Shown: positions 1 through 64,000 of the stretch, piece after piece
Layout: each line of letters starts with the position of its first letter
Numbering within the stretch: the stretch's first letter is position 1
Origin: Bacteriovoracia bacterium
Lineage (GTDB): Bacteria > Bdellovibrionota > UBA1018 > CAIPTA01
DNA length: 64,000 nucleotides
NCBI GenBank assembly: GCA_050246755.1
Contig: JBFWVL010000005.1
Span: 1-64,000 of the forward strand
Reading direction: 5' to 3'
Made by a program: the position numbers and the translations under genes
Notes under the pieces: generated by a model
What the model was told of the DNA's origin: nothing
Database searches by the model: none
What the model saw: only the letters and a program-made list of their open reading frames with translations

Positions 1-132
1 CCGTAGCGTACGATTCCACTACGGGGAAGCCGCTCTATCTCACATTTAGGGCACTCTGGGCGATGCATGCGCCCGGCAAAAGCAAGTTCCTGGCCAATGA
101 AAAATCAACAATCATGTAGACCGGTTTAAGAT

Positions 133-2049
133 TTATTGGCGGTTCGGCGCCGTGGCCGTCACATCGAACCCGTTCGACTGCTCTAGATTCCCGAAGGTAG
201 TAGAGTAGCGCAGCCGCACTCCCACGTGGGCGCCGGTGAATTTCAGGTCGGAGAAAGTGGCCACGCCGCTCACCGAGCGCACCGTGGTGGTGCCCGTGAG
301 GGTGCAAGGAATCGGGTTCACGCAGGAAACCGTGATGTCGGTGTCCTGGTTGGTCAGGGTGGTTCCGTTCAGGTCCGTGATGGCCACTTGGATGCCCGGA
401 AGGTTCACGCCCACCACGGCATTGGCGATATTCGAGCGGATCGTGAGGCGGCGCGAGCCGTCCGTAGAGGTGGAAGTAGAAGTAGAGGTAGAAGTGCCTT
501 TGTTTACGCTGGCCCAATAGGCTTCCCACTCTTTTTGCTTTTTATCTTTTTCGTTCTTATCCCAGTAATAGAGGCCTACGCCTCCACCCACCACGAGGGC
601 ACCGCCCACGAGGAGGCCGGCGTTATTGGAAAGGAAACTGGAGGCGGTATTCTCTTCACGGGGAACCGTGGGCACGAGGGGCTTAATAGGCTCGGGTGGG
701 TCCTCAGTAGGACGAACGCGCGGAGGGCGAGGTTCGATCGTGGAAGGAGTGGGCTCGACGATTTTTCCCAAGAGCTTATCGTTCTCTTGCTCAATTCTCG
801 TGTTCTGTTCGGCCAAGCGCTTCTGCTCCTTAAGGTCGGCGTTTAGTTTGGTGATTCTCTCGCTCTTCTGCTCAGAGGTTTCGTAAGCGGGAACTTTCTG
901 GTTTCTGGCAATACGGGCTTCGAGGGAGTCCTCCGTAGTTCCATCACCAGGCTTCACGGCTTTGCGGGCGCTCACGGTGCTGTCTTCGTCTTCTTGAGGA
1001 TCGAGAACTGGCTTGCCGGGCTGTCTGGCGGGCCGGGTTAGCTTACCCGCCGGATCTTGAGGGTTTGATTCCGCTGCATTACCAGTGAGAGGGTCGCCTA
1101 AGTTACAAGCCTTAAATTTTCCGGCAAGAGACTGGCTATAGCCCTTGAGGGTTTCTTGCAGGCGTTGGGCATTCTTCTGTTCGTAGTAAAAGGAATCGAG
1201 CAGATCGGCGAAAACGGCTCTCGTGCCCATTACCTTGCTTAAATCGCTCTCCGATTTTTTGTGGGCGTTCTCTCCCCAGACCATGGCAAATTCCTGCTCG
1301 AGCGTTTGTGGGAGATTGGCGGGAAAGGATGCTTTTTTGGCATTGGCATTCTGAATGGCCTGCCAGTTTCCTTTTGCCTGCTCGGAGAAAATAGAAATAA
1401 GTCCCTTCGAGGCGGCGGCTCCCTTTTCGGCTTTTCGTCCTAGGCGAAGAAATTTAACCGCGTTGGCGTAGTTGTGATGGTAGGTGGCGGCGAGCTGAAG
1501 ATTGTTATAAAGGTCGTGTTCGCGAGTGCAGGCCTCACCATCGCCGCCACTAAGTGAAGCGGCTTGCATGTTCGTCTCTACGAGCCTTACTTGGCCGTCT
1601 ACCTCGCGGCGAAGGGCACAAACGCCATTCACTTTATTGGTGGTTACTTCCACCATGGCATTTTTAAAATTATTTTGATTCGCCATCACGTCGGGAGAAA
1701 TGACGGCGATTTTTTTATGGGTAGTTTGGCGCAGGCCCAGAAGATCTTGCCACCGCTTGGCCATGGTAACGTCGGATTGCTCTGTCTTATGATTATAGCA
1801 ATACGCTCTCGTCTCGTCGGAACCGGCCACGGCTTTGGGAGCCTCGCTCTTGGGCACTTGTGATTCCATTTTTCCGGCCGCCGGCAGTTTATCGCCCTTA
1901 GCGGATTTATTGCTCTCATGAAAATTGGATTGTTTTTTGGTGATCTCGTACGGATCCGTCGCGTGCGCCAGCGGCATGAGCACACCCATCTGCAGGATCA
2001 GCAGGGCGGCGAGGGTAGAATTCAGGGCGCGACAGTTTTTAACGTTCAT
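133..2049 (-). CDS. Large secreted hypothetical protein: helical N-domain, Pro-rich linker, Gly-rich hydrophobic helix, (ST)n spacer, C-terminal Ig-like domain
   Basis: ORF track 133..2079. ATG at 2049 preferred because a sigma28-like -10 element lies at 2067-2074. Signal peptide ends AHA; GLLVGGALVVGGGVGLYYW helix; TSTSTSTSTST; beta-rich tail ending SNGFDV. Confidence 0.75.
   Translation of the reverse strand: MNVKNCRALNSTLAALLILQMGVLMPLAHATDPYEITKKQSNFHESNKSAKGDKLPAAGKMESQVPKSEAPKAVAGSDETRAYCYNHKTEQSDVTMAKRWQDLLGLRQTTHKKIAVISPDVMANQNNFKNAMVEVTTNKVNGVCALRREVDGQVRLVETNMQAASLSGGDGEACTREHDLYNNLQLAATYHHNYANAVKFLRLGRKAEKGAAASKGLISIFSEQAKGNWQAIQNANAKKASFPANLPQTLEQEFAMVWGENAHKKSESDLSKVMGTRAVFADLLDSFYYEQKNAQRLQETLKGYSQSLAGKFKACNLGDPLTGNAAESNPQDPAGKLTRPARQPGKPVLDPQEDEDSTVSARKAVKPGDGTTEDSLEARIARNQKVPAYETSEQKSERITKLNADLKEQKRLAEQNTRIEQENDKLLGKIVEPTPSTIEPRPPRVRPTEDPPEPIKPLVPTVPREENTASSFLSNNAGLLVGGALVVGGGVGLYYWDKNEKDKKQKEWEAYWASVNKGTSTSTSTSTSTDGSRRLTIRSNIANAVVGVNLPGIQVAITDLNGTTLTNQDTDITVSCVNPIPCTLTGTTTVRSVSGVATFSDLKFTGAHVGVRLRYSTTFGNLEQSNGFDVTATAPNRQ
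464..495 (-). repeat. Degenerate hexamer repeat encoding a Ser/Thr linker
   Basis: gtagaggtggaagtagaagtagaggtagaagt translates to (TS)n on the minus strand. Confidence 0.8.
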
Positions 2050-2066
2050 AGGGGTGTCCAAATTAC

Positions 2067-2094
2067 TTATCGGCAGCAAATGAGAAAAAATCGA
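2067..2094 (-). promoter_or_regulatory. sigma28-like promoter TCGA-N16-GCCGATAA
   Basis: Perfect FliA -10 consensus GCCGATAA, 17 nt upstream of ATG 2049. Confidence 0.6.
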
Positions 2095-2201
2095 CTTATT
2101 TAACCTAGTTAAATCAAATACTTATAAGATAGTTTCGGGCTTCTGGAGCGTTGTACTCCGATTTGCGGTGCCCTGCCGAATAGAGTAAACCCTAGGGGCC
2201 C

Positions 2202-3221
2202 ATGGCCCGAGAACACCAAACCACCGCCGAAACCTACCTCGTCACCTGGACCGTTGAACCCGGTGAGGCCGGCATGCGCCTGGATCTTTTTCTGAAAGAA
2301 AAATACCGCAAGCTTTCGCGGGAATACCTACAGCGCGGAATCAAAGAGGGAAATATCACCCTCAATCACAAGCCCACGAAGCCGGCGGCGGTGCTGCGGC
2401 TGCAAGATAAAGTGTTCGTGCTCTCGAAGAATAAGGGCAAAGAGCCGGAAGTGGATTTCAACTACCAGGTTCTCTACGAAGACGAAACCGTGGTGGTGGT
2501 GGATAAACCGGGGAACCTGCCCGTGCATCCCACCGGACGGTATTTTTTCCACACGCTCCTCACGCAATTGCGGGTGGTGAACGGGAACGAAGTAGACCAG
2601 GAAAAAGAATTTTATATCGTGCACCGCCTCGATCGCGAAACCAGCGGAGTGCTGGTGATCGGAAAAAATCCGGAGTCGGCGGCGAGCCTCGTGAGCCAGT
2701 TCGAGAAGCGCGCTACCTCGAAGGAGTACCTCGCGATCGTTAAGGGCGTGGTGAAGGAAGATTCCTTCGTGATCGATGCCGCTCTCGGCACCGATCCGCG
2801 CTCGGTGATCCGGATCAAGATGCACGTGGTGGAAATGGGGCAGGATGGAGAGCCGCTCTATCTACCCAAATCGGAAGTATTGCCGGCGAGTACAGCGATC
2901 GAAGTGGTGGAACGATTCGAGAACTATACGCTTGTGCGCTGCCGCCCGCATACGGGGCGTCAGCACCAGATCCGCGTGCACCTCTGGCATATTGGGCACC
3001 CGATCGTGGGCGATAAGCTCTACGGCACCGAGGCGGAATTTTTTCTCCGGTCGCTGCAGGATATTCTATCGGTGGAAGTAGAGCCCGGGATTTTCCTGAG
3101 TCGCCATGCGCTCCACGCCTATAAGCTGGGATTTCGCCATCCGGTAACGGGCGAGCCCATGGAGTTCACCAGCGCGCTGCCTAAAGAGCTGGACGATTTC
3201 CTCGCGAAGGTGCGAAAGTAG
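2202..3221 (+). CDS. rluD: RluA/RluD-family pseudouridine synthase with N-terminal S4 domain
   Basis: RLDLFL S4 start, VVDKPGNLPVHP, catalytic HRLDRETSG, TGRQHQIRVHL, HPIVGDKLYG, LHAYKLGFRHP. Confidence 0.9.
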   Translation: MAREHQTTAETYLVTWTVEPGEAGMRLDLFLKEKYRKLSREYLQRGIKEGNITLNHKPTKPAAVLRLQDKVFVLSKNKGKEPEVDFNYQVLYEDETVVVVDKPGNLPVHPTGRYFFHTLLTQLRVVNGNEVDQEKEFYIVHRLDRETSGVLVIGKNPESAASLVSQFEKRATSKEYLAIVKGVVKEDSFVIDAALGTDPRSVIRIKMHVVEMGQDGEPLYLPKSEVLPASTAIEVVERFENYTLVRCRPHTGRQHQIRVHLWHIGHPIVGDKLYGTEAEFFLRSLQDILSVEVEPGIFLSRHALHAYKLGFRHPVTGEPMEFTSALPKELDDFLAKVRK

Positions 3222-3225
3222 GGGC

Positions 3226-4116
3226 ATGAAAGTCCGCAAGCCCCGCATCGCGGTTATTCTCACTCTGATCTGCCCCGGATTGGGTCAGCTGTATAACGGC
3301 AATCTGCCTTGGGCCGCGGCGGCCTTCGCGCTCGGCTCGGCCCTCTCGGTCGTGAGCGTAGTTTACCTCTTCGATTCTTTCTCCAAGCTTATCTGGGCGC
3401 TAGCGCTCGGCTTACTTTTTGATTTGGTATTCGCGGTGCAGGCATGGCGGGAATCCAAACGGCTCGGCGCGGTGGTGCTCAAGCCCTACCAGCGCTGGTG
3501 GATCTACGCGAGCTTCGTGGGCATTCTCTACGGAGTGCCCGACGGCTACGGCCTGCTCATGCCTTCCCGTTTTCTCAGCTTCCAAATTCCCAGCGAGTCG
3601 ATGGTGCCCACCTTGCTGGTGGGAGACCGCCTCGTGGCCGACGGGTGGAGCTTCTGGCACAACGCGCCCGCGCGGGGCGATGTGGTGGTATTCAATTATC
3701 CCAAAGATCCTTCGATCAAATACGTGAAGCGCGTGGTGGGTTTGCCCGGCGATATCGTGGAGATCAAGCAGGGGGAGCTCTACCTCAATAATAAAATCGT
3801 GGAGCAGGAGCGCTCGGGCCATGAGGTGGCGCCGGTGGGCGGCTGGCAGCCGGTGGAATTCGTGGAAAATCTCGGTGGCGTGGAGCATATCGTGTACCGG
3901 ACCCAGCCGATGCTCGTCGATAAATACGGGCCGGTGAAGGTTCCCAAAGATGAGTACTTCATGATGGGCGATAATCGCGATCGGTCTAACGACAGCCGTT
4001 TTTGGGGCTTTGTGCGACGTGATCAGATCGTGGGCCGCATGGCCTATATCTATTTTTCCTGGGATGGTGAGCATTCCCGGCTTCGCAGCGAGCGCCTGGG
4101 CCTTCCGGTTCACTAA
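3226..4116 (+). CDS. lepB: Signal peptidase I
   Basis: IPSESMVPTLLVGD (Ser), YVKRVVGLPGD (Lys), MGDNRDRSNDSRFWG; N-terminal TM helices. Confidence 0.95.
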   Translation: MKVRKPRIAVILTLICPGLGQLYNGNLPWAAAAFALGSALSVVSVVYLFDSFSKLIWALALGLLFDLVFAVQAWRESKRLGAVVLKPYQRWWIYASFVGILYGVPDGYGLLMPSRFLSFQIPSESMVPTLLVGDRLVADGWSFWHNAPARGDVVVFNYPKDPSIKYVKRVVGLPGDIVEIKQGELYLNNKIVEQERSGHEVAPVGGWQPVEFVENLGGVEHIVYRTQPMLVDKYGPVKVPKDEYFMMGDNRDRSNDSRFWGFVRRDQIVGRMAYIYFSWDGEHSRLRSERLGLPVH

Positions 4117-4118
4117 AA

Positions 4119-4146
4119 TAAAGAAATTATTGAAAATCGACGATAA
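4119..4146 (+). promoter_or_regulatory. sigma28-like promoter TAAA-N16-GACGATAA
   Basis: Motif ends 9 nt before ATG 4156; no obvious Shine-Dalgarno in between. Confidence 0.6.
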
Positions 4147-4155
4147 ACTAAATGC

Positions 4156-5022
4156 ATGAAGCATGTACTACTCACTTTTTCCATACTTTTAGCCGCCCCC
4201 GCTTGGGCCGCGAAAGTTCCCAAGCTTCCCGATTTAAAAAATACGAAAGAATTGCGCGAAGCCTGTGACCGCCTGAAGGAAAATTCAAACCGCGTGCTCG
4301 GCCCCGAAGTTACCGGATGCAGTTCTTTCTCGGGTTCGCTCGCGGCCGCGCGCACTGATTTACGCAGCGAAACGCTCGAGGGTTCCAAGAACGTGGAGGC
4401 CTTCTGCCGCGAGCTCGCGGACAAGCTGGATCACTTGCAGGACTATCGCAAAAAAGTAGCCGCTGCCTGCGCCGCCACCGGCGTGGCAACTTCGATGAAT
4501 CTTGTGAAGAGCAAGCTTGCCAGTTTTAATAAGCTGGGTGGCAAGTTGGCCGATTCGGAAAAGCAAATTGCCGGCGAAAGCGCCAACTGTGCCGGAAAGC
4601 TCGCGCCCCTCGTGCGCAAGAGCTCGCCGGACAATATGATCACTCCCGCCACGGTGCCCGAAGCCGCACCCACCGATACCCCGAAAGAAAATTATCCCAA
4701 GCTCTATAGCGAAGTGACCGATCGCGTGCGCGCGTTCACCAAGAAATCCAATAAGAGCGGAGGCGTGGCCGCCTACAGTGAGGATAAGGGCGATTGCGGG
4801 CAGCTAGCCGATCGCTATACGGAATTTGGGAACTACGTGCTTCGCTCCTTCAATCAGATGACGGATCTGATCTCCCGGGAAGAAGGCAGTACGGTTCATG
4901 ATCTCGAAAGCTACCGGCGCACGGCCACCGCGATGATGAATAAGGGGAAAGCCGTGGACGCCACGGTAAAAACCCAGACCAGCGAATTGCCGGCCAAGCA
5001 CTATAATCAGAGCGACGATTAA
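4156..5022 (+). CDS. Secreted alpha-helical hypothetical protein with several Cys
   Basis: Signal peptide ending AWA; Lys/Ala-rich helical composition; 6 Cys. Confidence 0.75.
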   Translation: MKHVLLTFSILLAAPAWAAKVPKLPDLKNTKELREACDRLKENSNRVLGPEVTGCSSFSGSLAAARTDLRSETLEGSKNVEAFCRELADKLDHLQDYRKKVAAACAATGVATSMNLVKSKLASFNKLGGKLADSEKQIAGESANCAGKLAPLVRKSSPDNMITPATVPEAAPTDTPKENYPKLYSEVTDRVRAFTKKSNKSGGVAAYSEDKGDCGQLADRYTEFGNYVLRSFNQMTDLISREEGSTVHDLESYRRTATAMMNKGKAVDATVKTQTSELPAKHYNQSDD

Positions 5023-5843
5023 TTTCTCTGTTTCAGGATCCACTTCACCGCTTCGGCGAAACCGTGGCCGCCTTCTTTCTTCGTGATGAAGCGCGGCTGG
5101 TGCTGCATGCGTGGCAAGAAATCTTTCACGTTCGCCACTCCCACCGTATTCGTGAACTCACGGAATAGTGGCTCGTCGTTGGGGGAGTCGCCAAAATATA
5201 GGTAGTTCTCTCGCTCTTTGTCGAAGTCCTCGCCGTAGAGCTCTTTGAGCAAAAGGCGGCAGCAGGAATATTTATCGTGGGCGCCGAACCAGGCATTCAC
5301 GTGGATCGAGGAGATTTTCGCTTGGGCGCCGGCCTTCACGAAGGCCGCCACGATCTGGTCGATTTCCTTATCGGAGCGGCGGGGAACGTCTTCGCAGAAA
5401 TCTACGGCGAGGTCGATCTCGCGGTAGCCCTGATCGCTCGCCACTTCGAGACCGGGCATCTGCTTGGCCAAGGCGTGAAATACTTCCCAGAGCTTTTTCC
5501 GGTTCGCCTCGCGCACGGATTTCTCCTGCACGAATCGCTGCATCAGCTTGCCGTCGCGGCCTTGGGTCATATCGAGATGAAAATAGAAGGCGCCGTTCTC
5601 GCCGATCACGGCATTCACGGGCCACATGCGCGCGATATGGTCTACCCAGCCGGCGGGCCGCCCGGTAACCGGGATCATGCGCAGACCTTCCTTCTGCAAG
5701 GCCCAGAGCGCTTTATAGGAATCTTCGGGCAGCTTGCCGTGCACCGTAAGGGTATCGTCGATATCGGCGAAGATACCTTTGAGCCCGCGGCAGACTTTTT
5801 TAGAAAGTTTTTCGAGGGGGAGCGGGCTATTCGAAGTCTTCAT
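5019..5843 (-). CDS. HAD-IIB family hydrolase
   Basis: DIDDTLT motif I, VTGRPAGW, FGDSPNDEP motif IV. Confidence 0.9.
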   Translation of the reverse strand: MKTSNSPLPLEKLSKKVCRGLKGIFADIDDTLTVHGKLPEDSYKALWALQKEGLRMIPVTGRPAGWVDHIARMWPVNAVIGENGAFYFHLDMTQGRDGKLMQRFVQEKSVREANRKKLWEVFHALAKQMPGLEVASDQGYREIDLAVDFCEDVPRRSDKEIDQIVAAFVKAGAQAKISSIHVNAWFGAHDKYSCCRLLLKELYGEDFDKERENYLYFGDSPNDEPLFREFTNTVGVANVKDFLPRMQHQPRFITKKEGGHGFAEAVKWILKQRN

Positions 5844-6513
5844 CGCGGTATTCCTTTTCGCCGGAGCCCGAACGTTCTCGATGCGAAGGTTCCTTGCCGC
5901 CTTTTCTCTCTTTTCGATCGAAGCGCAATTCCCCTAGGCGAATCCCGAAACCGAGCAGCACGTAGCTCTCGGCCTTCGCCAAGCGAATGCCGGCTTCGCC
6001 GTTCACGTAGTAACGGCTGGCGTCGCTCACGTCGAAAGTGGAGCCCAGCACCAGTTGTGAGCCGGAAGTATAATTCCCGCCGCGAGCCTCGAGGTAAAAA
6101 GGAATCGTGGCGTACGCTTGGGCCGGTAAGCCATTCCAGCCGTTGAGCCGTTTGCTCACCATTGGCGCCAAGCGGAACTGCACTCCGCCCGAGCCGCGGT
6201 TGATGTATACGGCCGAGGCCAATCCGGAAATTCCAAACTGCCCGTCCCAGTCCGGGATCAAGCTGTAGAGTACTTCGCCGCCCAAGCGGAAGCCTTTATT
6301 CTTCGATCCCGTGCCGATGATCCCGGAGGCGTTCCAGGAATCAGTCAGGCCAAAGCGTGCCCGGCCCTCCACGCCTTCCGAAGAAGGATCCGAGAGCAGC
6401 AATTCTCCAAAGCCCGAGATCGCCGCCGAGCGTTCGGGCAGAAAATCCGCCGCATCAAAAACGGCGGCGTGGGCGGGGAGGGAAGCAAGGGCCAATAGTA
6501 GGAAGAATTTCAT
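5827..6513 (-). CDS. Putative outer-membrane beta-barrel hypothetical protein
   Basis: ORF 5827..6564, likely start MKFFLLL at 6513; signal peptide AHA; amphipathic Gly/aromatic beta strands. Confidence 0.65.
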   Translation of the reverse strand: MKFFLLLALASLPAHAAVFDAADFLPERSAAISGFGELLLSDPSSEGVEGRARFGLTDSWNASGIIGTGSKNKGFRLGGEVLYSLIPDWDGQFGISGLASAVYINRGSGGVQFRLAPMVSKRLNGWNGLPAQAYATIPFYLEARGGNYTSGSQLVLGSTFDVSDASRYYVNGEAGIRLAKAESYVLLGFGIRLGELRFDRKERKGGKEPSHRERSGSGEKEYRDEDFE

Positions 6514-6569
6514 TCCGCCACGATAGCAGAAGAAAGGCAAAAGGGCATAGGGGCAGAAGGGCAAAAAAG

Positions 6570-7079
6570 CTAGAACGGCAGAAAGCGCTTTTCGCGGAAA
6601 TGCCAGAGCGAGCGGATGCGGCTGGGCGCACCGGTCTTGAACTCGTCTTCCGGAGCCCAGACTTCCATTTCGTAGGCAATTCCGTCCGGCAGCACTTCCA
6701 CCATCTCGTTATAATCCGCCACGATATGGTCATCGTCGGCAAAAGCCACGGGGCGAAACTTTTTTAGCTCCGAGTCAAAACGGTACACATACACGTGGCT
6801 CGCCTTCGGCGGCACGGTCACCCGCACCACGAACTCCTGTTTCCCGTCTCCATCGAAATCCTGGGCGGCAATCTTCCCACTCTTTCCCTCTTTGGTGAGG
6901 AACTGCACGTGCTCTCCGAGCCCACCGATCGTTTGTACATTCCCATCCGGCAAATGCACCTTGAGCGTGGCCTTCTCGTTGGCTTCCACGATCTCAATCT
7001 GGGCCGTGCCCTCCGCGCCGAGCTGTAACTCATTCGCGTGGGCGGCTAGGCTCAGCCATAAAACTAAAAGCAGCTGCAT
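6570..7079 (-). CDS. Secreted hypothetical protein with an FG-GAP/VCBS-like DFDGDG motif
   Basis: ORF 6570..7097, start MQLLL at 7079; QDFDGDGKQEF. Confidence 0.65.
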   Translation of the reverse strand: MQLLLVLWLSLAAHANELQLGAEGTAQIEIVEANEKATLKVHLPDGNVQTIGGLGEHVQFLTKEGKSGKIAAQDFDGDGKQEFVVRVTVPPKASHVYVYRFDSELKKFRPVAFADDDHIVADYNEMVEVLPDGIAYEMEVWAPEDEFKTGAPSRIRSLWHFREKRFLPF

Positions 7080-7951
7080 ACTTCCTTCTTTTCCCACTCT
7101 TCGAGCTTATTATTGCGCAAAATATTGGGGATATTCACTTGGTACTGGTCCCAGGGACAATAACTTCTCAAGCCCGGCATCATCTTCCGCCATTCCACCA
7201 ATCCCGGTTTCGCCTTCGCCACTTCCGCCCGGATGCTCTGGTAGGCCTTCGCCGTATTTTCGGCGTACATCAAGTTCTGGATATAGGAGAGGGTGGAGTC
7301 GATGGGGTTCGGGAACTTCAGGTACAGGATCCCGCCTTTTCCATTTCTTTCGCAGGACGTAACGATTTCTTTTTCCATCCCGGGAATCTGCACCTTGATC
7401 ACGCGCTTCTCGCCGGCCTTCCAGCAACGGTGGCCCGCAATATTATTCATTACCCGGTAGTTCGTGGAGCTACCCCATCCGCTCTCTTCGGCCCATTGGG
7501 AAATCATGAGCGAGGCGGGATACCCGGTGGCTTTCTGGAGCGCCACGGCAAGGGGGCCGTAGTAATTCTTGAACGCCTCCACGCGGGCTTTGCCCTGGGG
7601 GATCGCTTTGAAATCTGGCGCGGGAAGTTTCGGCAGGGGCAAACAGTTCCCGCTCACGCAGGGCTTCGTTTCTTCCTGCTTCTTGGCTTCTGGTTTTATG
7701 GACTCCATTTTCACGGGTTCGGTTTTGGCAGATTCTTCTTTGGCCGGCGCCATTTTCGCGGGCGCTTCTTCTCCGGTGGACCACGGAACAGTAATCGGCA
7801 GCGATTCCCCGCCGGGACCCACGGTGGCGGGCGGCTCTTCTTGCGAGTCCGTGGTGACGAAAAAGTCGGAAAGTTTCAAGGCAAAGGCCGGATTGGCTTG
7901 CAGGGAGAGGAGGGCCAGCGAGACGACAAAGAATTTCCGGGATGACCGCAT
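7064..7951 (-). CDS. Secreted glucosaminidase (GH73/FlgJ-like peptidoglycan hydrolase)
   Basis: Likely start MRSSRK at 7951 (the longer ORF runs antisense through the tRNA). Signal peptide, low-complexity linker, GYPASLMISQWAEESGWG and NNIAGH motifs. Confidence 0.8.
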   Translation of the reverse strand: MRSSRKFFVVSLALLSLQANPAFALKLSDFFVTTDSQEEPPATVGPGGESLPITVPWSTGEEAPAKMAPAKEESAKTEPVKMESIKPEAKKQEETKPCVSGNCLPLPKLPAPDFKAIPQGKARVEAFKNYYGPLAVALQKATGYPASLMISQWAEESGWGSSTNYRVMNNIAGHRCWKAGEKRVIKVQIPGMEKEIVTSCERNGKGGILYLKFPNPIDSTLSYIQNLMYAENTAKAYQSIRAEVAKAKPGLVEWRKMMPGLRSYCPWDQYQVNIPNILRNNKLEEWEKKEVCSCF

Positions 7952-8120
7952 GGAAGCTTTTCGGCGGAGTACCCGGTTTTCCAGAGTAGAAAAGTGGCTT
8001 GTTTTCCACCTCTTAGCGGTAGACGGCAGGATCGGGTGCGGGGCGATAAGACCTCGATTTCGCGGGGTTTTTCGAATTGACAGCGCCGGCCCCGATGACA
8101 TACACCAGTAACACAATTGT

Positions 8121-8197
8121 GGTGGTCGTAGCTCAGTTGGTAGAGCATCGGATTGTGATTCCGATGGTCGCGGGTTCGAGCCCCGTCGATCACCCCA
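8121..8197 (+). tRNA. tRNA-His (GUG)
   Basis: G-1 plus GTGGTCG acceptor stem, D arm AGCTCAGTTGGTAGAGC, anticodon loop TT-GTG-AT, GGTTCGAGCCC T arm, encoded CCA. Confidence 0.97.
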
Positions 8198-8289
8198 TTT
8201 TTTAAGCATCAAAAGCCCCTTCGGGGCGTAACTAACTAAAAACAAAAACTAAGAGTTTCTACGAGTTGTCGATCTCGCTCCTTTTTATT

Positions 8290-8315
8290 TTCACAAATTT
8301 TCACACTTCTTCACA
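8290..8315 (+). repeat. Three TTCACA direct repeats with exact 10-bp period
   Basis: ttcaca at 8290, 8300 and 8310. Confidence 0.7.
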
Positions 8316-8457
8316 CCAGTAGGGAGAATGACGGTGGGAGTCGAGGGGGATAACTATTTTGAACCCACGCACACGGACTGACGATCCGGAGGATGATTTT
8401 TGCAACGCCTGTAGCAGCAGAAATTCTAATCGCCCAATTAGAAAATTTAAGATGGGG

Positions 8458-9162
8458 TCAACGTCTCTGATCTTTGAAAAAGGAGGTTCTGAGGGACTGG
8501 AGCATTTGGGAAAGGTCAGAGTCGTAAGATAGTGGGAAGTTATTGTTTGAGCGGCTGTTATCTACATTCAACTTCTTTGCGGAATCTATTAAGCCCATTC
8601 GATTAAGAACAAGCTCAACCGCACCCGTAGCTTCGGGGGCGGTGCAGTTAAAGACTTCTCCAATGGTGGCTGAATTATCGAGATAGCTCGCCAGTATCTC
8701 ATGGGATTGCAGCTCAACATCTTCTGCACGGTTAGTGTAAAAGGCTGTATTTATGCTCCAGGTGCCGATTGTATGAGAAAACGTTGAAAATTGTTCAATG
8801 CGCTTCTCAAGCGTGGTGATCCTTCTTGTTGTGGAGTTTTTTTCAACGCCTGAGATTCTTTGTTTGCTTTCCTTCAAGCGGGTCAAATAGGACTTCGCCA
8901 ATTCAACGTCCTTTTCAAATGACAATGCTTTACTTCCCGAGCAAGACTTCCCAGATACTGGATGTGCGGGGATGTAACCTTGATCATCTACTAAGCGGCG
9001 ACTACCACAGATCTGACAGGTCCCGCTTATTCCTAGCCACTTCCTATTTACATCGAGTAAGCGTTCTTCAACTTTATTGATAGTCATTCCAATTTTTATG
9101 CGGTTTGCTTCTCGGTTTTCGAGAATATAAACGAAACCGTTCATTTGGCGAAAATCTGTCAT
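8458..9162 (-). CDS. GIY-YIG (T5orf172-like) nuclease with an inserted Cys/His metal-ribbon
   Basis: GFVYILEN...IKIGMT..KVEERL; CQIC...HPVSGKSC insert; E..SH..L and GEVFNC. Start at 9162 or 9144. Confidence 0.75.
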   Translation of the reverse strand: MTDFRQMNGFVYILENREANRIKIGMTINKVEERLLDVNRKWLGISGTCQICGSRRLVDDQGYIPAHPVSGKSCSGSKALSFEKDVELAKSYLTRLKESKQRISGVEKNSTTRRITTLEKRIEQFSTFSHTIGTWSINTAFYTNRAEDVELQSHEILASYLDNSATIGEVFNCTAPEATGAVELVLNRMGLIDSAKKLNVDNSRSNNNFPLSYDSDLSQMLQSLRTSFFKDQRR

Positions 9163-9309
9163 TTGAGGATATGCACTTCTGAATGTTTCGCGGCCTGGTG
9201 TAGGGCTAAATCCAAATAAACTTGAAGATCTTCGAGAGAATAATCTCGGAGAGGTTTCCAACCAATCTTGTGGAGCAGGGCTTCTTCTCCGCTACTAAGT
9301 ATAAATTGT

Positions 9310-9861
9310 CTAATTACTTCCTTTGCCATCCAAATTACTCCGAACTGTGCCTCTTTTAATCAATGAATCAAAAAATATCTGCGTATCTTTTTGCTTCAAT
9401 TTTTCATCGAGTAGTGCTCTGGGTTTCGAGTCTTGATTTTCAATGTAAGTTCCTTCCTTCAATCTCTTGAATGCTTGAGGATACAAAGTTTGATACGCAT
9501 TGATAGTTGCTGTTCCCAGTGCATCATCTTTGGTCTGAACGGACTTTACCAGATCTTCATCGAGCATACTTCTGACGGCAAAATCAATCTGGCTCCATTC
9601 TTGCTCACTCAAATAAGGTTCAAGGGCTATTTTAGCAATAACTTTATCTGCCGCTTTGCCGGACATGAGTATGGGCAGAAACTCCTTTATCATTGCCGCC
9701 TTGTCGTGGTTTTTTGATATATCAGAGTCGGACTTATTTTTATCAGTTGCGATCTGATTGGCGGTAGTAGTCCCTACATAAGTTAGAGCGGCTATCGCAA
9801 TTGGAACTAAAAGACTAGTTAGCCATCGCTCCCATGCTTTTACGTCGTAGTTGCAGTTCAT
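9310..9861 (-). CDS. Hypothetical protein with one N-terminal TM helix
   Basis: 183-aa AT-rich ORF; LLVPIAIAALTYVG helix. Confidence 0.65.
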   Translation of the reverse strand: MNCNYDVKAWERWLTSLLVPIAIAALTYVGTTTANQIATDKNKSDSDISKNHDKAAMIKEFLPILMSGKAADKVIAKIALEPYLSEQEWSQIDFAVRSMLDEDLVKSVQTKDDALGTATINAYQTLYPQAFKRLKEGTYIENQDSKPRALLDEKLKQKDTQIFFDSLIKRGTVRSNLDGKGSN

Positions 9862-9907
9862 TTGCGGATCTGCCTTTCTTGCTTGTTTTAGTAATTAGAA
9901 TCTTCTC

Positions 9908-10252
9908 TTAGAGAGCGGACTGTTGTTTCAGTATTGAAATTTTTTCGGTTCGCCAAGGGTCCCCGGTATGCCCATCAAAGCTTGAAAGATAGATTGAGGA
10001 CGGCGAACAAATGACTGCTAAAATTGAAAAACCCATCGCAATTCGGTTGGATATCGTTGTTCGTCTCGAATTTAACTCAGTAAGGAAAAGCGGAGCCACA
10101 TCTCCGATATACTGACTGATGGCAAGGCTCTTGACGAATAGCTCTTTAACTTCACCATGTGAGAGTGATTCTAGGCCGCCACCGGAAGTAGCTTTTTTTA
10201 TAAGTTCGTTCATGCGATCTAGGTTCTTCTGTTTTTGTTTTGTTTTTGGCAT
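9908..10252 (-). CDS. Small hypothetical membrane protein
   Basis: 114-aa AT-rich ORF; IAMGFSILAVIC hydrophobic segment. Confidence 0.5.
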   Translation of the reverse strand: MPKTKQKQKNLDRMNELIKKATSGGGLESLSHGEVKELFVKSLAISQYIGDVAPLFLTELNSRRTTISNRIAMGFSILAVICSPSSIYLSSFDGHTGDPWRTEKISILKQQSAL

Positions 10253-10591
10253 ATTTTTCTAAAAGTTTATTCGGATTTAATTGATCTCAACTTGATGATT
10301 TTGCTCGCGTAAGAAAGTTCTGATTCTTGCTCCGATAACGAACACTGGCCCAGGTGGGTCAATTTGGGAGGAATTCTATATGGGTATTTGTGGGTGCATT
10401 TGAGGGTAGGGAGCTCCTTAAACCCAAAAAAACCGCAACACCGTGAAGGTACATTTTCGCCGCCTCGTGGAAGACGGGCATCTTTTGGCCGAAGGCGTGG
10501 GGCGAGGCGTGCGCTGCAGGACGAAGGTATAGAGAGTGCAGATGCTTTTCGAGCTTGGCTTGCTGGCAATATCCAGCATTGCGGGCGCTTG

Positions 10592-11071
10592 CTAAGCGCA
10601 GGCAGAGCAAAGCGCCATCACCTCTAGATTATGCTGGATTTTTTTATAGCCGCGACGCTCTAGCGACTTGGAGAGAACCTTCTCGAAATCGCAACCATCG
10701 AAGGCTTCTACGTTCCCGCAAGATCTACAGTGAATGAAATGATGATGGTGTCCTTTTTCCTGCACTACCTCGTAGCGGCGAAGCCCGTCACCAAACTCGT
10801 GCCGGCGAAGCAAGCCCGCCGCCTCCAAGTCTCCGAGGGAGCGAAACACGGTGGTGAGGTCGCTGGTGCCCTTTTTTAAGCGATCGAAAACTTCTTCAGC
10901 GGACAGAGGGCGATCTGACTTCAGTAGAGCGGCGAGCATGTTCTTGCGCTGGGTCGTAACCCGAAGGCTTTTTTCGCGAATCTGACCGATCGCCCAATCG
11001 AGCCGTTTCATTGCCGGTTCATCGTGAGCGTGGTGCTTACAGGGCTTTACTTTCATTGGGCTGTTATACAT
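10592..11071 (-). CDS. Fur-family regulator, probably Zur
   Basis: RVTTQR, LSAEEV, TVFRSL, HHHHFIHCRSCG and C-terminal CSAC; zinc-starvation context. Confidence 0.9.
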   Translation of the reverse strand: MYNSPMKVKPCKHHAHDEPAMKRLDWAIGQIREKSLRVTTQRKNMLAALLKSDRPLSAEEVFDRLKKGTSDLTTVFRSLGDLEAAGLLRRHEFGDGLRRYEVVQEKGHHHHFIHCRSCGNVEAFDGCDFEKVLSKSLERRGYKKIQHNLEVMALCSACA

Positions 11072-11115
11072 GGCATCCCCACGACTTTCAAAGCTTCAGC
11101 TAAATGGAAAACGGC

Positions 11116-11796
11116 TTAAGCCAGCACGTCCATCCGAAGCAGGATGCGCTTTAATCCTGAGACTTCGATAGGGGGTGACCTATGGACCAATCCAGCACCC
11201 GCGTTTCCACGTTCACCCTTCATAACGCCTACCCAGCCCGGTAACATAGCCTGAACCTTAGCTCCCGGCCGCATCACCAAGTCGTTATCGCCCTGGCCTA
11301 GTCCGCTCCGGTTAACATCCTCGTTTCTAAGCCACTCCGTTCCTTTGCCAGAGTAGGTCGATACCAATCGCGCCTTTACCTGGTCCACGTGAAACAGACG
11401 GCAGTTGTCCGATTCCACCCGTTCCAGCCGCACTCCGATTCGCAGTGCTCCCGTGAGCTCAAAGAATTTACCGGCTAAGTTTTCGATGTCTTGGTAAAGA
11501 GCAAGGCTATCCGCCGCCTGAAGGTTTAGATCCTCATCTAACAAGGCTGGGATCAGCTCAAGATCCATTCCACGGTCCACGGCCACTTGAGCCGCGTTTT
11601 TGTCGTGAATCAATAATTCATCAATGGCATCGGCGCAGGTTGGAAGTCGCCGCTTCCATACCGCGAGGTTGGTTTCGACATCGCGGAAGTCCTCCATTTC
11701 AATCCAATCCGAGCAATAGAGGTGCGGCCGGATCCGCCGGAAATTTAGGTCTTGGGGCTGGAGCGTCTGATGCGGCAGGCTAAGTGGGTGGTGCAT
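11116..11796 (-). CDS. DUF1826 family protein
   Basis: CRLFHVD, RLVSTYSGKGTEWL, MKGE, GLVHRSP, RILLRMD. Confidence 0.85.
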   Translation of the reverse strand: MHHPLSLPHQTLQPQDLNFRRIRPHLYCSDWIEMEDFRDVETNLAVWKRRLPTCADAIDELLIHDKNAAQVAVDRGMDLELIPALLDEDLNLQAADSLALYQDIENLAGKFFELTGALRIGVRLERVESDNCRLFHVDQVKARLVSTYSGKGTEWLRNEDVNRSGLGQGDNDLVMRPGAKVQAMLPGWVGVMKGERGNAGAGLVHRSPPIEVSGLKRILLRMDVLA

Positions 11797-11822
11797 CAGG
11801 CTAGTGTAATGAGGCTATCCAA

Positions 11823-11845
11823 TTAATGCAATTGAATTGCATTAA
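11823..11845. promoter_or_regulatory. Perfect 11-1-11 palindrome, putative Fur/Zur operator
   Basis: TTAATGCAATT-G-AATTGCATTAA between the divergent DUF1826 and COG0523 genes. Confidence 0.8.
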
Positions 11846-11859
11846 CTAATTGCAAGTGA

Positions 11860-12960
11860 ATGGCATTTATGAAATGGTCGTCCGCCATGGCCCGCCTCGG
11901 CGAACAGATCCCGATTACCATACTGACCGGATTCCTCGGAGCCGGTAAAACCACGCTTCTGCAGCGCATTCTCAGCGAAAAACACGGCAAAAAGATCGCC
12001 GTTGTCGAAAACGAGTTCGCCAATCTTGATATCGATGCAAATCTCGTGAAAAGCAAAACAGACCTTCTTGTGGAATTGTTCAACGGCTGCGTCTGCTGCT
12101 CTATCCAAGGTGAACTTGTAGAGTCCCTCCTCGAGATCGCAAAAAGGGAGGATCGCGTAGACCATATTTTGATCGAGACTACCGGGGTGGCCAATCCCTC
12201 CAATCTAGTGAAGAGCTTTTTGACCGACCATTTGATGTGCGCCCTGTTTCGCCTCGATGCGGTGATTACGGTGGTAGACGCGAAGCACTTCCCCTTACAC
12301 GTAGAAGAAAGCCAGGATTTCCGGGATCAAATCGCTTTTGCTGACCTTCTAATTCTGAACAAGACCGACCTCGTGGGCGAGGCAGAGCTCGATCAAGTGG
12401 AGAGCGCCGCCAGGGGGATCAACCAGGCTGCCGAAGTGGTGCGCACAAATATGTGCTCCCTGCCGCTCGAGCGGGTATTCGACCGAAGCGAGTATCAGAA
12501 CTCTACTATCCGGCCGGAGCGCATTGCGGCAGGCCGAGGTACCGACCTACCATCCCTGGTTTCTTCCCTTAGTCTCGAAATTAGTGGGGAGCTCGATCAG
12601 GAAAAATTCATGAAGTGGATGGAGTCTTTCGTGGCGGTGAACCACGAAAAGATGTTCCGAACCAAAGGCATTCTATGGTTCGCGGGAATGACCAAGCATG
12701 TCGTGCTTCAAGGCGTGCATGCTATTTTTAGCGTGAGCCTTTCCGAGGCCGTGCTTCTGGAGAAAGGCAAAGGCCGCATAGTGTTCATTGGCCGCGACCT
12801 CCCGCGCGACCAAATCATGGCTGGGATCAAGCAGGCATTGCCGGCTTTCTCTACGGCTGGTCTGGATGCTTTTGTGCTTTCTCCCGTGGGTCAGCCCAAA
12901 TCGCCTTTGTTTCTATCTAAGACCGAATTTTCCGAAGACCTGAGGATTAGGATTGTATGA
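11860..12960 (+). CDS. COG0523 (CobW/YjiA-like) G3E GTPase metallochaperone
   Basis: [30 protein letters not shown] CobW_C. Confidence 0.92.
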
Positions 12961-14174
12961 AGAAAGAACATTTCCAAAAACTGCCTGTTACCGTCCTTTC
13001 CGGATTTTTGGGTGCCGGAAAGACTACGCTTCTGAACCATATCCTTAATAACCGGGAAGGCCTCCGTGTGGCCGTGATCGTAAACGATATGTCGGAAGTG
13101 AATATCGACGCGAATCTCGTGGCTTCGGGGGGCGCGGGGCTAAGCCGAACAGAAGAGAAACTCGTGGAGATGAGCAATGGTTGTATTTGCTGCACCCTAC
13201 GTGAAGACCTGCTCGAGGAGGTTTCTTCCCTCGCCAAGCAAGGGCGTTTTGAATATCTTTTGATCGAATCCACCGGGATTTCAGAGCCTCTGCCGGTCGC
13301 GGAGACTTTTACCTTTGCCGATGAGAAAGGCAAAAGTCTTTCCGAAGTGGCAAAGCTCGACACGATGGTCACGGTCGTCGACGCCATGAACTTCCTCAAG
13401 GATTATACGAAATCCGAGGACTTAAAAGATCGGGGGCTCGAGCTTGGGGAAGAGGATGAGCGAACCATCTCCGACCTCTTGGTGGATCAGATCGAATTTG
13501 CCGACGTGATCCTGCTGAACAAGGCTGATCTTGTTTCCCCGGAAGAGCTAGGGCGCGTTCGATCTATCCTTATCAAGCTTAATCCCGAAGCGAGGCTTCT
13601 TGAAACTCAGCGTTCCAAGGTGAACCTGAAAGAGGTTCTCAACACCGGCCGTTTTAGTATGGAGCGTGCGCAGGAGAATCCCGGCTGGCTGAAAGTGCTG
13701 CGTGGGGAAGAAGTGCCGGAGACGGAAGAATATGGCATCAGCTCTTTCGTCTTTCGGGCCCGGCGTCCGTTCCACCCGGCGCGCTTTGAGAAGGCGATGG
13801 GCGCGCTAATTGATGGGGGCCTCATGCGTAGCAAGGGCTTCCTATGGCTCGCCAGCCGTCACCATGAAGTTTGCGTATGGGGGCAGGCCGGGCTCTCCAT
13901 TGGTCTAGAATACGGCGGCGATTGGTATGCCTCAGCACCAGCCGAACAGTGGCCTGCGGATGCCGAAGAGCGAAAAGAAATTTTGAAGAACTGGGAGAAG
14001 CCGTGGGGGGATCGCCGTCAGGAATTGGTACTCATCGGTATGAGGCTAGACCGAGAAAGTGCGACTAAGCTTTTGGAGAATTCCCTGCTTACGGACGAAG
14101 AAATGGCGCAAGGAGTAGTGGAATGGAAACGGTTTCCGGACTCGTTCCCCGCTTTTCAAATTGAAACTGCTTAG
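12957..14174 (+). CDS. zigA: COG0523 zinc metallochaperone GTPase (ZigA/YciC type)
   Basis: [68 protein letters not shown]. Confidence 0.92.
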
Positions 14175-14188
14175 TATAGGAGAATTTT

Positions 14189-14353
14189 ATGAGACAAGGA
14201 ATCATCTTAGAGTGCACCGAGGCTGCGAAGGAAGGAAAGCCTGCCTCCCGTTACCACACCACGAAAAACAAGACGCGCACGCCCGATCGAATCGAAAAGA
14301 AGAAATATAATCCTCATCTGCGCCGCCATACCAATCACCGCGAGATAAGGTAG
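14189..14353 (+). CDS. rpmG: 50S ribosomal protein L33, zinc-independent (C-minus) paralog; missing from the ORF track
   Basis: AGGAG SD; [54 protein letters not shown]; lacks both CxxC motifs. Confidence 0.93.
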
Positions 14354-14442
14354 ACTCTATTGTGATGGAAAAGTTCTGTTCCTGCGCCTCACGATTTCTT
14401 CAACAAGGAAATCGTCGCTGGTTTCCGGCGCGTTCACGCGTG

Positions 14443-14859
14443 CTATGAACGGGGGGCGCAGTGAGCCCTTCTGTTTTTGATGTGGGCGTAAATTAGGGTG
14501 AAGGTGGCGGCGATCGTTACCATTTCTGTTCCGCGTTCCGAGAGCCGGTCCTGTGGGTTCAAGGCCCCCAAATACAGAAGCGCGGTTCCCAAGGCTCCTG
14601 CGAAAAGCGGGAGGAGGGCTCTATGGCGAAAGTAGCCAGAAATGAAGGCCACCCCGCCGATTCCCAACAGCAGATACGCGAATATCAGATGGATAGCCTC
14701 GTCTTCTAGGAGGCCTGCTAACCTTACGTGAAGTCCTGCTGCCTGCAATAAGGGCAGTGCGATTGGAACGACAGAGCAGTGGATGAGGCATAATGTGGAG
14801 AGCAGGATTCCGGCCATATCTGGAGCCTGCGTGCGCACGGTTTGTGGCGATGGCGTCAT
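14443..14859 (-). CDS. MerC-domain membrane protein
   Basis: DMAGILLSTLCLIHC, four TM helices, HIKN tail; ATG at 14859. Confidence 0.8.
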   Translation of the reverse strand: MTPSPQTVRTQAPDMAGILLSTLCLIHCSVVPIALPLLQAAGLHVRLAGLLEDEAIHLIFAYLLLGIGGVAFISGYFRHRALLPLFAGALGTALLYLGALNPQDRLSERGTEMVTIAATFTLIYAHIKNRRAHCAPRS

Positions 14860-14877
14860 AGCAGAGCACAATAGTTT

Positions 14878-14900
14878 TTAATGCAATCTAATTGCAATAA
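14878..14900. promoter_or_regulatory. Second copy of the putative Fur/Zur operator
   Basis: TTAATGCAATC-T-AATTGCAATAA, 20/23 identical to 11823-11845; again between divergent genes. Confidence 0.75.
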
Positions 14901-15014
14901 AATTAATGCCGAGGATGTGAGGCCACACTTTCATTGACAGGTGAGTGCCGAATCGGCTGTAATTATTTCTCCAATAAGTTTAGGGCTTAAACTCTTTCGG
15001 ACGATAGGCATGGT

Positions 15015-15746
15015 ATGGCTGACTTACATAGCCCGCTTGCGGGGCACGATCTTTCCATTTTTCTGTGCTTTGTTCTTGGTGCTCTGCATGCGCTTGAGCC
15101 GGGGCACGGAAAAACCGCCATTGCTGCTCACTTAGTGGCGCAGAAGAGCCTTTTCCGACCAGCGCTGGCGGCTCTTTCAACGGCCTTCTCTCACTCCGTT
15201 TCCATTCTTCTTATCGCCACATTAGTTCATGGGATTTTGGATGTGACTTTGCAGGAATCCTCCAATGCCCAGCTCTATAAGTGGTTAAACCTCGGTAGTG
15301 GCACGCTGTTGGTCGCGGTAGGGGTGTGGCTAGTGATCTCCCAGCGGGTCGGGAAAGCGGCTGCCCATGGGCAGGGCTGCGGCTGTCCTTCACACGGAGC
15401 CGATCCTACCAAGGGAGTGTTGAATCTTCAGGGCATCAAGAAGCATGATTCTCTGAATACGATGCTGCTTGGGTTCGCCGTTGGACTACTTCCTTGCCCC
15501 ACTGCCTTGGTCGCATTGTCGCAGGCGATCCTTGCCCGGGATTGGATGATGATCGCATCCGTAACGCTTACTTTCGCGGCCGGAATTTTTGTCGGTCTTT
15601 TCGCGGTTGGAAGTTTTCTTGGTCTCAAGGTGGCTCCATACGTCCTTTCAGTGCCTGCCTTCAAAAAGTCGAGCCGGAACTTTGCTTACCTGCAAGCGCT
15701 TGTCGTTTCCGCCACTGGCATCTGGCACGTATTTCTTGGGCTTTAA
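15015..15746 (+). CDS. RcnA/NicO-like metal permease
   Basis: GALHALEPGHGKT, SHS, HGQGCGCPSHG loop, GLLPCP. Confidence 0.85.
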   Translation: MADLHSPLAGHDLSIFLCFVLGALHALEPGHGKTAIAAHLVAQKSLFRPALAALSTAFSHSVSILLIATLVHGILDVTLQESSNAQLYKWLNLGSGTLLVAVGVWLVISQRVGKAAAHGQGCGCPSHGADPTKGVLNLQGIKKHDSLNTMLLGFAVGLLPCPTALVALSQAILARDWMMIASVTLTFAAGIFVGLFAVGSFLGLKVAPYVLSVPAFKKSSRNFAYLQALVVSATGIWHVFLGL

Positions 15747-15823
15747 CTCTGGATGATAGGGGGTCCGGTTTAGGGGGGGTGGGTCTGCCGCACCAACCGG
15801 TAGCCAAGCGGGCGGGTGAGCAG

Positions 15824-15863
15824 AAAAAAAGCCGCCACGATCCTGCAATAGAATCGTGGCGGC
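15824..15863 (-). terminator. Rho-independent terminator of hsp20
   Basis: GCCGCCACGAT/ATCGTGGCGGC stem followed by T7 on the minus strand. Confidence 0.75.
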
Positions 15864-15901
15864 CCGTCCCCGGAAAAAGCCCGGGGATTTGGCAGGAGCG
15901 C

Positions 15902-16435
15902 TTAGGCTACTTTTTCTCCTGTTTTATGGTCGATCGTCTTGCGATCCTCCTCTTTCTTGCCAAGAAGGCGGCTAAAGATTCCTCCCGAGGAGGTATCGCC
16001 GATCTTGATCTGCCGAGGTTTTGCGGCTTCAGATTTCGGCACATATACTTTTAGCACGCCATCCTGGTACTGAGCTTCGATCTTTTCTGCATCCACGTGG
16101 GTCGGTAATGCAAACGAGCGTTGGAAGCGACCAAAGCGGCGCTCGGAATATACGCTGCCTTTTTCTTTACGCTTCTCTTCCGTTTTGCGCTCACCCGAAA
16201 TCACAACTTGGTTGTCGAGAACCTCGATTTTGAGCTCATCCCTCTTCATTCCGGGAATTTCGAGGGACAGCATATAGTGGTCGTCCTCCTCGTCGATGTC
16301 GGTCATGGGAGACCAAGAGGCGGTCATTTCGCTTCCGGGAGATGCCGTGGGCATTGACCAGAAATCATCAAAGAGACGATCCATTTCACGGCGGAAATCA
16401 GCCATGCCATTGTTTCTCGTGGTTAGATAAAACAT
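15902..16435 (-). CDS. Hsp20/alpha-crystallin small heat-shock protein
   Basis: EIPGM, ERRFGRFQRSFALP, AQYQDGVLKVYVPK. Confidence 0.95.
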   Translation of the reverse strand: MFYLTTRNNGMADFRREMDRLFDDFWSMPTASPGSEMTASWSPMTDIDEEDDHYMLSLEIPGMKRDELKIEVLDNQVVISGERKTEEKRKEKGSVYSERRFGRFQRSFALPTHVDAEKIEAQYQDGVLKVYVPKSEAAKPRQIKIGDTSSGGIFSRLLGKKEEDRKTIDHKTGEKVA

Positions 16436-16507
16436 ATTTTTCCTCCTTCTAAGAAATTTTGATTGAAAAGGTTTCCGTAATAAAAACTAATTTTATCTTT
16501 ATTTCTG

Positions 16508-16750
16508 TCAAGCCCCCTTCCTCTCAGAATTTTTTTGGTTTCTTTGAGCCTGCCGTTCCTGCCTATTTCTTGAGCAAACGGGGCAATATCGAGAAAAACC
16601 GCTACTAGTGGACACGAACCTATTTCCGCAAGCCCGGCAGATCCGGGATTCCCGCTTTTGGGAGTACGCGCGGCGCGGAAAATCGTGGTCGCGGCTGAGG
16701 CTATAAAGCCGTTCCTTAGAACTTTGATTGGGAAAGAAGATCTTTTGCAT
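16508..16750 (-). CDS. Small Zn-ribbon protein
   Basis: AAGGAG SD; RICRACGNRF...RYCPVC; co-oriented directly upstream of hsp20. Confidence 0.6.
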   Translation of the reverse strand: MQKIFFPNQSSKERLYSLSRDHDFPRRAYSQKRESRICRACGNRFVSTSSGFSRYCPVCSRNRQERQAQRNQKNSERKGA

Positions 16751-16771
16751 ACGTAATCTCCTTATAAAAAA

Positions 16772-16799
16772 ATATGGGCGTTGTTTTTCTTAAGTCAAG
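16772..16799 (-). promoter_or_regulatory. RpoH (sigma32)-like promoter
   Basis: CTTGAC-N15-CCCATAT upstream of the Zn-ribbon/hsp20 pair; a similar CTTGAC..CCTAT lies on + at 16844-16871. Confidence 0.6.
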
Positions 16800-16979
16800 G
16801 GCCCGGGATCTGGTATGTAAACATATTTTACATTGTAGGCCCCCTTGACGGATCGTTTTGACGTTCCTATTTTTAGTGCCGAAAGCGGTCTTTACGAAAT
16901 GGCTCTACGCATAAGGCCCCTTCTCTTAGAGTAGGTTCGGCACCTAGATGAATTTCCTAACTTTTTAAGGAGGTTATTT

Positions 16980-17600
16980 ATGAATAAAATTAGCTCGAGA
17001 ATTGTTTTCGGAACTTTAAGCGCCGTGGCAGGCGGGCTGGTAGTTTTTGCCGCGGTGAAGGCAAAGCCCGGAATCATAGGTCAAGAGCTGCATTCCGCTC
17101 CAAGCACGACCGAAAGCCGAGCATTCGAGGATATTTTGAAAGACCAAGAAAAAATATTTGAGAGATTCGATTCCATTTTTGACGACGACTTCGTTCGCCA
17201 GGAAGACCCGTTTGCCGAAATGAAGCGCATGCGGGAGCGTATGCACCGCCAGCTGGGCGAGTGGAATAAGGATCCCGCCGGCAGTCCCTTTGATAGTTGG
17301 TACGGAAATCGCTTCGGTGGAAACATTAGCGACATTTCTCAGCGGGAGGATCAAGACAATATCTATTACGATATTTCCGTTGATGGACTCGGTGATTCCA
17401 AGGTGAATACGCAGGTCAAAAATGGCTACGTCATCATTACGGGAGAAATAAAGAAGGAAAAAAACGGCGATAAGGCAAAATCGCTAATGCAGTCTTCCTT
17501 CCAGCGTACGTTTCCCGTGCCGAAGAACGTGGATGCGGATCACCTGGAAATGATCATGGAGACCGGAAAGATTACCTTTCGGTTTCCGAAGAAGAAATAA
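16980..17600 (+). CDS. Hsp20-family protein with N-terminal signal/anchor helix
   Basis: AAGGAGG SD; hydrophobic IVFGTLSAVAGGLVVFAAV; alpha-crystallin C-domain SFQRTFPVP...GKITFRFPK. Confidence 0.8.
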   Translation: MNKISSRIVFGTLSAVAGGLVVFAAVKAKPGIIGQELHSAPSTTESRAFEDILKDQEKIFERFDSIFDDDFVRQEDPFAEMKRMRERMHRQLGEWNKDPAGSPFDSWYGNRFGGNISDISQREDQDNIYYDISVDGLGDSKVNTQVKNGYVIITGEIKKEKNGDKAKSLMQSSFQRTFPVPKNVDADHLEMIMETGKITFRFPKKK

Positions 17601-17668
17601 GCTAGGAGCGGGAGCTTCGTATCGCTCCCGCCCCTCTTTGTCCAAAGGCCCCTGGGCCTAAGATTTCT

Positions 17669-17989
17669 CTAACCCGTGGGTGATAAAAACGGGATCGAGG
17701 GCTCTCCCGCGGGCATGGACTGAGCCCCGTGCTTTGCCAGTTTCCTGGAAAGCGTGAGCTCTGCCTTGTCGAGAGCGATGCCGGCATTCCGGTGATTTGT
17801 GGTCACGGCAATGGGATAGATTCTTGAGCCAATTTCGATCGAGCACTGGAAGAGCTTTCCATCCCATGCGAGAACCGCGGAAATTGCGGCGTCGCTAGGC
17901 GCTTCTTCAAGAAGCTTCGAGAGCAAGCGGTTGGCTTTCACCCGAATGTGGGGGCCGGGGTTGAATCCTTTGAAGTGAAATTGTTCCAT
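17669..17989 (-). CDS. Hypothetical protein, possible HPF/RaiA-like fold
   Basis: AGGAG SD; beta-alpha-beta-beta-beta-alpha pattern ending ALDKAELTLSRKLAKH, resembling the HPF C-terminal helix. Confidence 0.5.
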   Translation of the reverse strand: MEQFHFKGFNPGPHIRVKANRLLSKLLEEAPSDAAISAVLAWDGKLFQCSIEIGSRIYPIAVTTNHRNAGIALDKAELTLSRKLAKHGAQSMPAGEPSIPFLSPTG

Positions 17990-18077
17990 TCCTTTCTCCT
18001 TTCCTAAAATTCATGCAAATGAAGTTATACTTTTTGACAGACCTGAATGCGGGTTGTCCGCGCCTTCGAAATTCCTC

Positions 18078-18275
18078 CTAAGCGGGCACTTTGGATCGAA
18101 TAGTTTCGTCTGCTTCAGGCAGCCAGCCGACGAACCGCAGAAGCTCATTTTCTTCTTTGCAATGCTGGCAGAACCGCTCAAATGGAGTGCGCGGCCGAAA
18201 CCTTGCCTCGCAAAGATTACACTTCCGGGGGTTATTCCCCCGTCTACGGCTCGCTTGCGAAAGCGGCGTAATCAT
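18078..18275 (-). CDS. Small Zn-ribbon protein
   Basis: Start MITPL at 18275 overlaps the upstream stop (ATGA); RKCNLCEARF...RFCQHC. Confidence 0.6.
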   Translation of the reverse strand: MITPLSQASRRRGNNPRKCNLCEARFRPRTPFERFCQHCKEENELLRFVGWLPEADETIRSKVPA

Positions 18276-18598
18276 AGTGCCTCCCATCCGGCCGAAGCCC
18301 GCTGGGCGTTGGCCATGGGAACCGTTTCCCAAGGGAAGCGGGTTTTTCGCTGGCGCAACGGAAGCAAGCTATCTTCCTTAAGGGTGCAAGCATTGCCTGC
18401 GTTCAGCTGGTTTGGCTTGTTATGGTTACAGACAGGGTCTGGCTTTTGGAGATCGAAGCTCCAGCTAGGCCTGGATTTTTGCTCTTGGAGTGGGCTCTCC
18501 CGCGATCCGTGGCCCGTAAGCTCCCAGCTCATGAGTAGCGAGATGAAAAGCAGGACCGGATACGCTTCCTTGAGTAAGCGAGCACTAGTTCTCATCAT
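18272..18598 (-). CDS. Small hypothetical protein with N-terminal hydrophobic helix
   Basis: GGAGGT SD before MMRTS at 18598; ATGA coupling to the downstream gene. Confidence 0.45.
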   Translation of the reverse strand: MMRTSARLLKEAYPVLLFISLLMSWELTGHGSRESPLQEQKSRPSWSFDLQKPDPVCNHNKPNQLNAGNACTLKEDSLLPLRQRKTRFPWETVPMANAQRASAGWEAL

Positions 18599-18985
18599 AG
18601 ATACACCTCCATTTTTCCCCATGCGGCTTTCCTCCAAAGGAGCCTTGGGGGTTATTGTTTATGTTTGAGCTGAGGGATTTTCCCCCTTCTATTTTTTGAT
18701 GGTTTCGGAGGGCGGGGTTGTCAAGGGAGGGAATCCAGAAAATTTTCGGATTATTTCTTGGGCGCACCGATCGGGTTTTATGCGGGACGGAGAAAATTTC
18801 CGATATCCAAGCACTTTGTGGTTTGTTGAGCGGATTTATTTATTTTTCGTCGTTCGTTTGCCCACGCGGCTATGCCTGCGGCATCGGTGGCCCGATTGCC
18901 TATTTTTTGTCAAAGGATTTCCAAAAACACATCAATTTCAGAGAAGGAAAAATTCGGCTGGCCGAGGCGTGCAAGAGACTCTCTC

Positions 18986-19789
18986 TTAGATACTAGAAGT
19001 AAAAAGTACATAAATCCCCATGCCCAAAACAAAGAACCCAAACGCGGGCTTCAGCTTGGGCGCGGCGATTCTCTTTTGTAGCCAAAGCCCCGAGACAATC
19101 CCAATCAGGGCGAAACCAACCAATAGAAATAGTGATCCGAAGGGGACGCTGCCCCAATTGCGGGTGCCCACAAGAAAACCAAAAATGGAATTTATCGCAA
19201 TTAGAAAAAGAGAGGCGCGGGTGGCATCTTTTACTGATACCTTCGCCAAAAAAATAAGAGCCGGTACTATCAGAAACCCACCGCCCGCACCAACGAAACC
19301 GGTTACTAATCCAACGGCTAAGCCTATGATTCCCAAAAATGGTAAACTTTTGTAAGCGTAATCAGCGGAATTTTTCCGTTCTCTTATCGGTAAAAAAATC
19401 ATGGATGCGGCGGCGGAGATCATGAGAACGGAAAATACCACCAACGTTGCTTGGTTGAGGGTAAAAGAGAGCGCGGAAAAACGGATTGTTTCCGGTAGCG
19501 CAGGCAAAATAATACGCTTAATGAAAAACATTCCGATTAAAGCGGGAACCGCAAATCCGGCAATTTTTTTCCATTTAACTGGACCTTCGTTTTGCTGCCA
19601 AAAAAAGCCAAAGGCGCTGACGATGCCCACGATAAATAGAGAATAGTGGGCGGCCAGCACGGGGGGATAGAGAAGCAGGTAAACCAGGATGGGCACGGTA
19701 AGGATTGATCCGCCTGCTCCAAAAATTCCGAGGGTAGTTCCCATGGCGAAGGCACCCGCTGCGCCTAAGGCTAAGAGCTGCGGTTCCAT
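18986..19789 (-). CDS. TauE/SafE sulfite exporter family permease
   Basis: GIFGAGGSILTVPILVY and GFVGAGGGFLIVPAL repeats; start MEPQ at 19789. Confidence 0.9.
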   Translation of the reverse strand: MEPQLLALGAAGAFAMGTTLGIFGAGGSILTVPILVYLLLYPPVLAAHYSLFIVGIVSAFGFFWQQNEGPVKWKKIAGFAVPALIGMFFIKRIILPALPETIRFSALSFTLNQATLVVFSVLMISAAASMIFLPIRERKNSADYAYKSLPFLGIIGLAVGLVTGFVGAGGGFLIVPALIFLAKVSVKDATRASLFLIAINSIFGFLVGTRNWGSVPFGSLFLLVGFALIGIVSGLWLQKRIAAPKLKPAFGFFVLGMGIYVLFTSSI

Positions 19790-20289
19790 GGCATCCGCTC
19801 CAATAGAAAGGCGAGTCCACACCATCCGGTGGCGCCGGCGAATGTGAGTCCTGCTCCCATAAATAGTGGGATGGCAAGAAAAGCAGGATTCACCGTGAGA
19901 GCAAGGAAGGAGCCGGTGAATACCAGCAGGCCCGCCGTGAGCATTACTTGCCGAATCACCGGAATCGCGCGGCGGATTCGGTTTACCGGCATTCCGCTAG
20001 CGGCCCAGGCGCTAAATCCTCCTTCCATTTCCACGAGATTATTGTATCCCTTGGCAGAGAGGATTTCGCGCGCGCGCGCCGATCGCTTGCCAGACTGACA
20101 GGAGAGAATGACGAGTTTATCTTTTGGAAGCTCGGCGGTGCCGCACTCGATTCGATCTAAAGGAACGCAGGTGGCGCCGGGTACGTGGCCGGATTTAAAC
20201 TCGTCTTCCGAGCGTACATCCACGAAGCATACGCTGTCGCGCTCCTTCGCTAGTTTTTCACTCACAATGGTAGGCGATAGTTTTTGCAT
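19771..20289 (-). CDS. Rhodanese + DUF2892 (YgaP-like) sulfurtransferase
   Basis: VDVRSEDEF..GHVPGA, CQSGKRS, GGFSAW; TM tail GATGWCGLA..LERMPWN. Confidence 0.92.
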   Translation of the reverse strand: MQKLSPTIVSEKLAKERDSVCFVDVRSEDEFKSGHVPGATCVPLDRIECGTAELPKDKLVILSCQSGKRSARAREILSAKGYNNLVEMEGGFSAWAASGMPVNRIRRAIPVIRQVMLTAGLLVFTGSFLALTVNPAFLAIPLFMGAGLTFAGATGWCGLAFLLERMPWNRSS

Positions 20290-20317
20290 AAGTTCTCCCA
20301 GGCTTCAGGAATGAATA

Positions 20318-21016
20318 TTATTCGGCTCCGCACTTCAAGTTGGCAGGCACCGCGATGTGCAGTCGCTTTGGCGGACCTAGGTTCAAGGCTGCCATCTCGT
20401 TTTTGAAGTGTTCGTAATCGTGTTTGGTTCCCACCTTTGGATTGAGCTCTGATTCCTCTTTGATCGTGCTCACCATGCGCCCATGGTAGTCGTGACCGGG
20501 GTAGACGAGGGTGTCTAATGGCAAGGAAAACAGCTTTTCACGAATGCTCGTAAACATCTTTTCATTGGAACCTTGCTGGAAGTCGGTTCTCCCCACATCG
20601 CGAACAAAGAGGGTGTCTCCCGTAAAAATCATGGCTTCCGAGTAATAGCTCACGCAGGTATCGGTATGGCCGGGGGTGGCGATGGCTTTAATCGTAAAAT
20701 TGCCGAAATGTAGTTCTTGTCCGTCCTCTATGGCGATGTCGGCGCAGGAAACTCCCGCATTCTTACTTAGGCCCGTCTTGGCCCCGGTTGCCGCGCGAAG
20801 CTTTGCTGCTCCGGTCACGTGATCGGCGTGCACGTGAGTGTCGAGCACGTATTTTAATGTAAGGCCGAGCTCCTTTAGGATCTCTAGGTCACGTTCGGCT
20901 TGCTCCTTTACGGTATCAATCAAAACCGCTTCTTTGCTTACCGAATCCGCTAATAGATAGGTATAGGTCCACGTGTCGTAGTCGAAGAGCTGGCGGAAGA
21001 TGAGGTTCTTGTTCAT
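20318..21016 (-). CDS. MBL-fold persulfide dioxygenase (ETHE1-like)
   Basis: FRQLFD..TYTYLL, THVHADHVTG, TPGHT, GRTDFQQG, PGHDY, AVPANLKCG. Confidence 0.92.
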   Translation of the reverse strand: MNKNLIFRQLFDYDTWTYTYLLADSVSKEAVLIDTVKEQAERDLEILKELGLTLKYVLDTHVHADHVTGAAKLRAATGAKTGLSKNAGVSCADIAIEDGQELHFGNFTIKAIATPGHTDTCVSYYSEAMIFTGDTLFVRDVGRTDFQQGSNEKMFTSIREKLFSLPLDTLVYPGHDYHGRMVSTIKEESELNPKVGTKHDYEHFKNEMAALNLGPPKRLHIAVPANLKCGAE

Positions 21017-21030
21017 GGCGATTTCTCCTT

Positions 21031-21390
21031 TCAGGAAAAATTTGTTCTTAAGGCTTTGGATAATTCAGCTTGCTGGCTCATTTGCTTATTCATTTGGCTT
21101 GCAAGAACCTTGCGCACTAAAGCGCAAGCCTGCTTCACTTCCGGAATGGCGAGGCTCAAGTATTGAAAGCGCCCTTCACTCCTCACCTTTAGAATTCCAG
21201 AAGCCCTCAGCACTTTGAGGTGCTGAGAGAGGTTTGTTTTGGGAATTTTTAGCTCTTTCAAGAGCCCGGAGGCGGTGGCTTCTTCCTCCGCCAGTAGGTC
21301 CAGGATCATTAGCCGAATGGGGCTGGCTAAGGCCGAGCATATTTCCGCCTGTCTCTCGTAGATTTCAGAATTTAAAGACCGCTTTTTCAT
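21031..21390 (-). CDS. ArsR/SmtB family regulator (BigR/SqrR-like context)
   Basis: ALASPIRLMIL, NLSQHLKVLR; Cys near both ends. Confidence 0.9.
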   Translation of the reverse strand: MKKRSLNSEIYERQAEICSALASPIRLMILDLLAEEEATASGLLKELKIPKTNLSQHLKVLRASGILKVRSEGRFQYLSLAIPEVKQACALVRKVLASQMNKQMSQQAELSKALRTNFS

Positions 21391-21400
21391 AAACGTCTAA

Positions 21401-21416
21401 TAGTTCGTTAGTTCGT
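21401..21416. promoter_or_regulatory. Tandem TAGTTCGT repeat, putative ArsR operator
   Basis: TAGTTCGT-TAGTTCGT, 10 nt upstream of the arsR start. Confidence 0.5.
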
Positions 21417-21612
21417 ATATTTATATACTAACAACCGAATGGGCATTTGTCAATGCCCGCGCGAAGGGGCACGGGTGGTCAATTTGAGACATTTGGCCTT
21501 GTGTGCGAGCGATTTTGTCTCGTGTGGCTCTGGCCCGGCACCCATTTGCGGCGCGCATCTTTGGAATGAAAATTGCTCCTGGGAAGGGGATTGCTAGTAT
21601 GGAGAAATTGCA

Positions 21613-22053
21613 GTGAAACTTATCGCTCAGTGGAAACAGAAAATGCTCTTTGCCGCGGAAGCTGATGGCCATGCGGTTTCCATGGATGCCAAGGCTCCGT
21701 TTGGAGCCGACGCGGCCCTTACTCCTAAGCAGCTGATCCTGGCTGCCGTTTGCGGCTGCGCGGGAATGGATATTGCCGGGCTGTTAAAGAAGCACAAGCA
21801 GCCGGTGGAAGAGTTCACTATCGAGGCCGTCGCAAAGGTTCACGAGGAGCATCCGGCCGTATTCGAGGAGTTGGAGGTAAGCTTCCGTTTAAAGGGGTTG
21901 ATCGATGATAAAATTCTTATAGAGGCTGTTCATCTTTCCCAGTCAAAGTATTGCAGCGTAAGTGCCATGCTGGCGAAGGCCATGCCCATTTATTATAAAA
22001 TTTATTTGAATTCCGAGCTTATTGGCTCGGGATCAGCAAAATTTGAAAAGTGA
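21613..22053 (+). CDS. OsmC/YhfA family protein
   Basis: TPKQLILAAVCGCAGMDI and SQSKYCSVSAML. Confidence 0.9.
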   Translation: MKLIAQWKQKMLFAAEADGHAVSMDAKAPFGADAALTPKQLILAAVCGCAGMDIAGLLKKHKQPVEEFTIEAVAKVHEEHPAVFEELEVSFRLKGLIDDKILIEAVHLSQSKYCSVSAMLAKAMPIYYKIYLNSELIGSGSAKFEK

Positions 22054-22060
22054 GGAAAAT

Positions 22061-22249
22061 ATGAAACAGAATATTCATCCGCTTGAGCGGATCGCAAGAA
22101 TCGTAGTGGGGGCGTTTTTGGTCAGTTTGGCTTTCTGGGGCCCGAGCAGTCAGTGGTTTTTCCTCGGTGCGATTCCTCTAGTGACCGGCCTGATAGGCTG
22201 GTGTCCTCCGTACGCGGCGCTGGGTATCAATACCTGCCGGTCAAGGTAA
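22061..22249 (+). CDS. DUF2892 (YgaP-like TM) protein
   Basis: MKQNIHPLERIARIVVG...TGLIGWCPPYAALGINTC. Confidence 0.88.
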   Translation: MKQNIHPLERIARIVVGAFLVSLAFWGPSSQWFFLGAIPLVTGLIGWCPPYAALGINTCRSR

Positions 22250-22279
22250 CTGAAGCATGAAGGAGGCCTTTTTTTCGGG

Positions 22280-22699
22280 CTATTTTTTTAGCTCGACGGC
22301 AGGATATTCTTCCACGTAATTTTCGCCATTTGGGCCGTAGTAAGTGACTTTGCGGGCAACGAAGTCGGCATCGTATCCCGTAACGCCGGCTTTCCACGCC
22401 GAAAGCAGAAATTCGGGGAAGGTGCCATTGCCCGCTTGGTCAGTTCGGATAGCCGTAATTAAAGCCTGGCGGTTGAATGGTGAAATCTCGTGAGTGCCGG
22501 TGACTAACGGCGTTCCTTGTTGTACGACCGAACCTTCCTTCATCAAGTAAACGGCCTGACATGAGGGCAAGGACCAGCGATTCATTTGCACACCTGCTTG
22601 GCGCAGCGCTTCGGCAAGCACGGGGAATCCGCCAACTTTGGGACGAATGGACATTGCATATTTTTGCGCTTCGGTAAGTTTTTCCGCGATCTCGCTCAC
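22280..22699 (-). CDS. DUF1398-like protein
   Basis: RPKVGGFP.LAEALRQAGV, AIRTDQAG..TFPEFL...WKAGV. Confidence 0.75.
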   Translation of the reverse strand: MSEIAEKLTEAQKYAMSIRPKVGGFPVLAEALRQAGVQMNRWSLPSCQAVYLMKEGSVVQQGTPLVTGTHEISPFNRQALITAIRTDQAGNGTFPEFLLSAWKAGVTGYDADFVARKVTYYGPNGENYVEEYPAVELKK

Positions 22700-22712
22700 T
22701 GGTTCTCCTTTA

Positions 22713-23177
22713 CTATTCTATGGGGTTCGCACTAAGGCTATGAATCTCGGCAATTTTCATAAGCGTGTTCATAAGCATTTTTCGCTCGGGCCCAGGGAGA
22801 ACCGAAAAGAAGGCTTCATCGTTCTCATCGGCAATACGCGCCAGTTTAGGAACAAGCTTTATGCCGTTCGCGGTCAGCTTAATTTCTTGATGCCGGCGAT
22901 CCACGGAAGATTCCGAGCGGGCCACGAGACCCTTGCCTAAAAGGCGCTCGATGAGTTTGGACACTGCCCCACGAGTGAGGCCGATCATCTCGGCGACCGC
23001 ACTGGGGGAGGTTTTCTCCTTGCTGGAATATATTTCGCGCAAAATGACCCATTCTGCGACGGTAACGCCGCTCGCTGCGAGTTTCTTGGCGAAGGATTGC
23101 GAAACCGCATTAGAAACCACGCGAAGGCGGTAACCGATATGTGACCTTAGATCGCTGGCTTCTATTTTTGATCGCAT
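22713..23177 (-). CDS. MarR family regulator
   Basis: VTVAEWVILR, GLTRGAVSKLIERL, DRR..EIKLT. Confidence 0.93.
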   Translation of the reverse strand: MRSKIEASDLRSHIGYRLRVVSNAVSQSFAKKLAASGVTVAEWVILREIYSSKEKTSPSAVAEMIGLTRGAVSKLIERLLGKGLVARSESSVDRRHQEIKLTANGIKLVPKLARIADENDEAFFSVLPGPERKMLMNTLMKIAEIHSLSANPIE

Positions 23178-23200
23178 TGCCGGGCCTTCCTTTTTTCATT

Positions 23201-23220
23201 ATAGTTTCCTAGGAAACTAT
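23201..23220. promoter_or_regulatory. Perfect 20-bp palindrome, putative MarR operator
   Basis: ATAGTTTCCT-AGGAAACTAT, 24 nt upstream of marR. Confidence 0.75.
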
Positions 23221-23248
23221 TGTAAAGGAATTTATTCAGCCTCATTCC

Positions 23249-23836
23249 TCAAACAATCCTACAAACCTCCTCAAACTCCAACCTAGGCCCGCGCGGATAC
23301 AATTTTGCGGCGTCGCCATAGCCGATATTGCAAATAAAGTTGGATTTCCAGCTCGTCCCCGCAAAGAATGTCTCATCCACTTTCGCATTATCGAATCCCG
23401 ACATCGGCCCCACGTCCAGGCCCAGCGCCCTCGCGGCGAGCATGAGATACGCGCCTTGCAGAGAGCTATTCCGAAAGGCCGTCGATTCGCTTAGGGATTT
23501 ATTCCCCACGAACATGGATTTCGCGTCGAAGGCGGGAAAAAGTTTCGGCAGCTGATCGTAGAACTTTTCGTCGTAGGCCACGATCGCCGTAACGGGTGCG
23601 CCCTTTACCTGCTCCACGTTCGAGCCACCGAGCGCGGGATAGAGTCTTTCTTTCTCCGCCTTGGATTTCACGAACAGGATCCGCATGGGGGCTGCGTTTA
23701 CGCTCGTGGGGCCCCACTTGGTGAGGTCGTAGAGCGAGCGCAGCAGCTCATCGGAAACATCTTGAGGAAGCCAGGCGTGGTGGGTTCTTGCTTCGGTAAA
23801 AAGTTGGGCTAATGCGGTTTTTTCGATGGGTTTCAT
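23249..23836 (-). CDS. rutE: Nitroreductase-family malonic semialdehyde reductase (RutE-like)
   Basis: LFTEARTH, WGPTSVN, AFRNSSLQGAY, GLDVGPMSGFD, PRGPRLEFEE. Confidence 0.88.
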   Translation of the reverse strand: MKPIEKTALAQLFTEARTHHAWLPQDVSDELLRSLYDLTKWGPTSVNAAPMRILFVKSKAEKERLYPALGGSNVEQVKGAPVTAIVAYDEKFYDQLPKLFPAFDAKSMFVGNKSLSESTAFRNSSLQGAYLMLAARALGLDVGPMSGFDNAKVDETFFAGTSWKSNFICNIGYGDAAKLYPRGPRLEFEEVCRIV

Positions 23837-23846
23837 GGTTTCTCCC

Positions 23847-24257
23847 TTAGTGCAGCAGGCCGAGTAGGTTTTTGGTGCGTTCTTTGCGGCCTAGGGCGAT
23901 GAGAGCGCTGGCTACGAAAAGAACGATGGCCATCGTGGCGTCGCCGCCGATGAGGAAGAGGTGGGTAGCTAGGGCGCCCGCCATCACTCCGGTCAGAAGC
24001 AGTCCGCCTAGGCCCGCTAGGGCAGGGATCAGCAATAAACCCGCGCCGATGATTTCGAGGGATCCGGTGAGGTAACGAAACCATTGGCCTATGCCGATGG
24101 CGCCGAAGAGCCCAACCATCTGAGGGTCGCCGGATATTTTACTCCAGCCGGCCATTAAGAACATGGCGGCTACTCCAATTTGTGCAGCCCAGAGGCCTAT
24201 GTTCAGCGCCTGAGAGTTAGTTTTTGCTTCGCGAATCGTTATAGTTTGTGTGCTCAT
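23847..24257 (-). CDS. DoxX family membrane protein
   Basis: FLMAGWSK, IGIGQWFRYLTGSLE, MAGALATH. Confidence 0.88.
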   Translation of the reverse strand: MSTQTITIREAKTNSQALNIGLWAAQIGVAAMFLMAGWSKISGDPQMVGLFGAIGIGQWFRYLTGSLEIIGAGLLLIPALAGLGGLLLTGVMAGALATHLFLIGGDATMAIVLFVASALIALGRKERTKNLLGLLH

Positions 24258-24355
24258 AGTATTTGCCTCTCTGAATTATTATTTTGTTCTAGATCTATCT
24301 TCGCCCAAAAATCGACCGTTGATTAGACCGGATATTTCGAATATATTGTTCGCAT

Positions 24356-25258
24356 ATGCGGACAATAAATCCTCACTCGGCGTTTATCTTCGTTCAGGTA
24401 GTGGTTTCTGGGAGCTTTACCGGAGCCGCCAAGGCGTTGGGCATTCCGAAATCCACGGTGAGCGATAAGGTGGCGGAGCTGGAGCGCGAGCTCGGGGTGA
24501 CGCTGATGGTGCGCACCACGAGAAAGCTGAACCTCACGGACGTGGGGAAGGAATATTTCCGGAAAGCGGAAGTGGCCGTGAGGCAGCTGCAGGCGGCGAG
24601 CGAAGAGGCGGCCCAGGCGCAGAGCCGGCCCATGGGAGTGCTGCGGATCACGGCGCCCGCGGACCTCACGTACTTTAACCTGATGGATTTCGTGGCGGAG
24701 TACCGGAGAAAATATCCGGAAGTGGTCGTCGACTTCGATTTTACCGACCGGATGGTGGATCTCGTGGCCGAGGGATTCGACATCGCGATTCGCGCAGGGC
24801 ATCTACAGGATTCCAGCCTCATGGCCAAAAAAGTGGGCACCAGCTACCTGGTGGTAGTGGCTAGCCCCGCTTATTTAAGGAAAGCACCTCCCCTGAAGCA
24901 ACCGAAAGATTTGGCGCAGCATAAATGCATTAAATTTAGCCCGGCTCCTTTCCGTGACGTGTGGGACCTCCACCCGAGCCAGGGAAAGGGCGTCAAGGTG
25001 GCCGTACCGGATTCGATCCTCACGAGCTCCCTCGCGGCCATTAAAACCCTGGTTGCCCTTGGGGAGGGGGTTTCATTGCTTCCTTTGGAGCTGTGCAAGC
25101 AGGAAATCGCGGAAAAGAAATTCGTGCGCGTGCTCCCGGGTTGGTCCACCTCCGAGAACCCCGTTCATATCGTGTACCCGCCGCAGCGCTATTCCTCACC
25201 TAAAGTTCGGGAGGCGATCCCGATGCTGGAGAAAAAGGTGAGGGAGCTGCTGGATTGA
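24356..25258 (+). CDS. LysR family regulator (CrgA-like)
   Basis: GSFTGAAKALGIPKSTVS, RTTRKLNLT, DLVAEGFDIAIR. Confidence 0.95.
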   Translation: MRTINPHSAFIFVQVVVSGSFTGAAKALGIPKSTVSDKVAELERELGVTLMVRTTRKLNLTDVGKEYFRKAEVAVRQLQAASEEAAQAQSRPMGVLRITAPADLTYFNLMDFVAEYRRKYPEVVVDFDFTDRMVDLVAEGFDIAIRAGHLQDSSLMAKKVGTSYLVVVASPAYLRKAPPLKQPKDLAQHKCIKFSPAPFRDVWDLHPSQGKGVKVAVPDSILTSSLAAIKTLVALGEGVSLLPLELCKQEIAEKKFVRVLPGWSTSENPVHIVYPPQRYSSPKVREAIPMLEKKVRELLD

Positions 25259-25312
25259 AGCCGCTCTGGAGCTAGCAAATTTAAACATAAGTCGACGATA
25301 GAATGGAGGTCT

Positions 25313-26323
25313 ATGCGAGCAGTTCTAATGAGGAAATACGGTGGCGAGGATGTGGTTCAAATTCACGATGTGCCGAAGGCTCAAATAAATGAAGATGAGG
25401 TGCTGGTTGAGGTCTATTCGGCAGGCATCAATCCAATTGATCTCAAGCTCAGAAAAGGAGAGATGAAACCGCTTTTAACCCTCAAGCTTCCTGTGATCTT
25501 GGGCACTGATATAGCCGGCAAGATTTTGGAAGTAGGCTCTAAGGTTACTCGATTCAAGAAAGGTGACGAAGTTTACGCCAGTTTTAGCACCGCTAAAATG
25601 GGGGCTTTTGCAGAATTTGTTGCCGTCCGAGAAAGTGACCTCTCACTTAAGCCCAAAAATCTGACGTTTGAGGAGGCGGCCTCTTTGCCGCTAGTGGGGC
25701 TCACCGTTTATCAAGCACTAAACGATGTGGCAAAGCTGCGTCCGGGGCAAAAGGTGTTTATTGAAGCCGGGAGCGGAGGCATTGGGACTTTCGCGATTCA
25801 GTTCGCAAAGGCGCTGGGCGCTGAGGTTGCAACCACGACCAGCTCGAAAAATATAGAATGGGTTCGCAAGCTCGGTGCCGATCACATCGTCGACTATCAG
25901 AAGCAAAATTTCGAAGACGTTTTAAGCGGCTACGATGCCGTTTTACACTCGGTTGACGGTGAGCCCACGACCCGAGGTTTTCCAATTTTAAAACGAGGTG
26001 GTCATCTATTGTCGCTCGTTGGGCCGCCGGATTTTAAATTTGCCAAACGAGTAGGCCTCAATATTTTTCTCCAATTCGTATGTGCCCTGCTCGGCTGGAA
26101 GGTAACCAAACTTTCAAAGAAAACAGGCACTAGCTACACGTTCGTCTTTGTTGAACCCTCTGGAAATCAATTAGCTAAAATTGCAACTCTTGTTGAAAGC
26201 GGAAAAATTAAGCCGGTCGTTGATCGGGTGTTTCCGATGAATCAAGTAAAGGAGGCATTTTCCTACGTTGCTCTCGGAAGAACGAAGGGCAAAGTGGTTC
26301 TAAAAATAAGAGATTCAGGCTGA
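25313..26323 (+). CDS. NADP-dependent quinone-oxidoreductase-type MDR enzyme
   Basis: INPIDLK, LGTDIAG, AASLPLVGLT, AGSGGIGTFAIQ, GRTKGKVV. Confidence 0.9.
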   Translation: MRAVLMRKYGGEDVVQIHDVPKAQINEDEVLVEVYSAGINPIDLKLRKGEMKPLLTLKLPVILGTDIAGKILEVGSKVTRFKKGDEVYASFSTAKMGAFAEFVAVRESDLSLKPKNLTFEEAASLPLVGLTVYQALNDVAKLRPGQKVFIEAGSGGIGTFAIQFAKALGAEVATTTSSKNIEWVRKLGADHIVDYQKQNFEDVLSGYDAVLHSVDGEPTTRGFPILKRGGHLLSLVGPPDFKFAKRVGLNIFLQFVCALLGWKVTKLSKKTGTSYTFVFVEPSGNQLAKIATLVESGKIKPVVDRVFPMNQVKEAFSYVALGRTKGKVVLKIRDSG

Positions 26324-26491
26324 GCATAGCCAACCTTTTACTAAAAGTTAGCTTCGATAAATTCTTAGCTAGAGCGGCCGTTTATGCCCTTTTCCTTGAG
26401 CATATTAGCCCCCAAGTTTGATTTGGCGAAAAATGCCCGGTTTTTTCCATATTTACCTAACTTTTGCGTATGGATTTCCCGATATAGCCAC

Positions 26492-27817
26492 ATGGCTTAT
26501 TGGCTCAAATCCGCGGCAAATATCTGGTTACAGGCCGGGGTCGAAAGGGCTTCGGCGGGAGATGTAAAGAAAGCAAAGATCTTAAATTTTTCTAGTTTGA
26601 TGCTCTTTGCTGCCGTCTGCGTAGCGGCTCCAATTTTTTACTGCGTCGTCGGCAGCCGCATTGTTTTTGTGACGATATTTATCGTTGCGATGATGATTTC
26701 AATCCCAGTGCAAAATAGAATAGGGTCGTTACAAGCTGCTAGCTGGACGATGATTCTTTCCTGCAATGTCTTTCTTGCGATTTTGGTGGCGACGGATCTC
26801 GACCGAACCGTTGTGCTGGCTTTCTTGGTTTGCCCCATTTTTGCATTGGTCTATTTTGATCTAAGGCAAAAGTATTCGATCGCGATCGGGCTGATTCTAC
26901 CGATATGCTTTTACGGTATCTTTTGGTATCAGGATCGGGTGGCCTCTACGGGCCTTACCGTAAGAGCCATCTTAGAGCTCGTAAACGCGTACAATACGAT
27001 TCTGGTCTCTTTCTTCATTACATTTTACTTTTATCTGACCAACAGTCGCAATGAGCAGAAGTTGAAAGAGGAGTCTGAAAAATTGCTGAAAGCCCAGTCC
27101 CAGCTCATACATACCTCAAAAATGGCGGCGCTAGGTGAGATGGCAGGGGGCATCGCCCATGAAATCAATAATCCTTTAGGGGTGATCTGCTTGAAGGCGG
27201 AGCAGCTGAGCGACTTGCTGGATGACAATGAAATTGATGAGGCTAAATCAGCCGCGGAAAAAATAAAAGAAGTTGGATTTCGGATTGCAAAAATCATTAC
27301 CGGACTAAGGAGCGTTGCGAAGGACGCCAGCCAAATCCCGCTCGAGAGGTATAAGCTAAAAGACGTTCTCGAAGACTCGCTTGGGCTATGCCGCGAAAGA
27401 TTTAAGTTTGATGGAATTGAAATTCATTCGCCTATGATTTCCGAGGACCTTGTCATTGAATGCCGGGTGGCGGATATTTCTCAGGTTCTCTTAAGCCTTC
27501 TCAAAAATTCTCATGATGCCATTTGTGATCGGCCCGAAAAGTGGATCAAAATCGAAGTAGTCGAAAATGAGGATTTGGTAGAAATATCTGTGGTGGATAG
27601 TGGCCATGGTATTTCACGAGATATTCAAGAAAGGATGATGCAGCCTTTTTTTACTACAAAAGAAATTGGCAAGGGTATGGGTCTTGGCCTCAGTACCTCG
27701 AGGGCAATCGTTGAGGTTCATAACGGAAAGCTATTTTACGATGCGAGCTCACCAAACACGCGATTTGTCATTGTGCTTCCAAAGAGCCGGCTAACGCAGG
27801 ATAAGCTTTCAGCCTAG
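26492..27817 (+). CDS. Membrane sensor histidine kinase
   Basis: TM helices, GEMAGGIAHEINNPL H-box, DSGHG, FFTTK, GMGLGL. ATG 26492 preferred over 26384. Confidence 0.92.
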   Translation: MAYWLKSAANIWLQAGVERASAGDVKKAKILNFSSLMLFAAVCVAAPIFYCVVGSRIVFVTIFIVAMMISIPVQNRIGSLQAASWTMILSCNVFLAILVATDLDRTVVLAFLVCPIFALVYFDLRQKYSIAIGLILPICFYGIFWYQDRVASTGLTVRAILELVNAYNTILVSFFITFYFYLTNSRNEQKLKEESEKLLKAQSQLIHTSKMAALGEMAGGIAHEINNPLGVICLKAEQLSDLLDDNEIDEAKSAAEKIKEVGFRIAKIITGLRSVAKDASQIPLERYKLKDVLEDSLGLCRERFKFDGIEIHSPMISEDLVIECRVADISQVLLSLLKNSHDAICDRPEKWIKIEVVENEDLVEISVVDSGHGISRDIQERMMQPFFTTKEIGKGMGLGLSTSRAIVEVHNGKLFYDASSPNTRFVIVLPKSRLTQDKLSA

Positions 27818-27872
27818 GGTCTCTTCTTCGGCACGCAACGAACTCCGCCTAGCGTTTTCAAAAGCCTAAAAT

Positions 27873-27909
27873 AAAAAGGGGCCAGCAGAGGTTTCCCTCC
27901 ACCAGCCCC
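27873..27909 (-). terminator. Rho-independent terminator with GAAA tetraloop
   Basis: Minus strand GGGGCTGGTGGAGG-GAAA-CCTCTGCTGGCCCC-TTTTT. Confidence 0.75.
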
Positions 27910-27924
27910 CCGCTTCATCGTTTA

Positions 27925-28056
27925 TTACTTCTTCTCAAAATGGCCGGCTTCGCGGATGCTGTCGGCGAAAGCCTTCTGGCTGCCGTGGTCGCAACCGGTA
28001 AGCAGAAACCAGATACTGAGGATCGCAAATAGTTTAAGGGCGATTGAGTTATTCAT
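27925..28056 (-). CDS. 43-aa lipoprotein
   Basis: AGGAG SD; MNNSIALKLFAILSIWFLLTG-C lipobox; own promoter and terminator. Confidence 0.65.
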   Translation of the reverse strand: MNNSIALKLFAILSIWFLLTGCDHGSQKAFADSIREAGHFEKK

Positions 28057-28079
28057 ATCGTGCTCCTGCCTCATATATC

Positions 28080-28094
28080 GCAAGCAGGGTGCCG
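28080..28094 (-). promoter_or_regulatory. sigma54 promoter
   Basis: CGGCAC-CCTGC-TTGC (GG-N10-GC). Confidence 0.6.
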
Positions 28095-28186
28095 CGATGC
28101 CAAGGCAATGGTTTCGCGCCCTTAGCCCAGGGGTGTCTCCGTGCGGAGACAGGTGCAAGTGGATACGAGAGACAGGGGCTAGGATT

Positions 28187-29896
28187 TTACAGAGCCGGCA
28201 GCACTTTCGAATCGCGGTAGAGCGCGCCTTCGGTGATCAGCCCTCGCTGGCTGCGCACGAAGAGCTGGCCGGGATTGCCGGTGGATTCCAGGGTGAGAAT
28301 TTGGCGGGAAAGATCGCGGCCTTCCACGATATAGTCTAATTGCACTCCGCTGCCGGCGAGCAAAACGGCCGTGCGAAAGGTGAACTGATTGGCCATCATG
28401 GCTTTGCCAAAACGGGCGGAAGCTTCGGCGTAGGCCTGGTCGCTATCGGCTTGCGCCATCTCGTTGGCGGCTTCGTGCATCTCGGAGATGGCTACGATGG
28501 TTTCGTTCACCAGGGCCAGGCTGCATTCGCCTTCGTAGTTGGCGCAGACTCCGTCCACATCGCCTTTGCCGGTATTTAGGTAGGTATCGATCATACTCAG
28601 CACAGCGCCGAGCATTTTCGGCTTGGGCATCCGTTGGGCCACGTCCATGATGCGTTTCATTTTCGCTTCGCCGAACTGGGCGCGGAGGCTCACGGAGGCA
28701 TAACCGAGGTCTTCGCCTTTGGGGGCTTGGAGCACGAGGAGCCGGAGGCCGGTTTTACGCGCGATTTCTTTCATGGAATCGGTGAGGGAGGCGCCGGAAG
28801 CCTTATTATTCTCAAAGCTCCAGAAATACTGGCCGAAATAGCCACTCTTGATCGGCCGTGAATCGTTATGCGTGAGACGGAAGGAAGATCCGTAGAAGGC
28901 CTCGGTGGTGAAGTGGTGCTCGGTGAGGGCATTGGTCTTCTGTTCGTTGAGGTAGATGCCGTAGTGGGTGCGCAGGAGGGTATTGTTGCGGAGGGATCGG
29001 GTGAGGTTGAGTTCCCGTACCTTGCCGGCGCTGAGCTTGGTGTTTAGCAGGACCGGCACGCCGATATACATGGTGTTCAGGTTGCCCACTTGCTGCAGAG
29101 TGGATTTTTGGTAGGGGCGTACCGTATCGCTAGTGGCCGCGAGCTTCTGCGCCGCCGCGATATTTCCCTGGATCATCGATTCGAAGGTCTTTGCACCAGC
29201 GGGAGTAGAGATATCGATGCGGTAGGAGAGAGAATCGGCGATTTTGGAGAAGTGTTTGGTGCCGAGGTCGGCGATGACGTTGCCTACCTGCAGGCCCACC
29301 GCATCGAGGTGGGAGTCGGTGAGCTTTACGAGCACATGCGAAGCATCGAGTTTTTCCACGTGGGTTTGGAATTCACCCTGGGCGAGGATGGTGGCGGTCA
29401 CGGACGCAGCCACGAATCCCGCGCCGCCGAAAAATAGCACTCCGCCCTTGGTGGCATAAGAAACAGAATCGCCGTTGGCCCAAAGGCGCAGGTCTTGGGC
29501 GGAACGCGGGAGCGCGCGCTCCTCGAGGATTTTATCCACCGCGCGCAGATCGCGGGCATAGGAAATCGATTTCACTTCTCGGCCCACGATGGGGCGCAGG
29601 CCTACCGAAACAAAAAATCCCTGAGACAGGCCGGTGGTGTTTTCAGAATTCAAGGAATACTCGGCGCCCACGCCGAGCGCGCGCACGGAAGTGTTCACCA
29701 CACGAAAGCCCTGCGAGTAGCTTTGGGCCGCGAGGGACTTTCCAGGGCTGAGATTCACGATACGGGTGGTGGAGCCGAAATCTAGGTAGAGGGAGGGGAG
29801 AAGATCGGGCTCCCAATTTATTTGGGTGGTATCAATTGCGGCCTGGGCGGGAAGGCTGGCGAGGGCGGCGAGGAGGGCTAGTTTCTTGAAATTCAT
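28187..29896 (-). CDS. Large secreted hypothetical protein
   Basis: ORF 28187..29959, start MNFKK at 29896; signal peptide AQA; beta-rich N half, helical C half. Confidence 0.75.
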   Translation of the reverse strand: MNFKKLALLAALASLPAQAAIDTTQINWEPDLLPSLYLDFGSTTRIVNLSPGKSLAAQSYSQGFRVVNTSVRALGVGAEYSLNSENTTGLSQGFFVSVGLRPIVGREVKSISYARDLRAVDKILEERALPRSAQDLRLWANGDSVSYATKGGVLFFGGAGFVAASVTATILAQGEFQTHVEKLDASHVLVKLTDSHLDAVGLQVGNVIADLGTKHFSKIADSLSYRIDISTPAGAKTFESMIQGNIAAAQKLAATSDTVRPYQKSTLQQVGNLNTMYIGVPVLLNTKLSAGKVRELNLTRSLRNNTLLRTHYGIYLNEQKTNALTEHHFTTEAFYGSSFRLTHNDSRPIKSGYFGQYFWSFENNKASGASLTDSMKEIARKTGLRLLVLQAPKGEDLGYASVSLRAQFGEAKMKRIMDVAQRMPKPKMLGAVLSMIDTYLNTGKGDVDGVCANYEGECSLALVNETIVAISEMHEAANEMAQADSDQAYAEASARFGKAMMANQFTFRTAVLLAGSGVQLDYIVEGRDLSRQILTLESTGNPGQLFVRSQRGLITEGALYRDSKVLPAL

Positions 29897-30172
29897 CCGC
29901 GCTTTTCCTCGGTTGGCTGGTGGAGGGCGCACAATACCGCGCCGCGTTAGTTGGGCCAAGCTTATTTCTAGGTGGTCTACTTGATTGTTGTTTTTACGCC
30001 AATTCGCCCATGAGTTCGCGAACCTAGCTCCAACTGGTGCAAATCGGAAACCATTTTAGAAAATTGTTGAATGACTATGAGTAGTTAGAGGCTTCCATCA
30101 ACAATTAAGTAGGCCAGGTCTAAAAGGGCAGCGGCAAGCTGACGCGATACAAAGCCCCGCTTCCTCCCTTCC

Positions 30173-30187
30173 TGGCCCGAATTCTGC
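30173..30187 (+). promoter_or_regulatory. sigma54 promoter
   Basis: TGGCCC-GAATT-CTGC (GG-N10-GC), 50 nt before the OMP start. Confidence 0.5.
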
Positions 30188-30236
30188 GAACGAATCGAAG
30201 CCGTTCTTATTTTTAATTTATTCTTGGGGGTTTTTT

Positions 30237-30728
30237 ATGAAGAGTTATTTTTTGATGTTGTGCTTAGCGCTGGCACCCATGGCGGCTAAAGCAGATACGG
30301 GCGTTACGCAATTTGCCGTGAGCGGCCCGTTGATGGTGTTGGATGGCGACGCGTTCTGGGGAGCGAACTTTTCCGCGTTTCATGGCGTAACGGAAGATGT
30401 GGACGTGGGGGGCGAGACGGGATTTTTCATTCATTCCGCCAATGGCTATACCGCGTGGGTAATCCCCGTGATTCCCACCTTCCTCTACCATTTCGATATC
30501 GGCGCTCCCACCTTCAAGCCCTTCCTGGGATTAGGGCTTGGGGTAGGCATTACTCATTCGAAAGTAAGCATCTTAGGAGCTTCTTCTTCGGGGACCTCGG
30601 TGAACTTCGAAGGCTTGGTTCACCTCGGAGCGAAAATTGGGGAGAGCAAGCGTTTCTTCACCGACATGAAGCTCGGCTTGCTGGACTCCAACTTCGTGTT
30701 CCTGCCCACCATTGGCTGGGTTTTCTAG
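30237..30728 (+). CDS. Small outer-membrane beta-barrel protein
   Basis: Signal peptide AKA; amphipathic strands (KPFLGLGLGVG); C-terminal Phe. Confidence 0.8.
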   Translation: MKSYFLMLCLALAPMAAKADTGVTQFAVSGPLMVLDGDAFWGANFSAFHGVTEDVDVGGETGFFIHSANGYTAWVIPVIPTFLYHFDIGAPTFKPFLGLGLGVGITHSKVSILGASSSGTSVNFEGLVHLGAKIGESKRFFTDMKLGLLDSNFVFLPTIGWVF

Positions 30729-30753
30729 AAAACGGAAAAATAAAATACCGCAG

Positions 30754-30783
30754 AGGCCGCGCGGTTTCGCGCGGCCCTTTTTT
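30754..30783 (+). terminator. Rho-independent terminator
   Basis: GGCCGCGCG-GTTT-CGCGCGGCC followed by a T run. Confidence 0.8.
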
Positions 30784-30819
30784 ATTGGAGTAGCGCCGGC
30801 GATTGGGTAGGCTAGGCGA

Positions 30820-31377
30820 ATGCCATTTATTAATTTTTTTCTCTTATTCCTCGTCGTTTCCTCCACCGCTTTTTCCATGGAAAAAGCCCAGCACCGCGCC
30901 TTCCGGGAAATGAAGGGCGGCTGTGATCGGTTTCAAGTTCCACTGCAGGCGGAGTTCGCGGCCTGGGAAAAAACGGCGCAAGTGGTGCAGGCGGCTGAGG
31001 CTACGGAAAGCGCTCCCGCCCTTCCCATTGGGAATAGGATTGATCTGGCGCTATCGGAACAGAAAAAAGTAAAGCTAGCGGTGCAGCCCCAGAAAGTATT
31101 TGCCACTAAGGCCAAGACCTACGGGGGCCTGGCAAAATTTTCCGTGCCCAATGATGGAAAATACCGCGTTTCCCTCGGCGGAAAAATCTGGGTGGATCTC
31201 GTGGAGGAGGAGGGCGGAAAGATCGTGCCGGCCTCCCACTTCGAGATGCAAACGGGCTGCAAAAAAATTTTCAAGGTGGTGGAGTTCTCCCTCCGCGCCG
31301 GGGTTAATTATCTAGTGCAGATTTCCTCCAATCCCGCCGCAACGGCACCGCTGCTGCTTAGTGAGTCTGCGGAGTAG
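30820..31377 (+). CDS. Secreted beta-sandwich hypothetical protein
   Basis: Signal peptide; GKYRVSL..KIWVDLV, GC..IFKVVEF. Confidence 0.7.
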   Translation: MPFINFFLLFLVVSSTAFSMEKAQHRAFREMKGGCDRFQVPLQAEFAAWEKTAQVVQAAEATESAPALPIGNRIDLALSEQKKVKLAVQPQKVFATKAKTYGGLAKFSVPNDGKYRVSLGGKIWVDLVEEEGGKIVPASHFEMQTGCKKIFKVVEFSLRAGVNYLVQISSNPAATAPLLLSESAE

Positions 31378-31379
31378 GG

Positions 31380-32744
31380 TTGGGTTTCTTGGCTGATCTC
31401 CGCAATCCCACGTTCGGCCGCCTCCTGTTTCCGGAGACGGGGGAGATTTTCTCTCCCGCGGAAATTCGTGCCCGCGTGGAATCCCGGAAAAGCGAGTTTC
31501 ATGCTCAGGGAATAGAGCCTGGCGCGCGCGTGCTATACCCGGCCCATAGCACCGTGGGCACGCTGGTAGATCTTTTTGCGCTCTGGAGCCTCGAAGCCTG
31601 CGTTTGCCTCTTTGACCCACGCGCCTCCGCCTGGGAGAGAACCCGGTTCCTGCAAGCGAGCTGCGCAAATTGTTTCTGGAATGGAATGGTGCTGGAAAAA
31701 ATTGCGTCCACTTCCGAGCCTGCGCATTGGCAAAAATTCAAAAATCCCGCGTTGATCTCGTTCAGTTCCGGCTCGAGCGGCACCCCCAAGGCCGTGGTGC
31801 ACGGCAGAGAGGGGCTAGAGGGCAGGATTTTTTCACTACAAAAAGGTTTGAGTTTTCGTGCAGAAAAGGCGGCGCTCTGTTTGCTTCCGCTCAGCTTCGT
31901 GCACGGACTATTGAGCAATTCACTTACCCCTTGGCTGGCCGGGCTTGATCTGGCGCTATTGGCTCCGCCGGTATCCGCCCGCCTCGGCGTGGTTTCCGCG
32001 TCGGTGGATCGCTATGAAATTGATTTCCTCAGTTCCACGCCTTCTTTCTGGACGCTCGTGAATAAATTCGGAATTGAGCCTCCCGTGCGGAAGCTGAAGC
32101 GTCTCAACTGCGGAAGCGCACCCCTGAGCGTAACGGGTCATGAAATGATGCAGAAGTGGGGAGCGCCTGGTTCGCTATGGGGCTCCTATGGCCTCACTGA
32201 ATTTGGCACCTGGGTGGGTGGCGGAAAGCTCGACACCTACCGGGTGAGCCCGGTGGATGAATGTTGGGGAGTGGAACATAAAATCGAAGAAGGGCAGCTA
32301 TACCTTCGCTCTCCCCACGCGATGCAGGGGTATTTAGGCCATGAACCCCTTCCGGCCGGCTGGTTTCCCACCGGTGACTTAGCGCAGGCGAGTGGCGAGG
32401 GTTTCACCGTGAGTGGGCGAATCTCGAGCTTCATCAATGTGGCCGGCGCGAAGGTGGATCCCTTGGAGGTAGTGGAAGCCTTGAAGCTGCGTTTTCCGGG
32501 AATTAGCGAAGCCGTGGCGGTAGGGATTCCCCACGATATTTATGGCGAGGTGGTGGCCGTGGCCTTCGTAGCGGATTCTTCGATAGAAGAAAGTGCTTTG
32601 CGAAGTGAAATGCGGAATGGCCTGAGCGCCGCGAAAGTTCCTCGCTACTGGACACAAGTAAAAGAATTACCCATGCTCCGGAACGGAAAAGTGAATTTTA
32701 CGGAGCTGAAAGAGCTGTTTCTAAAGAAAAAAGCCGAGCTATAG
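31380..32744 (+). CDS. Class I adenylate-forming enzyme (acyl-CoA synthetase-like)
   Basis: FSSGSSGTPKAV, YGLTE, MQGY, WFPTGDL, INVAGAKV, LPMLRNGKV. Confidence 0.9.
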   Translation: MGFLADLRNPTFGRLLFPETGEIFSPAEIRARVESRKSEFHAQGIEPGARVLYPAHSTVGTLVDLFALWSLEACVCLFDPRASAWERTRFLQASCANCFWNGMVLEKIASTSEPAHWQKFKNPALISFSSGSSGTPKAVVHGREGLEGRIFSLQKGLSFRAEKAALCLLPLSFVHGLLSNSLTPWLAGLDLALLAPPVSARLGVVSASVDRYEIDFLSSTPSFWTLVNKFGIEPPVRKLKRLNCGSAPLSVTGHEMMQKWGAPGSLWGSYGLTEFGTWVGGGKLDTYRVSPVDECWGVEHKIEEGQLYLRSPHAMQGYLGHEPLPAGWFPTGDLAQASGEGFTVSGRISSFINVAGAKVDPLEVVEALKLRFPGISEAVAVGIPHDIYGEVVAVAFVADSSIEESALRSEMRNGLSAAKVPRYWTQVKELPMLRNGKVNFTELKELFLKKKAEL

Positions 32745-33506
32745 CGGCCACTGCGTTTTTTTTCGTCCGAATTCGCAGAGGGCATTGATGATCCAGCCTA
32801 TTATCCCTAACGCCAATAGTCCGGCGAAGAGCTCGACGATCGCGAATCTTTCCCAGCAACTGTAGATATAGAAACCAATTCCGGAATTGGCCGCCATCGC
32901 CTCGCCGAGCACCACCATGCTCAGCCCATATCCCGCCGCTAGCTTTAGGCCGGCAAAAAAATCCGGCAGCACCGGCTTGAACACGAAGTAGTAGAGGCGT
33001 TTGCCGAAAGGCACCCGAAAAACGGTGCTGAGCTCATAGAGTTGTCCGTTAGCGATTTTCTGCAGGGAATTTTCGAGCGCGAGATAGAGGAAAAAGAAAA
33101 TGCCCACGAAGATCAAAAAGGTTTGGGAAAGCGCGCCAATCCCCATGATCGTTAGCAAAAGAGGATGGATGGCGGCGCGGGGAACCGAATAGAGAGTGGC
33201 GAAGAGCGGCGAGAATATGCGGCGGCAGATTTTCGAATATACCGTGAGCAGGGAAAGCAAAAAAGCCGCCGGAATGGCAAGGGCGAGGCCGCCGAGGAAA
33301 CGAGTGCCGCTATCGGCCAGGGCCAGCGCGATCGCGGGCTGGGGGCCGAATAGTAAATGGAAAAGGGCGGGCAGTATTTGCGAGGGCGGAGGAAAAAAGC
33401 GCTGGTCGGCACCCATGAAGGCCAAGCCAAATTCCCAGAGCAGAAGCCATAGGGCCGCGCTGATCAGGCTCCAGCCTAACTCGATAGCGGAGTTTCGCTG
33501 TTTCAC
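32739..33506 (-). CDS. ABC permease, SsuC/TauC type
   Basis: FPPPSQI, TM helices, GEAMAANSGIGFYI. Confidence 0.88.
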   Translation of the reverse strand: MKQRNSAIELGWSLISAALWLLLWEFGLAFMGADQRFFPPPSQILPALFHLLFGPQPAIALALADSGTRFLGGLALAIPAAFLLSLLTVYSKICRRIFSPLFATLYSVPRAAIHPLLLTIMGIGALSQTFLIFVGIFFFLYLALENSLQKIANGQLYELSTVFRVPFGKRLYYFVFKPVLPDFFAGLKLAAGYGLSMVVLGEAMAANSGIGFYIYSCWERFAIVELFAGLLALGIIGWIINALCEFGRKKTQWPL

Positions 33507-34207
33507 GAGCGCTCCCCGCGCAGGTGGGCGAGCACGCGCTCGAAGAGAGCCGGATATTCCGGATGCAAGTGCAGTGCGCGAATCGAGGCAATGTCTTTCA
33601 CTGGAGAATCGATGCGCTCCACGATTTGCATCGGGGAGCGCCCGGCCAGCCAGATTTCTCGTCCGAGAAGGAGGGCTTCGTCTACGTCGTGAGTCACCAA
33701 CAGCATCCCGCAGGCATTTTTCGCGAGGTAAATTTTCGTTAAATCGTAGAGCTCGAGCTTTTGCGCGTGATCGAGGTGGGCGAAGGGCTCATCCATCAAC
33801 AATACTTTGGGCTGAGGTAAAAAAGCACGGATGAGGTTCAGCTTCTGCTGCATGCCGCCCGAAAGCTGCTGGGGAAAATGCGAATGGAAGGAGCCGAGAC
33901 CGACGGAATCAAGTTCCCGCTGGAGCACTTCATCGGGCGCACCGGAAACCGCGCGCAGATTTTGCCATACGGTAAGCCAAGGAAGAAGGCTCTGGTTTTG
34001 AATGCAAACGGAGAGCCGCGATCGGTCTGCCTTAATCGTGCCGGCCTCGATGGATTCTAGGCCCAGGATTGAGCGCAGTAGAACGGTTTTGCCGCTTCCG
34101 CTAGGGCCGATGAGCGCTATCCGGGAGTGGGAGGAGAAGGAGATGCTTAAATCGCGGAGGATCTGGTGTTTGCCGAAGTTTTTGCTGATTCCCTGGACTT
34201 CGATCAA
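33503..34207 (-). CDS. ABC ATP-binding protein, SsuB/TauB type
   Basis: GPSGSGKT, LLPWLTV, LSGGMQQ, LLMDEPF, VTHDVDEA. Confidence 0.93.
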   Translation of the reverse strand: MIEVQGISKNFGKHQILRDLSISFSSHSRIALIGPSGSGKTVLLRSILGLESIEAGTIKADRSRLSVCIQNQSLLPWLTVWQNLRAVSGAPDEVLQRELDSVGLGSFHSHFPQQLSGGMQQKLNLIRAFLPQPKVLLMDEPFAHLDHAQKLELYDLTKIYLAKNACGMLLVTHDVDEALLLGREIWLAGRSPMQIVERIDSPVKDIASIRALHLHPEYPALFERVLAHLRGERS

Positions 34208-34213
34208 TGCGCG

Positions 34214-35224
34214 CTACTTTCTTTTGGGAGCGGTTTTCCGCGAAGCCTGCTCGGCAAACCAGGGGTCCACAATTTTACTGGGATCTACTTTTTCGGTCAC
34301 GAAGCCGTGCTCGATATACCAGCGCAAATCGGCAGTCAGGGCCGAGAGGTTCATTTTTCCATCGTCGTTCAGGGCAGGAGGAACCATTTTCTCCCACTGC
34401 TCGGGTTTGGAGGCGTCGGTGTTCTTCGCGAGGATTTCAATGATTCGTTTCCGGTTTTGCGGCTGCTTATCTCGAAGCGCGAGATTCGTTTCTCTTACTC
34501 CGCGTAAATACGCTTTCATGAAACGCAAGCCCAGGGCGCGATCATTTTCCAATAAGCGCCCACCGTAGAGAATCGCCGCCGAAGTTTGGCCGGGGTAGTA
34601 TTCTGAGCTTCCCGCCTTGCGCACAAAGAGCTGGTTTTCCTCGCCCAGATCTACATAAGGTTGGATCTGCACGGCCGCGTCGATGGATTTACTCTTCATC
34701 GCGGCATTGATTTCCGCGTATGCCAGTTTATGCAGGGAAACGTCTTTGAGCGAAAGGCCGGCCGAGGCCAGCATCTTGTCGAGCAGAATCTGGAGCGAGC
34801 TGCCTTCGGTGGAAATGATCCCGATTTTTTTTCCTTTTAGCCAAGCGATGTTTTTGTATTCGCTCTCTAAATCCTTGCGAATCACCAAAAAGATATAATC
34901 CAGCGCTTTAGAGGAATGGCCTTTGTCGGCCACGAGCCGCAGTTTGATTCCTTTGCCGATCGCATTGAAGAGCCCGGCGTTCACAACGCCCGCACCCACG
35001 TCGAGGTCGCCGTTCGCGAGCAGGGTAGTCATCGGCAGCGCGGATTGTTTCATGATCACGATTTCGGCATCGATGCCTTCGTCAGCAAAGTAACCCATTT
35101 CTTTGGCCACGAAAACGGCGGCGGAGCTCGTGGCGTTCGAGCTGCCTACTTTGAGCTTATCGAGGGCAAAGGCGGGCGGAGCGAGGAAAAGAAACGTCAG
35201 AGCCAAGAAAACGATTTTTTCCAT
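34214..35224 (-). CDS. ABC substrate-binding protein, SsuA/NMT1-like
   Basis: Signal peptide; VAKEMGYFADEGID, LANGDLDVG, LKGKKIG. Confidence 0.88.
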   Translation of the reverse strand: MEKIVFLALTFLFLAPPAFALDKLKVGSSNATSSAAVFVAKEMGYFADEGIDAEIVIMKQSALPMTTLLANGDLDVGAGVVNAGLFNAIGKGIKLRLVADKGHSSKALDYIFLVIRKDLESEYKNIAWLKGKKIGIISTEGSSLQILLDKMLASAGLSLKDVSLHKLAYAEINAAMKSKSIDAAVQIQPYVDLGEENQLFVRKAGSSEYYPGQTSAAILYGGRLLENDRALGLRFMKAYLRGVRETNLALRDKQPQNRKRIIEILAKNTDASKPEQWEKMVPPALNDDGKMNLSALTADLRWYIEHGFVTEKVDPSKIVDPWFAEQASRKTAPKRK

Positions 35225-35236
35225 CTTTTCCTCTCC

Positions 35237-35656
35237 TTAACGCTTACGCGTATAGATCGTGAGCTCACCATTCTTGCTGGTGAACTCGAAAAAGTTTCCG
35301 CGCGAACTTTCGAAGGTGAAGTGCACGTCGGCGGGAGTGGGGCCTTCACCGGTCCAATGCGCGCGCCCTAAGGATTCTTTCGCGGCAATTTGTACGCTGG
35401 GAGAGGGGAGCAAACGAAAGTTGCAGGTGGCGCCCGTTTCACTGCGCCCGCAGTTGATGCGGAAACTCTCATCGCTATTTTGCCAATAGAGCTCGTGCTC
35501 GATGCCCCAGGCGTTGAAAAACTGCTGGATTCGGCCGTTGCGTCCGCGCTCGTTCACGAGAATGGCCACTTTTTCCGGGCGATGGAATACGGCCACGGAG
35601 TCGGCGGCGGCGAAGGCATTGGGAGAGGCAAACAATAAGGTAAGGAGGAAAATCAT
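35237..35656 (-). CDS. Secreted hypothetical protein
   Basis: Signal peptide AFA; one Cys pair. Confidence 0.65.
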   Translation of the reverse strand: MIFLLTLLFASPNAFAAADSVAVFHRPEKVAILVNERGRNGRIQQFFNAWGIEHELYWQNSDESFRINCGRSETGATCNFRLLPSPSVQIAAKESLGRAHWTGEGPTPADVHFTFESSRGNFFEFTSKNGELTIYTRKR

Positions 35657-35790
35657 GGAGGAAAAGTATGACGAAGAGGCAAGGAAAGCAAAGCGGAAGA
35701 TGGCTGCGTGGCGTTAAGATGGAGGGGGCTTGTGCGGGTGTCTGCCCGGGATTAAATTGGCCTAAACATTCATTCAGAAAGGTTATTTCT

Positions 35791-36072
35791 ATGAAAAATA
35801 TCTTCACCGCCCTCCTCTTCGCCGGCTTTTCCCTCACGGCTCATGCCGAAAAAGTGACCGTAGCCATCAACGGAATGCATTGCGGCGACTGCGCGGCTTC
35901 CATTCAGGAAAAATTCAAGGCCATGCCCGAAGTGAAGGACGTGAACGTTAGCTTTAAAAACAAGAACATGGTTCTTCACACGGCTGGCAAGCAAGACCTT
36001 ACCGATGAGAAGATCAAAACCGAGATTGCGACCGCGGGCTACAAGACCGGAAAGATCACGCGCGCGGAATGA
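35791..36072 (+). CDS. Periplasmic heavy-metal-associated (HMA) domain protein
   Basis: Start MKNIF at 35791; signal peptide AHA; GMHCGDC. Confidence 0.9.
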   Translation: MKNIFTALLFAGFSLTAHAEKVTVAINGMHCGDCAASIQEKFKAMPEVKDVNVSFKNKNMVLHTAGKQDLTDEKIKTEIATAGYKTGKITRAE

Positions 36073-37409
36073 GCTATTTAACCCTTCCTTTTCTTTCTCT
36101 TCTTTTGATTTCTGGTGCGCAGGCTGCCGAGCCTGCGCATTCTCACCACTCACCCGCGCCGAAAGCCGAAACGAGTGTGAGCCCCAAGCCGGAAGAAGCT
36201 AAATCCGAAGTTTTGGCCTATTCCGCCGCCCGCTGTTCCGACATGGAAGTTTGGGACTACGGCATGAGCATGTGTACGCCCTTCCCCATGGCCGGGATGC
36301 CAATGCGCATGGCAATGCTGCACGGAAATGCTTTTTTCAACCAAACGTTCGCTTCAGGCCCACGAGGCCGGAGTGCATTCACCATTCCCAATATGAGCAT
36401 GCTGGATTTGGGCACCTCTCTCGGCGATCGTCACTACTTCAATGTAGATCTGATGCTAACGGCGGAAAAGTGGACCTATCCGAGCGGCGGCTACCCCGAG
36501 CTTTTGCAGATCGGGGAAGAGAATCGCAATCATCGCCCCTACGTCGACGCCCAGCACCCGCATTCTTCGCCCCTCATGGGCCTTACCTTCAGCGATACCA
36601 TTGCGTTCGGTTCGGGCCGCGATCACGTGAAAGTATTTTTTGCTCCCCGCGGGGAGTCTACCGACGGGCCGATCGCCTTCATGCATCGTCCTACCGGCAC
36701 CGTAAATCCCGACGCCCCGCTCGGCCACCATATCGGCCAGGACGTGGGCCATATTTCCAGCACCGTGGCCGGCGCTTCGTTGCGCACGGGCGATACCACG
36801 CTCGAAGCCTCCACGTTTCACGGGGAAGAGCCCTCGCCGGACAAAGTAGATCTTCCCATCGGTATGCCGAATTCCTATTCGGTGCGTGTCATTCATGAGT
36901 TTTTCCCGAAAATTTTTGCGATGGCTTCCGCCGCGTACGTAAAAGAGCCCGAGGCTCACGGCAGCGGGCCCGATCACGTATGGCGTTACTCCGCTTCGCT
37001 CTATCGGCAAAAAATTCCTTCGGGAAATGGCTGGATCCTCCACGACGCGTTCATCTGGGGAATGATAAAAAATTACGATCACGTTTCCACCCTGCATTCG
37101 TTCGGTAAGGAATTCCTGGTACAACGAGGCCGCGCGAACCTATGGGGCAGGCTGGAGCTCCTGCAGCGAACCCCCGAACAACTGGCCCTCACCGGCGTGG
37201 CCGATCTGCACAGCCCTCGCTGGGTGGCCGCGCTCACGCTAGGGTATACGCATCGTCTCACGAACTGGGATAGTGGAAGCCTCGGCCTCGGCGGTTCCTA
37301 TACGCAGGATTTATTGCCAAGGTCCTATCGCCACGACTACAGTGGAAATCCATTTTCTGGAAAAATATTCCTGCAGCTCAGCGGGATGAAAATGTGGGAT
37401 CTGCTCTAA
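36069..37409 (+). CDS. Secreted/outer-membrane His/Met-rich protein, likely metal-related
   Basis: ATGA-coupled to the HMA gene; HSHH, MAGMPMRMAMLHG, DAQHPH, AFMHRP, PLGHH. Confidence 0.7.
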   Translation: MSYLTLPFLSLLLISGAQAAEPAHSHHSPAPKAETSVSPKPEEAKSEVLAYSAARCSDMEVWDYGMSMCTPFPMAGMPMRMAMLHGNAFFNQTFASGPRGRSAFTIPNMSMLDLGTSLGDRHYFNVDLMLTAEKWTYPSGGYPELLQIGEENRNHRPYVDAQHPHSSPLMGLTFSDTIAFGSGRDHVKVFFAPRGESTDGPIAFMHRPTGTVNPDAPLGHHIGQDVGHISSTVAGASLRTGDTTLEASTFHGEEPSPDKVDLPIGMPNSYSVRVIHEFFPKIFAMASAAYVKEPEAHGSGPDHVWRYSASLYRQKIPSGNGWILHDAFIWGMIKNYDHVSTLHSFGKEFLVQRGRANLWGRLELLQRTPEQLALTGVADLHSPRWVAALTLGYTHRLTNWDSGSLGLGGSYTQDLLPRSYRHDYSGNPFSGKIFLQLSGMKMWDLL

Positions 37410-39353
37410 TTACTTCTTAGACATCTGCACGCGCAGTGCTTTTAGGAAAGCAGCTTTTTGCACGGGATCGCTCATCACGTTACTAAGGCGTGCGGCGGTT
37501 TGATTCCCGAAGAGCCCATCCGTGGCGAGCCGAGAGGCCGGAGAGCGCTCGCTTTGCATGCTGTTGAGCGCACGCTGAATGATGGCGGTGTCTTTTTTGC
37601 TATAGAGATCGAGGTCGCGTTTTTTGAGCTCTTCGTTCTGCTGGTAGTAGTTCCGCAAGTCTTTTGAATTCAACGCGGTATTATCCTCGGAAGTGATTTT
37701 GGGCGTGATATCTCCGGTGCTTTCTTTGTAGGCCACGTCGGCCTCTGCGGCGGGGGCGGGCATATAGACGGGTTTTACTTCCGGAGCGGTCTCCATTTTA
37801 TCCGCGTGCTCATTCGCGTAGGCCGCGTCTGCTTCCGCAGCGGGGGCCGGCATATAGGCAGGCTTTTCTTCTACGGGACCATAGCCGGTAGAAATGGGAA
37901 CCCTCGGTGCCTCGGGAACGGGTTTTTCCTCTACGGGGCCGTAGCCCGTAGAGATCGGAACTTTCGGCGCCATGTTCTGCGATTCCAAAACGGCCGGCGG
38001 CTTTTGCTCGATATCGCTATAGGCGGGTAGCGAGCTGAAAGCGTCGGCATCGGAACCAGTATAATAAGGTTCATTTACCGGCGTAGGGGTCGGCGGCGGA
38101 GCGGGAGCCAAGGATTGCGAAGTCACTTGGGCCAGCTCAGGAGAATGGATTTCGGCGGCCGGAGTGGGCGCAGGCTCTGTTTTCACGGCTTGAGATTTTG
38201 CCGTTTCGTGTTCATAAGCCACATCGGCTTCCGCGGCCGGAGCGGGCATATGGGAAGTTTCGGCATGGGTACTCACTTCCGTTTTCGGAGCTTCGATTTC
38301 CTTCAAAAACTTCTGCGTGGAGTCGGCCACGTTATTGTCGCCCTTGGGTTCGCTCACGGGGGAGGTATGCTCAGATTTCACGGGGGCAGTTTTTTCCGCA
38401 ACTTCCTGCGAAGCAATCGGCTTCGGCGGCTCCACGCCACTCGGCTTGGAGGCTAACTCGTCCTTTTTCTCCTCTGCTTTAGAAACTCCGGAGGCTTTTT
38501 CTGGTTTGGCTTGTCCCTTAATCGGTTCGGCCGCTTCGGCGGTTTTTTCCGGGCAGGTTTTGGCCACGCCTTCGGTTTTCGCGATCATAGTGGCTAGCGT
38601 GGTAGAATCTTTTTTCATCTGCGTAGCGAGCGCTTCCAATTGCTTGGCGAGCGTGGCCATCGTGCCGGAACGCTGGTTGGTTAAAGAGTTCAACGTTTGC
38701 AGTACGGTAGCAGGACAGTTTCCGGGCGCATTGGCCGGTTCGTAGATCATCACGAGGCCTTTGTACGGGCTAGACGGAGGAGTGGAGAGAGCGGAAAAAG
38801 ACGAAACTTCGGCACCGCACGCGGCCGACGTTCTTTTAAATGAGGCTGAGTCGGTGTGAAGCTCTTCGAGTTTTTGCTTGAGGCCTTTGTCGTTCGAGTT
38901 GTTGGCTTTATTGTCCACGATCTTCATTACTGCGGCATAGCCGGAATCGAGCGCGGCCTTTTTCTTTTTCTCTGATTCCACCGCTAGCTCCGGGCCTTCC
39001 GCGCAAATCGTAACATTGCTTAGTTTGGAGGCATCGATGCCTTTGGCCAGTTCGGCTTCCACCGCGGCGAGCTTATCGTGCAGGAATTTTTTTATGTCGT
39101 TTACATCGTTCTTGGTGGGGTTGATGAAGCCCTGCTGCGGAGTGGTCACGCCGGTTTTCGGGCAAGGGGATTTGTCGTAGTAGCGAGAGCAGCCGTTGCC
39201 GAAATTGGCCAAGGTATTAATTTGCGATTCGAAAGTTTGGAGGGTTTTCGAAATATCGGCGCGATAGACCGCGTAGGAGCCCGCTTGCTGGGCATGCGCG
39301 GCGGCAGACCACGAAAGCAGTAAGGCTAAGCAAATAGGGGTTATTCTTTGCAT
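37410..39353 (-). CDS. Secreted protein: Cys-containing helical N-domain, repeat-rich linker, C-terminal peptidoglycan-binding-like domain
   Basis: Signal peptide AHA; MPAPAAEAD.AY x3, VPISTGYGPVEEKP x2; IQRALN...LATDGLFGNQT. Confidence 0.8.
   Translation of the reverse strand: MQRITPICLALLLSWSAAAHAQQAGSYAVYRADISKTLQTFESQINTLANFGNGCSRYYDKSPCPKTGVTTPQQGFINPTKNDVNDIKKFLHDKLAAVEAELAKGIDASKLSNVTICAEGPELAVESEKKKKAALDSGYAAVMKIVDNKANNSNDKGLKQKLEELHTDSASFKRTSAACGAEVSSFSALSTPPSSPYKGLVMIYEPANAPGNCPATVLQTLNSLTNQRSGTMATLAKQLEALATQMKKDSTTLATMIAKTEGVAKTCPEKTAEAAEPIKGQAKPEKASGVSKAEEKKDELASKPSGVEPPKPIASQEVAEKTAPVKSEHTSPVSEPKGDNNVADSTQKFLKEIEAPKTEVSTHAETSHMPAPAAEADVAYEHETAKSQAVKTEPAPTPAAEIHSPELAQVTSQSLAPAPPPTPTPVNEPYYTGSDADAFSSLPAYSDIEQKPPAVLESQNMAPKVPISTGYGPVEEKPVPEAPRVPISTGYGPVEEKPAYMPAPAAEADAAYANEHADKMETAPEVKPVYMPAPAAEADVAYKESTGDITPKITSEDNTALNSKDLRNYYQQNEELKKRDLDLYSKKDTAIIQRALNSMQSERSPASRLATDGLFGNQTAARLSNVMSDPVQKAAFLKALRVQMSKK
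37417..37736. repeat. 320-bp direct repeat, copy 1
   Basis: Matches 39439-39758 except at 37449/39471 and 37721/39743. Confidence 0.95.
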
Positions 39354-39360
39354 AGCTTCT

Positions 39361-39388
39361 TTATCGGCTATGTGGACCCATAAGTTTA
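39361..39388 (-). promoter_or_regulatory. sigma28-like promoter TAAA-N16-GCCGATAA
   Basis: -10 element ends 7 nt before ATG 39353. Confidence 0.75.
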
Positions 39389-39434
39389 GCGAGGCCTGAT
39401 TGCGGGCAGATTATAAGTTATTGAAATAACTAAA

Positions 39435-40958
39435 TTATTTAGACATCTGCACGCGCAGTGCTTTTAGGAATGCAGCTTTTTGCACGGGATCGCTCATCAC
39501 GTTACTAAGGCGTGCGGCGGTTTGATTCCCGAAGAGCCCATCCGTGGCGAGCCGAGAGGCCGGAGAGCGCTCGCTTTGCATGCTGTTGAGCGCACGCTGA
39601 ATGATGGCGGTGTCTTTTTTGCTATAGAGATCGAGGTCGCGTTTTTTGAGCTCTTCGTTCTGCTGGTAGTAGTTCCGCAAGTCTTTTGAATTCAACGCGG
39701 TATTATCCTCGGAAGTGATTTTGGGCGTGATATCTCCGGTGCCTTCTTTGTAGGCCACCTCGGCGGGCTTGGAATCTGGTTTCGCCACGCTTTCTTCGAA
39801 AGCAAAGGGATCGCGATCTAGAGATTTTGCCACGGGATGCGATTCAGGGGGCTGGGGGACTACTTCCGGATCCGTTAAAATTTGTTTAGCTACGCCGCCG
39901 GCGGAATTTTCTTTATCGGCGGTAGTGGTGGAAATGGGGGCGTCGGCTTTTTTGGCTTCTGGCGCAGCGGCCGCTGCGATCGGAGTAGGCTGAACATCGC
40001 TTTTTTTCTCGTCAGCTTTCGACACGCCGGAGGGTTTCTCATCTTTTGCCGGTCCCGTTGGGATGGGCGGAGTTTCCTGCGCGATGCTCGTTGGGCAAGA
40101 TCGGCCCACGGCGGCAGTGGCTACCATTACTTTATCAATTTTTTCGGAGGCGTCGTTCATTTTTTTCGAAAGCGCTTCTAGCTGGGTGACCACGGCTTTA
40201 ACTTGGCCTTTTTCTTTATCGGCAATAGTGAGGTAGCTTTTCAGCACGGAGCTATCGCAGCTAGGGTGCTTGTTGTCTTTAGAAAACGCCAAGGCGAGAC
40301 CAGCGTGCGGGGTTGGTGGAATATTCCTATCAACGGTTCCGACGAATTTTACGAAGCCAGAGGCAAACCCTGCTTCTCTGTCGGATACGATATTCCCGCA
40401 TTTTTTTGCGGTGGAAAGATAAGGCTCTCCGCCTCTATGCAATTCATTGAACTTCTCTTTGAGGCCGTCGTTTTTCTTGGGGTCGGCGCCATTTAGCAGT
40501 AAATTGATGGCGGCGATGGAATCGGCGAGAGACTTTTTCTTTTGTGAGAGGGAGTTGAGCGAAACTTCTGGGCCGGATTGGCAAACGGTTACTTTATCGA
40601 GCGCGTTGGCGCTGATTCCTTCCGCCAAGGTGGCTTCGGTCTCTTTGAGTTTTCCTTCGAGGAAGGCCTTCACTTGATTCATATTCGTTCTGGTGGGATT
40701 AATGAAATCTGCTTTATTTCCATTTACGCCGGCAACGCCGGGGCAGATTGGATGATCCATGTAATCGGTGCATCCGCTTCCCTTTTGTTCGATATTTTTT
40801 AAATTCGAATTCACGCTATTGATCGCTTGGTCTATCGCGGTCCGGTTTGCGATGAATGCTTGCTTGTCGGCAGCCGGATCTCCGGCGCCCGCGAAAGCAG
40901 GACGGTGAAACGGGAGAAGGGCTAGTGTGACTAATAAAACTTGGGGTAGTTTTGTCAT
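39435..40958 (-). CDS. Secreted paralog of 37410..39353 with the same peptidoglycan-binding-like tail
   Basis: Shared N-terminal motifs (G.GC..Y....CP, FINPT, VT.C..GPE, GLK.K..ELH, KPSGV) but clearly diverged; near-identical last ~105 aa. Confidence 0.8.
   Translation of the reverse strand: MTKLPQVLLVTLALLPFHRPAFAGAGDPAADKQAFIANRTAIDQAINSVNSNLKNIEQKGSGCTDYMDHPICPGVAGVNGNKADFINPTRTNMNQVKAFLEGKLKETEATLAEGISANALDKVTVCQSGPEVSLNSLSQKKKSLADSIAAINLLLNGADPKKNDGLKEKFNELHRGGEPYLSTAKKCGNIVSDREAGFASGFVKFVGTVDRNIPPTPHAGLALAFSKDNKHPSCDSSVLKSYLTIADKEKGQVKAVVTQLEALSKKMNDASEKIDKVMVATAAVGRSCPTSIAQETPPIPTGPAKDEKPSGVSKADEKKSDVQPTPIAAAAAPEAKKADAPISTTTADKENSAGGVAKQILTDPEVVPQPPESHPVAKSLDRDPFAFEESVAKPDSKPAEVAYKEGTGDITPKITSEDNTALNSKDLRNYYQQNEELKKRDLDLYSKKDTAIIQRALNSMQSERSPASRLATDGLFGNQTAARLSNVMSDPVQKAAFLKALRVQMSK
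39439..39758. repeat. 320-bp direct repeat, copy 2
   Basis: Offset 2022 bp from copy 1; two mismatches. Confidence 0.95.
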
Positions 40959-40965
40959 AAGTATC

Positions 40966-40993
40966 TTATCGGCACTTTTCAGAACTAGATTGA
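40966..40993 (-). promoter_or_regulatory. sigma28-like promoter TCAA-N16-GCCGATAA
   Basis: -10 element ends 7 nt before ATG 40958. Confidence 0.75.
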
Positions 40994-41190
40994 ATGACCG
41001 CGGAAAATCAAAGTTCCACGCAAGTTATTGTGATTATTCGCATTTACTTCATGTCGGGCCTGGTTGCTTTCCAGTTTTTGCCCTCGATTTTGAAATAAGT
41101 TTTTACACGGAAAATATTTATTTCCGGCCGCAAGCACTGCGGCTAACGTTTAATCGCCGTATCGAGAAGCACATAACCAGGCGAATACGC

Positions 41191-41868
41191 TCACAGAACG
41201 GGCGAGAGCCCAAAAAACTTTTCCTGGCGCTGGTAGAACCTCAATAAGGCAGGGGAGCCTACGATTACGGGGAGGAGGATTTCCCGCGCCTGCATCGTGC
41301 TCACGGCCAGGGCTTCCAAGTACAGGTCTTCGAAGATGAGCTTGGTGGCACCCACGGCGAGGGAAGGAAAGGCGCCTTCGTCCACTTCCCCGTAGGCCAC
41401 GATGAGGTTCCGAGACCATAATTCCTTCATCGCGCGGTTATAAACCGATTCTAAATTGCGTCCCACCAGGCCCGATGCGCGCTTGAGCTGCTTGGTAGAT
41501 TGGGTGGACTCCTCCTCGAGGATCGCGAGTAGCTCCTTGGCGTCGCGGGATAATTTTTCCCGGAAATTTTTTTCGCGCAGCTGGAGTGCTAGCAGGGCCT
41601 GAAAAACTTCGAGCGAGAAAAAGGTGGCGCGGCCTTGGAACCATTTGGCGTAAACCACTTTGCGGGAGCGTGAAAGCTCTTCGCGTAGGTGCCAGAGGGT
41701 GGCCACGCGATCGTCGCCGTCTTCGTCCCATTCCCAGCGCATCTTGGATTTGGGGTAGGCAACCGACCAAAGCGATAGCGGATCTTCTTTACCCGCGATG
41801 GGATAAACGAGCAGGATTCCATGGTCGCGGATGGCTTGGATCGCGGTGGCTTTGGTTAACTTTCTCAT
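41191..41868 (-). CDS. Hypothetical winged-helix protein (possibly AlkZ-related)
   Basis: SLWS, LWHLREEL..SRKVVYAKWFQGRATFFS, STKQLKRASG. Confidence 0.6.
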   Translation of the reverse strand: MRKLTKATAIQAIRDHGILLVYPIAGKEDPLSLWSVAYPKSKMRWEWDEDGDDRVATLWHLREELSRSRKVVYAKWFQGRATFFSLEVFQALLALQLREKNFREKLSRDAKELLAILEEESTQSTKQLKRASGLVGRNLESVYNRAMKELWSRNLIVAYGEVDEGAFPSLAVGATKLIFEDLYLEALAVSTMQAREILLPVIVGSPALLRFYQRQEKFFGLSPVL

Positions 41869-41959
41869 TCCGCCGCCAGCTTAGCGCAGAAAGCGGTAAA
41901 TCGGAAAATGGAGAAGTTTACTTGGGCAGAAATGCAGGGCGAAAAGAATTTGGAACCAG

Positions 41960-42340
41960 CTAGGCGGCTTTTTTTTGCGGGACCGGGCCGGCAGTGCGCT
42001 CGAGCTCGGTTTTCACCGCGGCGAAGGTAGCTTTCAATTCGGGGAAAACCGCGAGTAGGTTTTCCAGATCTTTTAGCTTTGCGGCTTCTTCTACCCGGAT
42101 GAACAAATCGGTGAGCCCAAGGGCGCCGAGATTCGCCGAGGCGGATTTTAACTGGTGGGCTAGGCCGTTGAGGGCCGCGAAATCCCGGGCGGCGAGGGCG
42201 TTTTCCATTTCATTCACTTTAGCGGGAGCCTGTTGCAGGTAAACGTGGGCCACTTCGGCATAGAAGTCTTTTCCGGGGTCACCGAGCTCTCGCAGGCTTT
42301 TTACGGATTCCGGATGGATGAGCGGCGCTTTATTGATCAT
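41960..42340 (-). CDS. Hpt (histidine phosphotransfer) domain protein
   Basis: AHQLKSASANLGA. Confidence 0.92.
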   Translation of the reverse strand: MINKAPLIHPESVKSLRELGDPGKDFYAEVAHVYLQQAPAKVNEMENALAARDFAALNGLAHQLKSASANLGALGLTDLFIRVEEAAKLKDLENLLAVFPELKATFAAVKTELERTAGPVPQKKAA

Positions 42341-42376
42341 TTTCCTTACACCGCTTCTGCAGTGCTCCTCGATAGC

Positions 42377-42404
42377 CTATCGGTGAAAGATACGGCATAC
42401 TTGA
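42377..42404 (-). promoter_or_regulatory. sigma28-like promoter TCAA-N16-ACCGATAG
   Basis: 36 nt upstream of the Hpt start. Confidence 0.6.
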
Positions 42405-42429
42405 ATTTCACCTAATCGGGAGAACGGCG

Positions 42430-43449
42430 ATGTCGCAGATGCTAGCCGAAGTTCAAGAAGCCCCAAATCGCGTGCGCGCCGCCCTTGAGGCCGACGCGAA
42501 AATCTATGCTGATCTCGGGGAGCGCCTGCGGGAGCTCAACCCTTCGCTGGTGGCCACCGTGGCCCGGGGAAGTTCCGACCACGCGGCCACCTTCGCCACC
42601 TATCTTTTTCCCCAGTGCACCGGCCGCGTGGTGGCATCGATTCCTCCTTCGGTGGTGACGGTGCTGAAATCACCCCTAAATTTGAAGGATCAGTTCGCGC
42701 TCGCCATCTCGCAGGGAGGGGGCAGCCCCGATATCATTCAAACCGTGGATTGCCTCCGCCGCAGCGGGGCGCTCACCGCCGCATTGGTGAACAGCGAAAA
42801 ATCCGAGCTGGCCCGCACGGCAGAAATTTTACTGCGCCAGCACGCGGGCGAAGAAAAGAGCATCGCGGCCACCAAGAGCGTGATCTGCACGCTCACCGGC
42901 ATTGCCCGCATCGCGGCGGCGTGGTCGGGCGACCAGAGCCTGCAGGGGGGCCTGAATACTTTACCGGGCTCCCTCGAACGCGCGTTCGAAACGGGAATGA
43001 AGGCGGACGCGAATATGCTCGCGGGAATCTCCAACGTTTACGTTCTCTCCCGCGGGCTTGGCCTGGCCGCCGCGCTCGAGATCGCGCTGAAGCTCAAAGA
43101 AACCTGCGGCGTGCACGCGGAAGCTTTTTCCACGGCCGAAGTTTTGCACGGCCCGCGCGAGATCGTGGACAAAAAATTTCTCGTGATCGTGCTCGCGCTG
43201 CCGGGATCGGGCCAGGAAGACGCGCTTGCCGCCGCGCGCGAGTTGAAAAATCAGGGGGCGGGAGTATTGCTCGTGGCGCCCGCGGCGCTCGGCGGAGCTT
43301 TCGTATTGCCAGAGCTCACGGACAATCGCCTTTCACCCATCGTGGCGCTCGAGCTGCTCTATCCTTGGATCGCCCGCGCCGCCAAGGCGCTGGGCCGCGA
43401 TCCGGATCGCCCGAAGACGCTCACGGCGAAAGTAATCAAAACGGTATAG
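42430..43449 (+). CDS. SIS-domain glucosamine-6-phosphate deaminase (NagB-II type)
   Basis: ARGSSDHAA, AISQGGGSPD, AGEEKSIAATKS, EIALKLKE, AEVLHGP, GRDPDRP. Confidence 0.88.
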   Translation: MSQMLAEVQEAPNRVRAALEADAKIYADLGERLRELNPSLVATVARGSSDHAATFATYLFPQCTGRVVASIPPSVVTVLKSPLNLKDQFALAISQGGGSPDIIQTVDCLRRSGALTAALVNSEKSELARTAEILLRQHAGEEKSIAATKSVICTLTGIARIAAAWSGDQSLQGGLNTLPGSLERAFETGMKADANMLAGISNVYVLSRGLGLAAALEIALKLKETCGVHAEAFSTAEVLHGPREIVDKKFLVIVLALPGSGQEDALAAARELKNQGAGVLLVAPAALGGAFVLPELTDNRLSPIVALELLYPWIARAAKALGRDPDRPKTLTAKVIKTV

Positions 43450-43462
43450 GCTTGGAAATTTG

Positions 43463-44311
43463 CTAGAGATCGCGCAGCAACGAGGCGGCGCCGAGTACGG
43501 CGATCTGCGGTTTCCGCGATACTTTTACTCTTAGCGCTTTTCTCACCGAGGGATAAACGAATTTCTCCTCCAGGGATTTTTCCAGTGCCGCCCTAAAGTG
43601 CGGGTAGGCCAGGCTTACCGAGCCTCCCAGGATGATCATTTCGGGTGCTAGTGAGTAGAGGATTATTTGAAAGGCTTCGGCCAAATGTTTTCCGTATTCG
43701 AAAAATAACTCTTTCGCGTTCACCTCTCCCGCGGCGGCGGCAGCGCTTACTTCGGCACCTTCGCGGCCGTGGCGGCGGAAGAACTGCCCGCTGCAGTAGG
43801 CTTCCAGGTTCGCTTCGCGATAGGAAATCATCCCGAACTCTCCGGCGCCACCGTCGGTGCCGGAATGCAGGTGGCCCCGGGAGATGATTCCGGCGCCCAT
43901 CCCGGTGCCAAGAATCAGGCCCACGAAATTCTCGCAATTTTTTCCCTGCCCGAAATGGCTCTCGCCGAGGGCGAAGCAGTTGGCGTCGTTATCGATGCGC
44001 ACGGGCAGGCCGAATTTCTTTTCGAGTTTTTTCTTGAGCGGCACCGCCTGCCAAGAAGGAATATTGGTGGTGTCGAAGATGGTGCCGTTCTTGGAGTTCA
44101 CGAGGCTGGGAACACCGATGCCGATCCCGCCCGCGCGCCGCGCGCCGGCTTCTTCAATCGCGTGGCAGAGGTCGGCGAATACTTGTTCGGCGCTGCCTTG
44201 GCTGCGGATGGGCTGCTGGTGAAGCGAGAGGATTCTCTCGTCGCCCACGAGCCCGGCCCGCACGTTGGTGCCGCCGAGGTCCACGCCGATACTGAGTTTG
44301 CGTTTCGCCAT
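43463..44311 (-). CDS. ROK family sugar kinase
   Basis: GVDLGGTN, NDANCFALGE, LGTGMGAG, AGEFG. Confidence 0.92.
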   Translation of the reverse strand: MAKRKLSIGVDLGGTNVRAGLVGDERILSLHQQPIRSQGSAEQVFADLCHAIEEAGARRAGGIGIGVPSLVNSKNGTIFDTTNIPSWQAVPLKKKLEKKFGLPVRIDNDANCFALGESHFGQGKNCENFVGLILGTGMGAGIISRGHLHSGTDGGAGEFGMISYREANLEAYCSGQFFRRHGREGAEVSAAAAAGEVNAKELFFEYGKHLAEAFQIILYSLAPEMIILGGSVSLAYPHFRAALEKSLEEKFVYPSVRKALRVKVSRKPQIAVLGAASLLRDL

Positions 44312-45550
44312 TCAGCTTCCGAAAGTTTTATTCGTTACGAGGGGCTTCGCCCAAATTCCGATAGAAAAGATATACGCCAAAGGAAGGTAGAGAAAGCACA
44401 GGCCGGTTCTCAGGCTGAAATGATCGCCGATGCTGCCGATGAGGAGCGGCACCACCGCACCGCCCACGATCCCGGTGCAGAGGATGCCCGAGAAAGTGCC
44501 ATGATGATGGGCGAGGGAATTCAGGGCGAGCGAGAAAATGATGGACCACATCACCGAGATGGCGAATCCGGTGGCCGGGAAGGCAAGCAGCGAAACTTGC
44601 GCGTTGCCGAAGAGGGCAGCGCCGAGGGTAAAAAAAGCGAGGGCGCTGAAGCCGAGCAGCACACGGCGGCTATCGAAGAATTTAAGCAGGAAGAGCCCGA
44701 TCGCGCAGCCGAGGATCGCGACGCCCCAGAAGCGGGAAACCGCGGTGGCCCCATCGGTTTGGGGATCGAAGCCATGCTGGCTGAAGAGGAACTGGGACAT
44801 CCAGTTCGAGAGGCCTTGTTCGAGCCCGACGTAGGCGAAAACCGCCACGAAGAATAACCAGACGGTGGGCCGGGCCAGGAGCTCGCGGTGGGTTTCCCAG
44901 GCGCCCACTTTTTCATCTTCGTTTCTTTCCACCCGCGGAATGCGTAGCAATACAAGCAGCAATACCATCGCGAGCGCGACGGCGGAGAAAAACCAGTACA
45001 TCACGATCCAGGTGCGGTCCGGCGGAATGAATCTCGACCAGAAGCCGCTGGAACGGCCCGCGAGATCGCTTACGAAGAAACGATAGAGCAGGGGGCTGAG
45101 AAAAGAAGCGCTGCCAAAGACCAGCTGCACGATCATGCCGTTGAACGCGAAATGCTCCTCGCCGCCCGTGACGCGCAGGAGAGGGTTGATGGCCACTTGA
45201 AGTGCCGCCATCCCAAGGCCGATGAGAAAGAGCGAGCAGATGGCCGAGTGATAGTAGGGAAAGAAAGCGAAGAGCAGCGATCCGGCCAAGGCCAGGGCAA
45301 AGGCTCCCACCAGCACGGGCTTTTCTCCCCAGCGCTCGATCACGATCCCGGCCGGGATCGACATCACCGCGTAGGCGCAGAAAAAAGAAAAGGGCAGGAA
45401 GGCCGCCATCGTTAAATTAAGCTGGAAGGTTTGGATGATGGCGGGCACGAGCGGCCCCACGATATTCGTGAGTAAAGAAATCACGAAGAAGATCACGAAG
45501 ATGATGCAGACGAGAAAAGTGCTGCGATTGGATTTTATTGGAGCGGGCAA
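44312..45550 (-). CDS. FucP/NagP-type sugar MFS permease
   Basis: FF.AY.VMSIPAG, LQVAINP, YVGLEQG, GIVGGAVVP. Confidence 0.9.
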   Translation of the reverse strand: MPAPIKSNRSTFLVCIIFVIFFVISLLTNIVGPLVPAIIQTFQLNLTMAAFLPFSFFCAYAVMSIPAGIVIERWGEKPVLVGAFALALAGSLLFAFFPYYHSAICSLFLIGLGMAALQVAINPLLRVTGGEEHFAFNGMIVQLVFGSASFLSPLLYRFFVSDLAGRSSGFWSRFIPPDRTWIVMYWFFSAVALAMVLLLVLLRIPRVERNEDEKVGAWETHRELLARPTVWLFFVAVFAYVGLEQGLSNWMSQFLFSQHGFDPQTDGATAVSRFWGVAILGCAIGLFLLKFFDSRRVLLGFSALAFFTLGAALFGNAQVSLLAFPATGFAISVMWSIIFSLALNSLAHHHGTFSGILCTGIVGGAVVPLLIGSIGDHFSLRTGLCFLYLPLAYIFSIGIWAKPLVTNKTFGS

Positions 45551-45918
45551 TGCGTTTCTACAATTCGCAGCAGGTCATCGAGCTCGATGGGTTTACGCAG
45601 AATTTCGGCGAGGCCCAGGGCGGCCGCCTTATCGCGTACTTGGCCATGGGCCGAAAGCATGGCGGTGGGAATCGCCGCCAAATCGGCGTCTTTCATTTGA
45701 TGTTCACGAAATTGGAATCCGTCCATGATCGGCATCATGAGATCGAGTAGGATGAGCGAAGGGAGCGAAGAGGTGGTGCGCAAGTGCTTCAAGGCTGCCG
45801 AGCCATTTTCGGCGGCGTCCACGGTATAGCCTTCGTCGCGCAGGAATTCCGTAAGACATTCACGAATTTCGATGTCGTCTTCCACCAAAAGAATTTTCTT
45901 CGCCTCGGGCACCCTCAT
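45535..45918 (-). CDS. Single-domain response regulator
   Basis: ILLVEDD, LILLDLMMPIMDG, LRKP. Confidence 0.93.
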   Translation of the reverse strand: MRVPEAKKILLVEDDIEIRECLTEFLRDEGYTVDAAENGSAALKHLRTTSSLPSLILLDLMMPIMDGFQFREHQMKDADLAAIPTAMLSAHGQVRDKAAALGLAEILRKPIELDDLLRIVETHCPLQ

Positions 45919-46060
45919 GCACCGGCCTTTCTTAAAGTTTTATTTCTTTGAGTTTCTGACAGGGGGGAGGGGGAGTCAAGCCTGGGGCGGATTTGGTATG
46001 GATTTTCGCGATTGAGGGAGTTTTTGCCGCATTTCTTCCGCAAATCTTGGCCTAAACGCT

Positions 46061-46076
46061 AGGTACGCGTCTTGCT
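46061..46076 (+). promoter_or_regulatory. sigma54 promoter
   Basis: AGGTAC-GCGTC-TTGCT (GG-N10-GC). Confidence 0.55.
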
Positions 46077-46100
46077 TTGTAGGAGTCCAACGGAGGTTCT

Positions 46101-46646
46101 ATGAACGAGGCTCAACAACAAGATAGAGAATATAGATCCTACGGAACGTCTTTGCGGGAAGACCGCTTATCGGCCGTGCCCCCCCCCTCCACAGAGTTTG
46201 ATGGTGGCCTGGCTTTTCAAGCGAACTTAGTCGACAAGGCCTACCGTGCATTGCAGCTGGCTTTCGTGGCCGTGCCGATCGTGGCCGGTCTCGATAAATT
46301 CGCCAATCAGCTTACTGATTGGACTCAGTATATTCACCCAACGATTCCCAACATGCTGGGAGTGACCGCGCAGAACTTTATGTACGGCGTGGGCGTGGTG
46401 GAAATTCTGGTCGGCATCGGGATCGCGCTCAAACCGCGCGTGTTCGGTGATATTCTCGCCTTATGGCTTGCGGGTATCGTGGTGAACCTCTTGGCGCAAG
46501 GGCAATTCTTCGACGTGGCTCTAAGGGATTTCGGTCTCTGCGCCGGTGCTTGTGCCCTTGCTCGCCTGAGCAAAGCGCGAGAGCACGGAGTGGTGGTTAC
46601 CGGGCCCGAGGCCAAGCTTTGGCAGCAGCCGACGAACCATATCTGA
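46101..46646 (+). CDS. DoxX-like membrane protein
   Basis: PIVAGLDKF...LTDW..Y, VGVVEI, DVALRDFGL. Confidence 0.8.
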   Translation: MNEAQQQDREYRSYGTSLREDRLSAVPPPSTEFDGGLAFQANLVDKAYRALQLAFVAVPIVAGLDKFANQLTDWTQYIHPTIPNMLGVTAQNFMYGVGVVEILVGIGIALKPRVFGDILALWLAGIVVNLLAQGQFFDVALRDFGLCAGACALARLSKAREHGVVVTGPEAKLWQQPTNHI

Positions 46647-46676
46647 AACATCAATTAGAAAAGGTAACTATAAGTA

Positions 46677-47072
46677 ATGAACAATACGAAAAGTGAATTC
46701 AATAAAATGACGGATTCCGTGACGAAGACGATCGTGGATAACGTGAACAATGTGCTCGGCATCCTCCCCAAAACCCTTAGCTTCGAAGTTACGATGCCTA
46801 AAAAAACCGTTCGTCACCGTAAGGTGAAAGCGGCTCCACGCCGGGCCAAGCCCAGCGTGGCGAGAAAAGCGAAGACGGCGGCGAAGCGCGGATTGAAGAG
46901 GGCGAAAGTGGCCGGCGCACGGCTAAAAAAGCGCGCCAAAACCGCCATCACCAAATCCCGCAAAGCAGCTCCGCGTAAAGCGAGAGCCGTGAAGCGCACC
47001 AAGCCCCGCTCGCATACCGTGATCGCGCTGAAGCGCAAGCCTCGGCACCTAAGCCACGCGCGCGCCGCTTAG
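46677..47072 (+). CDS. Lys/Arg/Ala-rich histone-H1-like basic protein
   Basis: C-terminal ~90 aa dominated by K/R/A with no acidic residues. Confidence 0.65.
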   Translation: MNNTKSEFNKMTDSVTKTIVDNVNNVLGILPKTLSFEVTMPKKTVRHRKVKAAPRRAKPSVARKAKTAAKRGLKRAKVAGARLKKRAKTAITKSRKAAPRKARAVKRTKPRSHTVIALKRKPRHLSHARAA

Positions 47073-47089
47073 ATTTTATAGCTATAAAT

Positions 47090-47124
47090 AAAAAAGCGAT
47101 AGCCGGGGCGGCTATCGCTTTTTT
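47090..47124. terminator. Bidirectional Rho-independent terminator
   Basis: AAAAAAGCGATAGCCG-GGG-CGGCTATCGCTTTTTT between convergent genes. Confidence 0.9.
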
Positions 47125-47145
47125 ATGCCCGGAATAGGGAGTGAA

Positions 47146-47394
47146 CTACTGGCGCGTAACGGAAGTGTTCACGGAAGTATTCGTGGCGGTATTGGTTACG
47201 TTCACGGTTACCGTGGCCACGGCCGTTTGGGTAACGGTGGTTCCGCCGGATGCACCCACATTTCCAGCCGCGATGCGGGCGCGGAGGGCAGCGAGCTCGG
47301 CATCTTTAGCGGAGTTGTCGGCGTTGTCGCCGCAAGAGGTGATGCCCGCTAGGCCTGCTGCCAGGAGCAATGGAATGAGAAATTTCTGTTTCAT
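47146..47394 (-). CDS. Small lipoprotein with Thr-rich tail
   Basis: GGAGG SD; ITS-C lipobox; TTVTQTAVATVTVNVTNTATNTSVNTSVT. Confidence 0.75.
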   Translation of the reverse strand: MKQKFLIPLLLAAGLAGITSCGDNADNSAKDAELAALRARIAAGNVGASGGTTVTQTAVATVTVNVTNTATNTSVNTSVTRQ

Positions 47395-47487
47395 GGCAAA
47401 TCCTCCGTTAAGGCTCTATCGGCTAAATAGTAAATCCTTTGCAGGCGATTGCAAAGGCTCAACCCGTTATTTTCACTAAAGATTGTT

Positions 47488-48156
47488 CTAGCGCACGCAG
47501 TGGCAGGATGGATTGCCGGCGGCGGCGTCGCAGGAGAGGCGCACGTTTCCGCCCGCGAACTGGAGTTTTTGGACGATACCGTTTTCTTTTTCGAGAGTGA
47601 GCTCCTTTTCGCCGGGGTAGAAGTAACGCTGGCTTTCGATCTCGCTCGAAATCCGCTTATCGTGCAGCACCCGGCCCATCGCCTCCAGATCCGGCTGGTA
47701 GACTTCCTGGACGGGAAGGGGCACGCGGCTGGGGAGCCCCTCTTCGTCGATGGCGAATAGCGAGAGACGCAGCTCGGGTTTTCCCGCCTCGGTGAACTCC
47801 CGGGCGAGACGGATACGGAATGGCTTTCCGCCCTGATCCTCGAACTGCACAACCTTCCATTCCAGCTGTTCCGAGGTGGGACTGCCGGCCTCCGCGGCCA
47901 CCAAGGCTTCGAGCTCGGCGAAGTTCCCGGCGCCGGCGCCTAGGCATTTCTGGATCTCTTGCTGGGCCGAGTCCGGAAATTCTTTTGGCTCAATGTTTTT
48001 TGTGTATGCTTTCGTCGCCCCGGCGGCGGACGTTTGGGGATCGGTGGCTACCGTGACCGACACCGGCTGCGTGCCCTCGCGCTGCGCGAGGCGGTAGCTC
48101 ACCGCTGCGACGGCCGTGGCCAGCAAGATGAGCGCGATGAGGATCCAGCGTTTCAT
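47488..48156 (-). CDS. Membrane-anchored hypothetical protein
   Basis: Start MKRWIL at 48156 (the longer ORF overlaps the upstream gene); N-terminal TM helix. Confidence 0.7.
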   Translation of the reverse strand: MKRWILIALILLATAVAAVSYRLAQREGTQPVSVTVATDPQTSAAGATKAYTKNIEPKEFPDSAQQEIQKCLGAGAGNFAELEALVAAEAGSPTSEQLEWKVVQFEDQGGKPFRIRLAREFTEAGKPELRLSLFAIDEEGLPSRVPLPVQEVYQPDLEAMGRVLHDKRISSEIESQRYFYPGEKELTLEKENGIVQKLQFAGGNVRLSCDAAAGNPSCHCVR

Positions 48157-48164
48157 CTTCCGGT

Positions 48165-49529
48165 CTAGTAGGTGGGGCAGGAAGAAGCTCTCTCCGTAGG
48201 CCCGCGCGCGGAGCCCCAGCGAACCGTATAGGGCTCGTTCGGATTCGAGGAGATGCGGTCCGAAAAGAGACGGCGGCGGAATTCGCCGAGGCTCATCGAG
48301 CTGCCGGTCATATACTCGAAGGAGCAATAGGTGCTGCCCTTTTCTTTGGTGCGGCTGGTGGCGAAAATATTGGCCATCTGCTCGGCGAGTTTCTTGGTTA
48401 AGCCTCCGCCTTCCTTCACGATCCGCGTGTAGGAGATCGCGAGATCGTTGAAGGCATCTTTCATCTGTTTGTCGCGGCTCGGGGTCGAAAGATCATCGTA
48501 GGTTTGGGCATCCATGCACTGGTCGCCGTTCGTCTGCTGCCAATCATAGGCTTTGCTCACCATCAGCACGCGGGTTTTCACGAGCTGGCAAATATCGTCC
48601 ATGTGGCGCTTGAGCTCTTCCTCGGCGGTTTCTCCGCGCTGGGAAAGCGTGGCTTGCATGGTGCGAATCCAGCGGTTGGCTTCGATCTTGTACTGCTCGT
48701 CGCTATAGCCGGGTACTTGCCATTCGGGCTTGAAGAGATCGTCGGGCAAGCGATAGTAGCGAATGCCGCTCGGGCCCTTGATGCCGGCCGAGAAAAGAAA
48801 TCCTACGCTCGGCCAAGAGCGCACGAGGAGAGTTCCATCGTTGGCCTGGGTGGAATAGTAGAGGGTGGGCACGCCCGTATCGCGCAGTTTTTTGATCGTG
48901 TAGGAGTGCTTGCTCTCTTTGGCGAGCATGAAGCCGCCTGGGTGCACGGTATCGCGGTTGATCGCGATCGGGATGCTGTCGTTCGGAAGGGTGGTGGTGC
49001 CCATCACGTCGTAGAGCCACCAAAGAAACGCGGTCACGCGCTCGGGGCCTTCGCGGAAATGTTTGAACTTCGTGGTGGCGTTGGAAATCGTGGTGCGCAT
49101 GGAGCTTGGGTCCACCACGGCGAAAGGCAGGCCGTTCTGAGAGGCGAAGATGGCGCGCATGGAGTATACGGCGTCGGCGCAGTCGGGGAGAAGGCCATGG
49201 TAGGCGCTTCGCGGATTGGTGAAGATATCTACGTTCCAGGAATTGGTCACCCATTCTTGGTAGCGTTTTTCCCAGCTATCGTCCCACTGATTGCGAACGG
49301 CCCAAACGGCGGCGGTGGTGGAACCGGGAGCGAGTTTGCCTTCTCGCACTAAGGGAGTACGGGGATTTTCGCGAACTTGGGGAGCGACGGGATCGCTGGG
49401 CTGGCTGAATGGCCAGCCAGAATTCCCGCGGTTGCGGTTATTGCCGCCCCAGCTGAAGAGATCATCGAGAAATCCCGCTTGCGCCGTAGCTGCCGAGAGG
49501 AAAATCGAAAGAATGAGAATGGACTTCAT
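48165..49529 (-). CDS. Secreted hypothetical protein
   Basis: Signal peptide AQA; W...WE..YQEWV, DCADAVY.MR.IFA..NGLPF, YDDLSTPSRD, SNPN. Confidence 0.8.
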   Translation of the reverse strand: MKSILILSIFLSAATAQAGFLDDLFSWGGNNRNRGNSGWPFSQPSDPVAPQVRENPRTPLVREGKLAPGSTTAAVWAVRNQWDDSWEKRYQEWVTNSWNVDIFTNPRSAYHGLLPDCADAVYSMRAIFASQNGLPFAVVDPSSMRTTISNATTKFKHFREGPERVTAFLWWLYDVMGTTTLPNDSIPIAINRDTVHPGGFMLAKESKHSYTIKKLRDTGVPTLYYSTQANDGTLLVRSWPSVGFLFSAGIKGPSGIRYYRLPDDLFKPEWQVPGYSDEQYKIEANRWIRTMQATLSQRGETAEEELKRHMDDICQLVKTRVLMVSKAYDWQQTNGDQCMDAQTYDDLSTPSRDKQMKDAFNDLAISYTRIVKEGGGLTKKLAEQMANIFATSRTKEKGSTYCSFEYMTGSSMSLGEFRRRLFSDRISSNPNEPYTVRWGSARGPTERASSCPTY

Positions 49530-49729
49530 GGATGCTCCCTACATTGTCAAAAAGGCTGACCAAAAAACTTGTACTGCATTGCGTTATAAATCTCCAGTTC
49601 AATTTCTGTTAGGGTGGAAAATACTTTTCCCGGATTAGTGGCACCTAGACTTATGGACCGAATCTCGCTAGGGGTAGCGTGCAGAATAACTATTAGTTAT
49701 CAGATACTTAGATTAGGTATGCCCTATGT

Positions 49730-49849
49730 TCTGGGGCTGGCGGGCTACGGGCTGCGATTGAGTATCTAGGCTATGTGCAGATCGATACGATTTCGGTAGT
49801 AGGAAGGAGCTTTTCGTGGAGAAAAACGCGGGAAAGAAAGGCGACATGA
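49730..49849 (+). pseudogene. Relic fragment of a YcaQ/DUF1006-like DNA glycosylase gene
   Basis: Frame reads LRAAIEYLGYVQIDTISVVGR with no in-frame ATG; bounded by stops at 49709 and 49847. Confidence 0.6.
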
Positions 49850-49922
49850 CGGTTTGTGATTCGGTGAAGATTCTTAAAAAGAAGAATTGACATGGTGCGT
49901 TGTCTCGCGCTATTCACCGCTC

Positions 49923-50351
49923 ATGAAGATTTTATTCGTTCTACTCACTACTGCATTTCTCTCGGCAAACGCTTCGGCTTCCACAAAGGCCTACGACATC
50001 TATACGGTACTGAAAAATGCCGGCCTCAGCGACGAACCTCTCGTAGACGTGACGGTATACCAGGAGAGAATGTACGGCGTTTACTGCACCAAGCAAATGA
50101 GCACCTACGAGTGCGGCCTGGATCGCGACGATGCCGAAGGCCGTCCGATCCGTTTGGTGGGCAGCGAAGCAAAAAAATTATACAGCGCGCTCCTAGACCG
50201 CGACGTGGTGAATTGCGATAAAAACAGCTGCAGCCTCTTCGTGGACGTTATCCAGTGCAGCTACACCGTGGACAAAGGCTTCGATCCCGCCAAGCTTCCT
50301 TCCCTAAAGGACCGCACGGCCTGCGAGATCACCACCACGAAAAAGATTTAA
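49923..50351 (+). CDS. Secreted Cys-containing hypothetical protein
   Basis: Start MKILF at 49923; signal peptide ASA; 6 Cys. Confidence 0.7.
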   Translation: MKILFVLLTTAFLSANASASTKAYDIYTVLKNAGLSDEPLVDVTVYQERMYGVYCTKQMSTYECGLDRDDAEGRPIRLVGSEAKKLYSALLDRDVVNCDKNSCSLFVDVIQCSYTVDKGFDPAKLPSLKDRTACEITTTKKI

Positions 50352-50363
50352 ACATTTCCCATT

Positions 50364-53300
50364 TCAGCAAACCGGAACCTTCGCTGCTTCCTTTTTGAGG
50401 TCGAGCGTGCGGTGGAGCTTTCCCTCCTTCAATTCGAAAATCATATCGCAGTCGGCAACGGTGCCGAGGCGATGCGCGATGATCAGCATCGTCACGTTCT
50501 GGCAGCTTTGGCGCACCACTTCCTGCACGAGCCCGTCGGTCTGCACGTCCACCGAGGCGGTGGCTTCGTCCATCACGATCACTTTCGCATCGGCGAGCAA
50601 GGCCCGCGCGAGGCAAAGCAGCTGGCGTTGGCCCTGACTGAAGTTGGCGCCGCTCTCGCTCACCGGCGCTTGCAGCCCAAGGGGCAGCGCCCGCACAAGG
50701 GTTTCCAGCCGCGCTTTGCGCAGAGACTCCCACACTTCCTCGTCGGTAAACTCGCTATAGCGATCGAGGTTATTGCGCAAGGTTCCCATGAAGAGGGTGG
50801 GATCCTGGGGAATGATGGCGAGACTGCGGCGCACGCGTTCGAGGGGAACGGAAGCGATATTCACGCCGTCGATGCGGATTTCTCCCGATTCCGCTTCCAT
50901 GCAACGGAAGAGCGCCTGGAGCAAAGTGCTTTTCCCCGAGCCGGTGCGGCCGATGATGCCCACGCGGGATCCCGCGGGCACGCGGAAAGAAACGCCTTTC
51001 AAAATGGGCGGCAGATGGGAAGCGTAGCGGGCCACGAGACGGTCGAACACCACTTCGCCCTTCTGCGGCCAGTCTTTCTCGAGCGGAACGGCGGAAGGCG
51101 CGAAAATATCTTTCTCGGATTCCAGCGAGCCGTAGAATTTCAGACGCTCCACGGAGGTCATGCGGGCTTCCACCTCGGCGAATACGCGCACGGCCCAGTT
51201 CAGCGATTCCCAGAGCGAGATCGCGTACACGATCACGAGGCCGGCGAGGCCCGGGCTGATCTTCCCGGCGTGGGCGTAGAACACGATGCCCGCGGCGGTG
51301 GAGCTCGACACGATGGCGCCGAGCAGGGGGATCCGGCTCGAGAACCAGCGGTTGAGCATATAGTGGCCGTAGAACATACGCTGGCTATGCTCGAGGCGCT
51401 GGTAAAACATTTCGAGGAAGAGATCCATCTTCCCGAAGGAGCGGATCACCACGAGGCCGTGGAGGGTTTCCTTGAAGTGAGCATAGCGCGGGGAGCGGCT
51501 GATCGAATCGAGGCGCTTGGCTTCACGCGCGGGAATGCGGTAGTCGCGCTGAAGGAGGTAGTAGGCCGCGAGCACCGGCGCGATCACCACCAGCATCAGG
51601 GGGAGAGCCCCGAGGATGAGCAGGAGCGAGGTGGCGATATTTACTAGGCAGCGCACGGTGAGCTCGAAGCTCCACTGCAACTGCGTGTCGACGGATTCTA
51701 CGTCGCGGGAAAAGCGCTGAAGCACGCGGCCGACCGGAGTGGAGTCGAAAAAGCGAATCGGGGCTTTGAGCACGGACCTTAGCATCGTGCCGTGGAGATC
51801 GCGGCCCGCGGCCATACCGCGCTCGAGCCAGAACAATCTATTTATCAATACTCCCGAAAGCGTGATCAGCCCGAGCCCTCCGTAAACTAAAATGGAATGC
51901 CGGTGGTTGGCGGCGAGGCTTTCGAGTATTCCTCCGGAGGGCGTATTTTTTCCCGTTTGCAGGTTTGAGCTGAGGGCGAGCCAGCTTTTTTGCATGAGCG
52001 GCAGAAAACTGGCCGCGGCGGTGGAAGCCACGAGCAAAGGGATGGTGATGATCTTGCGCAGGCGCGTGCGGCCGCCGAGCGCCGAAAGGTAGTCGAAATA
52101 TACGCCTCCGCGCACGGCGCCCACGGCGCGCTCTTCGTCGGAGGTAACACGTGCGGCCGCCGCGGTTGGCGCGGTAGGAATCGCGGCCTGGGCGGCCGCG
52201 GGCTCCGCGGCCACGCCGGACACCTGGGTATTTTGCTCCGCCCGCGCCGAGTCGGCGAAGAAGGCGCGGAACTCGGGTGAAGCGGTGGCCACTTCATCGA
52301 GGCTGCCCACGGCGTGTACTTTTCCGTCCACGAGAAAAACCACTTTATCGAAGCGGCTTAGATAAGCCAGGCGATGCGTGACCACTACGCGGGTGATGCC
52401 GCGCCAAACTCCGAAGAGAAGGCGCTCCACCAGCTGTTCCTCGGTGCGTCCATCCACGGCGGAGAGGGGATCGTCGAGCAATACCAGATTCGGCTGGTGC
52501 ATCACCGCGCGCGCGAGGCTCACGCGCTGTTTTTGCCCGCCGGAAAGATTCACGCCGCGTTCGCCGATCTCGGTGAAGATCCCGGCCGGAAGCTGGGGTA
52601 GATCCGCTTCGAGGCAGCTCGCCCGCAGCGCGGTTTGCAGGAGGGCGCCGTCGTAAGTGCCGCCGAACGCGAGGTTTTCCTGAAGCGTTCCGTTCATGAT
52701 GAAGGCTTCTTGGGGAACGTAGGCGATCCGCGGCAGAATGGCCTTTTTTCTCGAGTCCACGAAGCTCAGGCTGCCTTCGCGCAGCGGAAGCTCGCGGAGC
52801 AGGGCGTGGAGAAAAGTGCTCTTGCCGCAGCCCACGGGTCCCACGATCGCCACGCTCTCCCCGGGCAGAATGCCAAGGCTCACTTCGCTCAGGGAGGGAT
52901 TGGATTGCCCCTCGTGGATGATTTTAATATTGGCTACTTCAATCCCGGGAAGGCCCGTATCGCCGGCTTCCCCGGCGAGCTGGTAAATGAGCCGCTCACG
53001 CTTCAGGAACGCGCAAATGCGGCCGGCGCTCACGAAGGCGCCCGCCACGCGCGAGATCACTTCCGAAAGATGGCTGAACGGCTCCTCGAGCAGGGCGAAA
53101 ATCGAAACGCAGGTGAATACCAGTTCGGGGCTTAAGGAAAACCCGCGGTATACGTGGAGGCCGAGCGAGGCGAAGAGCACCAGGGTGGAAACCGTCATGT
53201 AGCTGAGCGTGGAAAGGGCTTCCGCCCGCGCAAGTTTTTTGCGCGAATGCAGCTCCTTGGTGCGCTTATCGCTTACTTCGCGGAGCACACTTTTTTCCCA

Positions 53301-54104
53301 GGCGAAAAATTTCACCACGCGGATGCCGTTCAGCACCTGCGACATCAGGGTCACGCGTTCATCGCGGTACTTCATCAGCTCCTCGTCGATGGCGGAGAAA
53401 GAGCGCGCGGCTATTCTAGTAAGCGGGATCATCAGCAGGAGCAGGGCCACCGAAAGGGTGGCCGTACTTCCCAAGTACCAGAACAGGAGCGCGCAGGAGC
53501 CCACGATCGCCACGAACGAAGCTTGGAGATCGCCGAGCACCATGCCCACGTCGGCCACGGCGTCGCTGTCCGAGCTCATATGGTTCACCACATCGCCCAC
53601 CTGCGTTTCGCCCCGGGCCTTCTGCGTGAGCATCAGACTATGCTTAAAGAGCAAGCGATTGATGGCGTTGGTGAAAATCTGGTGGCTGCCGAGCATGCGC
53701 AGAAAATAGTGCTGCACGCAGAGGCTGGCCACGAAGCTCACGGCCCCAAGGAGAAATGCCAGGGCGAGGGCATAGCCGAGATCCTGGGAAGAGGTGAAAG
53801 GCGTGGAGACGCGCGTGATGAAGGCGTTGATCAGCACTGGCTTCGTGAGGTTGAAGATCACGTAGGCGAAGTTCAGCGCGAGGGCCGGGATCACGAACGC
53901 ACGGCCAGCGCGCAGCAGGCTCTTCAGCAACTCCTTGGCGTTCTCGGTGGCGATTGAATTTTCCTCAAAAGGAAGGTGGCGAGGATCGAGCAGGCGTGGC
54001 AGGGCGGGCATGTCTTCCGGCTGCAATACTTTGGTCTTCGCGAGGCGCACGATTTTCTTCACGTCGCTGAAGAGAACGAAGCGGACAAAAGAACGAAACG
54101 GCAT
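50364..54104 (-). CDS. Fused ABCC/MRP-type exporter (TMD-NBD-TMD-NBD)
   Basis: GPVGCGKS / GERGVNLSGGQKQR / LLDDPLSAVD; FFDSTPVGR.LQRFSRD; GRTGSGKS / NFSQGQRQL / MDEATASVD. Start 54104 or 54188. Confidence 0.93.
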   Translation of the reverse strand: MPFRSFVRFVLFSDVKKIVRLAKTKVLQPEDMPALPRLLDPRHLPFEENSIATENAKELLKSLLRAGRAFVIPALALNFAYVIFNLTKPVLINAFITRVSTPFTSSQDLGYALALAFLLGAVSFVASLCVQHYFLRMLGSHQIFTNAINRLLFKHSLMLTQKARGETQVGDVVNHMSSDSDAVADVGMVLGDLQASFVAIVGSCALLFWYLGSTATLSVALLLLMIPLTRIAARSFSAIDEELMKYRDERVTLMSQVLNGIRVVKFFAWEKSVLREVSDKRTKELHSRKKLARAEALSTLSYMTVSTLVLFASLGLHVYRGFSLSPELVFTCVSIFALLEEPFSHLSEVISRVAGAFVSAGRICAFLKRERLIYQLAGEAGDTGLPGIEVANIKIIHEGQSNPSLSEVSLGILPGESVAIVGPVGCGKSTFLHALLRELPLREGSLSFVDSRKKAILPRIAYVPQEAFIMNGTLQENLAFGGTYDGALLQTALRASCLEADLPQLPAGIFTEIGERGVNLSGGQKQRVSLARAVMHQPNLVLLDDPLSAVDGRTEEQLVERLLFGVWRGITRVVVTHRLAYLSRFDKVVFLVDGKVHAVGSLDEVATASPEFRAFFADSARAEQNTQVSGVAAEPAAAQAAIPTAPTAAAARVTSDEERAVGAVRGGVYFDYLSALGGRTRLRKIITIPLLVASTAAASFLPLMQKSWLALSSNLQTGKNTPSGGILESLAANHRHSILVYGGLGLITLSGVLINRLFWLERGMAAGRDLHGTMLRSVLKAPIRFFDSTPVGRVLQRFSRDVESVDTQLQWSFELTVRCLVNIATSLLLILGALPLMLVVIAPVLAAYYLLQRDYRIPAREAKRLDSISRSPRYAHFKETLHGLVVIRSFGKMDLFLEMFYQRLEHSQRMFYGHYMLNRWFSSRIPLLGAIVSSSTAAGIVFYAHAGKISPGLAGLVIVYAISLWESLNWAVRVFAEVEARMTSVERLKFYGSLESEKDIFAPSAVPLEKDWPQKGEVVFDRLVARYASHLPPILKGVSFRVPAGSRVGIIGRTGSGKSTLLQALFRCMEAESGEIRIDGVNIASVPLERVRRSLAIIPQDPTLFMGTLRNNLDRYSEFTDEEVWESLRKARLETLVRALPLGLQAPVSESGANFSQGQRQLLCLARALLADAKVIVMDEATASVDVQTDGLVQEVVRQSCQNVTMLIIAHRLGTVADCDMIFELKEGKLHRTLDLKKEAAKVPVC

Positions 54105-54277
54105 CAGACATCCAGTCTTATTATAGATAAATTTTATAGGGAACGGCCGCGGATCGGGTACGCGGCGGAACTTGTTTCGCTCTCTCATTTATACCACGGA
54201 GCCCGGAAAATTGGGAAGGCGGCGGGGGATTATTCCCGCTAGGAGTGCCGCGCAAATCCGGACGAACGCGTTCCGGC

Positions 54278-54649
54278 TTACGGCTTCTTCGCTTCGGCTT
54301 GCAGGCGCGTGAGAATCTCTTTGGGAATCGAGGGATGTTTTTCCTGTAGTTCCGCGGCGGTATCGTGGCGTGCGCGCATGTAGAGCATATCGCGATCCAG
54401 CTCATCGAGGTTTTTCACGTGAGACTCTAAACCAGGTACGCGCGCGAACACCGCCTCACGCTGCTCTTTATCCGGAAGGGCGTCGGGGTGCGGCACCCGC
54501 TTCGGCAAAGCTTTCACTTGGATATTCTTATGCTTACGGAACGCCTTTTCCGGATAGACCTTCGGGTCTACCTCCACGGTTCCCGAAGGAATCTCTTCGG
54601 CGAACGCGAAGGCGGAAAAGAGCAGGCTTAGCAACAGCAGTTTTTTCAT
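54278..54649 (-). CDS. Small secreted hypothetical protein
   Basis: Signal peptide AFA; ATGA-coupled to the upstream gene. Confidence 0.7.
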   Translation of the reverse strand: MKKLLLLSLLFSAFAFAEEIPSGTVEVDPKVYPEKAFRKHKNIQVKALPKRVPHPDALPDKEQREAVFARVPGLESHVKNLDELDRDMLYMRARHDTAAELQEKHPSIPKEILTRLQAEAKKP

Positions 54650-56196
54650 CGTGACCTCGGCCGCAGCACGGTGCCTTCGATCCAGTTAAAGGGGATCGCG
54701 TCGCGCGCCAGCGTTTCTTCGGGAGAAATTTTCTCTCCCTCACCCACGGTGTGTTCGCCCTGGAGAAAAAACAGCGGGCGGAGCACGGGGAATCTGTTTT
54801 TGGCCGATTGCAGTGCCTGCCACTGCGCGCGGGCGGCCGGATCGCCGTTTTGCACGGCGCGGGCGAGCTGCTTTTCTTTCAGTCTCATCTCGGCCTGGAT
54901 ATCGTTATAGCTTTTCACGAATTCCACGCGCCCCGTTTTTCCGTCGAGCGCGGGCACGACGGAACTGATTCCGGCCTCCTCCAAATCTTTATCGAGCGCC
55001 GCGAGGTCGTTGGCGAAGTAGGTATTGAAATTTTTCTGCACCCGCCACCAGAAGATGAGGCGAATCACGCTTTCACGGATCGATTTGCGGTAGTCTTCCA
55101 TTTCCTTCTCTTGCCCTTTATTTTGCAAAGCGTTTTTGGCCGGGCACACGTTTTGGAGCGCGGTATAGAAAATCCGGAGTGGGGAAGAGGCGGAATCGAA
55201 GCTCGGCGGATTCTTTTTCAGGGAGCGTAGGTCCAGGTAGGTATCCTGGATGGACTCCGCTTGGGCCAGGATCGTGGTCCATTGCTCGTCGCAGGTAAGA
55301 GCATTGCCGGCGCCGGGCTGGCCCTCGATGATCTGGCGGCAGTAGTCGATCACGGACTGGGTTCCGGTCACACTCGATAGCCGCTTGAAGGCCCGCTCGA
55401 TCAGCGAAGGATCCAGGGCGCGCCCCGTAACGCCGATTTCGTTATCGAGCTTGCAGGCTAGATCGAGGTTCTGCGAAATATACTCGCGCGCCACCGCCCG
55501 GGTGCGGCTCGGGGCTTTCACGCCGAAGCCGGCGATCAAGGTGGCGTAGGGGAAAAGGGAATTCCAATGGGGACGGTTGTTTTCCGTCATGTTGTAGCAG
55601 CCCAGCAGCAGCACGTTCTGGGTGGAGCGAAAAACGCCCGGGCTACGCTGGAGAACTTCGTCGAGGTCGCCCCAGGACAGGCGGTTGGCGCTTTCCCCGG
55701 TGAAGTTCCAGCCGTCGGCGTGGGCGCTGATGGCGAAAGAGGAGATACTGCCCTTGGCCTGGCGAATGGCTTTTGCGGTATCTTCGAATTGCTCGGCGAT
55801 GGTGCCATATTCCTGTTCCGCTTTGTTCAGCAAATGGGTTTGTCGGAAGAGATCCTTGATCTCGGTGGCGTATTTTTGCGCGATCGCCGGATCGCCCTGC
55901 CACTTGCCGCCGTTGCGCATGATCTCTTCGATCGCGTTGTCCACTTCGCCTTTTTTCCATTCGGGCCGTTCGGCTTGCAATTTGGCCGCGAGGGAATCAC
56001 GTTTGGCGAAGAGGGCTTCCCCCACCGGAATCATTTCGAGGGGCGGGATGGAAACTGGGATTCTCCCGCAGGCCTCCGAGCTTTTTTTGAAAGCCTGCCA
56101 CTCGGCATTTGAATAATTCATGTTCACCATCAGCGCGTATTCCGCGGCCAAAGCCGGGAAGGGAAGCAGCGTGAGGAGGAGGGCGAGGAACCGCAT
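54646..56196 (-). CDS. Secreted hypothetical protein, possible His/Cys peptidase-like motif
   Basis: Signal peptide ALA; ISAHADG and VLLLGCYN resemble caspase/CHAT-like dyad strands (weak). Confidence 0.7.
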   Translation of the reverse strand: MRFLALLLTLLPFPALAAEYALMVNMNYSNAEWQAFKKSSEACGRIPVSIPPLEMIPVGEALFAKRDSLAAKLQAERPEWKKGEVDNAIEEIMRNGGKWQGDPAIAQKYATEIKDLFRQTHLLNKAEQEYGTIAEQFEDTAKAIRQAKGSISSFAISAHADGWNFTGESANRLSWGDLDEVLQRSPGVFRSTQNVLLLGCYNMTENNRPHWNSLFPYATLIAGFGVKAPSRTRAVAREYISQNLDLACKLDNEIGVTGRALDPSLIERAFKRLSSVTGTQSVIDYCRQIIEGQPGAGNALTCDEQWTTILAQAESIQDTYLDLRSLKKNPPSFDSASSPLRIFYTALQNVCPAKNALQNKGQEKEMEDYRKSIRESVIRLIFWWRVQKNFNTYFANDLAALDKDLEEAGISSVVPALDGKTGRVEFVKSYNDIQAEMRLKEKQLARAVQNGDPAARAQWQALQSAKNRFPVLRPLFFLQGEHTVGEGEKISPEETLARDAIPFNWIEGTVLRPRSR

Positions 56197-56202
56197 GAGA
56201 AA

Positions 56203-56230
56203 CTATCGGACTAAAGCGCCCCGGAGTTTA
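56203..56230 (-). promoter_or_regulatory. sigma28-like promoter TAAA-N16-TCCGATAG
   Basis: -10 element ends 6 nt before ATG 56196. Confidence 0.65.
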
Positions 56231-56289
56231 CGAAGAGCATGGATTAATTGGAGAATTGGCCCGTTTTTAGCGGAAGCGTGTAGGGAAAA

Positions 56290-56649
56290 TCAGCGCAGGC
56301 GTTTTTTCCATTCGTCTTCCTTGAACCCAACGAAGCCGAAGCCCTCGCCCAGCACGAAAGGACGCTTCACCAGCCGCCCGTTGCCGGCCAAAAGATCGAT
56401 CTGCTCGGCTTCGCTCATGGTGGGCAGCTTCTTCCCTAGGCCGAGTTCGCGGTACACGAGGCCGGAGGTATTGAAGAGGGGTTTGAGGCCGCCGAGCTCT
56501 TTGGCCATCGCGCGCAGCTCGGACTTGGTGGGCGGTTGGCTGGTGATATCGATTTTTTCGAAAGGAATTTTTTTCGTTTCGAGAAACTTCAGCGCTTTCC
56601 TGCAAGTGCTGCAGCCGGAATACTCATAAATTTTTAGCTGGTTCTTCAA
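56290..56649 (-). CDS. ArsC/Spx/YffB family protein
   Basis: CSTCRKALKFL, LFNTSG..YREL, LVKRPF, VGFKEDEW. Confidence 0.9.
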   Translation of the reverse strand: MKNQLKIYEYSGCSTCRKALKFLETKKIPFEKIDITSQPPTKSELRAMAKELGGLKPLFNTSGLVYRELGLGKKLPTMSEAEQIDLLAGNGRLVKRPFVLGEGFGFVGFKEDEWKKRLR

Positions 56650-58096
56650 GCGGGGCCTCCTTTCCCATAGGCACGATTTTGGGAAAAAATAATCCGATCA
56701 CGAGCGCCAGCAGCGCGATGCCGGCGCTGAAAAAGAAAATTTTATGGAGCCCGCGGTCCATCAGCACCACGAGGCGGCCGAGCATTTCCGGCGACACGCC
56801 TTCTCCCGGCGCCGTGCTGATCAAATCGTTGGCCAAGCCGATCGGCAAGGAAGGATCATGGCGCAAAGATTTTGCGAGCACGGCTCCCATCACGCCCACC
56901 GAGATCGTGCCGCCGATGGTGCGGAAAAATAAATTGCTCGCGGTTGCCGTGCCGCGGCGATTCCAGTCCACGGCCGATTGCACCGAGAAGAGCAGGGGAA
57001 TATTCGAAAAGCCCATACCGAGCCCGAGGGTGCCCATCCCGATCATCAGCACGAACAAGGGAAGATCGAAGTAGGCGCCGAGCGCCGTGATCGAAGTGCC
57101 GGTCAGCACTAAGCTGAGCCCGAGGCGCAGCAGGGAGCGGAACCCCACGCGGGAGAGGATTCGGGCCGAGAGGCCGCTAGCGAGCGGCCACGCCAGGCCC
57201 ATCGGGATGATGCTGAGCCCGGCGGCGAAAATCCCGAGGCGGCGCACTCCTTCCACGTAGAGCGGGAGGTAGGTTACGAAGCTCAGCATGGTTCCCCCGA
57301 GCATGATGCTCACGAGGGACGCGTTCGAGATCACGGGATTGGCGAAGATATCCAGCGGCACGATCGGCTCTTTGCTTCGCTGCTCCACGAGTAAGAAAGC
57401 CACGAAACAGAAAATGGAGAAGGGCACGAGGAGCACGCTGTCTTCGGGATCGTTCACCGCGATCAGCACGCACACGATGGCGGCGCTCAGGAGCAGCGCT
57501 CCCGGCCAATCGAGAGAGGTTTTTTTTCGCTCCACTTTTTCAATCAGCGCTTTCTGGATGATCACCGCCGCGGCGATGCCGAAGGGAATATTCACGAGGA
57601 AGATCCAGGGCCAGCCTAGCGTTTCCACCACGATGCTGCCGATCATTGGGCCCAGTAATCCCGCCACGCCCCATACGGTGCCGAAGATGGCCGTCACACG
57701 CGCGCGTTCCTTAATCGTAAAAATATCCCCGCTGATCGTGAGCCCCATAGGTTGGATCGCACCGGCCCCGAGCCCCTGGATCGCGCGAAAGGCGATCAGC
57801 TGCGCCATCGAGTGCGAGAACGCCGAGCAGAGGGAGCCGAACAGGAAGAGGCAAATGCCGAACTGGAGCACGGGCTTACGCCCGTAGAGATCGGCGAGTT
57901 TTCCGTAGATCGGCACCGTGACGGTAGAGCTCATCATGTAGGCGGTGAACACCCAGGCGTAACGCTCAAGGCCGCCGAGGTCTCCCACGATGGTGGGCAT
58001 CACCGTGGCCACCGCGGTGGCTTCCATGGCTGCTAGGAATACGCCGCACAAAAGCGCGATCACGGTCCATTTGCGGTTGGTGGTTGCGGTAGACAT
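56624..58096 (-). CDS. 14-TM MFS multidrug transporter (DHA2 type)
   Basis: ATVMPTIVGDLGG, YGKLADLYGRK, RAIQGLGAG, WPWIFLVNIPFG. Confidence 0.92.
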   Translation of the reverse strand: MSTATTNRKWTVIALLCGVFLAAMEATAVATVMPTIVGDLGGLERYAWVFTAYMMSSTVTVPIYGKLADLYGRKPVLQFGICLFLFGSLCSAFSHSMAQLIAFRAIQGLGAGAIQPMGLTISGDIFTIKERARVTAIFGTVWGVAGLLGPMIGSIVVETLGWPWIFLVNIPFGIAAAVIIQKALIEKVERKKTSLDWPGALLLSAAIVCVLIAVNDPEDSVLLVPFSIFCFVAFLLVEQRSKEPIVPLDIFANPVISNASLVSIMLGGTMLSFVTYLPLYVEGVRRLGIFAAGLSIIPMGLAWPLASGLSARILSRVGFRSLLRLGLSLVLTGTSITALGAYFDLPLFVLMIGMGTLGLGMGFSNIPLLFSVQSAVDWNRRGTATASNLFFRTIGGTISVGVMGAVLAKSLRHDPSLPIGLANDLISTAPGEGVSPEMLGRLVVLMDRGLHKIFFFSAGIALLALVIGLFFPKIVPMGKEAPLEEPAKNL

Positions 58097-58216
58097 CAGG
58101 CTCTAAAAAAGGCGGCGAGCCTGTGGGTAAGACGAGGAAAATAGGAGAGAAAATGGGCGCACTGCAAAGAGAAGCCTCCTGGGCCGGGTGGCCCAAGAGA
58201 ACTATCATTTGGCTAA

Positions 58217-58999
58217 TTAAGCGGCAATTCGAATCTCAGTCGTGGAATCGGCCATGGTCTCTTTTAGTTGAGCGATTCCCTTTGCATGGAGCTGGCAAAC
58301 GCGAGATTCCGAGAGGTGGAGGCGCGTGCCGATCTCTTTTAGGTTCAGCTCCTCGAAATAATAGAGGCTGAGCACTTTTTGCTCCATTTCGGGAAGGAGC
58401 TTGAGGGCCGCTTCGATTTGGTCGCGCACGTTATGACGGCTCGCTTCCTCAAAGGGATTGGCGTGCGAATGGTCGTCGGGCACGAGCTCGATCGTGGTCT
58501 GGGTGCGATCCTCGGCGCCGCCGGCGCGGGCGTAGGAGGCGAGGTTCATCTGCTCGAGGGTATTCACGTCGCGCACGAGCTGCTCGAATTTCGGCTTGCT
58601 CAAGTGAAGGGCCTGGCAGAGCTCTTTGTCGGTAGCGGAACGCCCTTTATTCTCGCGCAGCTTTTCGCAGATGCGGGAAAACTGCTTGGCCTTTTGGCGC
58701 ATGCCTTTCGGGCACCAGTCCTGCGAGCGCAGCTCATCGAGCATGGCGCCGCGGATGCGGAATTCCGCGTAGGTTTTGAATTTGAAGCCTTTCTCGGGCT
58801 TGAAGCGCTCGAGCGACTGCATGAGGCCGATGAGGCCCGCGGAAACGAGATCGTCGAATTCCACGCTGGAGGGCAAACGCGCCGACATTTTCTTCGCCAC
58901 GATTTTCACGAGCGAAAAATATTCGAGCATGAGCGTCTCGCGCGTTTTGTTCTTAGAAGGTTCTGCTTTTTTGGAGGTCGCGGTGGTTACGTACTTCAT
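58217..58999 (-). CDS. fliA: FliA/WhiG-family sigma factor (sigma28)
   Basis: RLPSSVEFDDLVSAGLIGL, FKTYAEFRIRGAMLDELRSQDW, LYYFEELNLKEIG..L.LSESRVCQLH. Confidence 0.92.
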   Translation of the reverse strand: MKYVTTATSKKAEPSKNKTRETLMLEYFSLVKIVAKKMSARLPSSVEFDDLVSAGLIGLMQSLERFKPEKGFKFKTYAEFRIRGAMLDELRSQDWCPKGMRQKAKQFSRICEKLRENKGRSATDKELCQALHLSKPKFEQLVRDVNTLEQMNLASYARAGGAEDRTQTTIELVPDDHSHANPFEEASRHNVRDQIEAALKLLPEMEQKVLSLYYFEELNLKEIGTRLHLSESRVCQLHAKGIAQLKETMADSTTEIRIAA

Positions 59000-59286
59000 G
59001 GGGGACTCCTAGCAAGAGATAGGAAAGTTTCCATTTTGTGCGGCGGGCCTCCGGTGAAAAGGGAGCGCTCTCCGTAGGGGCAAATACGCGAACCAAAAAC
59101 CATCTTCAGCATCTCCCGCCAATGTTTTGAGTTTGGCGGGGGATTCAAAAATCACGTGGAAGATTCAGCTCTTAGCTCCGCTGGGGTTGTACCTGCTACC
59201 TGGTAAAAGATGCATCGGCCGTACCATAGCTTAAGTGCCCGGAAACATTAGCGTGGCCTCCCGGAGACAACGGCGATCTTTTGGCC

Positions 59287-59307
59287 ATCGTCTAAACCTT
59301 AGACGAT
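59287..59307. promoter_or_regulatory. Perfect 9-3-9 palindrome between the divergent fliA and FKBP genes
   Basis: ATCGTCTAA-ACC-TTAGACGAT. Confidence 0.5.
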
Positions 59308-59404
59308 TTGCCATTCTTCCTGAAACGGAGTTACTTGCCATCGCGATGGTTATGGGCAAGGCTAATGGGAAGATTAGATCCACCATTTATTTAGAGGAGC
59401 AGAA

Positions 59405-59905
59405 ATGTTGAAGACTATACTCGTGAGTATTTTTTGTTTAGCCATCATGACCCCCGCTTTCGCCAAAGAGAAAAAAGCCAAAGGAAAAGGCAAAGCCAAA
59501 GCCGCCGTGGCCAAGAAGGAAGAAAAGCCGGAAGCAAAAAAAGAGGACAAAGCCGCCAAGGGTGATAAGAAGCGCAGCGATGGCCTGGTGATCGAAGACG
59601 AAAAAGTGGGCTCCGGCAAAGAAGCCAAGCTCGGCAGCAAGATCACGGTTCACTACCGCGGCACCCTCGAGAGCGGCAAAGAATTCGACTCCTCCTACGC
59701 CGCCGGCGAGCCCATTACCTTCGATCTCTTGGAAGGCCGCTTGATCAAGGGCTGGACCGAAGGAATTCCCGGCATGAAAGTGGGCGGCAAGCGCAAGCTG
59801 AAGATTCCCTACCAGTTGGCTTACGGCGAAACCGGTACTCCCGGCGGCCCGATTCCCCCGAAAGCAAATTTGAATTTCGAAGTGGAGCTGATGGACGTTA
59901 AATAA
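59405..59905 (+). CDS. Exported FKBP-type peptidyl-prolyl isomerase
   Basis: Signal peptide, Lys-rich linker, VHYRGTL, FDSSY, IKGWTEG, MKVGGKRKL, LAYG, IPP.A.L.FEVEL. Confidence 0.95.
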   Translation: MLKTILVSIFCLAIMTPAFAKEKKAKGKGKAKAAVAKKEEKPEAKKEDKAAKGDKKRSDGLVIEDEKVGSGKEAKLGSKITVHYRGTLESGKEFDSSYAAGEPITFDLLEGRLIKGWTEGIPGMKVGGKRKLKIPYQLAYGETGTPGGPIPPKANLNFEVELMDVK

Positions 59906-59922
59906 ATCCGTTCTCGAAACGC

Positions 59923-59958
59923 AAAAGACCTGACTCTCGCGAGCCAGGTCTTTTTTTT
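59923..59958. terminator. Rho-independent terminator, likely bidirectional
   Basis: AAAAGACCTG...CAGGTCTTTTTTTT. Confidence 0.8.
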
Positions 59959-59967
59959 ATTCCGTTT

Positions 59968-60456
59968 CTAGCAACCGCGGCGAGAGGTAACGCGGTCCGA
60001 GCTGTCGCAACGGGTGATCCCGCAACTGCTGTCCCGAGAGTAGCAGCGGTCCAGCGCTTGGTTTCGTGCGTCCGATTCGGAATAGTCGGAGTAGGCCTCG
60101 AAGCTTTCTCGCCGTCCATCGCGGTCTACGCCTTCCGAGCGGCAAACGTAGGACTTCGAGTAGCAGGTTTCGGTACAAGCTCCGTGCAGCGCTTTACATT
60201 CGCCGCAAGAATTATGGGCGGCGTGCTCTTCCCAGCCGTTATCGGTGGACTGGCAAAAAAGCTGGGGTTGTTGGTATCCACCGCCGTACCCTCCGCCGTT
60301 GTTCCCTCTTCCGCCACCCCAACGCCCTCCGCGATTACCATACTGTCCGCCCCGGCCTTGGTGATTGAAACCACGCTCGGCGGCTTGCGCTGGCGCCGCG
60401 CTCACGGCGGAAAGGGTGAGTGCCAAGAGACCAAGAACTGCTGCTAGACGTTTCAT
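59968..60456 (-). CDS. Secreted Gly-rich / 10-Cys small protein
   Basis: Start MKRLAA at 60456; signal peptide AQA; RGG-rich segment followed by a Cys-rich domain. Confidence 0.75.
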   Translation of the reverse strand: MKRLAAVLGLLALTLSAVSAAPAQAAERGFNHQGRGGQYGNRGGRWGGGRGNNGGGYGGGYQQPQLFCQSTDNGWEEHAAHNSCGECKALHGACTETCYSKSYVCRSEGVDRDGRRESFEAYSDYSESDARNQALDRCYSRDSSCGITRCDSSDRVTSRRGC

Positions 60457-60503
60457 AATTTCTCCATTGGTTTGATAGGGCCAAAAACTCTGCTCGGCCC
60501 AAC

Positions 60504-60518
60504 GCAAGCGGTATGCCA
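60504..60518 (-). promoter_or_regulatory. sigma54 promoter
   Basis: TGGCAT-ACCGC-TTGC, near-consensus. Confidence 0.7.
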
Positions 60519-60597
60519 GCGCGGAAAAGCGAATTAGCGGGAGCGCGGGGGAATTTTCGTGGTGCGATCTAAGGCCCGGGGCCGTTCTGCTACCAGT

Positions 60598-61170
60598 TCA
60601 CGGAGCAATTTCTACGCTGCCCGGGGAGCCCGAAGGTTGGAGACGGAAATCCACGGTGATTTCTTTTTGGGAAGGAACCGGCGCTCCATTCCGGTTTGCG
60701 GGGGCGTAAAGAGCATCAGCCAAGCCTGCCAGGGCGGCCTGGTCTAAGCGGAAAAATCCGGAAGAACGGAGCACTTTGGCGTTGGAGGCCTGACCGGTTT
60801 CGGAAACTTCCAGGGTGACACTCACCTTGCCGGCTTCGCCCAGGCGGGCCGAAAGAGCGGGATAAGCGATAGTGATGGCGTGGGCGAGATGGGCTTCGGA
60901 AGTACCGTTGGCGGTTTGCGGCTGGCCGTTGGCGGGGAGGGAACCGAGAGCGGAACCAGTGGGCGGTTCGCTGTTGGCGTTTAGCGGTGAAGGGCTTGGG
61001 GCAGAGGTATTCGCGGGCATCGTTTCCGCGTTAGGATTCCCGCCCACGAAGATTTCTCCTTTGCTGAGCTGCAAGCCGGTGTCCTCTTCCGGAGCGGGTC
61101 TCAGCAAAAAATAAATCGGTGCCAAGAGGAGCAAATGCGCCAGGAGCGAAAGCGTTAGGAACCGCATCAC
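60598..61170 (-). CDS. tonB: Energy transducer TonB
   Basis: SLLAH TM motif, Pro-rich linker, YPALSARLGEAGKV, RSSGF.RLDQAAL. Confidence 0.9.
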   Translation of the reverse strand: MMRFLTLSLLAHLLLLAPIYFLLRPAPEEDTGLQLSKGEIFVGGNPNAETMPANTSAPSPSPLNANSEPPTGSALGSLPANGQPQTANGTSEAHLAHAITIAYPALSARLGEAGKVSVTLEVSETGQASNAKVLRSSGFFRLDQAALAGLADALYAPANRNGAPVPSQKEITVDFRLQPSGSPGSVEIAP

Positions 61171-62915
61171 CAGGCCGCCTCGATCCCCGCGTAGCCCGAC
61201 AGCTCGGGAACCCCGTAGCCGCTGGTTTCCTGGTAGTGGCGGTTCGCCAGGTTTTCTCCCCGCAAGAATAACTTATATTCCTGGCTCAGGCGCTGGAACG
61301 CATTGGCGGAGACCACCGCGAAGGGCGGCATTTTTTGACGGTTGAAAAGCGTGGGGTGCACGTCGTCGCGGCGGCCCACGTAGCGTAGCTGCAGCGAGGC
61401 GCCCCTAAGCTCGCCTTCGTGGAACTCGGTCGAGATCGTGTTCGAAAAAACCGGGCGGCGATAGAGTTTCAGGCCCGTATCCCTATCTTCCGAGTGCAGC
61501 GTGGTGAGCGCATTGCGGAAAGTGACGGACCGGAATTTTCTCGCGAGGCTCCACTCGAGCCCGTAAGTTTTCGCCGCGCGCAGATTGAAATAGCGCGAGC
61601 GCACGGAATCGAAATCGATCATGTCGCGAAACCGATTAAAGTAGCCGGTGAGTTCCGAGTCCCATTCCTCGCTGGAAAGCTCCAGCCCCAGGTCTCCGCC
61701 GAGGCTCTTTTCAGCCCTCAAGCCCGGCGTGCCGTAGCGCGAATAGGTTTGGTAGAGAGAGGGGGCTTTAAATCCGGTACCAAGGCTGCCCTTCACGCGG
61801 AAAAAATCCGGCACGAGCCAATAGCCGAGGCCGCCGCGAAAATTCGGCTCAGCCTTATGCTGGGAACGGAGATCCAAGCGGGCGCCGGCCGTGCCGTGGA
61901 GGCGCCGGCCGAATTGCTCCTGCAGAAAAATGGCGCCGCCCTGGAAGCTGCGGCGATGGACGAGCTCATTGGATTGCCCAGACTCTTGGCAAGCTTCGAG
62001 CCCCACGGTGGTTTGGTGGCCAGACTGAGTGAGTCGCACCAGCTGCTCGAGCTTCGTAAGGTAGGCCTTATAGAAGGCGGGGGAAATGGTATTGTCGTCG
62101 CGTTCGTGCGTTACCACCGAGGCACCGGTAGAAAACTCCACGCCTTCGCGATGCAGATAAACGGAATCAGCGCGAAACAATAATTGCTGGTGGTTCGTAT
62201 ACGTATTGAACGTGTCGGCGGCCGGCCCGCCATTGGCGTCGGTATCGGTGCGGGAATCTTCGTAGTCGGCCTGCACCGCGAGGGAGAGGCTATCGCTCAG
62301 GGAAAAATCTTTCTTCCCTCCCAGACGCCAGGCGACAATCCCGTCGCGCTCGGAATTTCCTTCGCGCTCATCGGCCGCCGAGAAGCCCTTGGATTTTTCG
62401 TACGCTCCGTGAAAGCCTAGGTAGGAAGCCTGCGCTTTTCCGCTTTGGTAGGAGCCCGCTTCGATTCTCGCCTTCGGGGGATGCGCGCCCTTCTTGGTGA
62501 AAATCTGGACCACCCCGCCGAGGGCGTCGCTGCCGTAGAGCACGCTTTGCGGGCCCTTGATGATCTCCACGCGCTCGATCTCGCTCAAGGGAATTTGCCC
62601 GAAGTCGAAGGTGCGGGAAGGCGACAAGGGATCGTTCATCACCATGCCGTCCACGATCACGAGCGTGTGTTCCGCCTTGGCTCCGCGCAGGAGCACGCTG
62701 CGGGTTTGACCCGGACCGCCGGCGCTCGTGAAGGCCAAGCCGGGAATTATCGATAGGGAATTTTCTACGCTTTCCCCGCTCCCTTGCCAGGAATCACTGC
62801 TCACTACGCCGAGCGAGTAGGGAAGGGATCTGGTGGAGGCTTCGGAGCGGGTGGCGGTTACCACCACGGTTTCGGCTTGAGCGCAAAGGGAGAAAAATAG
62901 GATAAAGAGAATCAT
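61167..62915 (-). CDS. btuB: TonB-dependent receptor, probable cobalamin transporter BtuB
   Basis: TonB box ETVVVTATR, IERVEIIKGPQSVLYGSDALGGV, GFKAPSLYQ, C-terminal W; cobalamin riboswitch upstream. Confidence 0.88.
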   Translation of the reverse strand: MILFILFFSLCAQAETVVVTATRSEASTRSLPYSLGVVSSDSWQGSGESVENSLSIIPGLAFTSAGGPGQTRSVLLRGAKAEHTLVIVDGMVMNDPLSPSRTFDFGQIPLSEIERVEIIKGPQSVLYGSDALGGVVQIFTKKGAHPPKARIEAGSYQSGKAQASYLGFHGAYEKSKGFSAADEREGNSERDGIVAWRLGGKKDFSLSDSLSLAVQADYEDSRTDTDANGGPAADTFNTYTNHQQLLFRADSVYLHREGVEFSTGASVVTHERDDNTISPAFYKAYLTKLEQLVRLTQSGHQTTVGLEACQESGQSNELVHRRSFQGGAIFLQEQFGRRLHGTAGARLDLRSQHKAEPNFRGGLGYWLVPDFFRVKGSLGTGFKAPSLYQTYSRYGTPGLRAEKSLGGDLGLELSSEEWDSELTGYFNRFRDMIDFDSVRSRYFNLRAAKTYGLEWSLARKFRSVTFRNALTTLHSEDRDTGLKLYRRPVFSNTISTEFHEGELRGASLQLRYVGRRDDVHPTLFNRQKMPPFAVVSANAFQRLSQEYKLFLRGENLANRHYQETSGYGVPELSGYAGIEAAW

Positions 62916-62937
62916 CGAAGCTCCTGCACGGGATAAA

Positions 62938-63020
62938 ACTTGGAAAGCGATCGGGCTCGTGACAATTCACATACCGTTGCGGCACAGCTCCGGACTCTCA
63001 CCGGAATTCCCTTGCCAAGT
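62938..63020 (-). ncRNA. Cobalamin riboswitch (compact)
   Basis: Minus strand ACTTGG..AGGGAA-T-TCCGGTGAGAGTCCGGA-GCTGTGCCGCAACGGTA...GAGCCCGATCGC..CCAAGT. Confidence 0.88.
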
Positions 63021-63154
63021 ATCCTTCCTTGCTAGCACCCGCCCTTCCAAAACTCAATCCGGCTCTCGCCGCTTTATCGTCGGTATCGCATTGCATTAAC
63101 GGCCTCATTCCTCTCTACGGTGCCCGGGATTCTGTGTTATAAAAAAATCACTCC

Positions 63155-64000
63155 ATGATCGACAACAAACAGCAGAGTAATTTTTGGTTCTACGTACTCG
63201 GCGCCCTCGGCGTGGTGTATGGCGATATCGGAACCAGTCCGCTCTATGCTCTACGTGAATGCTTCCACCATTCCCACGGGATCGAACTGAATCCCGCGAA
63301 CGTGATGGGAGTGCTCTCCCTGATCTTTTGGTCGCTCGTGATCGTGATCTCGATTAAGTATGTTTTATTTATAATGCGGGCCGACAACAAAGGCGAAGGC
63401 GGAATCCTGGCCTTGATCGCTCTCGTTTCCCCTCACCGCATGCGTCGTGCTTCCGACCGCGTGCGCTTCGTGATCCCCGTGGGAATTTTCGGGGCCGCCC
63501 TGCTTTTCGGCGATGGCATGATTACCCCTTCGATCACGGTACTCTCCGCGGTGGAAGGCTTGGAGGTGGCCACACCCTTCTTCACGCCCTACGTTTTGCC
63601 GATTACCGTCGCCGTGCTCATTTTTCTTTTTACCTTTCAGCGCCTCGGTAGCGCGCGCATCGGCGCGATCTTTGGCCCCATCATGGTGGCCTGGTTTCTA
63701 ATTCTTTCCGCGCTCGGGATCGCGGAGATCATCCAGGCTCCCGCCGTGCTCGCGGCGGTGAATCCTATGTACGCCATTCATTTTTTCATGGGCAATGGCA
63801 CTCCCGGTTTTCTCGTGCTCGGTTCGGTGGTGCTGGTGGTTACCGGGGGCGAAGCCCTCTACGCTGATATGGGCCACTTCGGCCGCCGTCCTATCAAGGC
63901 CGCCTGGTTCATGCTCGTGCTTCCTGGCTTGCTATTGAATTATTTCGGCCAAGGGGCGCTCCTGATCGGCGATCCTTCCGCTATCCAAAACCCCTTCTAC
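63155..64000 (+). CDS. kup: KUP/HAK/KT potassium transporter (partial, runs off the window)
   Basis: [57 protein letters not shown]. Confidence 0.95.

Follow-up and report, generated by a model that had tools for sequence, protein, structure and literature searches.

The window analysed here, a stretch of 64,000 nt, belongs to a Bacteriovoracia bacterium, an uncultured relative of Bdellovibrio (GCA_050246755.1, contig JBFWVL010000005.1, positions 1–64,000). This lineage is represented solely by metagenome-assembled genomes. Several genes in the window are preceded by a bipartite, sigma-28-like motif very close to the ATG, raising the question whether these sites are promoters of one regulon, whether the resulting mRNAs lack a leader, and which sigma factor would read them. 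The original prediction, made from the DNA sequence, had answered with a window-wide regulon of leaderless secreted proteins, a fixed 16-nt spacer and an orphan FliA-type sigma. Many genes for secreted proteins were found to have a sigma-28 promoter directly abutting the start codon, so that the mRNAs are probably leaderless.

Promoter sites in the window

All seven bipartite sites that had been predicted were read out of the sequence at their expected positions and distances to ATG. A weight matrix built from the genome passes five of the seven and fails the two with a weak −35 box. The features are:

4119..4146, + strand: sigma-28-type promoter TAAA-N16-GACGATAA; matrix pass; ATG at 4156, 10 nt past CGATA
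4156..5022, + strand: target gene, signal-peptide protein (288 aa, several Cys), without Pfam or NCBIfam family
39361..39388, − strand: sigma-28-type promoter TAAA-N16-GCCGATAA; matrix pass; CCGATA-to-ATG 8 nt
37410..39353, − strand: target gene, 647-aa signal-peptide protein
40966..40993, − strand: sigma-28-type promoter TCAA-N16-GCCGATAA; matrix pass; CCGATA-to-ATG 8 nt
39435..40958, − strand: target gene, 507-aa signal-peptide protein without family
56203..56230, − strand: sigma-28-type promoter TAAA-N16-TCCGATAG; matrix pass; CCGATA-to-ATG 7 nt
54646..56196, − strand: target gene, 516-aa signal-peptide protein without Pfam family
42377..42404, − strand: sigma-28-type promoter with leader, TCAA-N16-ACCGATAG; matrix pass; CCGATA-to-ATG 37 nt, with AAGGA 4 nt ahead of the ATG
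41960..42340, − strand: target gene, 126-aa cytoplasmic Hpt phosphotransfer protein, Shine-Dalgarno-led (PF01627, 43.6 bits)
2067..2094, − strand: doubtful site with good −10 GCCGATAA and weak −35 (TCGA); matrix fail; ATG 18 nt past CCGATA, a distance class without genome-wide excess
26458..26485, + strand: doubtful site, −10 CCCGATAT, weak −35 (TAAC); matrix fail; ATG 7 nt past CCGATA
7958..7965, − strand: −10-only box GCCGAAAA (CCGAAA), 7 nt before ATG; −35 not recognisable
7064..7951, − strand: gene after this box, signal-peptide glucosaminidase-domain protein
47416..47423, − strand: candidate leadered sigma-28-type promoter GCCGATAG with partial −35 TGCAA; the ATG of an 82-aa ORF follows after a 21-nt leader that contains GGAGGA
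14980..15007, + strand: further weak candidate, absent from the original prediction, TTAGG-N16-ACGATA; matrix fail; ATG at 15015, 8 nt past CGATA; target a NicO/DsbD_2-type membrane protein
58217..58999, − strand: fliA2, second FliA/WhiG-family sigma (TIGR02479, 233.6 bits vs cut-off 189.6)

The genes at 37410..39353 and 39435..40958 are tandem paralogs whose C-terminal 112 aa are 96% identical; a search for an ortholog of the latter in 12 relatives found none. For the product of 54646..56196, a language-model and structure search gave a possible clostripain/caspase-like fold as a lead only. The start of the 26458..26485 target is ambiguous because its histidine-kinase frame is open from 26384.

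Against shuffled background, the predicted enrichment in the window held for the bipartite pattern but not for the −10 hexamer alone: T[AC][AG]A-N17-CCGATA occurs 5 times (shuffle mean 0.42, maximum 2; none of 100 shuffles reached 5), whereas CCGATA occurs 36 times vs 27.1 ± 5.2 in shuffles, 7 of 100 of which reached 36. The motif is also no peculiarity of the window, which holds 5 of 106 gene-linked matrix matches in 1.8% of the genome; it occurs genome-wide.

A genome-wide consensus of the Bdellovibrio type

For a register test, sites were selected solely by CGATA 6–11 nt ahead of a gene's first ATG (n = 60). A −35 box that had not been selected emerged at one register, with T in 43 of 60 sites at −22, A in 38 of 60 at −20 and in 39 of 60 at −19, and G/C at −2/−1, so that the consensus recovered genome-wide is TnAAG-N16-CCGATA. 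In intergenic DNA throughout the genome, N16 was the commonest spacer (46 matches), followed by N15 (18) and N17 (8), with 4–7 at other spacers. A preference for 16 nt was therefore borne out, but the spacer is not fixed. Such a motif would be the promoter of a genome-wide FliA regulon, with −35 TnAAG, a spacer of 16 and at times 15 nt, and −10 CCGATA(A/G). Among the matrix matches there are surely false targets, such as an XerC-like integrase, a heptosyltransferase and a PHP protein.

In Bdellovibrio bacteriovorus HD100, TTAAG-N16-CCGATA was given as the consensus of 92 of 140 mapped attack-phase promoters (Karunker 2013, PMC3627812). The assignment to the FliA/sigma-28 type is supported by this match, and by the same match the regulon type and its N16 spacer, which had been taken as a departure from canonical FliA promoters, are not new for this phylum.

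Distance to the start codon

Upstream of ATGs opening at least 100 codons, CCGATA was found 18 times at a distance (d) of 7 nt and 27 times at 8 nt, vs 2–9 and 1–17 times for nine control hexamers. For the first ATG of called genes, the counts at d = 7–10 were 21, 12, 6 and 9, vs 0–7 at all other distances between 0 and 44. With N15–17 spacers, 34 of the 106 gene-linked matches fell at d = 6–11 and 37 at d = 20–60 (three off-spacer controls: 2–13 and 9–12), and the absolute counts of the first group are partly circular because the matrix was built from sites picked by ATG distance, which the off-spacer controls answer in part only. At d = 12–19 there was no excess (6 vs 2–3 in the controls). 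The distribution is hence bimodal with a sharp peak at 7–8 nt, and the proposed genome-wide check of spacer and ATG distance came out in favour of N16 and of this peak. Eight of the 34 genes with leaderless layout start with GTG. Leaderless GUG starts are functional in mycobacteria and poor in E. coli.

Two promoter classes would follow from this layout. In class 1, about half of the promoters, CCGATA would end 7–8 nt (at most 10) upstream of the start codon, and in class 2 leaders of ~12–50 nt would be present, as at the Hpt gene with its Shine-Dalgarno box. In the promoter strings of PMC3627812, the transcription start site (TSS) lies 7–8 nt past CCGATA (by eye), most commonly 8 nt, and class 1 mRNAs should therefore start at the A of the AUG or within 1–2 bases of it. 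As the commonest gap is 8 nt to the TSS there and 7 nt to the ATG here, transcription of some genes might begin a base away from the A. Table S2 of the same paper lists 93 FliA-site promoters: in 21, transcription begins on the annotated start codon itself, 28 have a 5′ UTR of 0–4 nt and none has one of 5–9 nt. We infer that class 1 mRNAs would be without a Shine-Dalgarno sequence and be translated by a leaderless route, through direct binding of 70S ribosomes and initiator tRNA. A toolbox study reports for its FliA-promoter reporters in B. bacteriovorus that RBS removal strongly cuts output, with constructs that are not true leaderless fusions (PMC12622784).

The leaderless reading of the start-codon-abutting promoters is well supported, and the predicted layout, a −10 box 7–10 nt ahead of the start codon, is present at four window genes and ~34 genome-wide. 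It is, however, not special to sigma-28: a sigma-70-type −10 box, TAnnnT, sits at exactly −12 in 169 of the 2107 genes whose longest start is ATG (~8%). Because such boxes also abut many start codons, leaderless initiation appears to be a general habit of this genome.

Secreted cargo of the probable leaderless class

What sets the sigma-28 leaderless class apart in this genome is its secreted cargo. Signal-peptide-like N-termini were present in 29 of 39 sigma-28 leaderless genes (74%) vs 727 of 2107 overall (34.5%; odds ratio 5.7, p = 4e-7), as judged by an in-house test which, like our gene calls and start choice, is a crude heuristic, with a signal-peptide background of 31–44% that is inflated by membrane proteins. 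The sigma-70-type leaderless class is at background (59 of 164). The mature parts of the sigma-28 targets are relatively rich in Cys (median 1.26%, against 0.80% for the remaining signal-peptide-like proteins; p ≈ 9e-4). Pfam assignment of 55 targets left 34 without a family and found no flagellar family among them. The prediction of non-flagellar, secreted, Cys-containing targets enriched in signal peptides is supported; a non-flagellar FliA regulon with secreted and surface proteins was already on record for B. bacteriovorus. The leaderless class would chiefly encode relatively Cys-rich proteins with a Sec signal peptide and without family; a smaller part would be proteases, enzymes of the cell wall and signalling proteins.

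Conservation in Bdellovibrionota

At orthologs of 54646..56196 with 39–42% identity, the −35 box, N16/17, CCGATA and 7–8 nt to the ATG are all kept, and in two same-genus genomes the geometry of the 56203..56230 promoter persists while the flanking DNA has diverged. The pattern TNAA-N17-CCGATA-N7/8-ATG was matched 310 times across 81 sampled Bdellovibrionota genomes, with one match or more in 71; in the same genomes the reversed pattern matched 27 times and an N13/14 variant 105 times. In five other genomes, the ATG frame was open for ~120 codons at 30 of 40 sites vs 4 of 20 N13/14 sites (p = 7.5e-5), and signal-peptide-like N-termini followed at 17 vs 1 of these sites.

Two FliA paralogs

As predicted, fliA2 encodes a FliA/WhiG member amid non-flagellar neighbours (MFS transporter, ArsC, FKBP, TonB). 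It is one of two matches over the TIGR02479 cut-off in the genome; the other gene, fliA1, lies in the flagellar export operon, behind fliOP-fliR-flhB-flhA-flhF-flhG and near flagellin genes. FliA2 is restricted to its bacterial family, where 7 of 8 genomes carry it at 65–78% identity. In region 2 both proteins carry KFKTYAEFRIRGAMLDELRSQDW without any difference, and their region 4.2 helices are very similar; because the −10-recognition segment is identical, we infer that FliA1, FliA2 or both could read these promoters.

Alternative explanations

The pattern might be an artefact of chance or of codon usage (with CCGATA read as Pro-Ile or Ala-Asp-xx codons, for instance), which would fit the strong 3-nt periodicity of coding matches and the missing enrichment of CCGATA alone in the window. 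This candidate was refuted by the shuffles of the bipartite pattern, by an enrichment confined to intergenic DNA at N15–N16, by the reversed control (27 vs 310) and by the −35 box appearing unselected at a single register; we give it practically no weight. Another reading accepts the promoters as real and holds that translation begins at a codon other than the adjacent ATG or that the TSS lies elsewhere, the mRNAs being conventionally led and the short distance incidental. Start annotation is indeed uncertain, as 21 of the 93 FliA-site TSSs in Table S2 of PMC3627812 lie within annotated ORFs, and the window gene at 26384/26492 has an alternative upstream start. The sharp 7–8 nt peak without excess at 12–19 nt nevertheless makes this very improbable, as do signal peptides, necessarily N-terminal, that begin exactly at these ATGs, an ortholog alignment of the 54646..56196 product that runs from residue 1, the open ATG frames in other genomes and the published TSSs on start codons.

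Less far-fetched, though still unlikely, is that the N16 leaderless branch for secreted proteins has FliA2 as a sigma of its own and FliA1 reads the flagellar promoters, the duplication having uncoupled the secretome from the control of flagellar assembly. This genome is the only one of the 81 sampled with a second FliA over the cut-off and has the highest strict leaderless count among them (12); FliA2 is kept within the family and has no flagellar neighbours here; and three flagellin promoters of this genome, TTAAG/TAAAG-N15-CCGA[AT]N with leaders of ~80–190 nt (by eye), have one base less than those of the N16 class. Yet the layout occurs in 71 of the 81 genomes, so that the motif can be explained without the orphan sigma invoked by the original prediction. 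B. bacteriovorus, for which one fliA (bd3318) is discussed, has an N16 leaderless class as well as an N15-CCGAAA promoter with a 164-nt leader at its flagellin gene Bd0606 (PMC3627812). The shared KFKTYAEFRIRGAMLDELRSQDW and very similar region 4.2 argue that the two paralogs recognise identical or closely similar sequences, and no correctly spaced sigma-28-type promoter was found upstream of fliA2 itself.

Comparison with known systems

With the B. bacteriovorus FliA regulon, this genome shares the consensus and register TTAAG-N16-CCGATA, targets among surface or secreted proteins, proteases, signalling proteins and many hypotheticals, both start-codon-abutting and leadered promoters, and a flagellin promoter with a long leader and one base less. 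It differs in having a second, family-restricted FliA paralog and in belonging to an uncultured member of another family known from metagenome-assembled genomes alone. Class 3 flagellar promoters of FliA (E. coli/Salmonella) and SigD (Bacillus subtilis) read TAAA-N15-GCCGATAA, and enterobacterial class 3 genes carry leaders. Both boxes and a FliA/WhiG-family sigma recur here, but most spacers have one extra base, the targets lie outside the flagellar system and about half of the promoters directly adjoin the start codon. In Actinobacteria and Deinococcus-Thermus, leaderless mRNAs have their −10 box some 7 nt ahead of the start codon; to our knowledge, Bdellovibrionota are not usually cited for leaderless genes. 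Alike are the −10 hexamer at −12 to −7, the lack of Shine-Dalgarno sequences, the predominance of ATG and the TAnnnT boxes at −12, whereas here a sizeable subset biased to secreted proteins stands under an alternative sigma-28 promoter. WhiG of Streptomyces and sigma-28 of Chlamydia are single sigmas of this kind, without flagella or used in sporulation. They resemble the present case in serving a developmental or non-motility programme, but here an orphan paralog exists alongside a flagellar FliA.

The main text of Karunker 2013 does not contain the word "leaderless", and we found no discussion of this layout of sigma-28 promoters in the literature searched. The promoter type and its N16 spacer were already known from Bdellovibrio. 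Altogether, we consider it likely that this bacterium has a genome-wide FliA regulon with the architecture of B. bacteriovorus attack-phase promoters, in which a leaderless class for secreted proteins would stand beside a leadered class.

Promoter grammar in the window and across the genome

All seven bipartite sigma-28-like sites that the original prediction had placed upstream of window genes were reproduced, in sequence and in distance to the ATG, when re-read. Counted by itself, the CCGATA hexamer shows no enrichment in the window (36 occurrences vs 27.1 ± 5.2 after shuffling, with at least 36 in 7 of 100 shuffles). The two-box pattern T[AC][AG]A-N17-CCGATA is enriched there, with 5 matches vs 0.42 in shuffled sequence, a count that none of the 100 shuffles reached. 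Five of the seven sites also passed a two-block weight matrix; those at 2067-2094 and 26458-26485 are present as predicted, have weak -35 boxes and fail the matrix. The histidine-kinase gene of the window has two candidate starts, 26384 or 26492.

Sigma-28-type promoters and -10 boxes in the window (start-abutting, -10 box about 7-10 nt before the start codon; leadered, longer gap)
Gene at 4156: start-abutting, matrix match
Gene at 39353: start-abutting, matrix match
Gene at 40958: start-abutting, matrix match
Gene at 56196: start-abutting, matrix match
Hpt gene at 42340: leadered, AAGGA ahead of the ATG, matrix match
7958-7965: -10-only box CCGAAA, 7 nt before a signal-peptide glucosaminidase gene
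47416-47423: plausible leadered promoter

A signal peptidase I (Peptidase_S26) gene at 3226-4116 (+) stops 3 nt short of the sigma-28 promoter that serves the secreted-protein gene at 4156. Between 8001 and 24000, the G+C content is 47-52% vs 55-60% in the rest of the window and many short ORFs lie on the minus strand; this stretch may be an island or a prophage remnant.

The analysis was extended to the whole assembly (3.55 Mb, 10 contigs, 54.6% G+C), in which the window is C5:1-64000, using 3164 genes from a crude codon-usage ORF picker that cover 89% of the genome. Throughout the genome, the gap from CCGATA to an ATG opening at least 100 codons peaked at 7 nt (18 cases) and 8 nt (27), vs 2-9 and 1-17, respectively, for nine control hexamers. 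For the called genes, taking the first ATG per frame, CGATA lay 7, 8, 9 or 10 nt before the ATG in 21, 12, 6 and 9 genes, and any other gap between 0 and 44 nt accounted for 0-7. Sixty sites were then aligned by the CGATA-ATG distance alone, ignoring the -35 box. Relative to the C of CGATA, this alignment yielded T at -22 (43/60), A at -20 (38/60), A at -19 (39/60) and G at -18 (24/60), together with G/C at -2/-1. The predicted TAAA-N16-GCCGATAA register thus re-emerged as TnAAG-N16-CCGATA. Both elements, a GCCGATAA-like -10 box and a TAAA(G)-like -35 box held about 15-16 nt apart, are those of a sigma-28 promoter.

Intergenic matches to the two-block matrix numbered 46 for N16, 18 for N15 and 8 for N17, vs 4-7 for each spacer of N11-14 and N18-21; the 16-nt spacer, proposed to be fixed, is therefore predominant instead. 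An iterated whole-genome weight matrix was dropped because coding matches crept in (268 growing to 382 sites), and a fixed matrix with off-spacer controls was used instead.

Two distance classes and a leaderless layout

With spacers of N15-17, the matrix linked 106 genes to a promoter. The start codon lay 6-11 nt past CGATA in 34 of them and 20-60 nt past it in 37, vs 2-13 and 9-12, respectively, in three off-spacer controls, which argues for about 60 real promoters, approximately half of them start-abutting. Between these classes, at 12-19 nt, there was no excess over the off-spacer controls (6 vs 2-3). The distance distribution is bimodal, and the gap between its two modes corresponds to leaders too short for a ribosome-binding site. 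The 34 start-abutting genes have N16 (29) or N15 (5) spacers and begin with ATG (26) or GTG (8). As only 7-10 nt separate their -10 box from the start codon, there would be no room for a transcribed Shine-Dalgarno box in this class. The peak gap of 7-8 nt equals the published distance from the -10 box to the transcription start site (TSS). By analogy with the TSS data from Bdellovibrio bacteriovorus, transcription in this genome would start 7-8 nt past the -10 box.

A leaderless layout is not tied to sigma-28 in this organism. Among the 2107 genes whose longest start is ATG, TAnnnT occurred exactly at -12 of the ATG in 169, vs 10-59 at every other offset, and 164 of these 169 genes lacked a Shine-Dalgarno box; Shine-Dalgarno tetramers peaked at -10 (275 genes). 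Hence, the layout is general in this genome, and leaderless mRNAs look common independently of sigma-28, judging from this positional signal. What sets the sigma-28 leaderless class apart is the secreted nature of its products.

Predicted secreted, cysteine-containing products

Signal peptides were scored by a crude test, a hydrophobic 10-mer near the N terminus plus a small-x-small motif. By this measure, 29 of the 39 genes with CGATA at -14 to -11 were signal-peptide-like vs 727 of the 2107 ATG-start genes (odds ratio 5.7, p = 4e-7), in line with the secreted products foreseen for this promoter type. The matrix-defined start-abutting set gave 25/34 vs 979/3164 overall, and the leadered or unclassified matrix matches 24/72. 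The sigma-70-type leaderless genes, which have their box at -12 and lack a Shine-Dalgarno box, were at background (59/164). In the signal-peptide-like members of the start-abutting class, the mature part had a median cysteine content of 1.26% vs 0.80% in other signal-peptide-like proteins (p about 9e-4), and at least two cysteines were present in 25 of the 29 mature parts.

The union of both definitions comprises 55 leaderless-class targets. No Pfam family was detected in 34 of them (30/51 outside the window, searched at E <= 1e-4, and 4/4 inside). The other 21 include two trypsin-like proteases, a YkuD-type L,D-transpeptidase, a peptidase C26, four DUF4423 proteins, two histidine kinases, two response regulators and an HDOD protein; some of these 21 (an integrase, a heptosyltransferase) are probably false matches. 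None of the 55 carries a flagellar Pfam family, which agrees with the non-flagellar character first ascribed to the targets.

The DUF4423 (PF14394) paralogs lack a signal peptide, and each has its own start-abutting sigma-28 promoter. A fifth gene, with an N terminus similar to this set, has a short leader; its promoter box is at C1:754302 (-).

DUF4423 paralogs with start-abutting sigma-28 promoters (loci L046, L071, L077, L081; C1-C3 are contigs)
C1:126983-127804
C1:27571-28338
C2:352216-353034
C3:164572-165384

Three of the window targets, for which Atlas searches gave leads, are the following.

Secreted targets in the window
37410-39353 (-): secreted protein, tandem paralog of the next
39435-40958 (-): secreted protein of 507 aa
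54646-56196 (-): secreted protein of 516 aa

The tandem paralogs have a sigma-28 promoter each. Over the C-terminal 112 aa they share 96% identity vs about 34% in the remainder, a difference pointing to a recent gene conversion or domain swap. Searches of 12 relatives with the 507-aa protein as query recovered no ortholog. Atlas connected the shared C terminus to PG_binding_1-like proteins with a high score, and Pfam at E <= 1 found no PG_binding_1 domain in it. For the 516-aa protein, the nearest Atlas cluster, matched with a very high score, bears the name "Clostripain family protein"; the protein weakly resembles CHAT, caspase and gingipain folds in structure, and Pfam at E <= 1 detected no clostripain or caspase family. 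Its motifs ISAHADG and LLLGCYNM could represent a His/Cys dyad. We treat the clostripain-like and PG_binding_1-like identities as leads.

Conservation across Bdellovibrionota

Orthologs of the 516-aa protein in genomes of the same genus are 39-44% identical. Two of them kept the arrangement of a -35-like box, 16-17 nt, CCGATA, 7-8 nt and ATG, followed by a signal peptide, and the rest of their upstream DNA is unrelated to that of the window. Over 81 Bdellovibrionota genomes, the strict pattern TNAA-N17-CCGATA-N7/8-ATG had 310 matches when summed, vs 27 for the reversed pattern. At least one match was present in 71 of the 81 genomes, and the genome studied here had the highest count (12); in one family (f15) the strict pattern is mostly missing, 3 of 9 genomes containing it. 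When the ATG was placed at 13-14 nt instead, the promoter pattern summed to 105 matches vs 26 reversed.

Reading frames were compared at 40 sites of the 7/8-nt type and 20 of the 13/14-nt type, a non-random choice from other genomes among the matches listed; sites that also had an ATG at 7-8 nt were excluded from the 13/14-nt control set. Among these listed matches, the ATG frame was open for about 120 codons in 30/40 vs 4/20 cases (p = 7.5e-5), and 17/40 vs 1/20 were signal-peptide-like.

The regulon of Bdellovibrio bacteriovorus

Karunker et al. 2013 (PMC3627812) report 140 attack-phase TSSs mapped in B. bacteriovorus HD100, 92 of them with TTAAG-N16-CCGATA, and conclude that FliA has evolved into a global regulator in the attack phase, acting on surface proteins, proteases and hypothetical proteins. 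The same consensus precedes many non-flagellar genes in our genome, in an identical register, so the N16 spacer and a non-flagellar regulon were already known for the phylum. The original prediction was right for the most part in its interpretation, but it mostly re-finds a known type of regulon. B. bacteriovorus has a predatory attack phase, whereas the relatives of the present genome are uncultured metagenome-assembled genomes.

The published table itself contains the leaderless layout. From the coordinates in all rows of Table S2 (PMC3627812), we computed 5' UTR lengths. Among the 93 rows with a FliA site, the TSS fell exactly on the annotated start codon in 21, vs 4 of the 47 rows without such a site; Bd1130 is one gene with its TSS on the start codon. 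The FliA-site 5' UTRs measured 0-4 nt in 28 cases, 5-9 nt in none, 10-19 nt in 21 and at least 20 nt in 23. In another 21 of the 93 rows the TSS lay within the annotated ORF, probably reflecting mis-called starts. In the promoter strings, inspected by eye, the TSS is 7-8 nt past CCGATA, the same as the CCGATA-to-ATG gap in our genome. The zero-leader genes mostly encode "cell wall surface anchor", YapH-, RTX-, lipoprotein-type or hypothetical proteins. That paper does not use the word "leaderless" in its main text, and in the full-text literature searched we found no published description of leaderless sigma-28 transcripts in Bdellovibrionota. As a matter of geometry, the predicted leaderless layout is thus real, conserved and visible in published data.

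Two FliA paralogs

Two genes of the genome exceed the TIGR02479 (FliA/WhiG) cut-off of 189.6 bits.

FliA-type sigma factors
FliA1, C1:1731750-1732424: 271.6 bits, last gene of the cluster fliO-fliP-fliR-flhB-flhA-flhF-flhG
FliA2 (fliA2), window 58217-58999 (-): 233.6 bits, neighbors MFS transporter, ArsC, FKBP isomerase and TonB-system genes

FliA1 is separated from two flagellin genes by about 9 kb. The window gene FliA2, identified earlier as a FliA-type sigma factor with no flagellar neighbors, indeed belongs to this family and contains sigma-70 regions 2 and 4; its region 3 gave no Pfam match at E <= 1e-3, in contrast to that of FliA1. No sigma-28 box pair at the correct spacing was found upstream of fliA2. 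Of 8 genomes in the same family, 7 carry an ortholog with 65-78% identity, the best matches in 17 genomes searched outside it (41-45%) were of the FliA1 type, and none of 80 other genomes sampled from the phylum had a second FliA above the cut-off. By these searches, FliA2 is restricted to this bacterial family.

Sigma region 2.4 has an established role in -10 recognition. FliA1 and FliA2 are 42% identical, share an identical KFKTYAEFRIRGAMLDELRSQDW in region 2 and have similar region 4.2 helices; the identity of KFKTYAEFRIRGAMLDELRSQDW suggests that both paralogs read the same -10 target. A division of labor by spacer length, with one paralog serving flagellar and the other secreted-protein promoters, was considered. 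Of the five to six flagellin-type genes (region C1:1439933-1443032; loci L001-L006), three have, by eye, TTAAG/TAAAG-N15-CCGA[AT]N promoters about 80-190 nt upstream and long leaders, their spacer being one base shorter than in the secreted-protein class. The flagellin gene Bd0606 of B. bacteriovorus has the same arrangement (N15-CCGAAA, 164-nt leader; Table S2, PMC3627812). We rejected the N15/N16 split as evidence for this division because it recurs in the B. bacteriovorus rows of Table S2, and the spacer difference alone does not assign promoters to paralogs.

Implications

RNA polymerase with a FliA paralog would begin transcription on, or beside, the A of the ATG. The resulting 5'-AUG mRNAs would be translated without a Shine-Dalgarno interaction, and the products of the start-abutting class would leave the cell by the Sec route. 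Expression may be phase-specific, as in B. bacteriovorus.

We tentatively extend this to a broader proposal, which we regard as possible though rather unlikely: throughout Bdellovibrionota, start-codon-fused sigma-28 promoters would form a conserved channel linking a developmental sigma factor with the leaderless, Shine-Dalgarno-independent translation of a secreted and surface "attack" proteome, and in this uncultured family the duplicated FliA2 would have assumed control of this branch, free of the flagellar checkpoint. If true, non-growing, 70S-ribosome-rich cells, for example, could make such attack proteins.

Published TSS tables already hold a feature that has gone undiscussed, namely that about a quarter to half of these promoters probably yield leaderless mRNAs, preferentially for secreted proteins. 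Gene callers that expect a Shine-Dalgarno box will place wrong starts at leaderless genes. For practical work, several FliA promoters come without any ribosome-binding site, whereas B. bacteriovorus engineering, according to PMC12622784, takes "promoter plus native RBS" as its unit. The promoter grammar is common to the phylum, and the idea from Bdellovibrio that a flagellar sigma factor has come to control secreted and surface proteins globally extends to an uncultured family, in which the family-restricted FliA2 provides a natural setting for testing how the regulon of an alternative sigma factor can divide.
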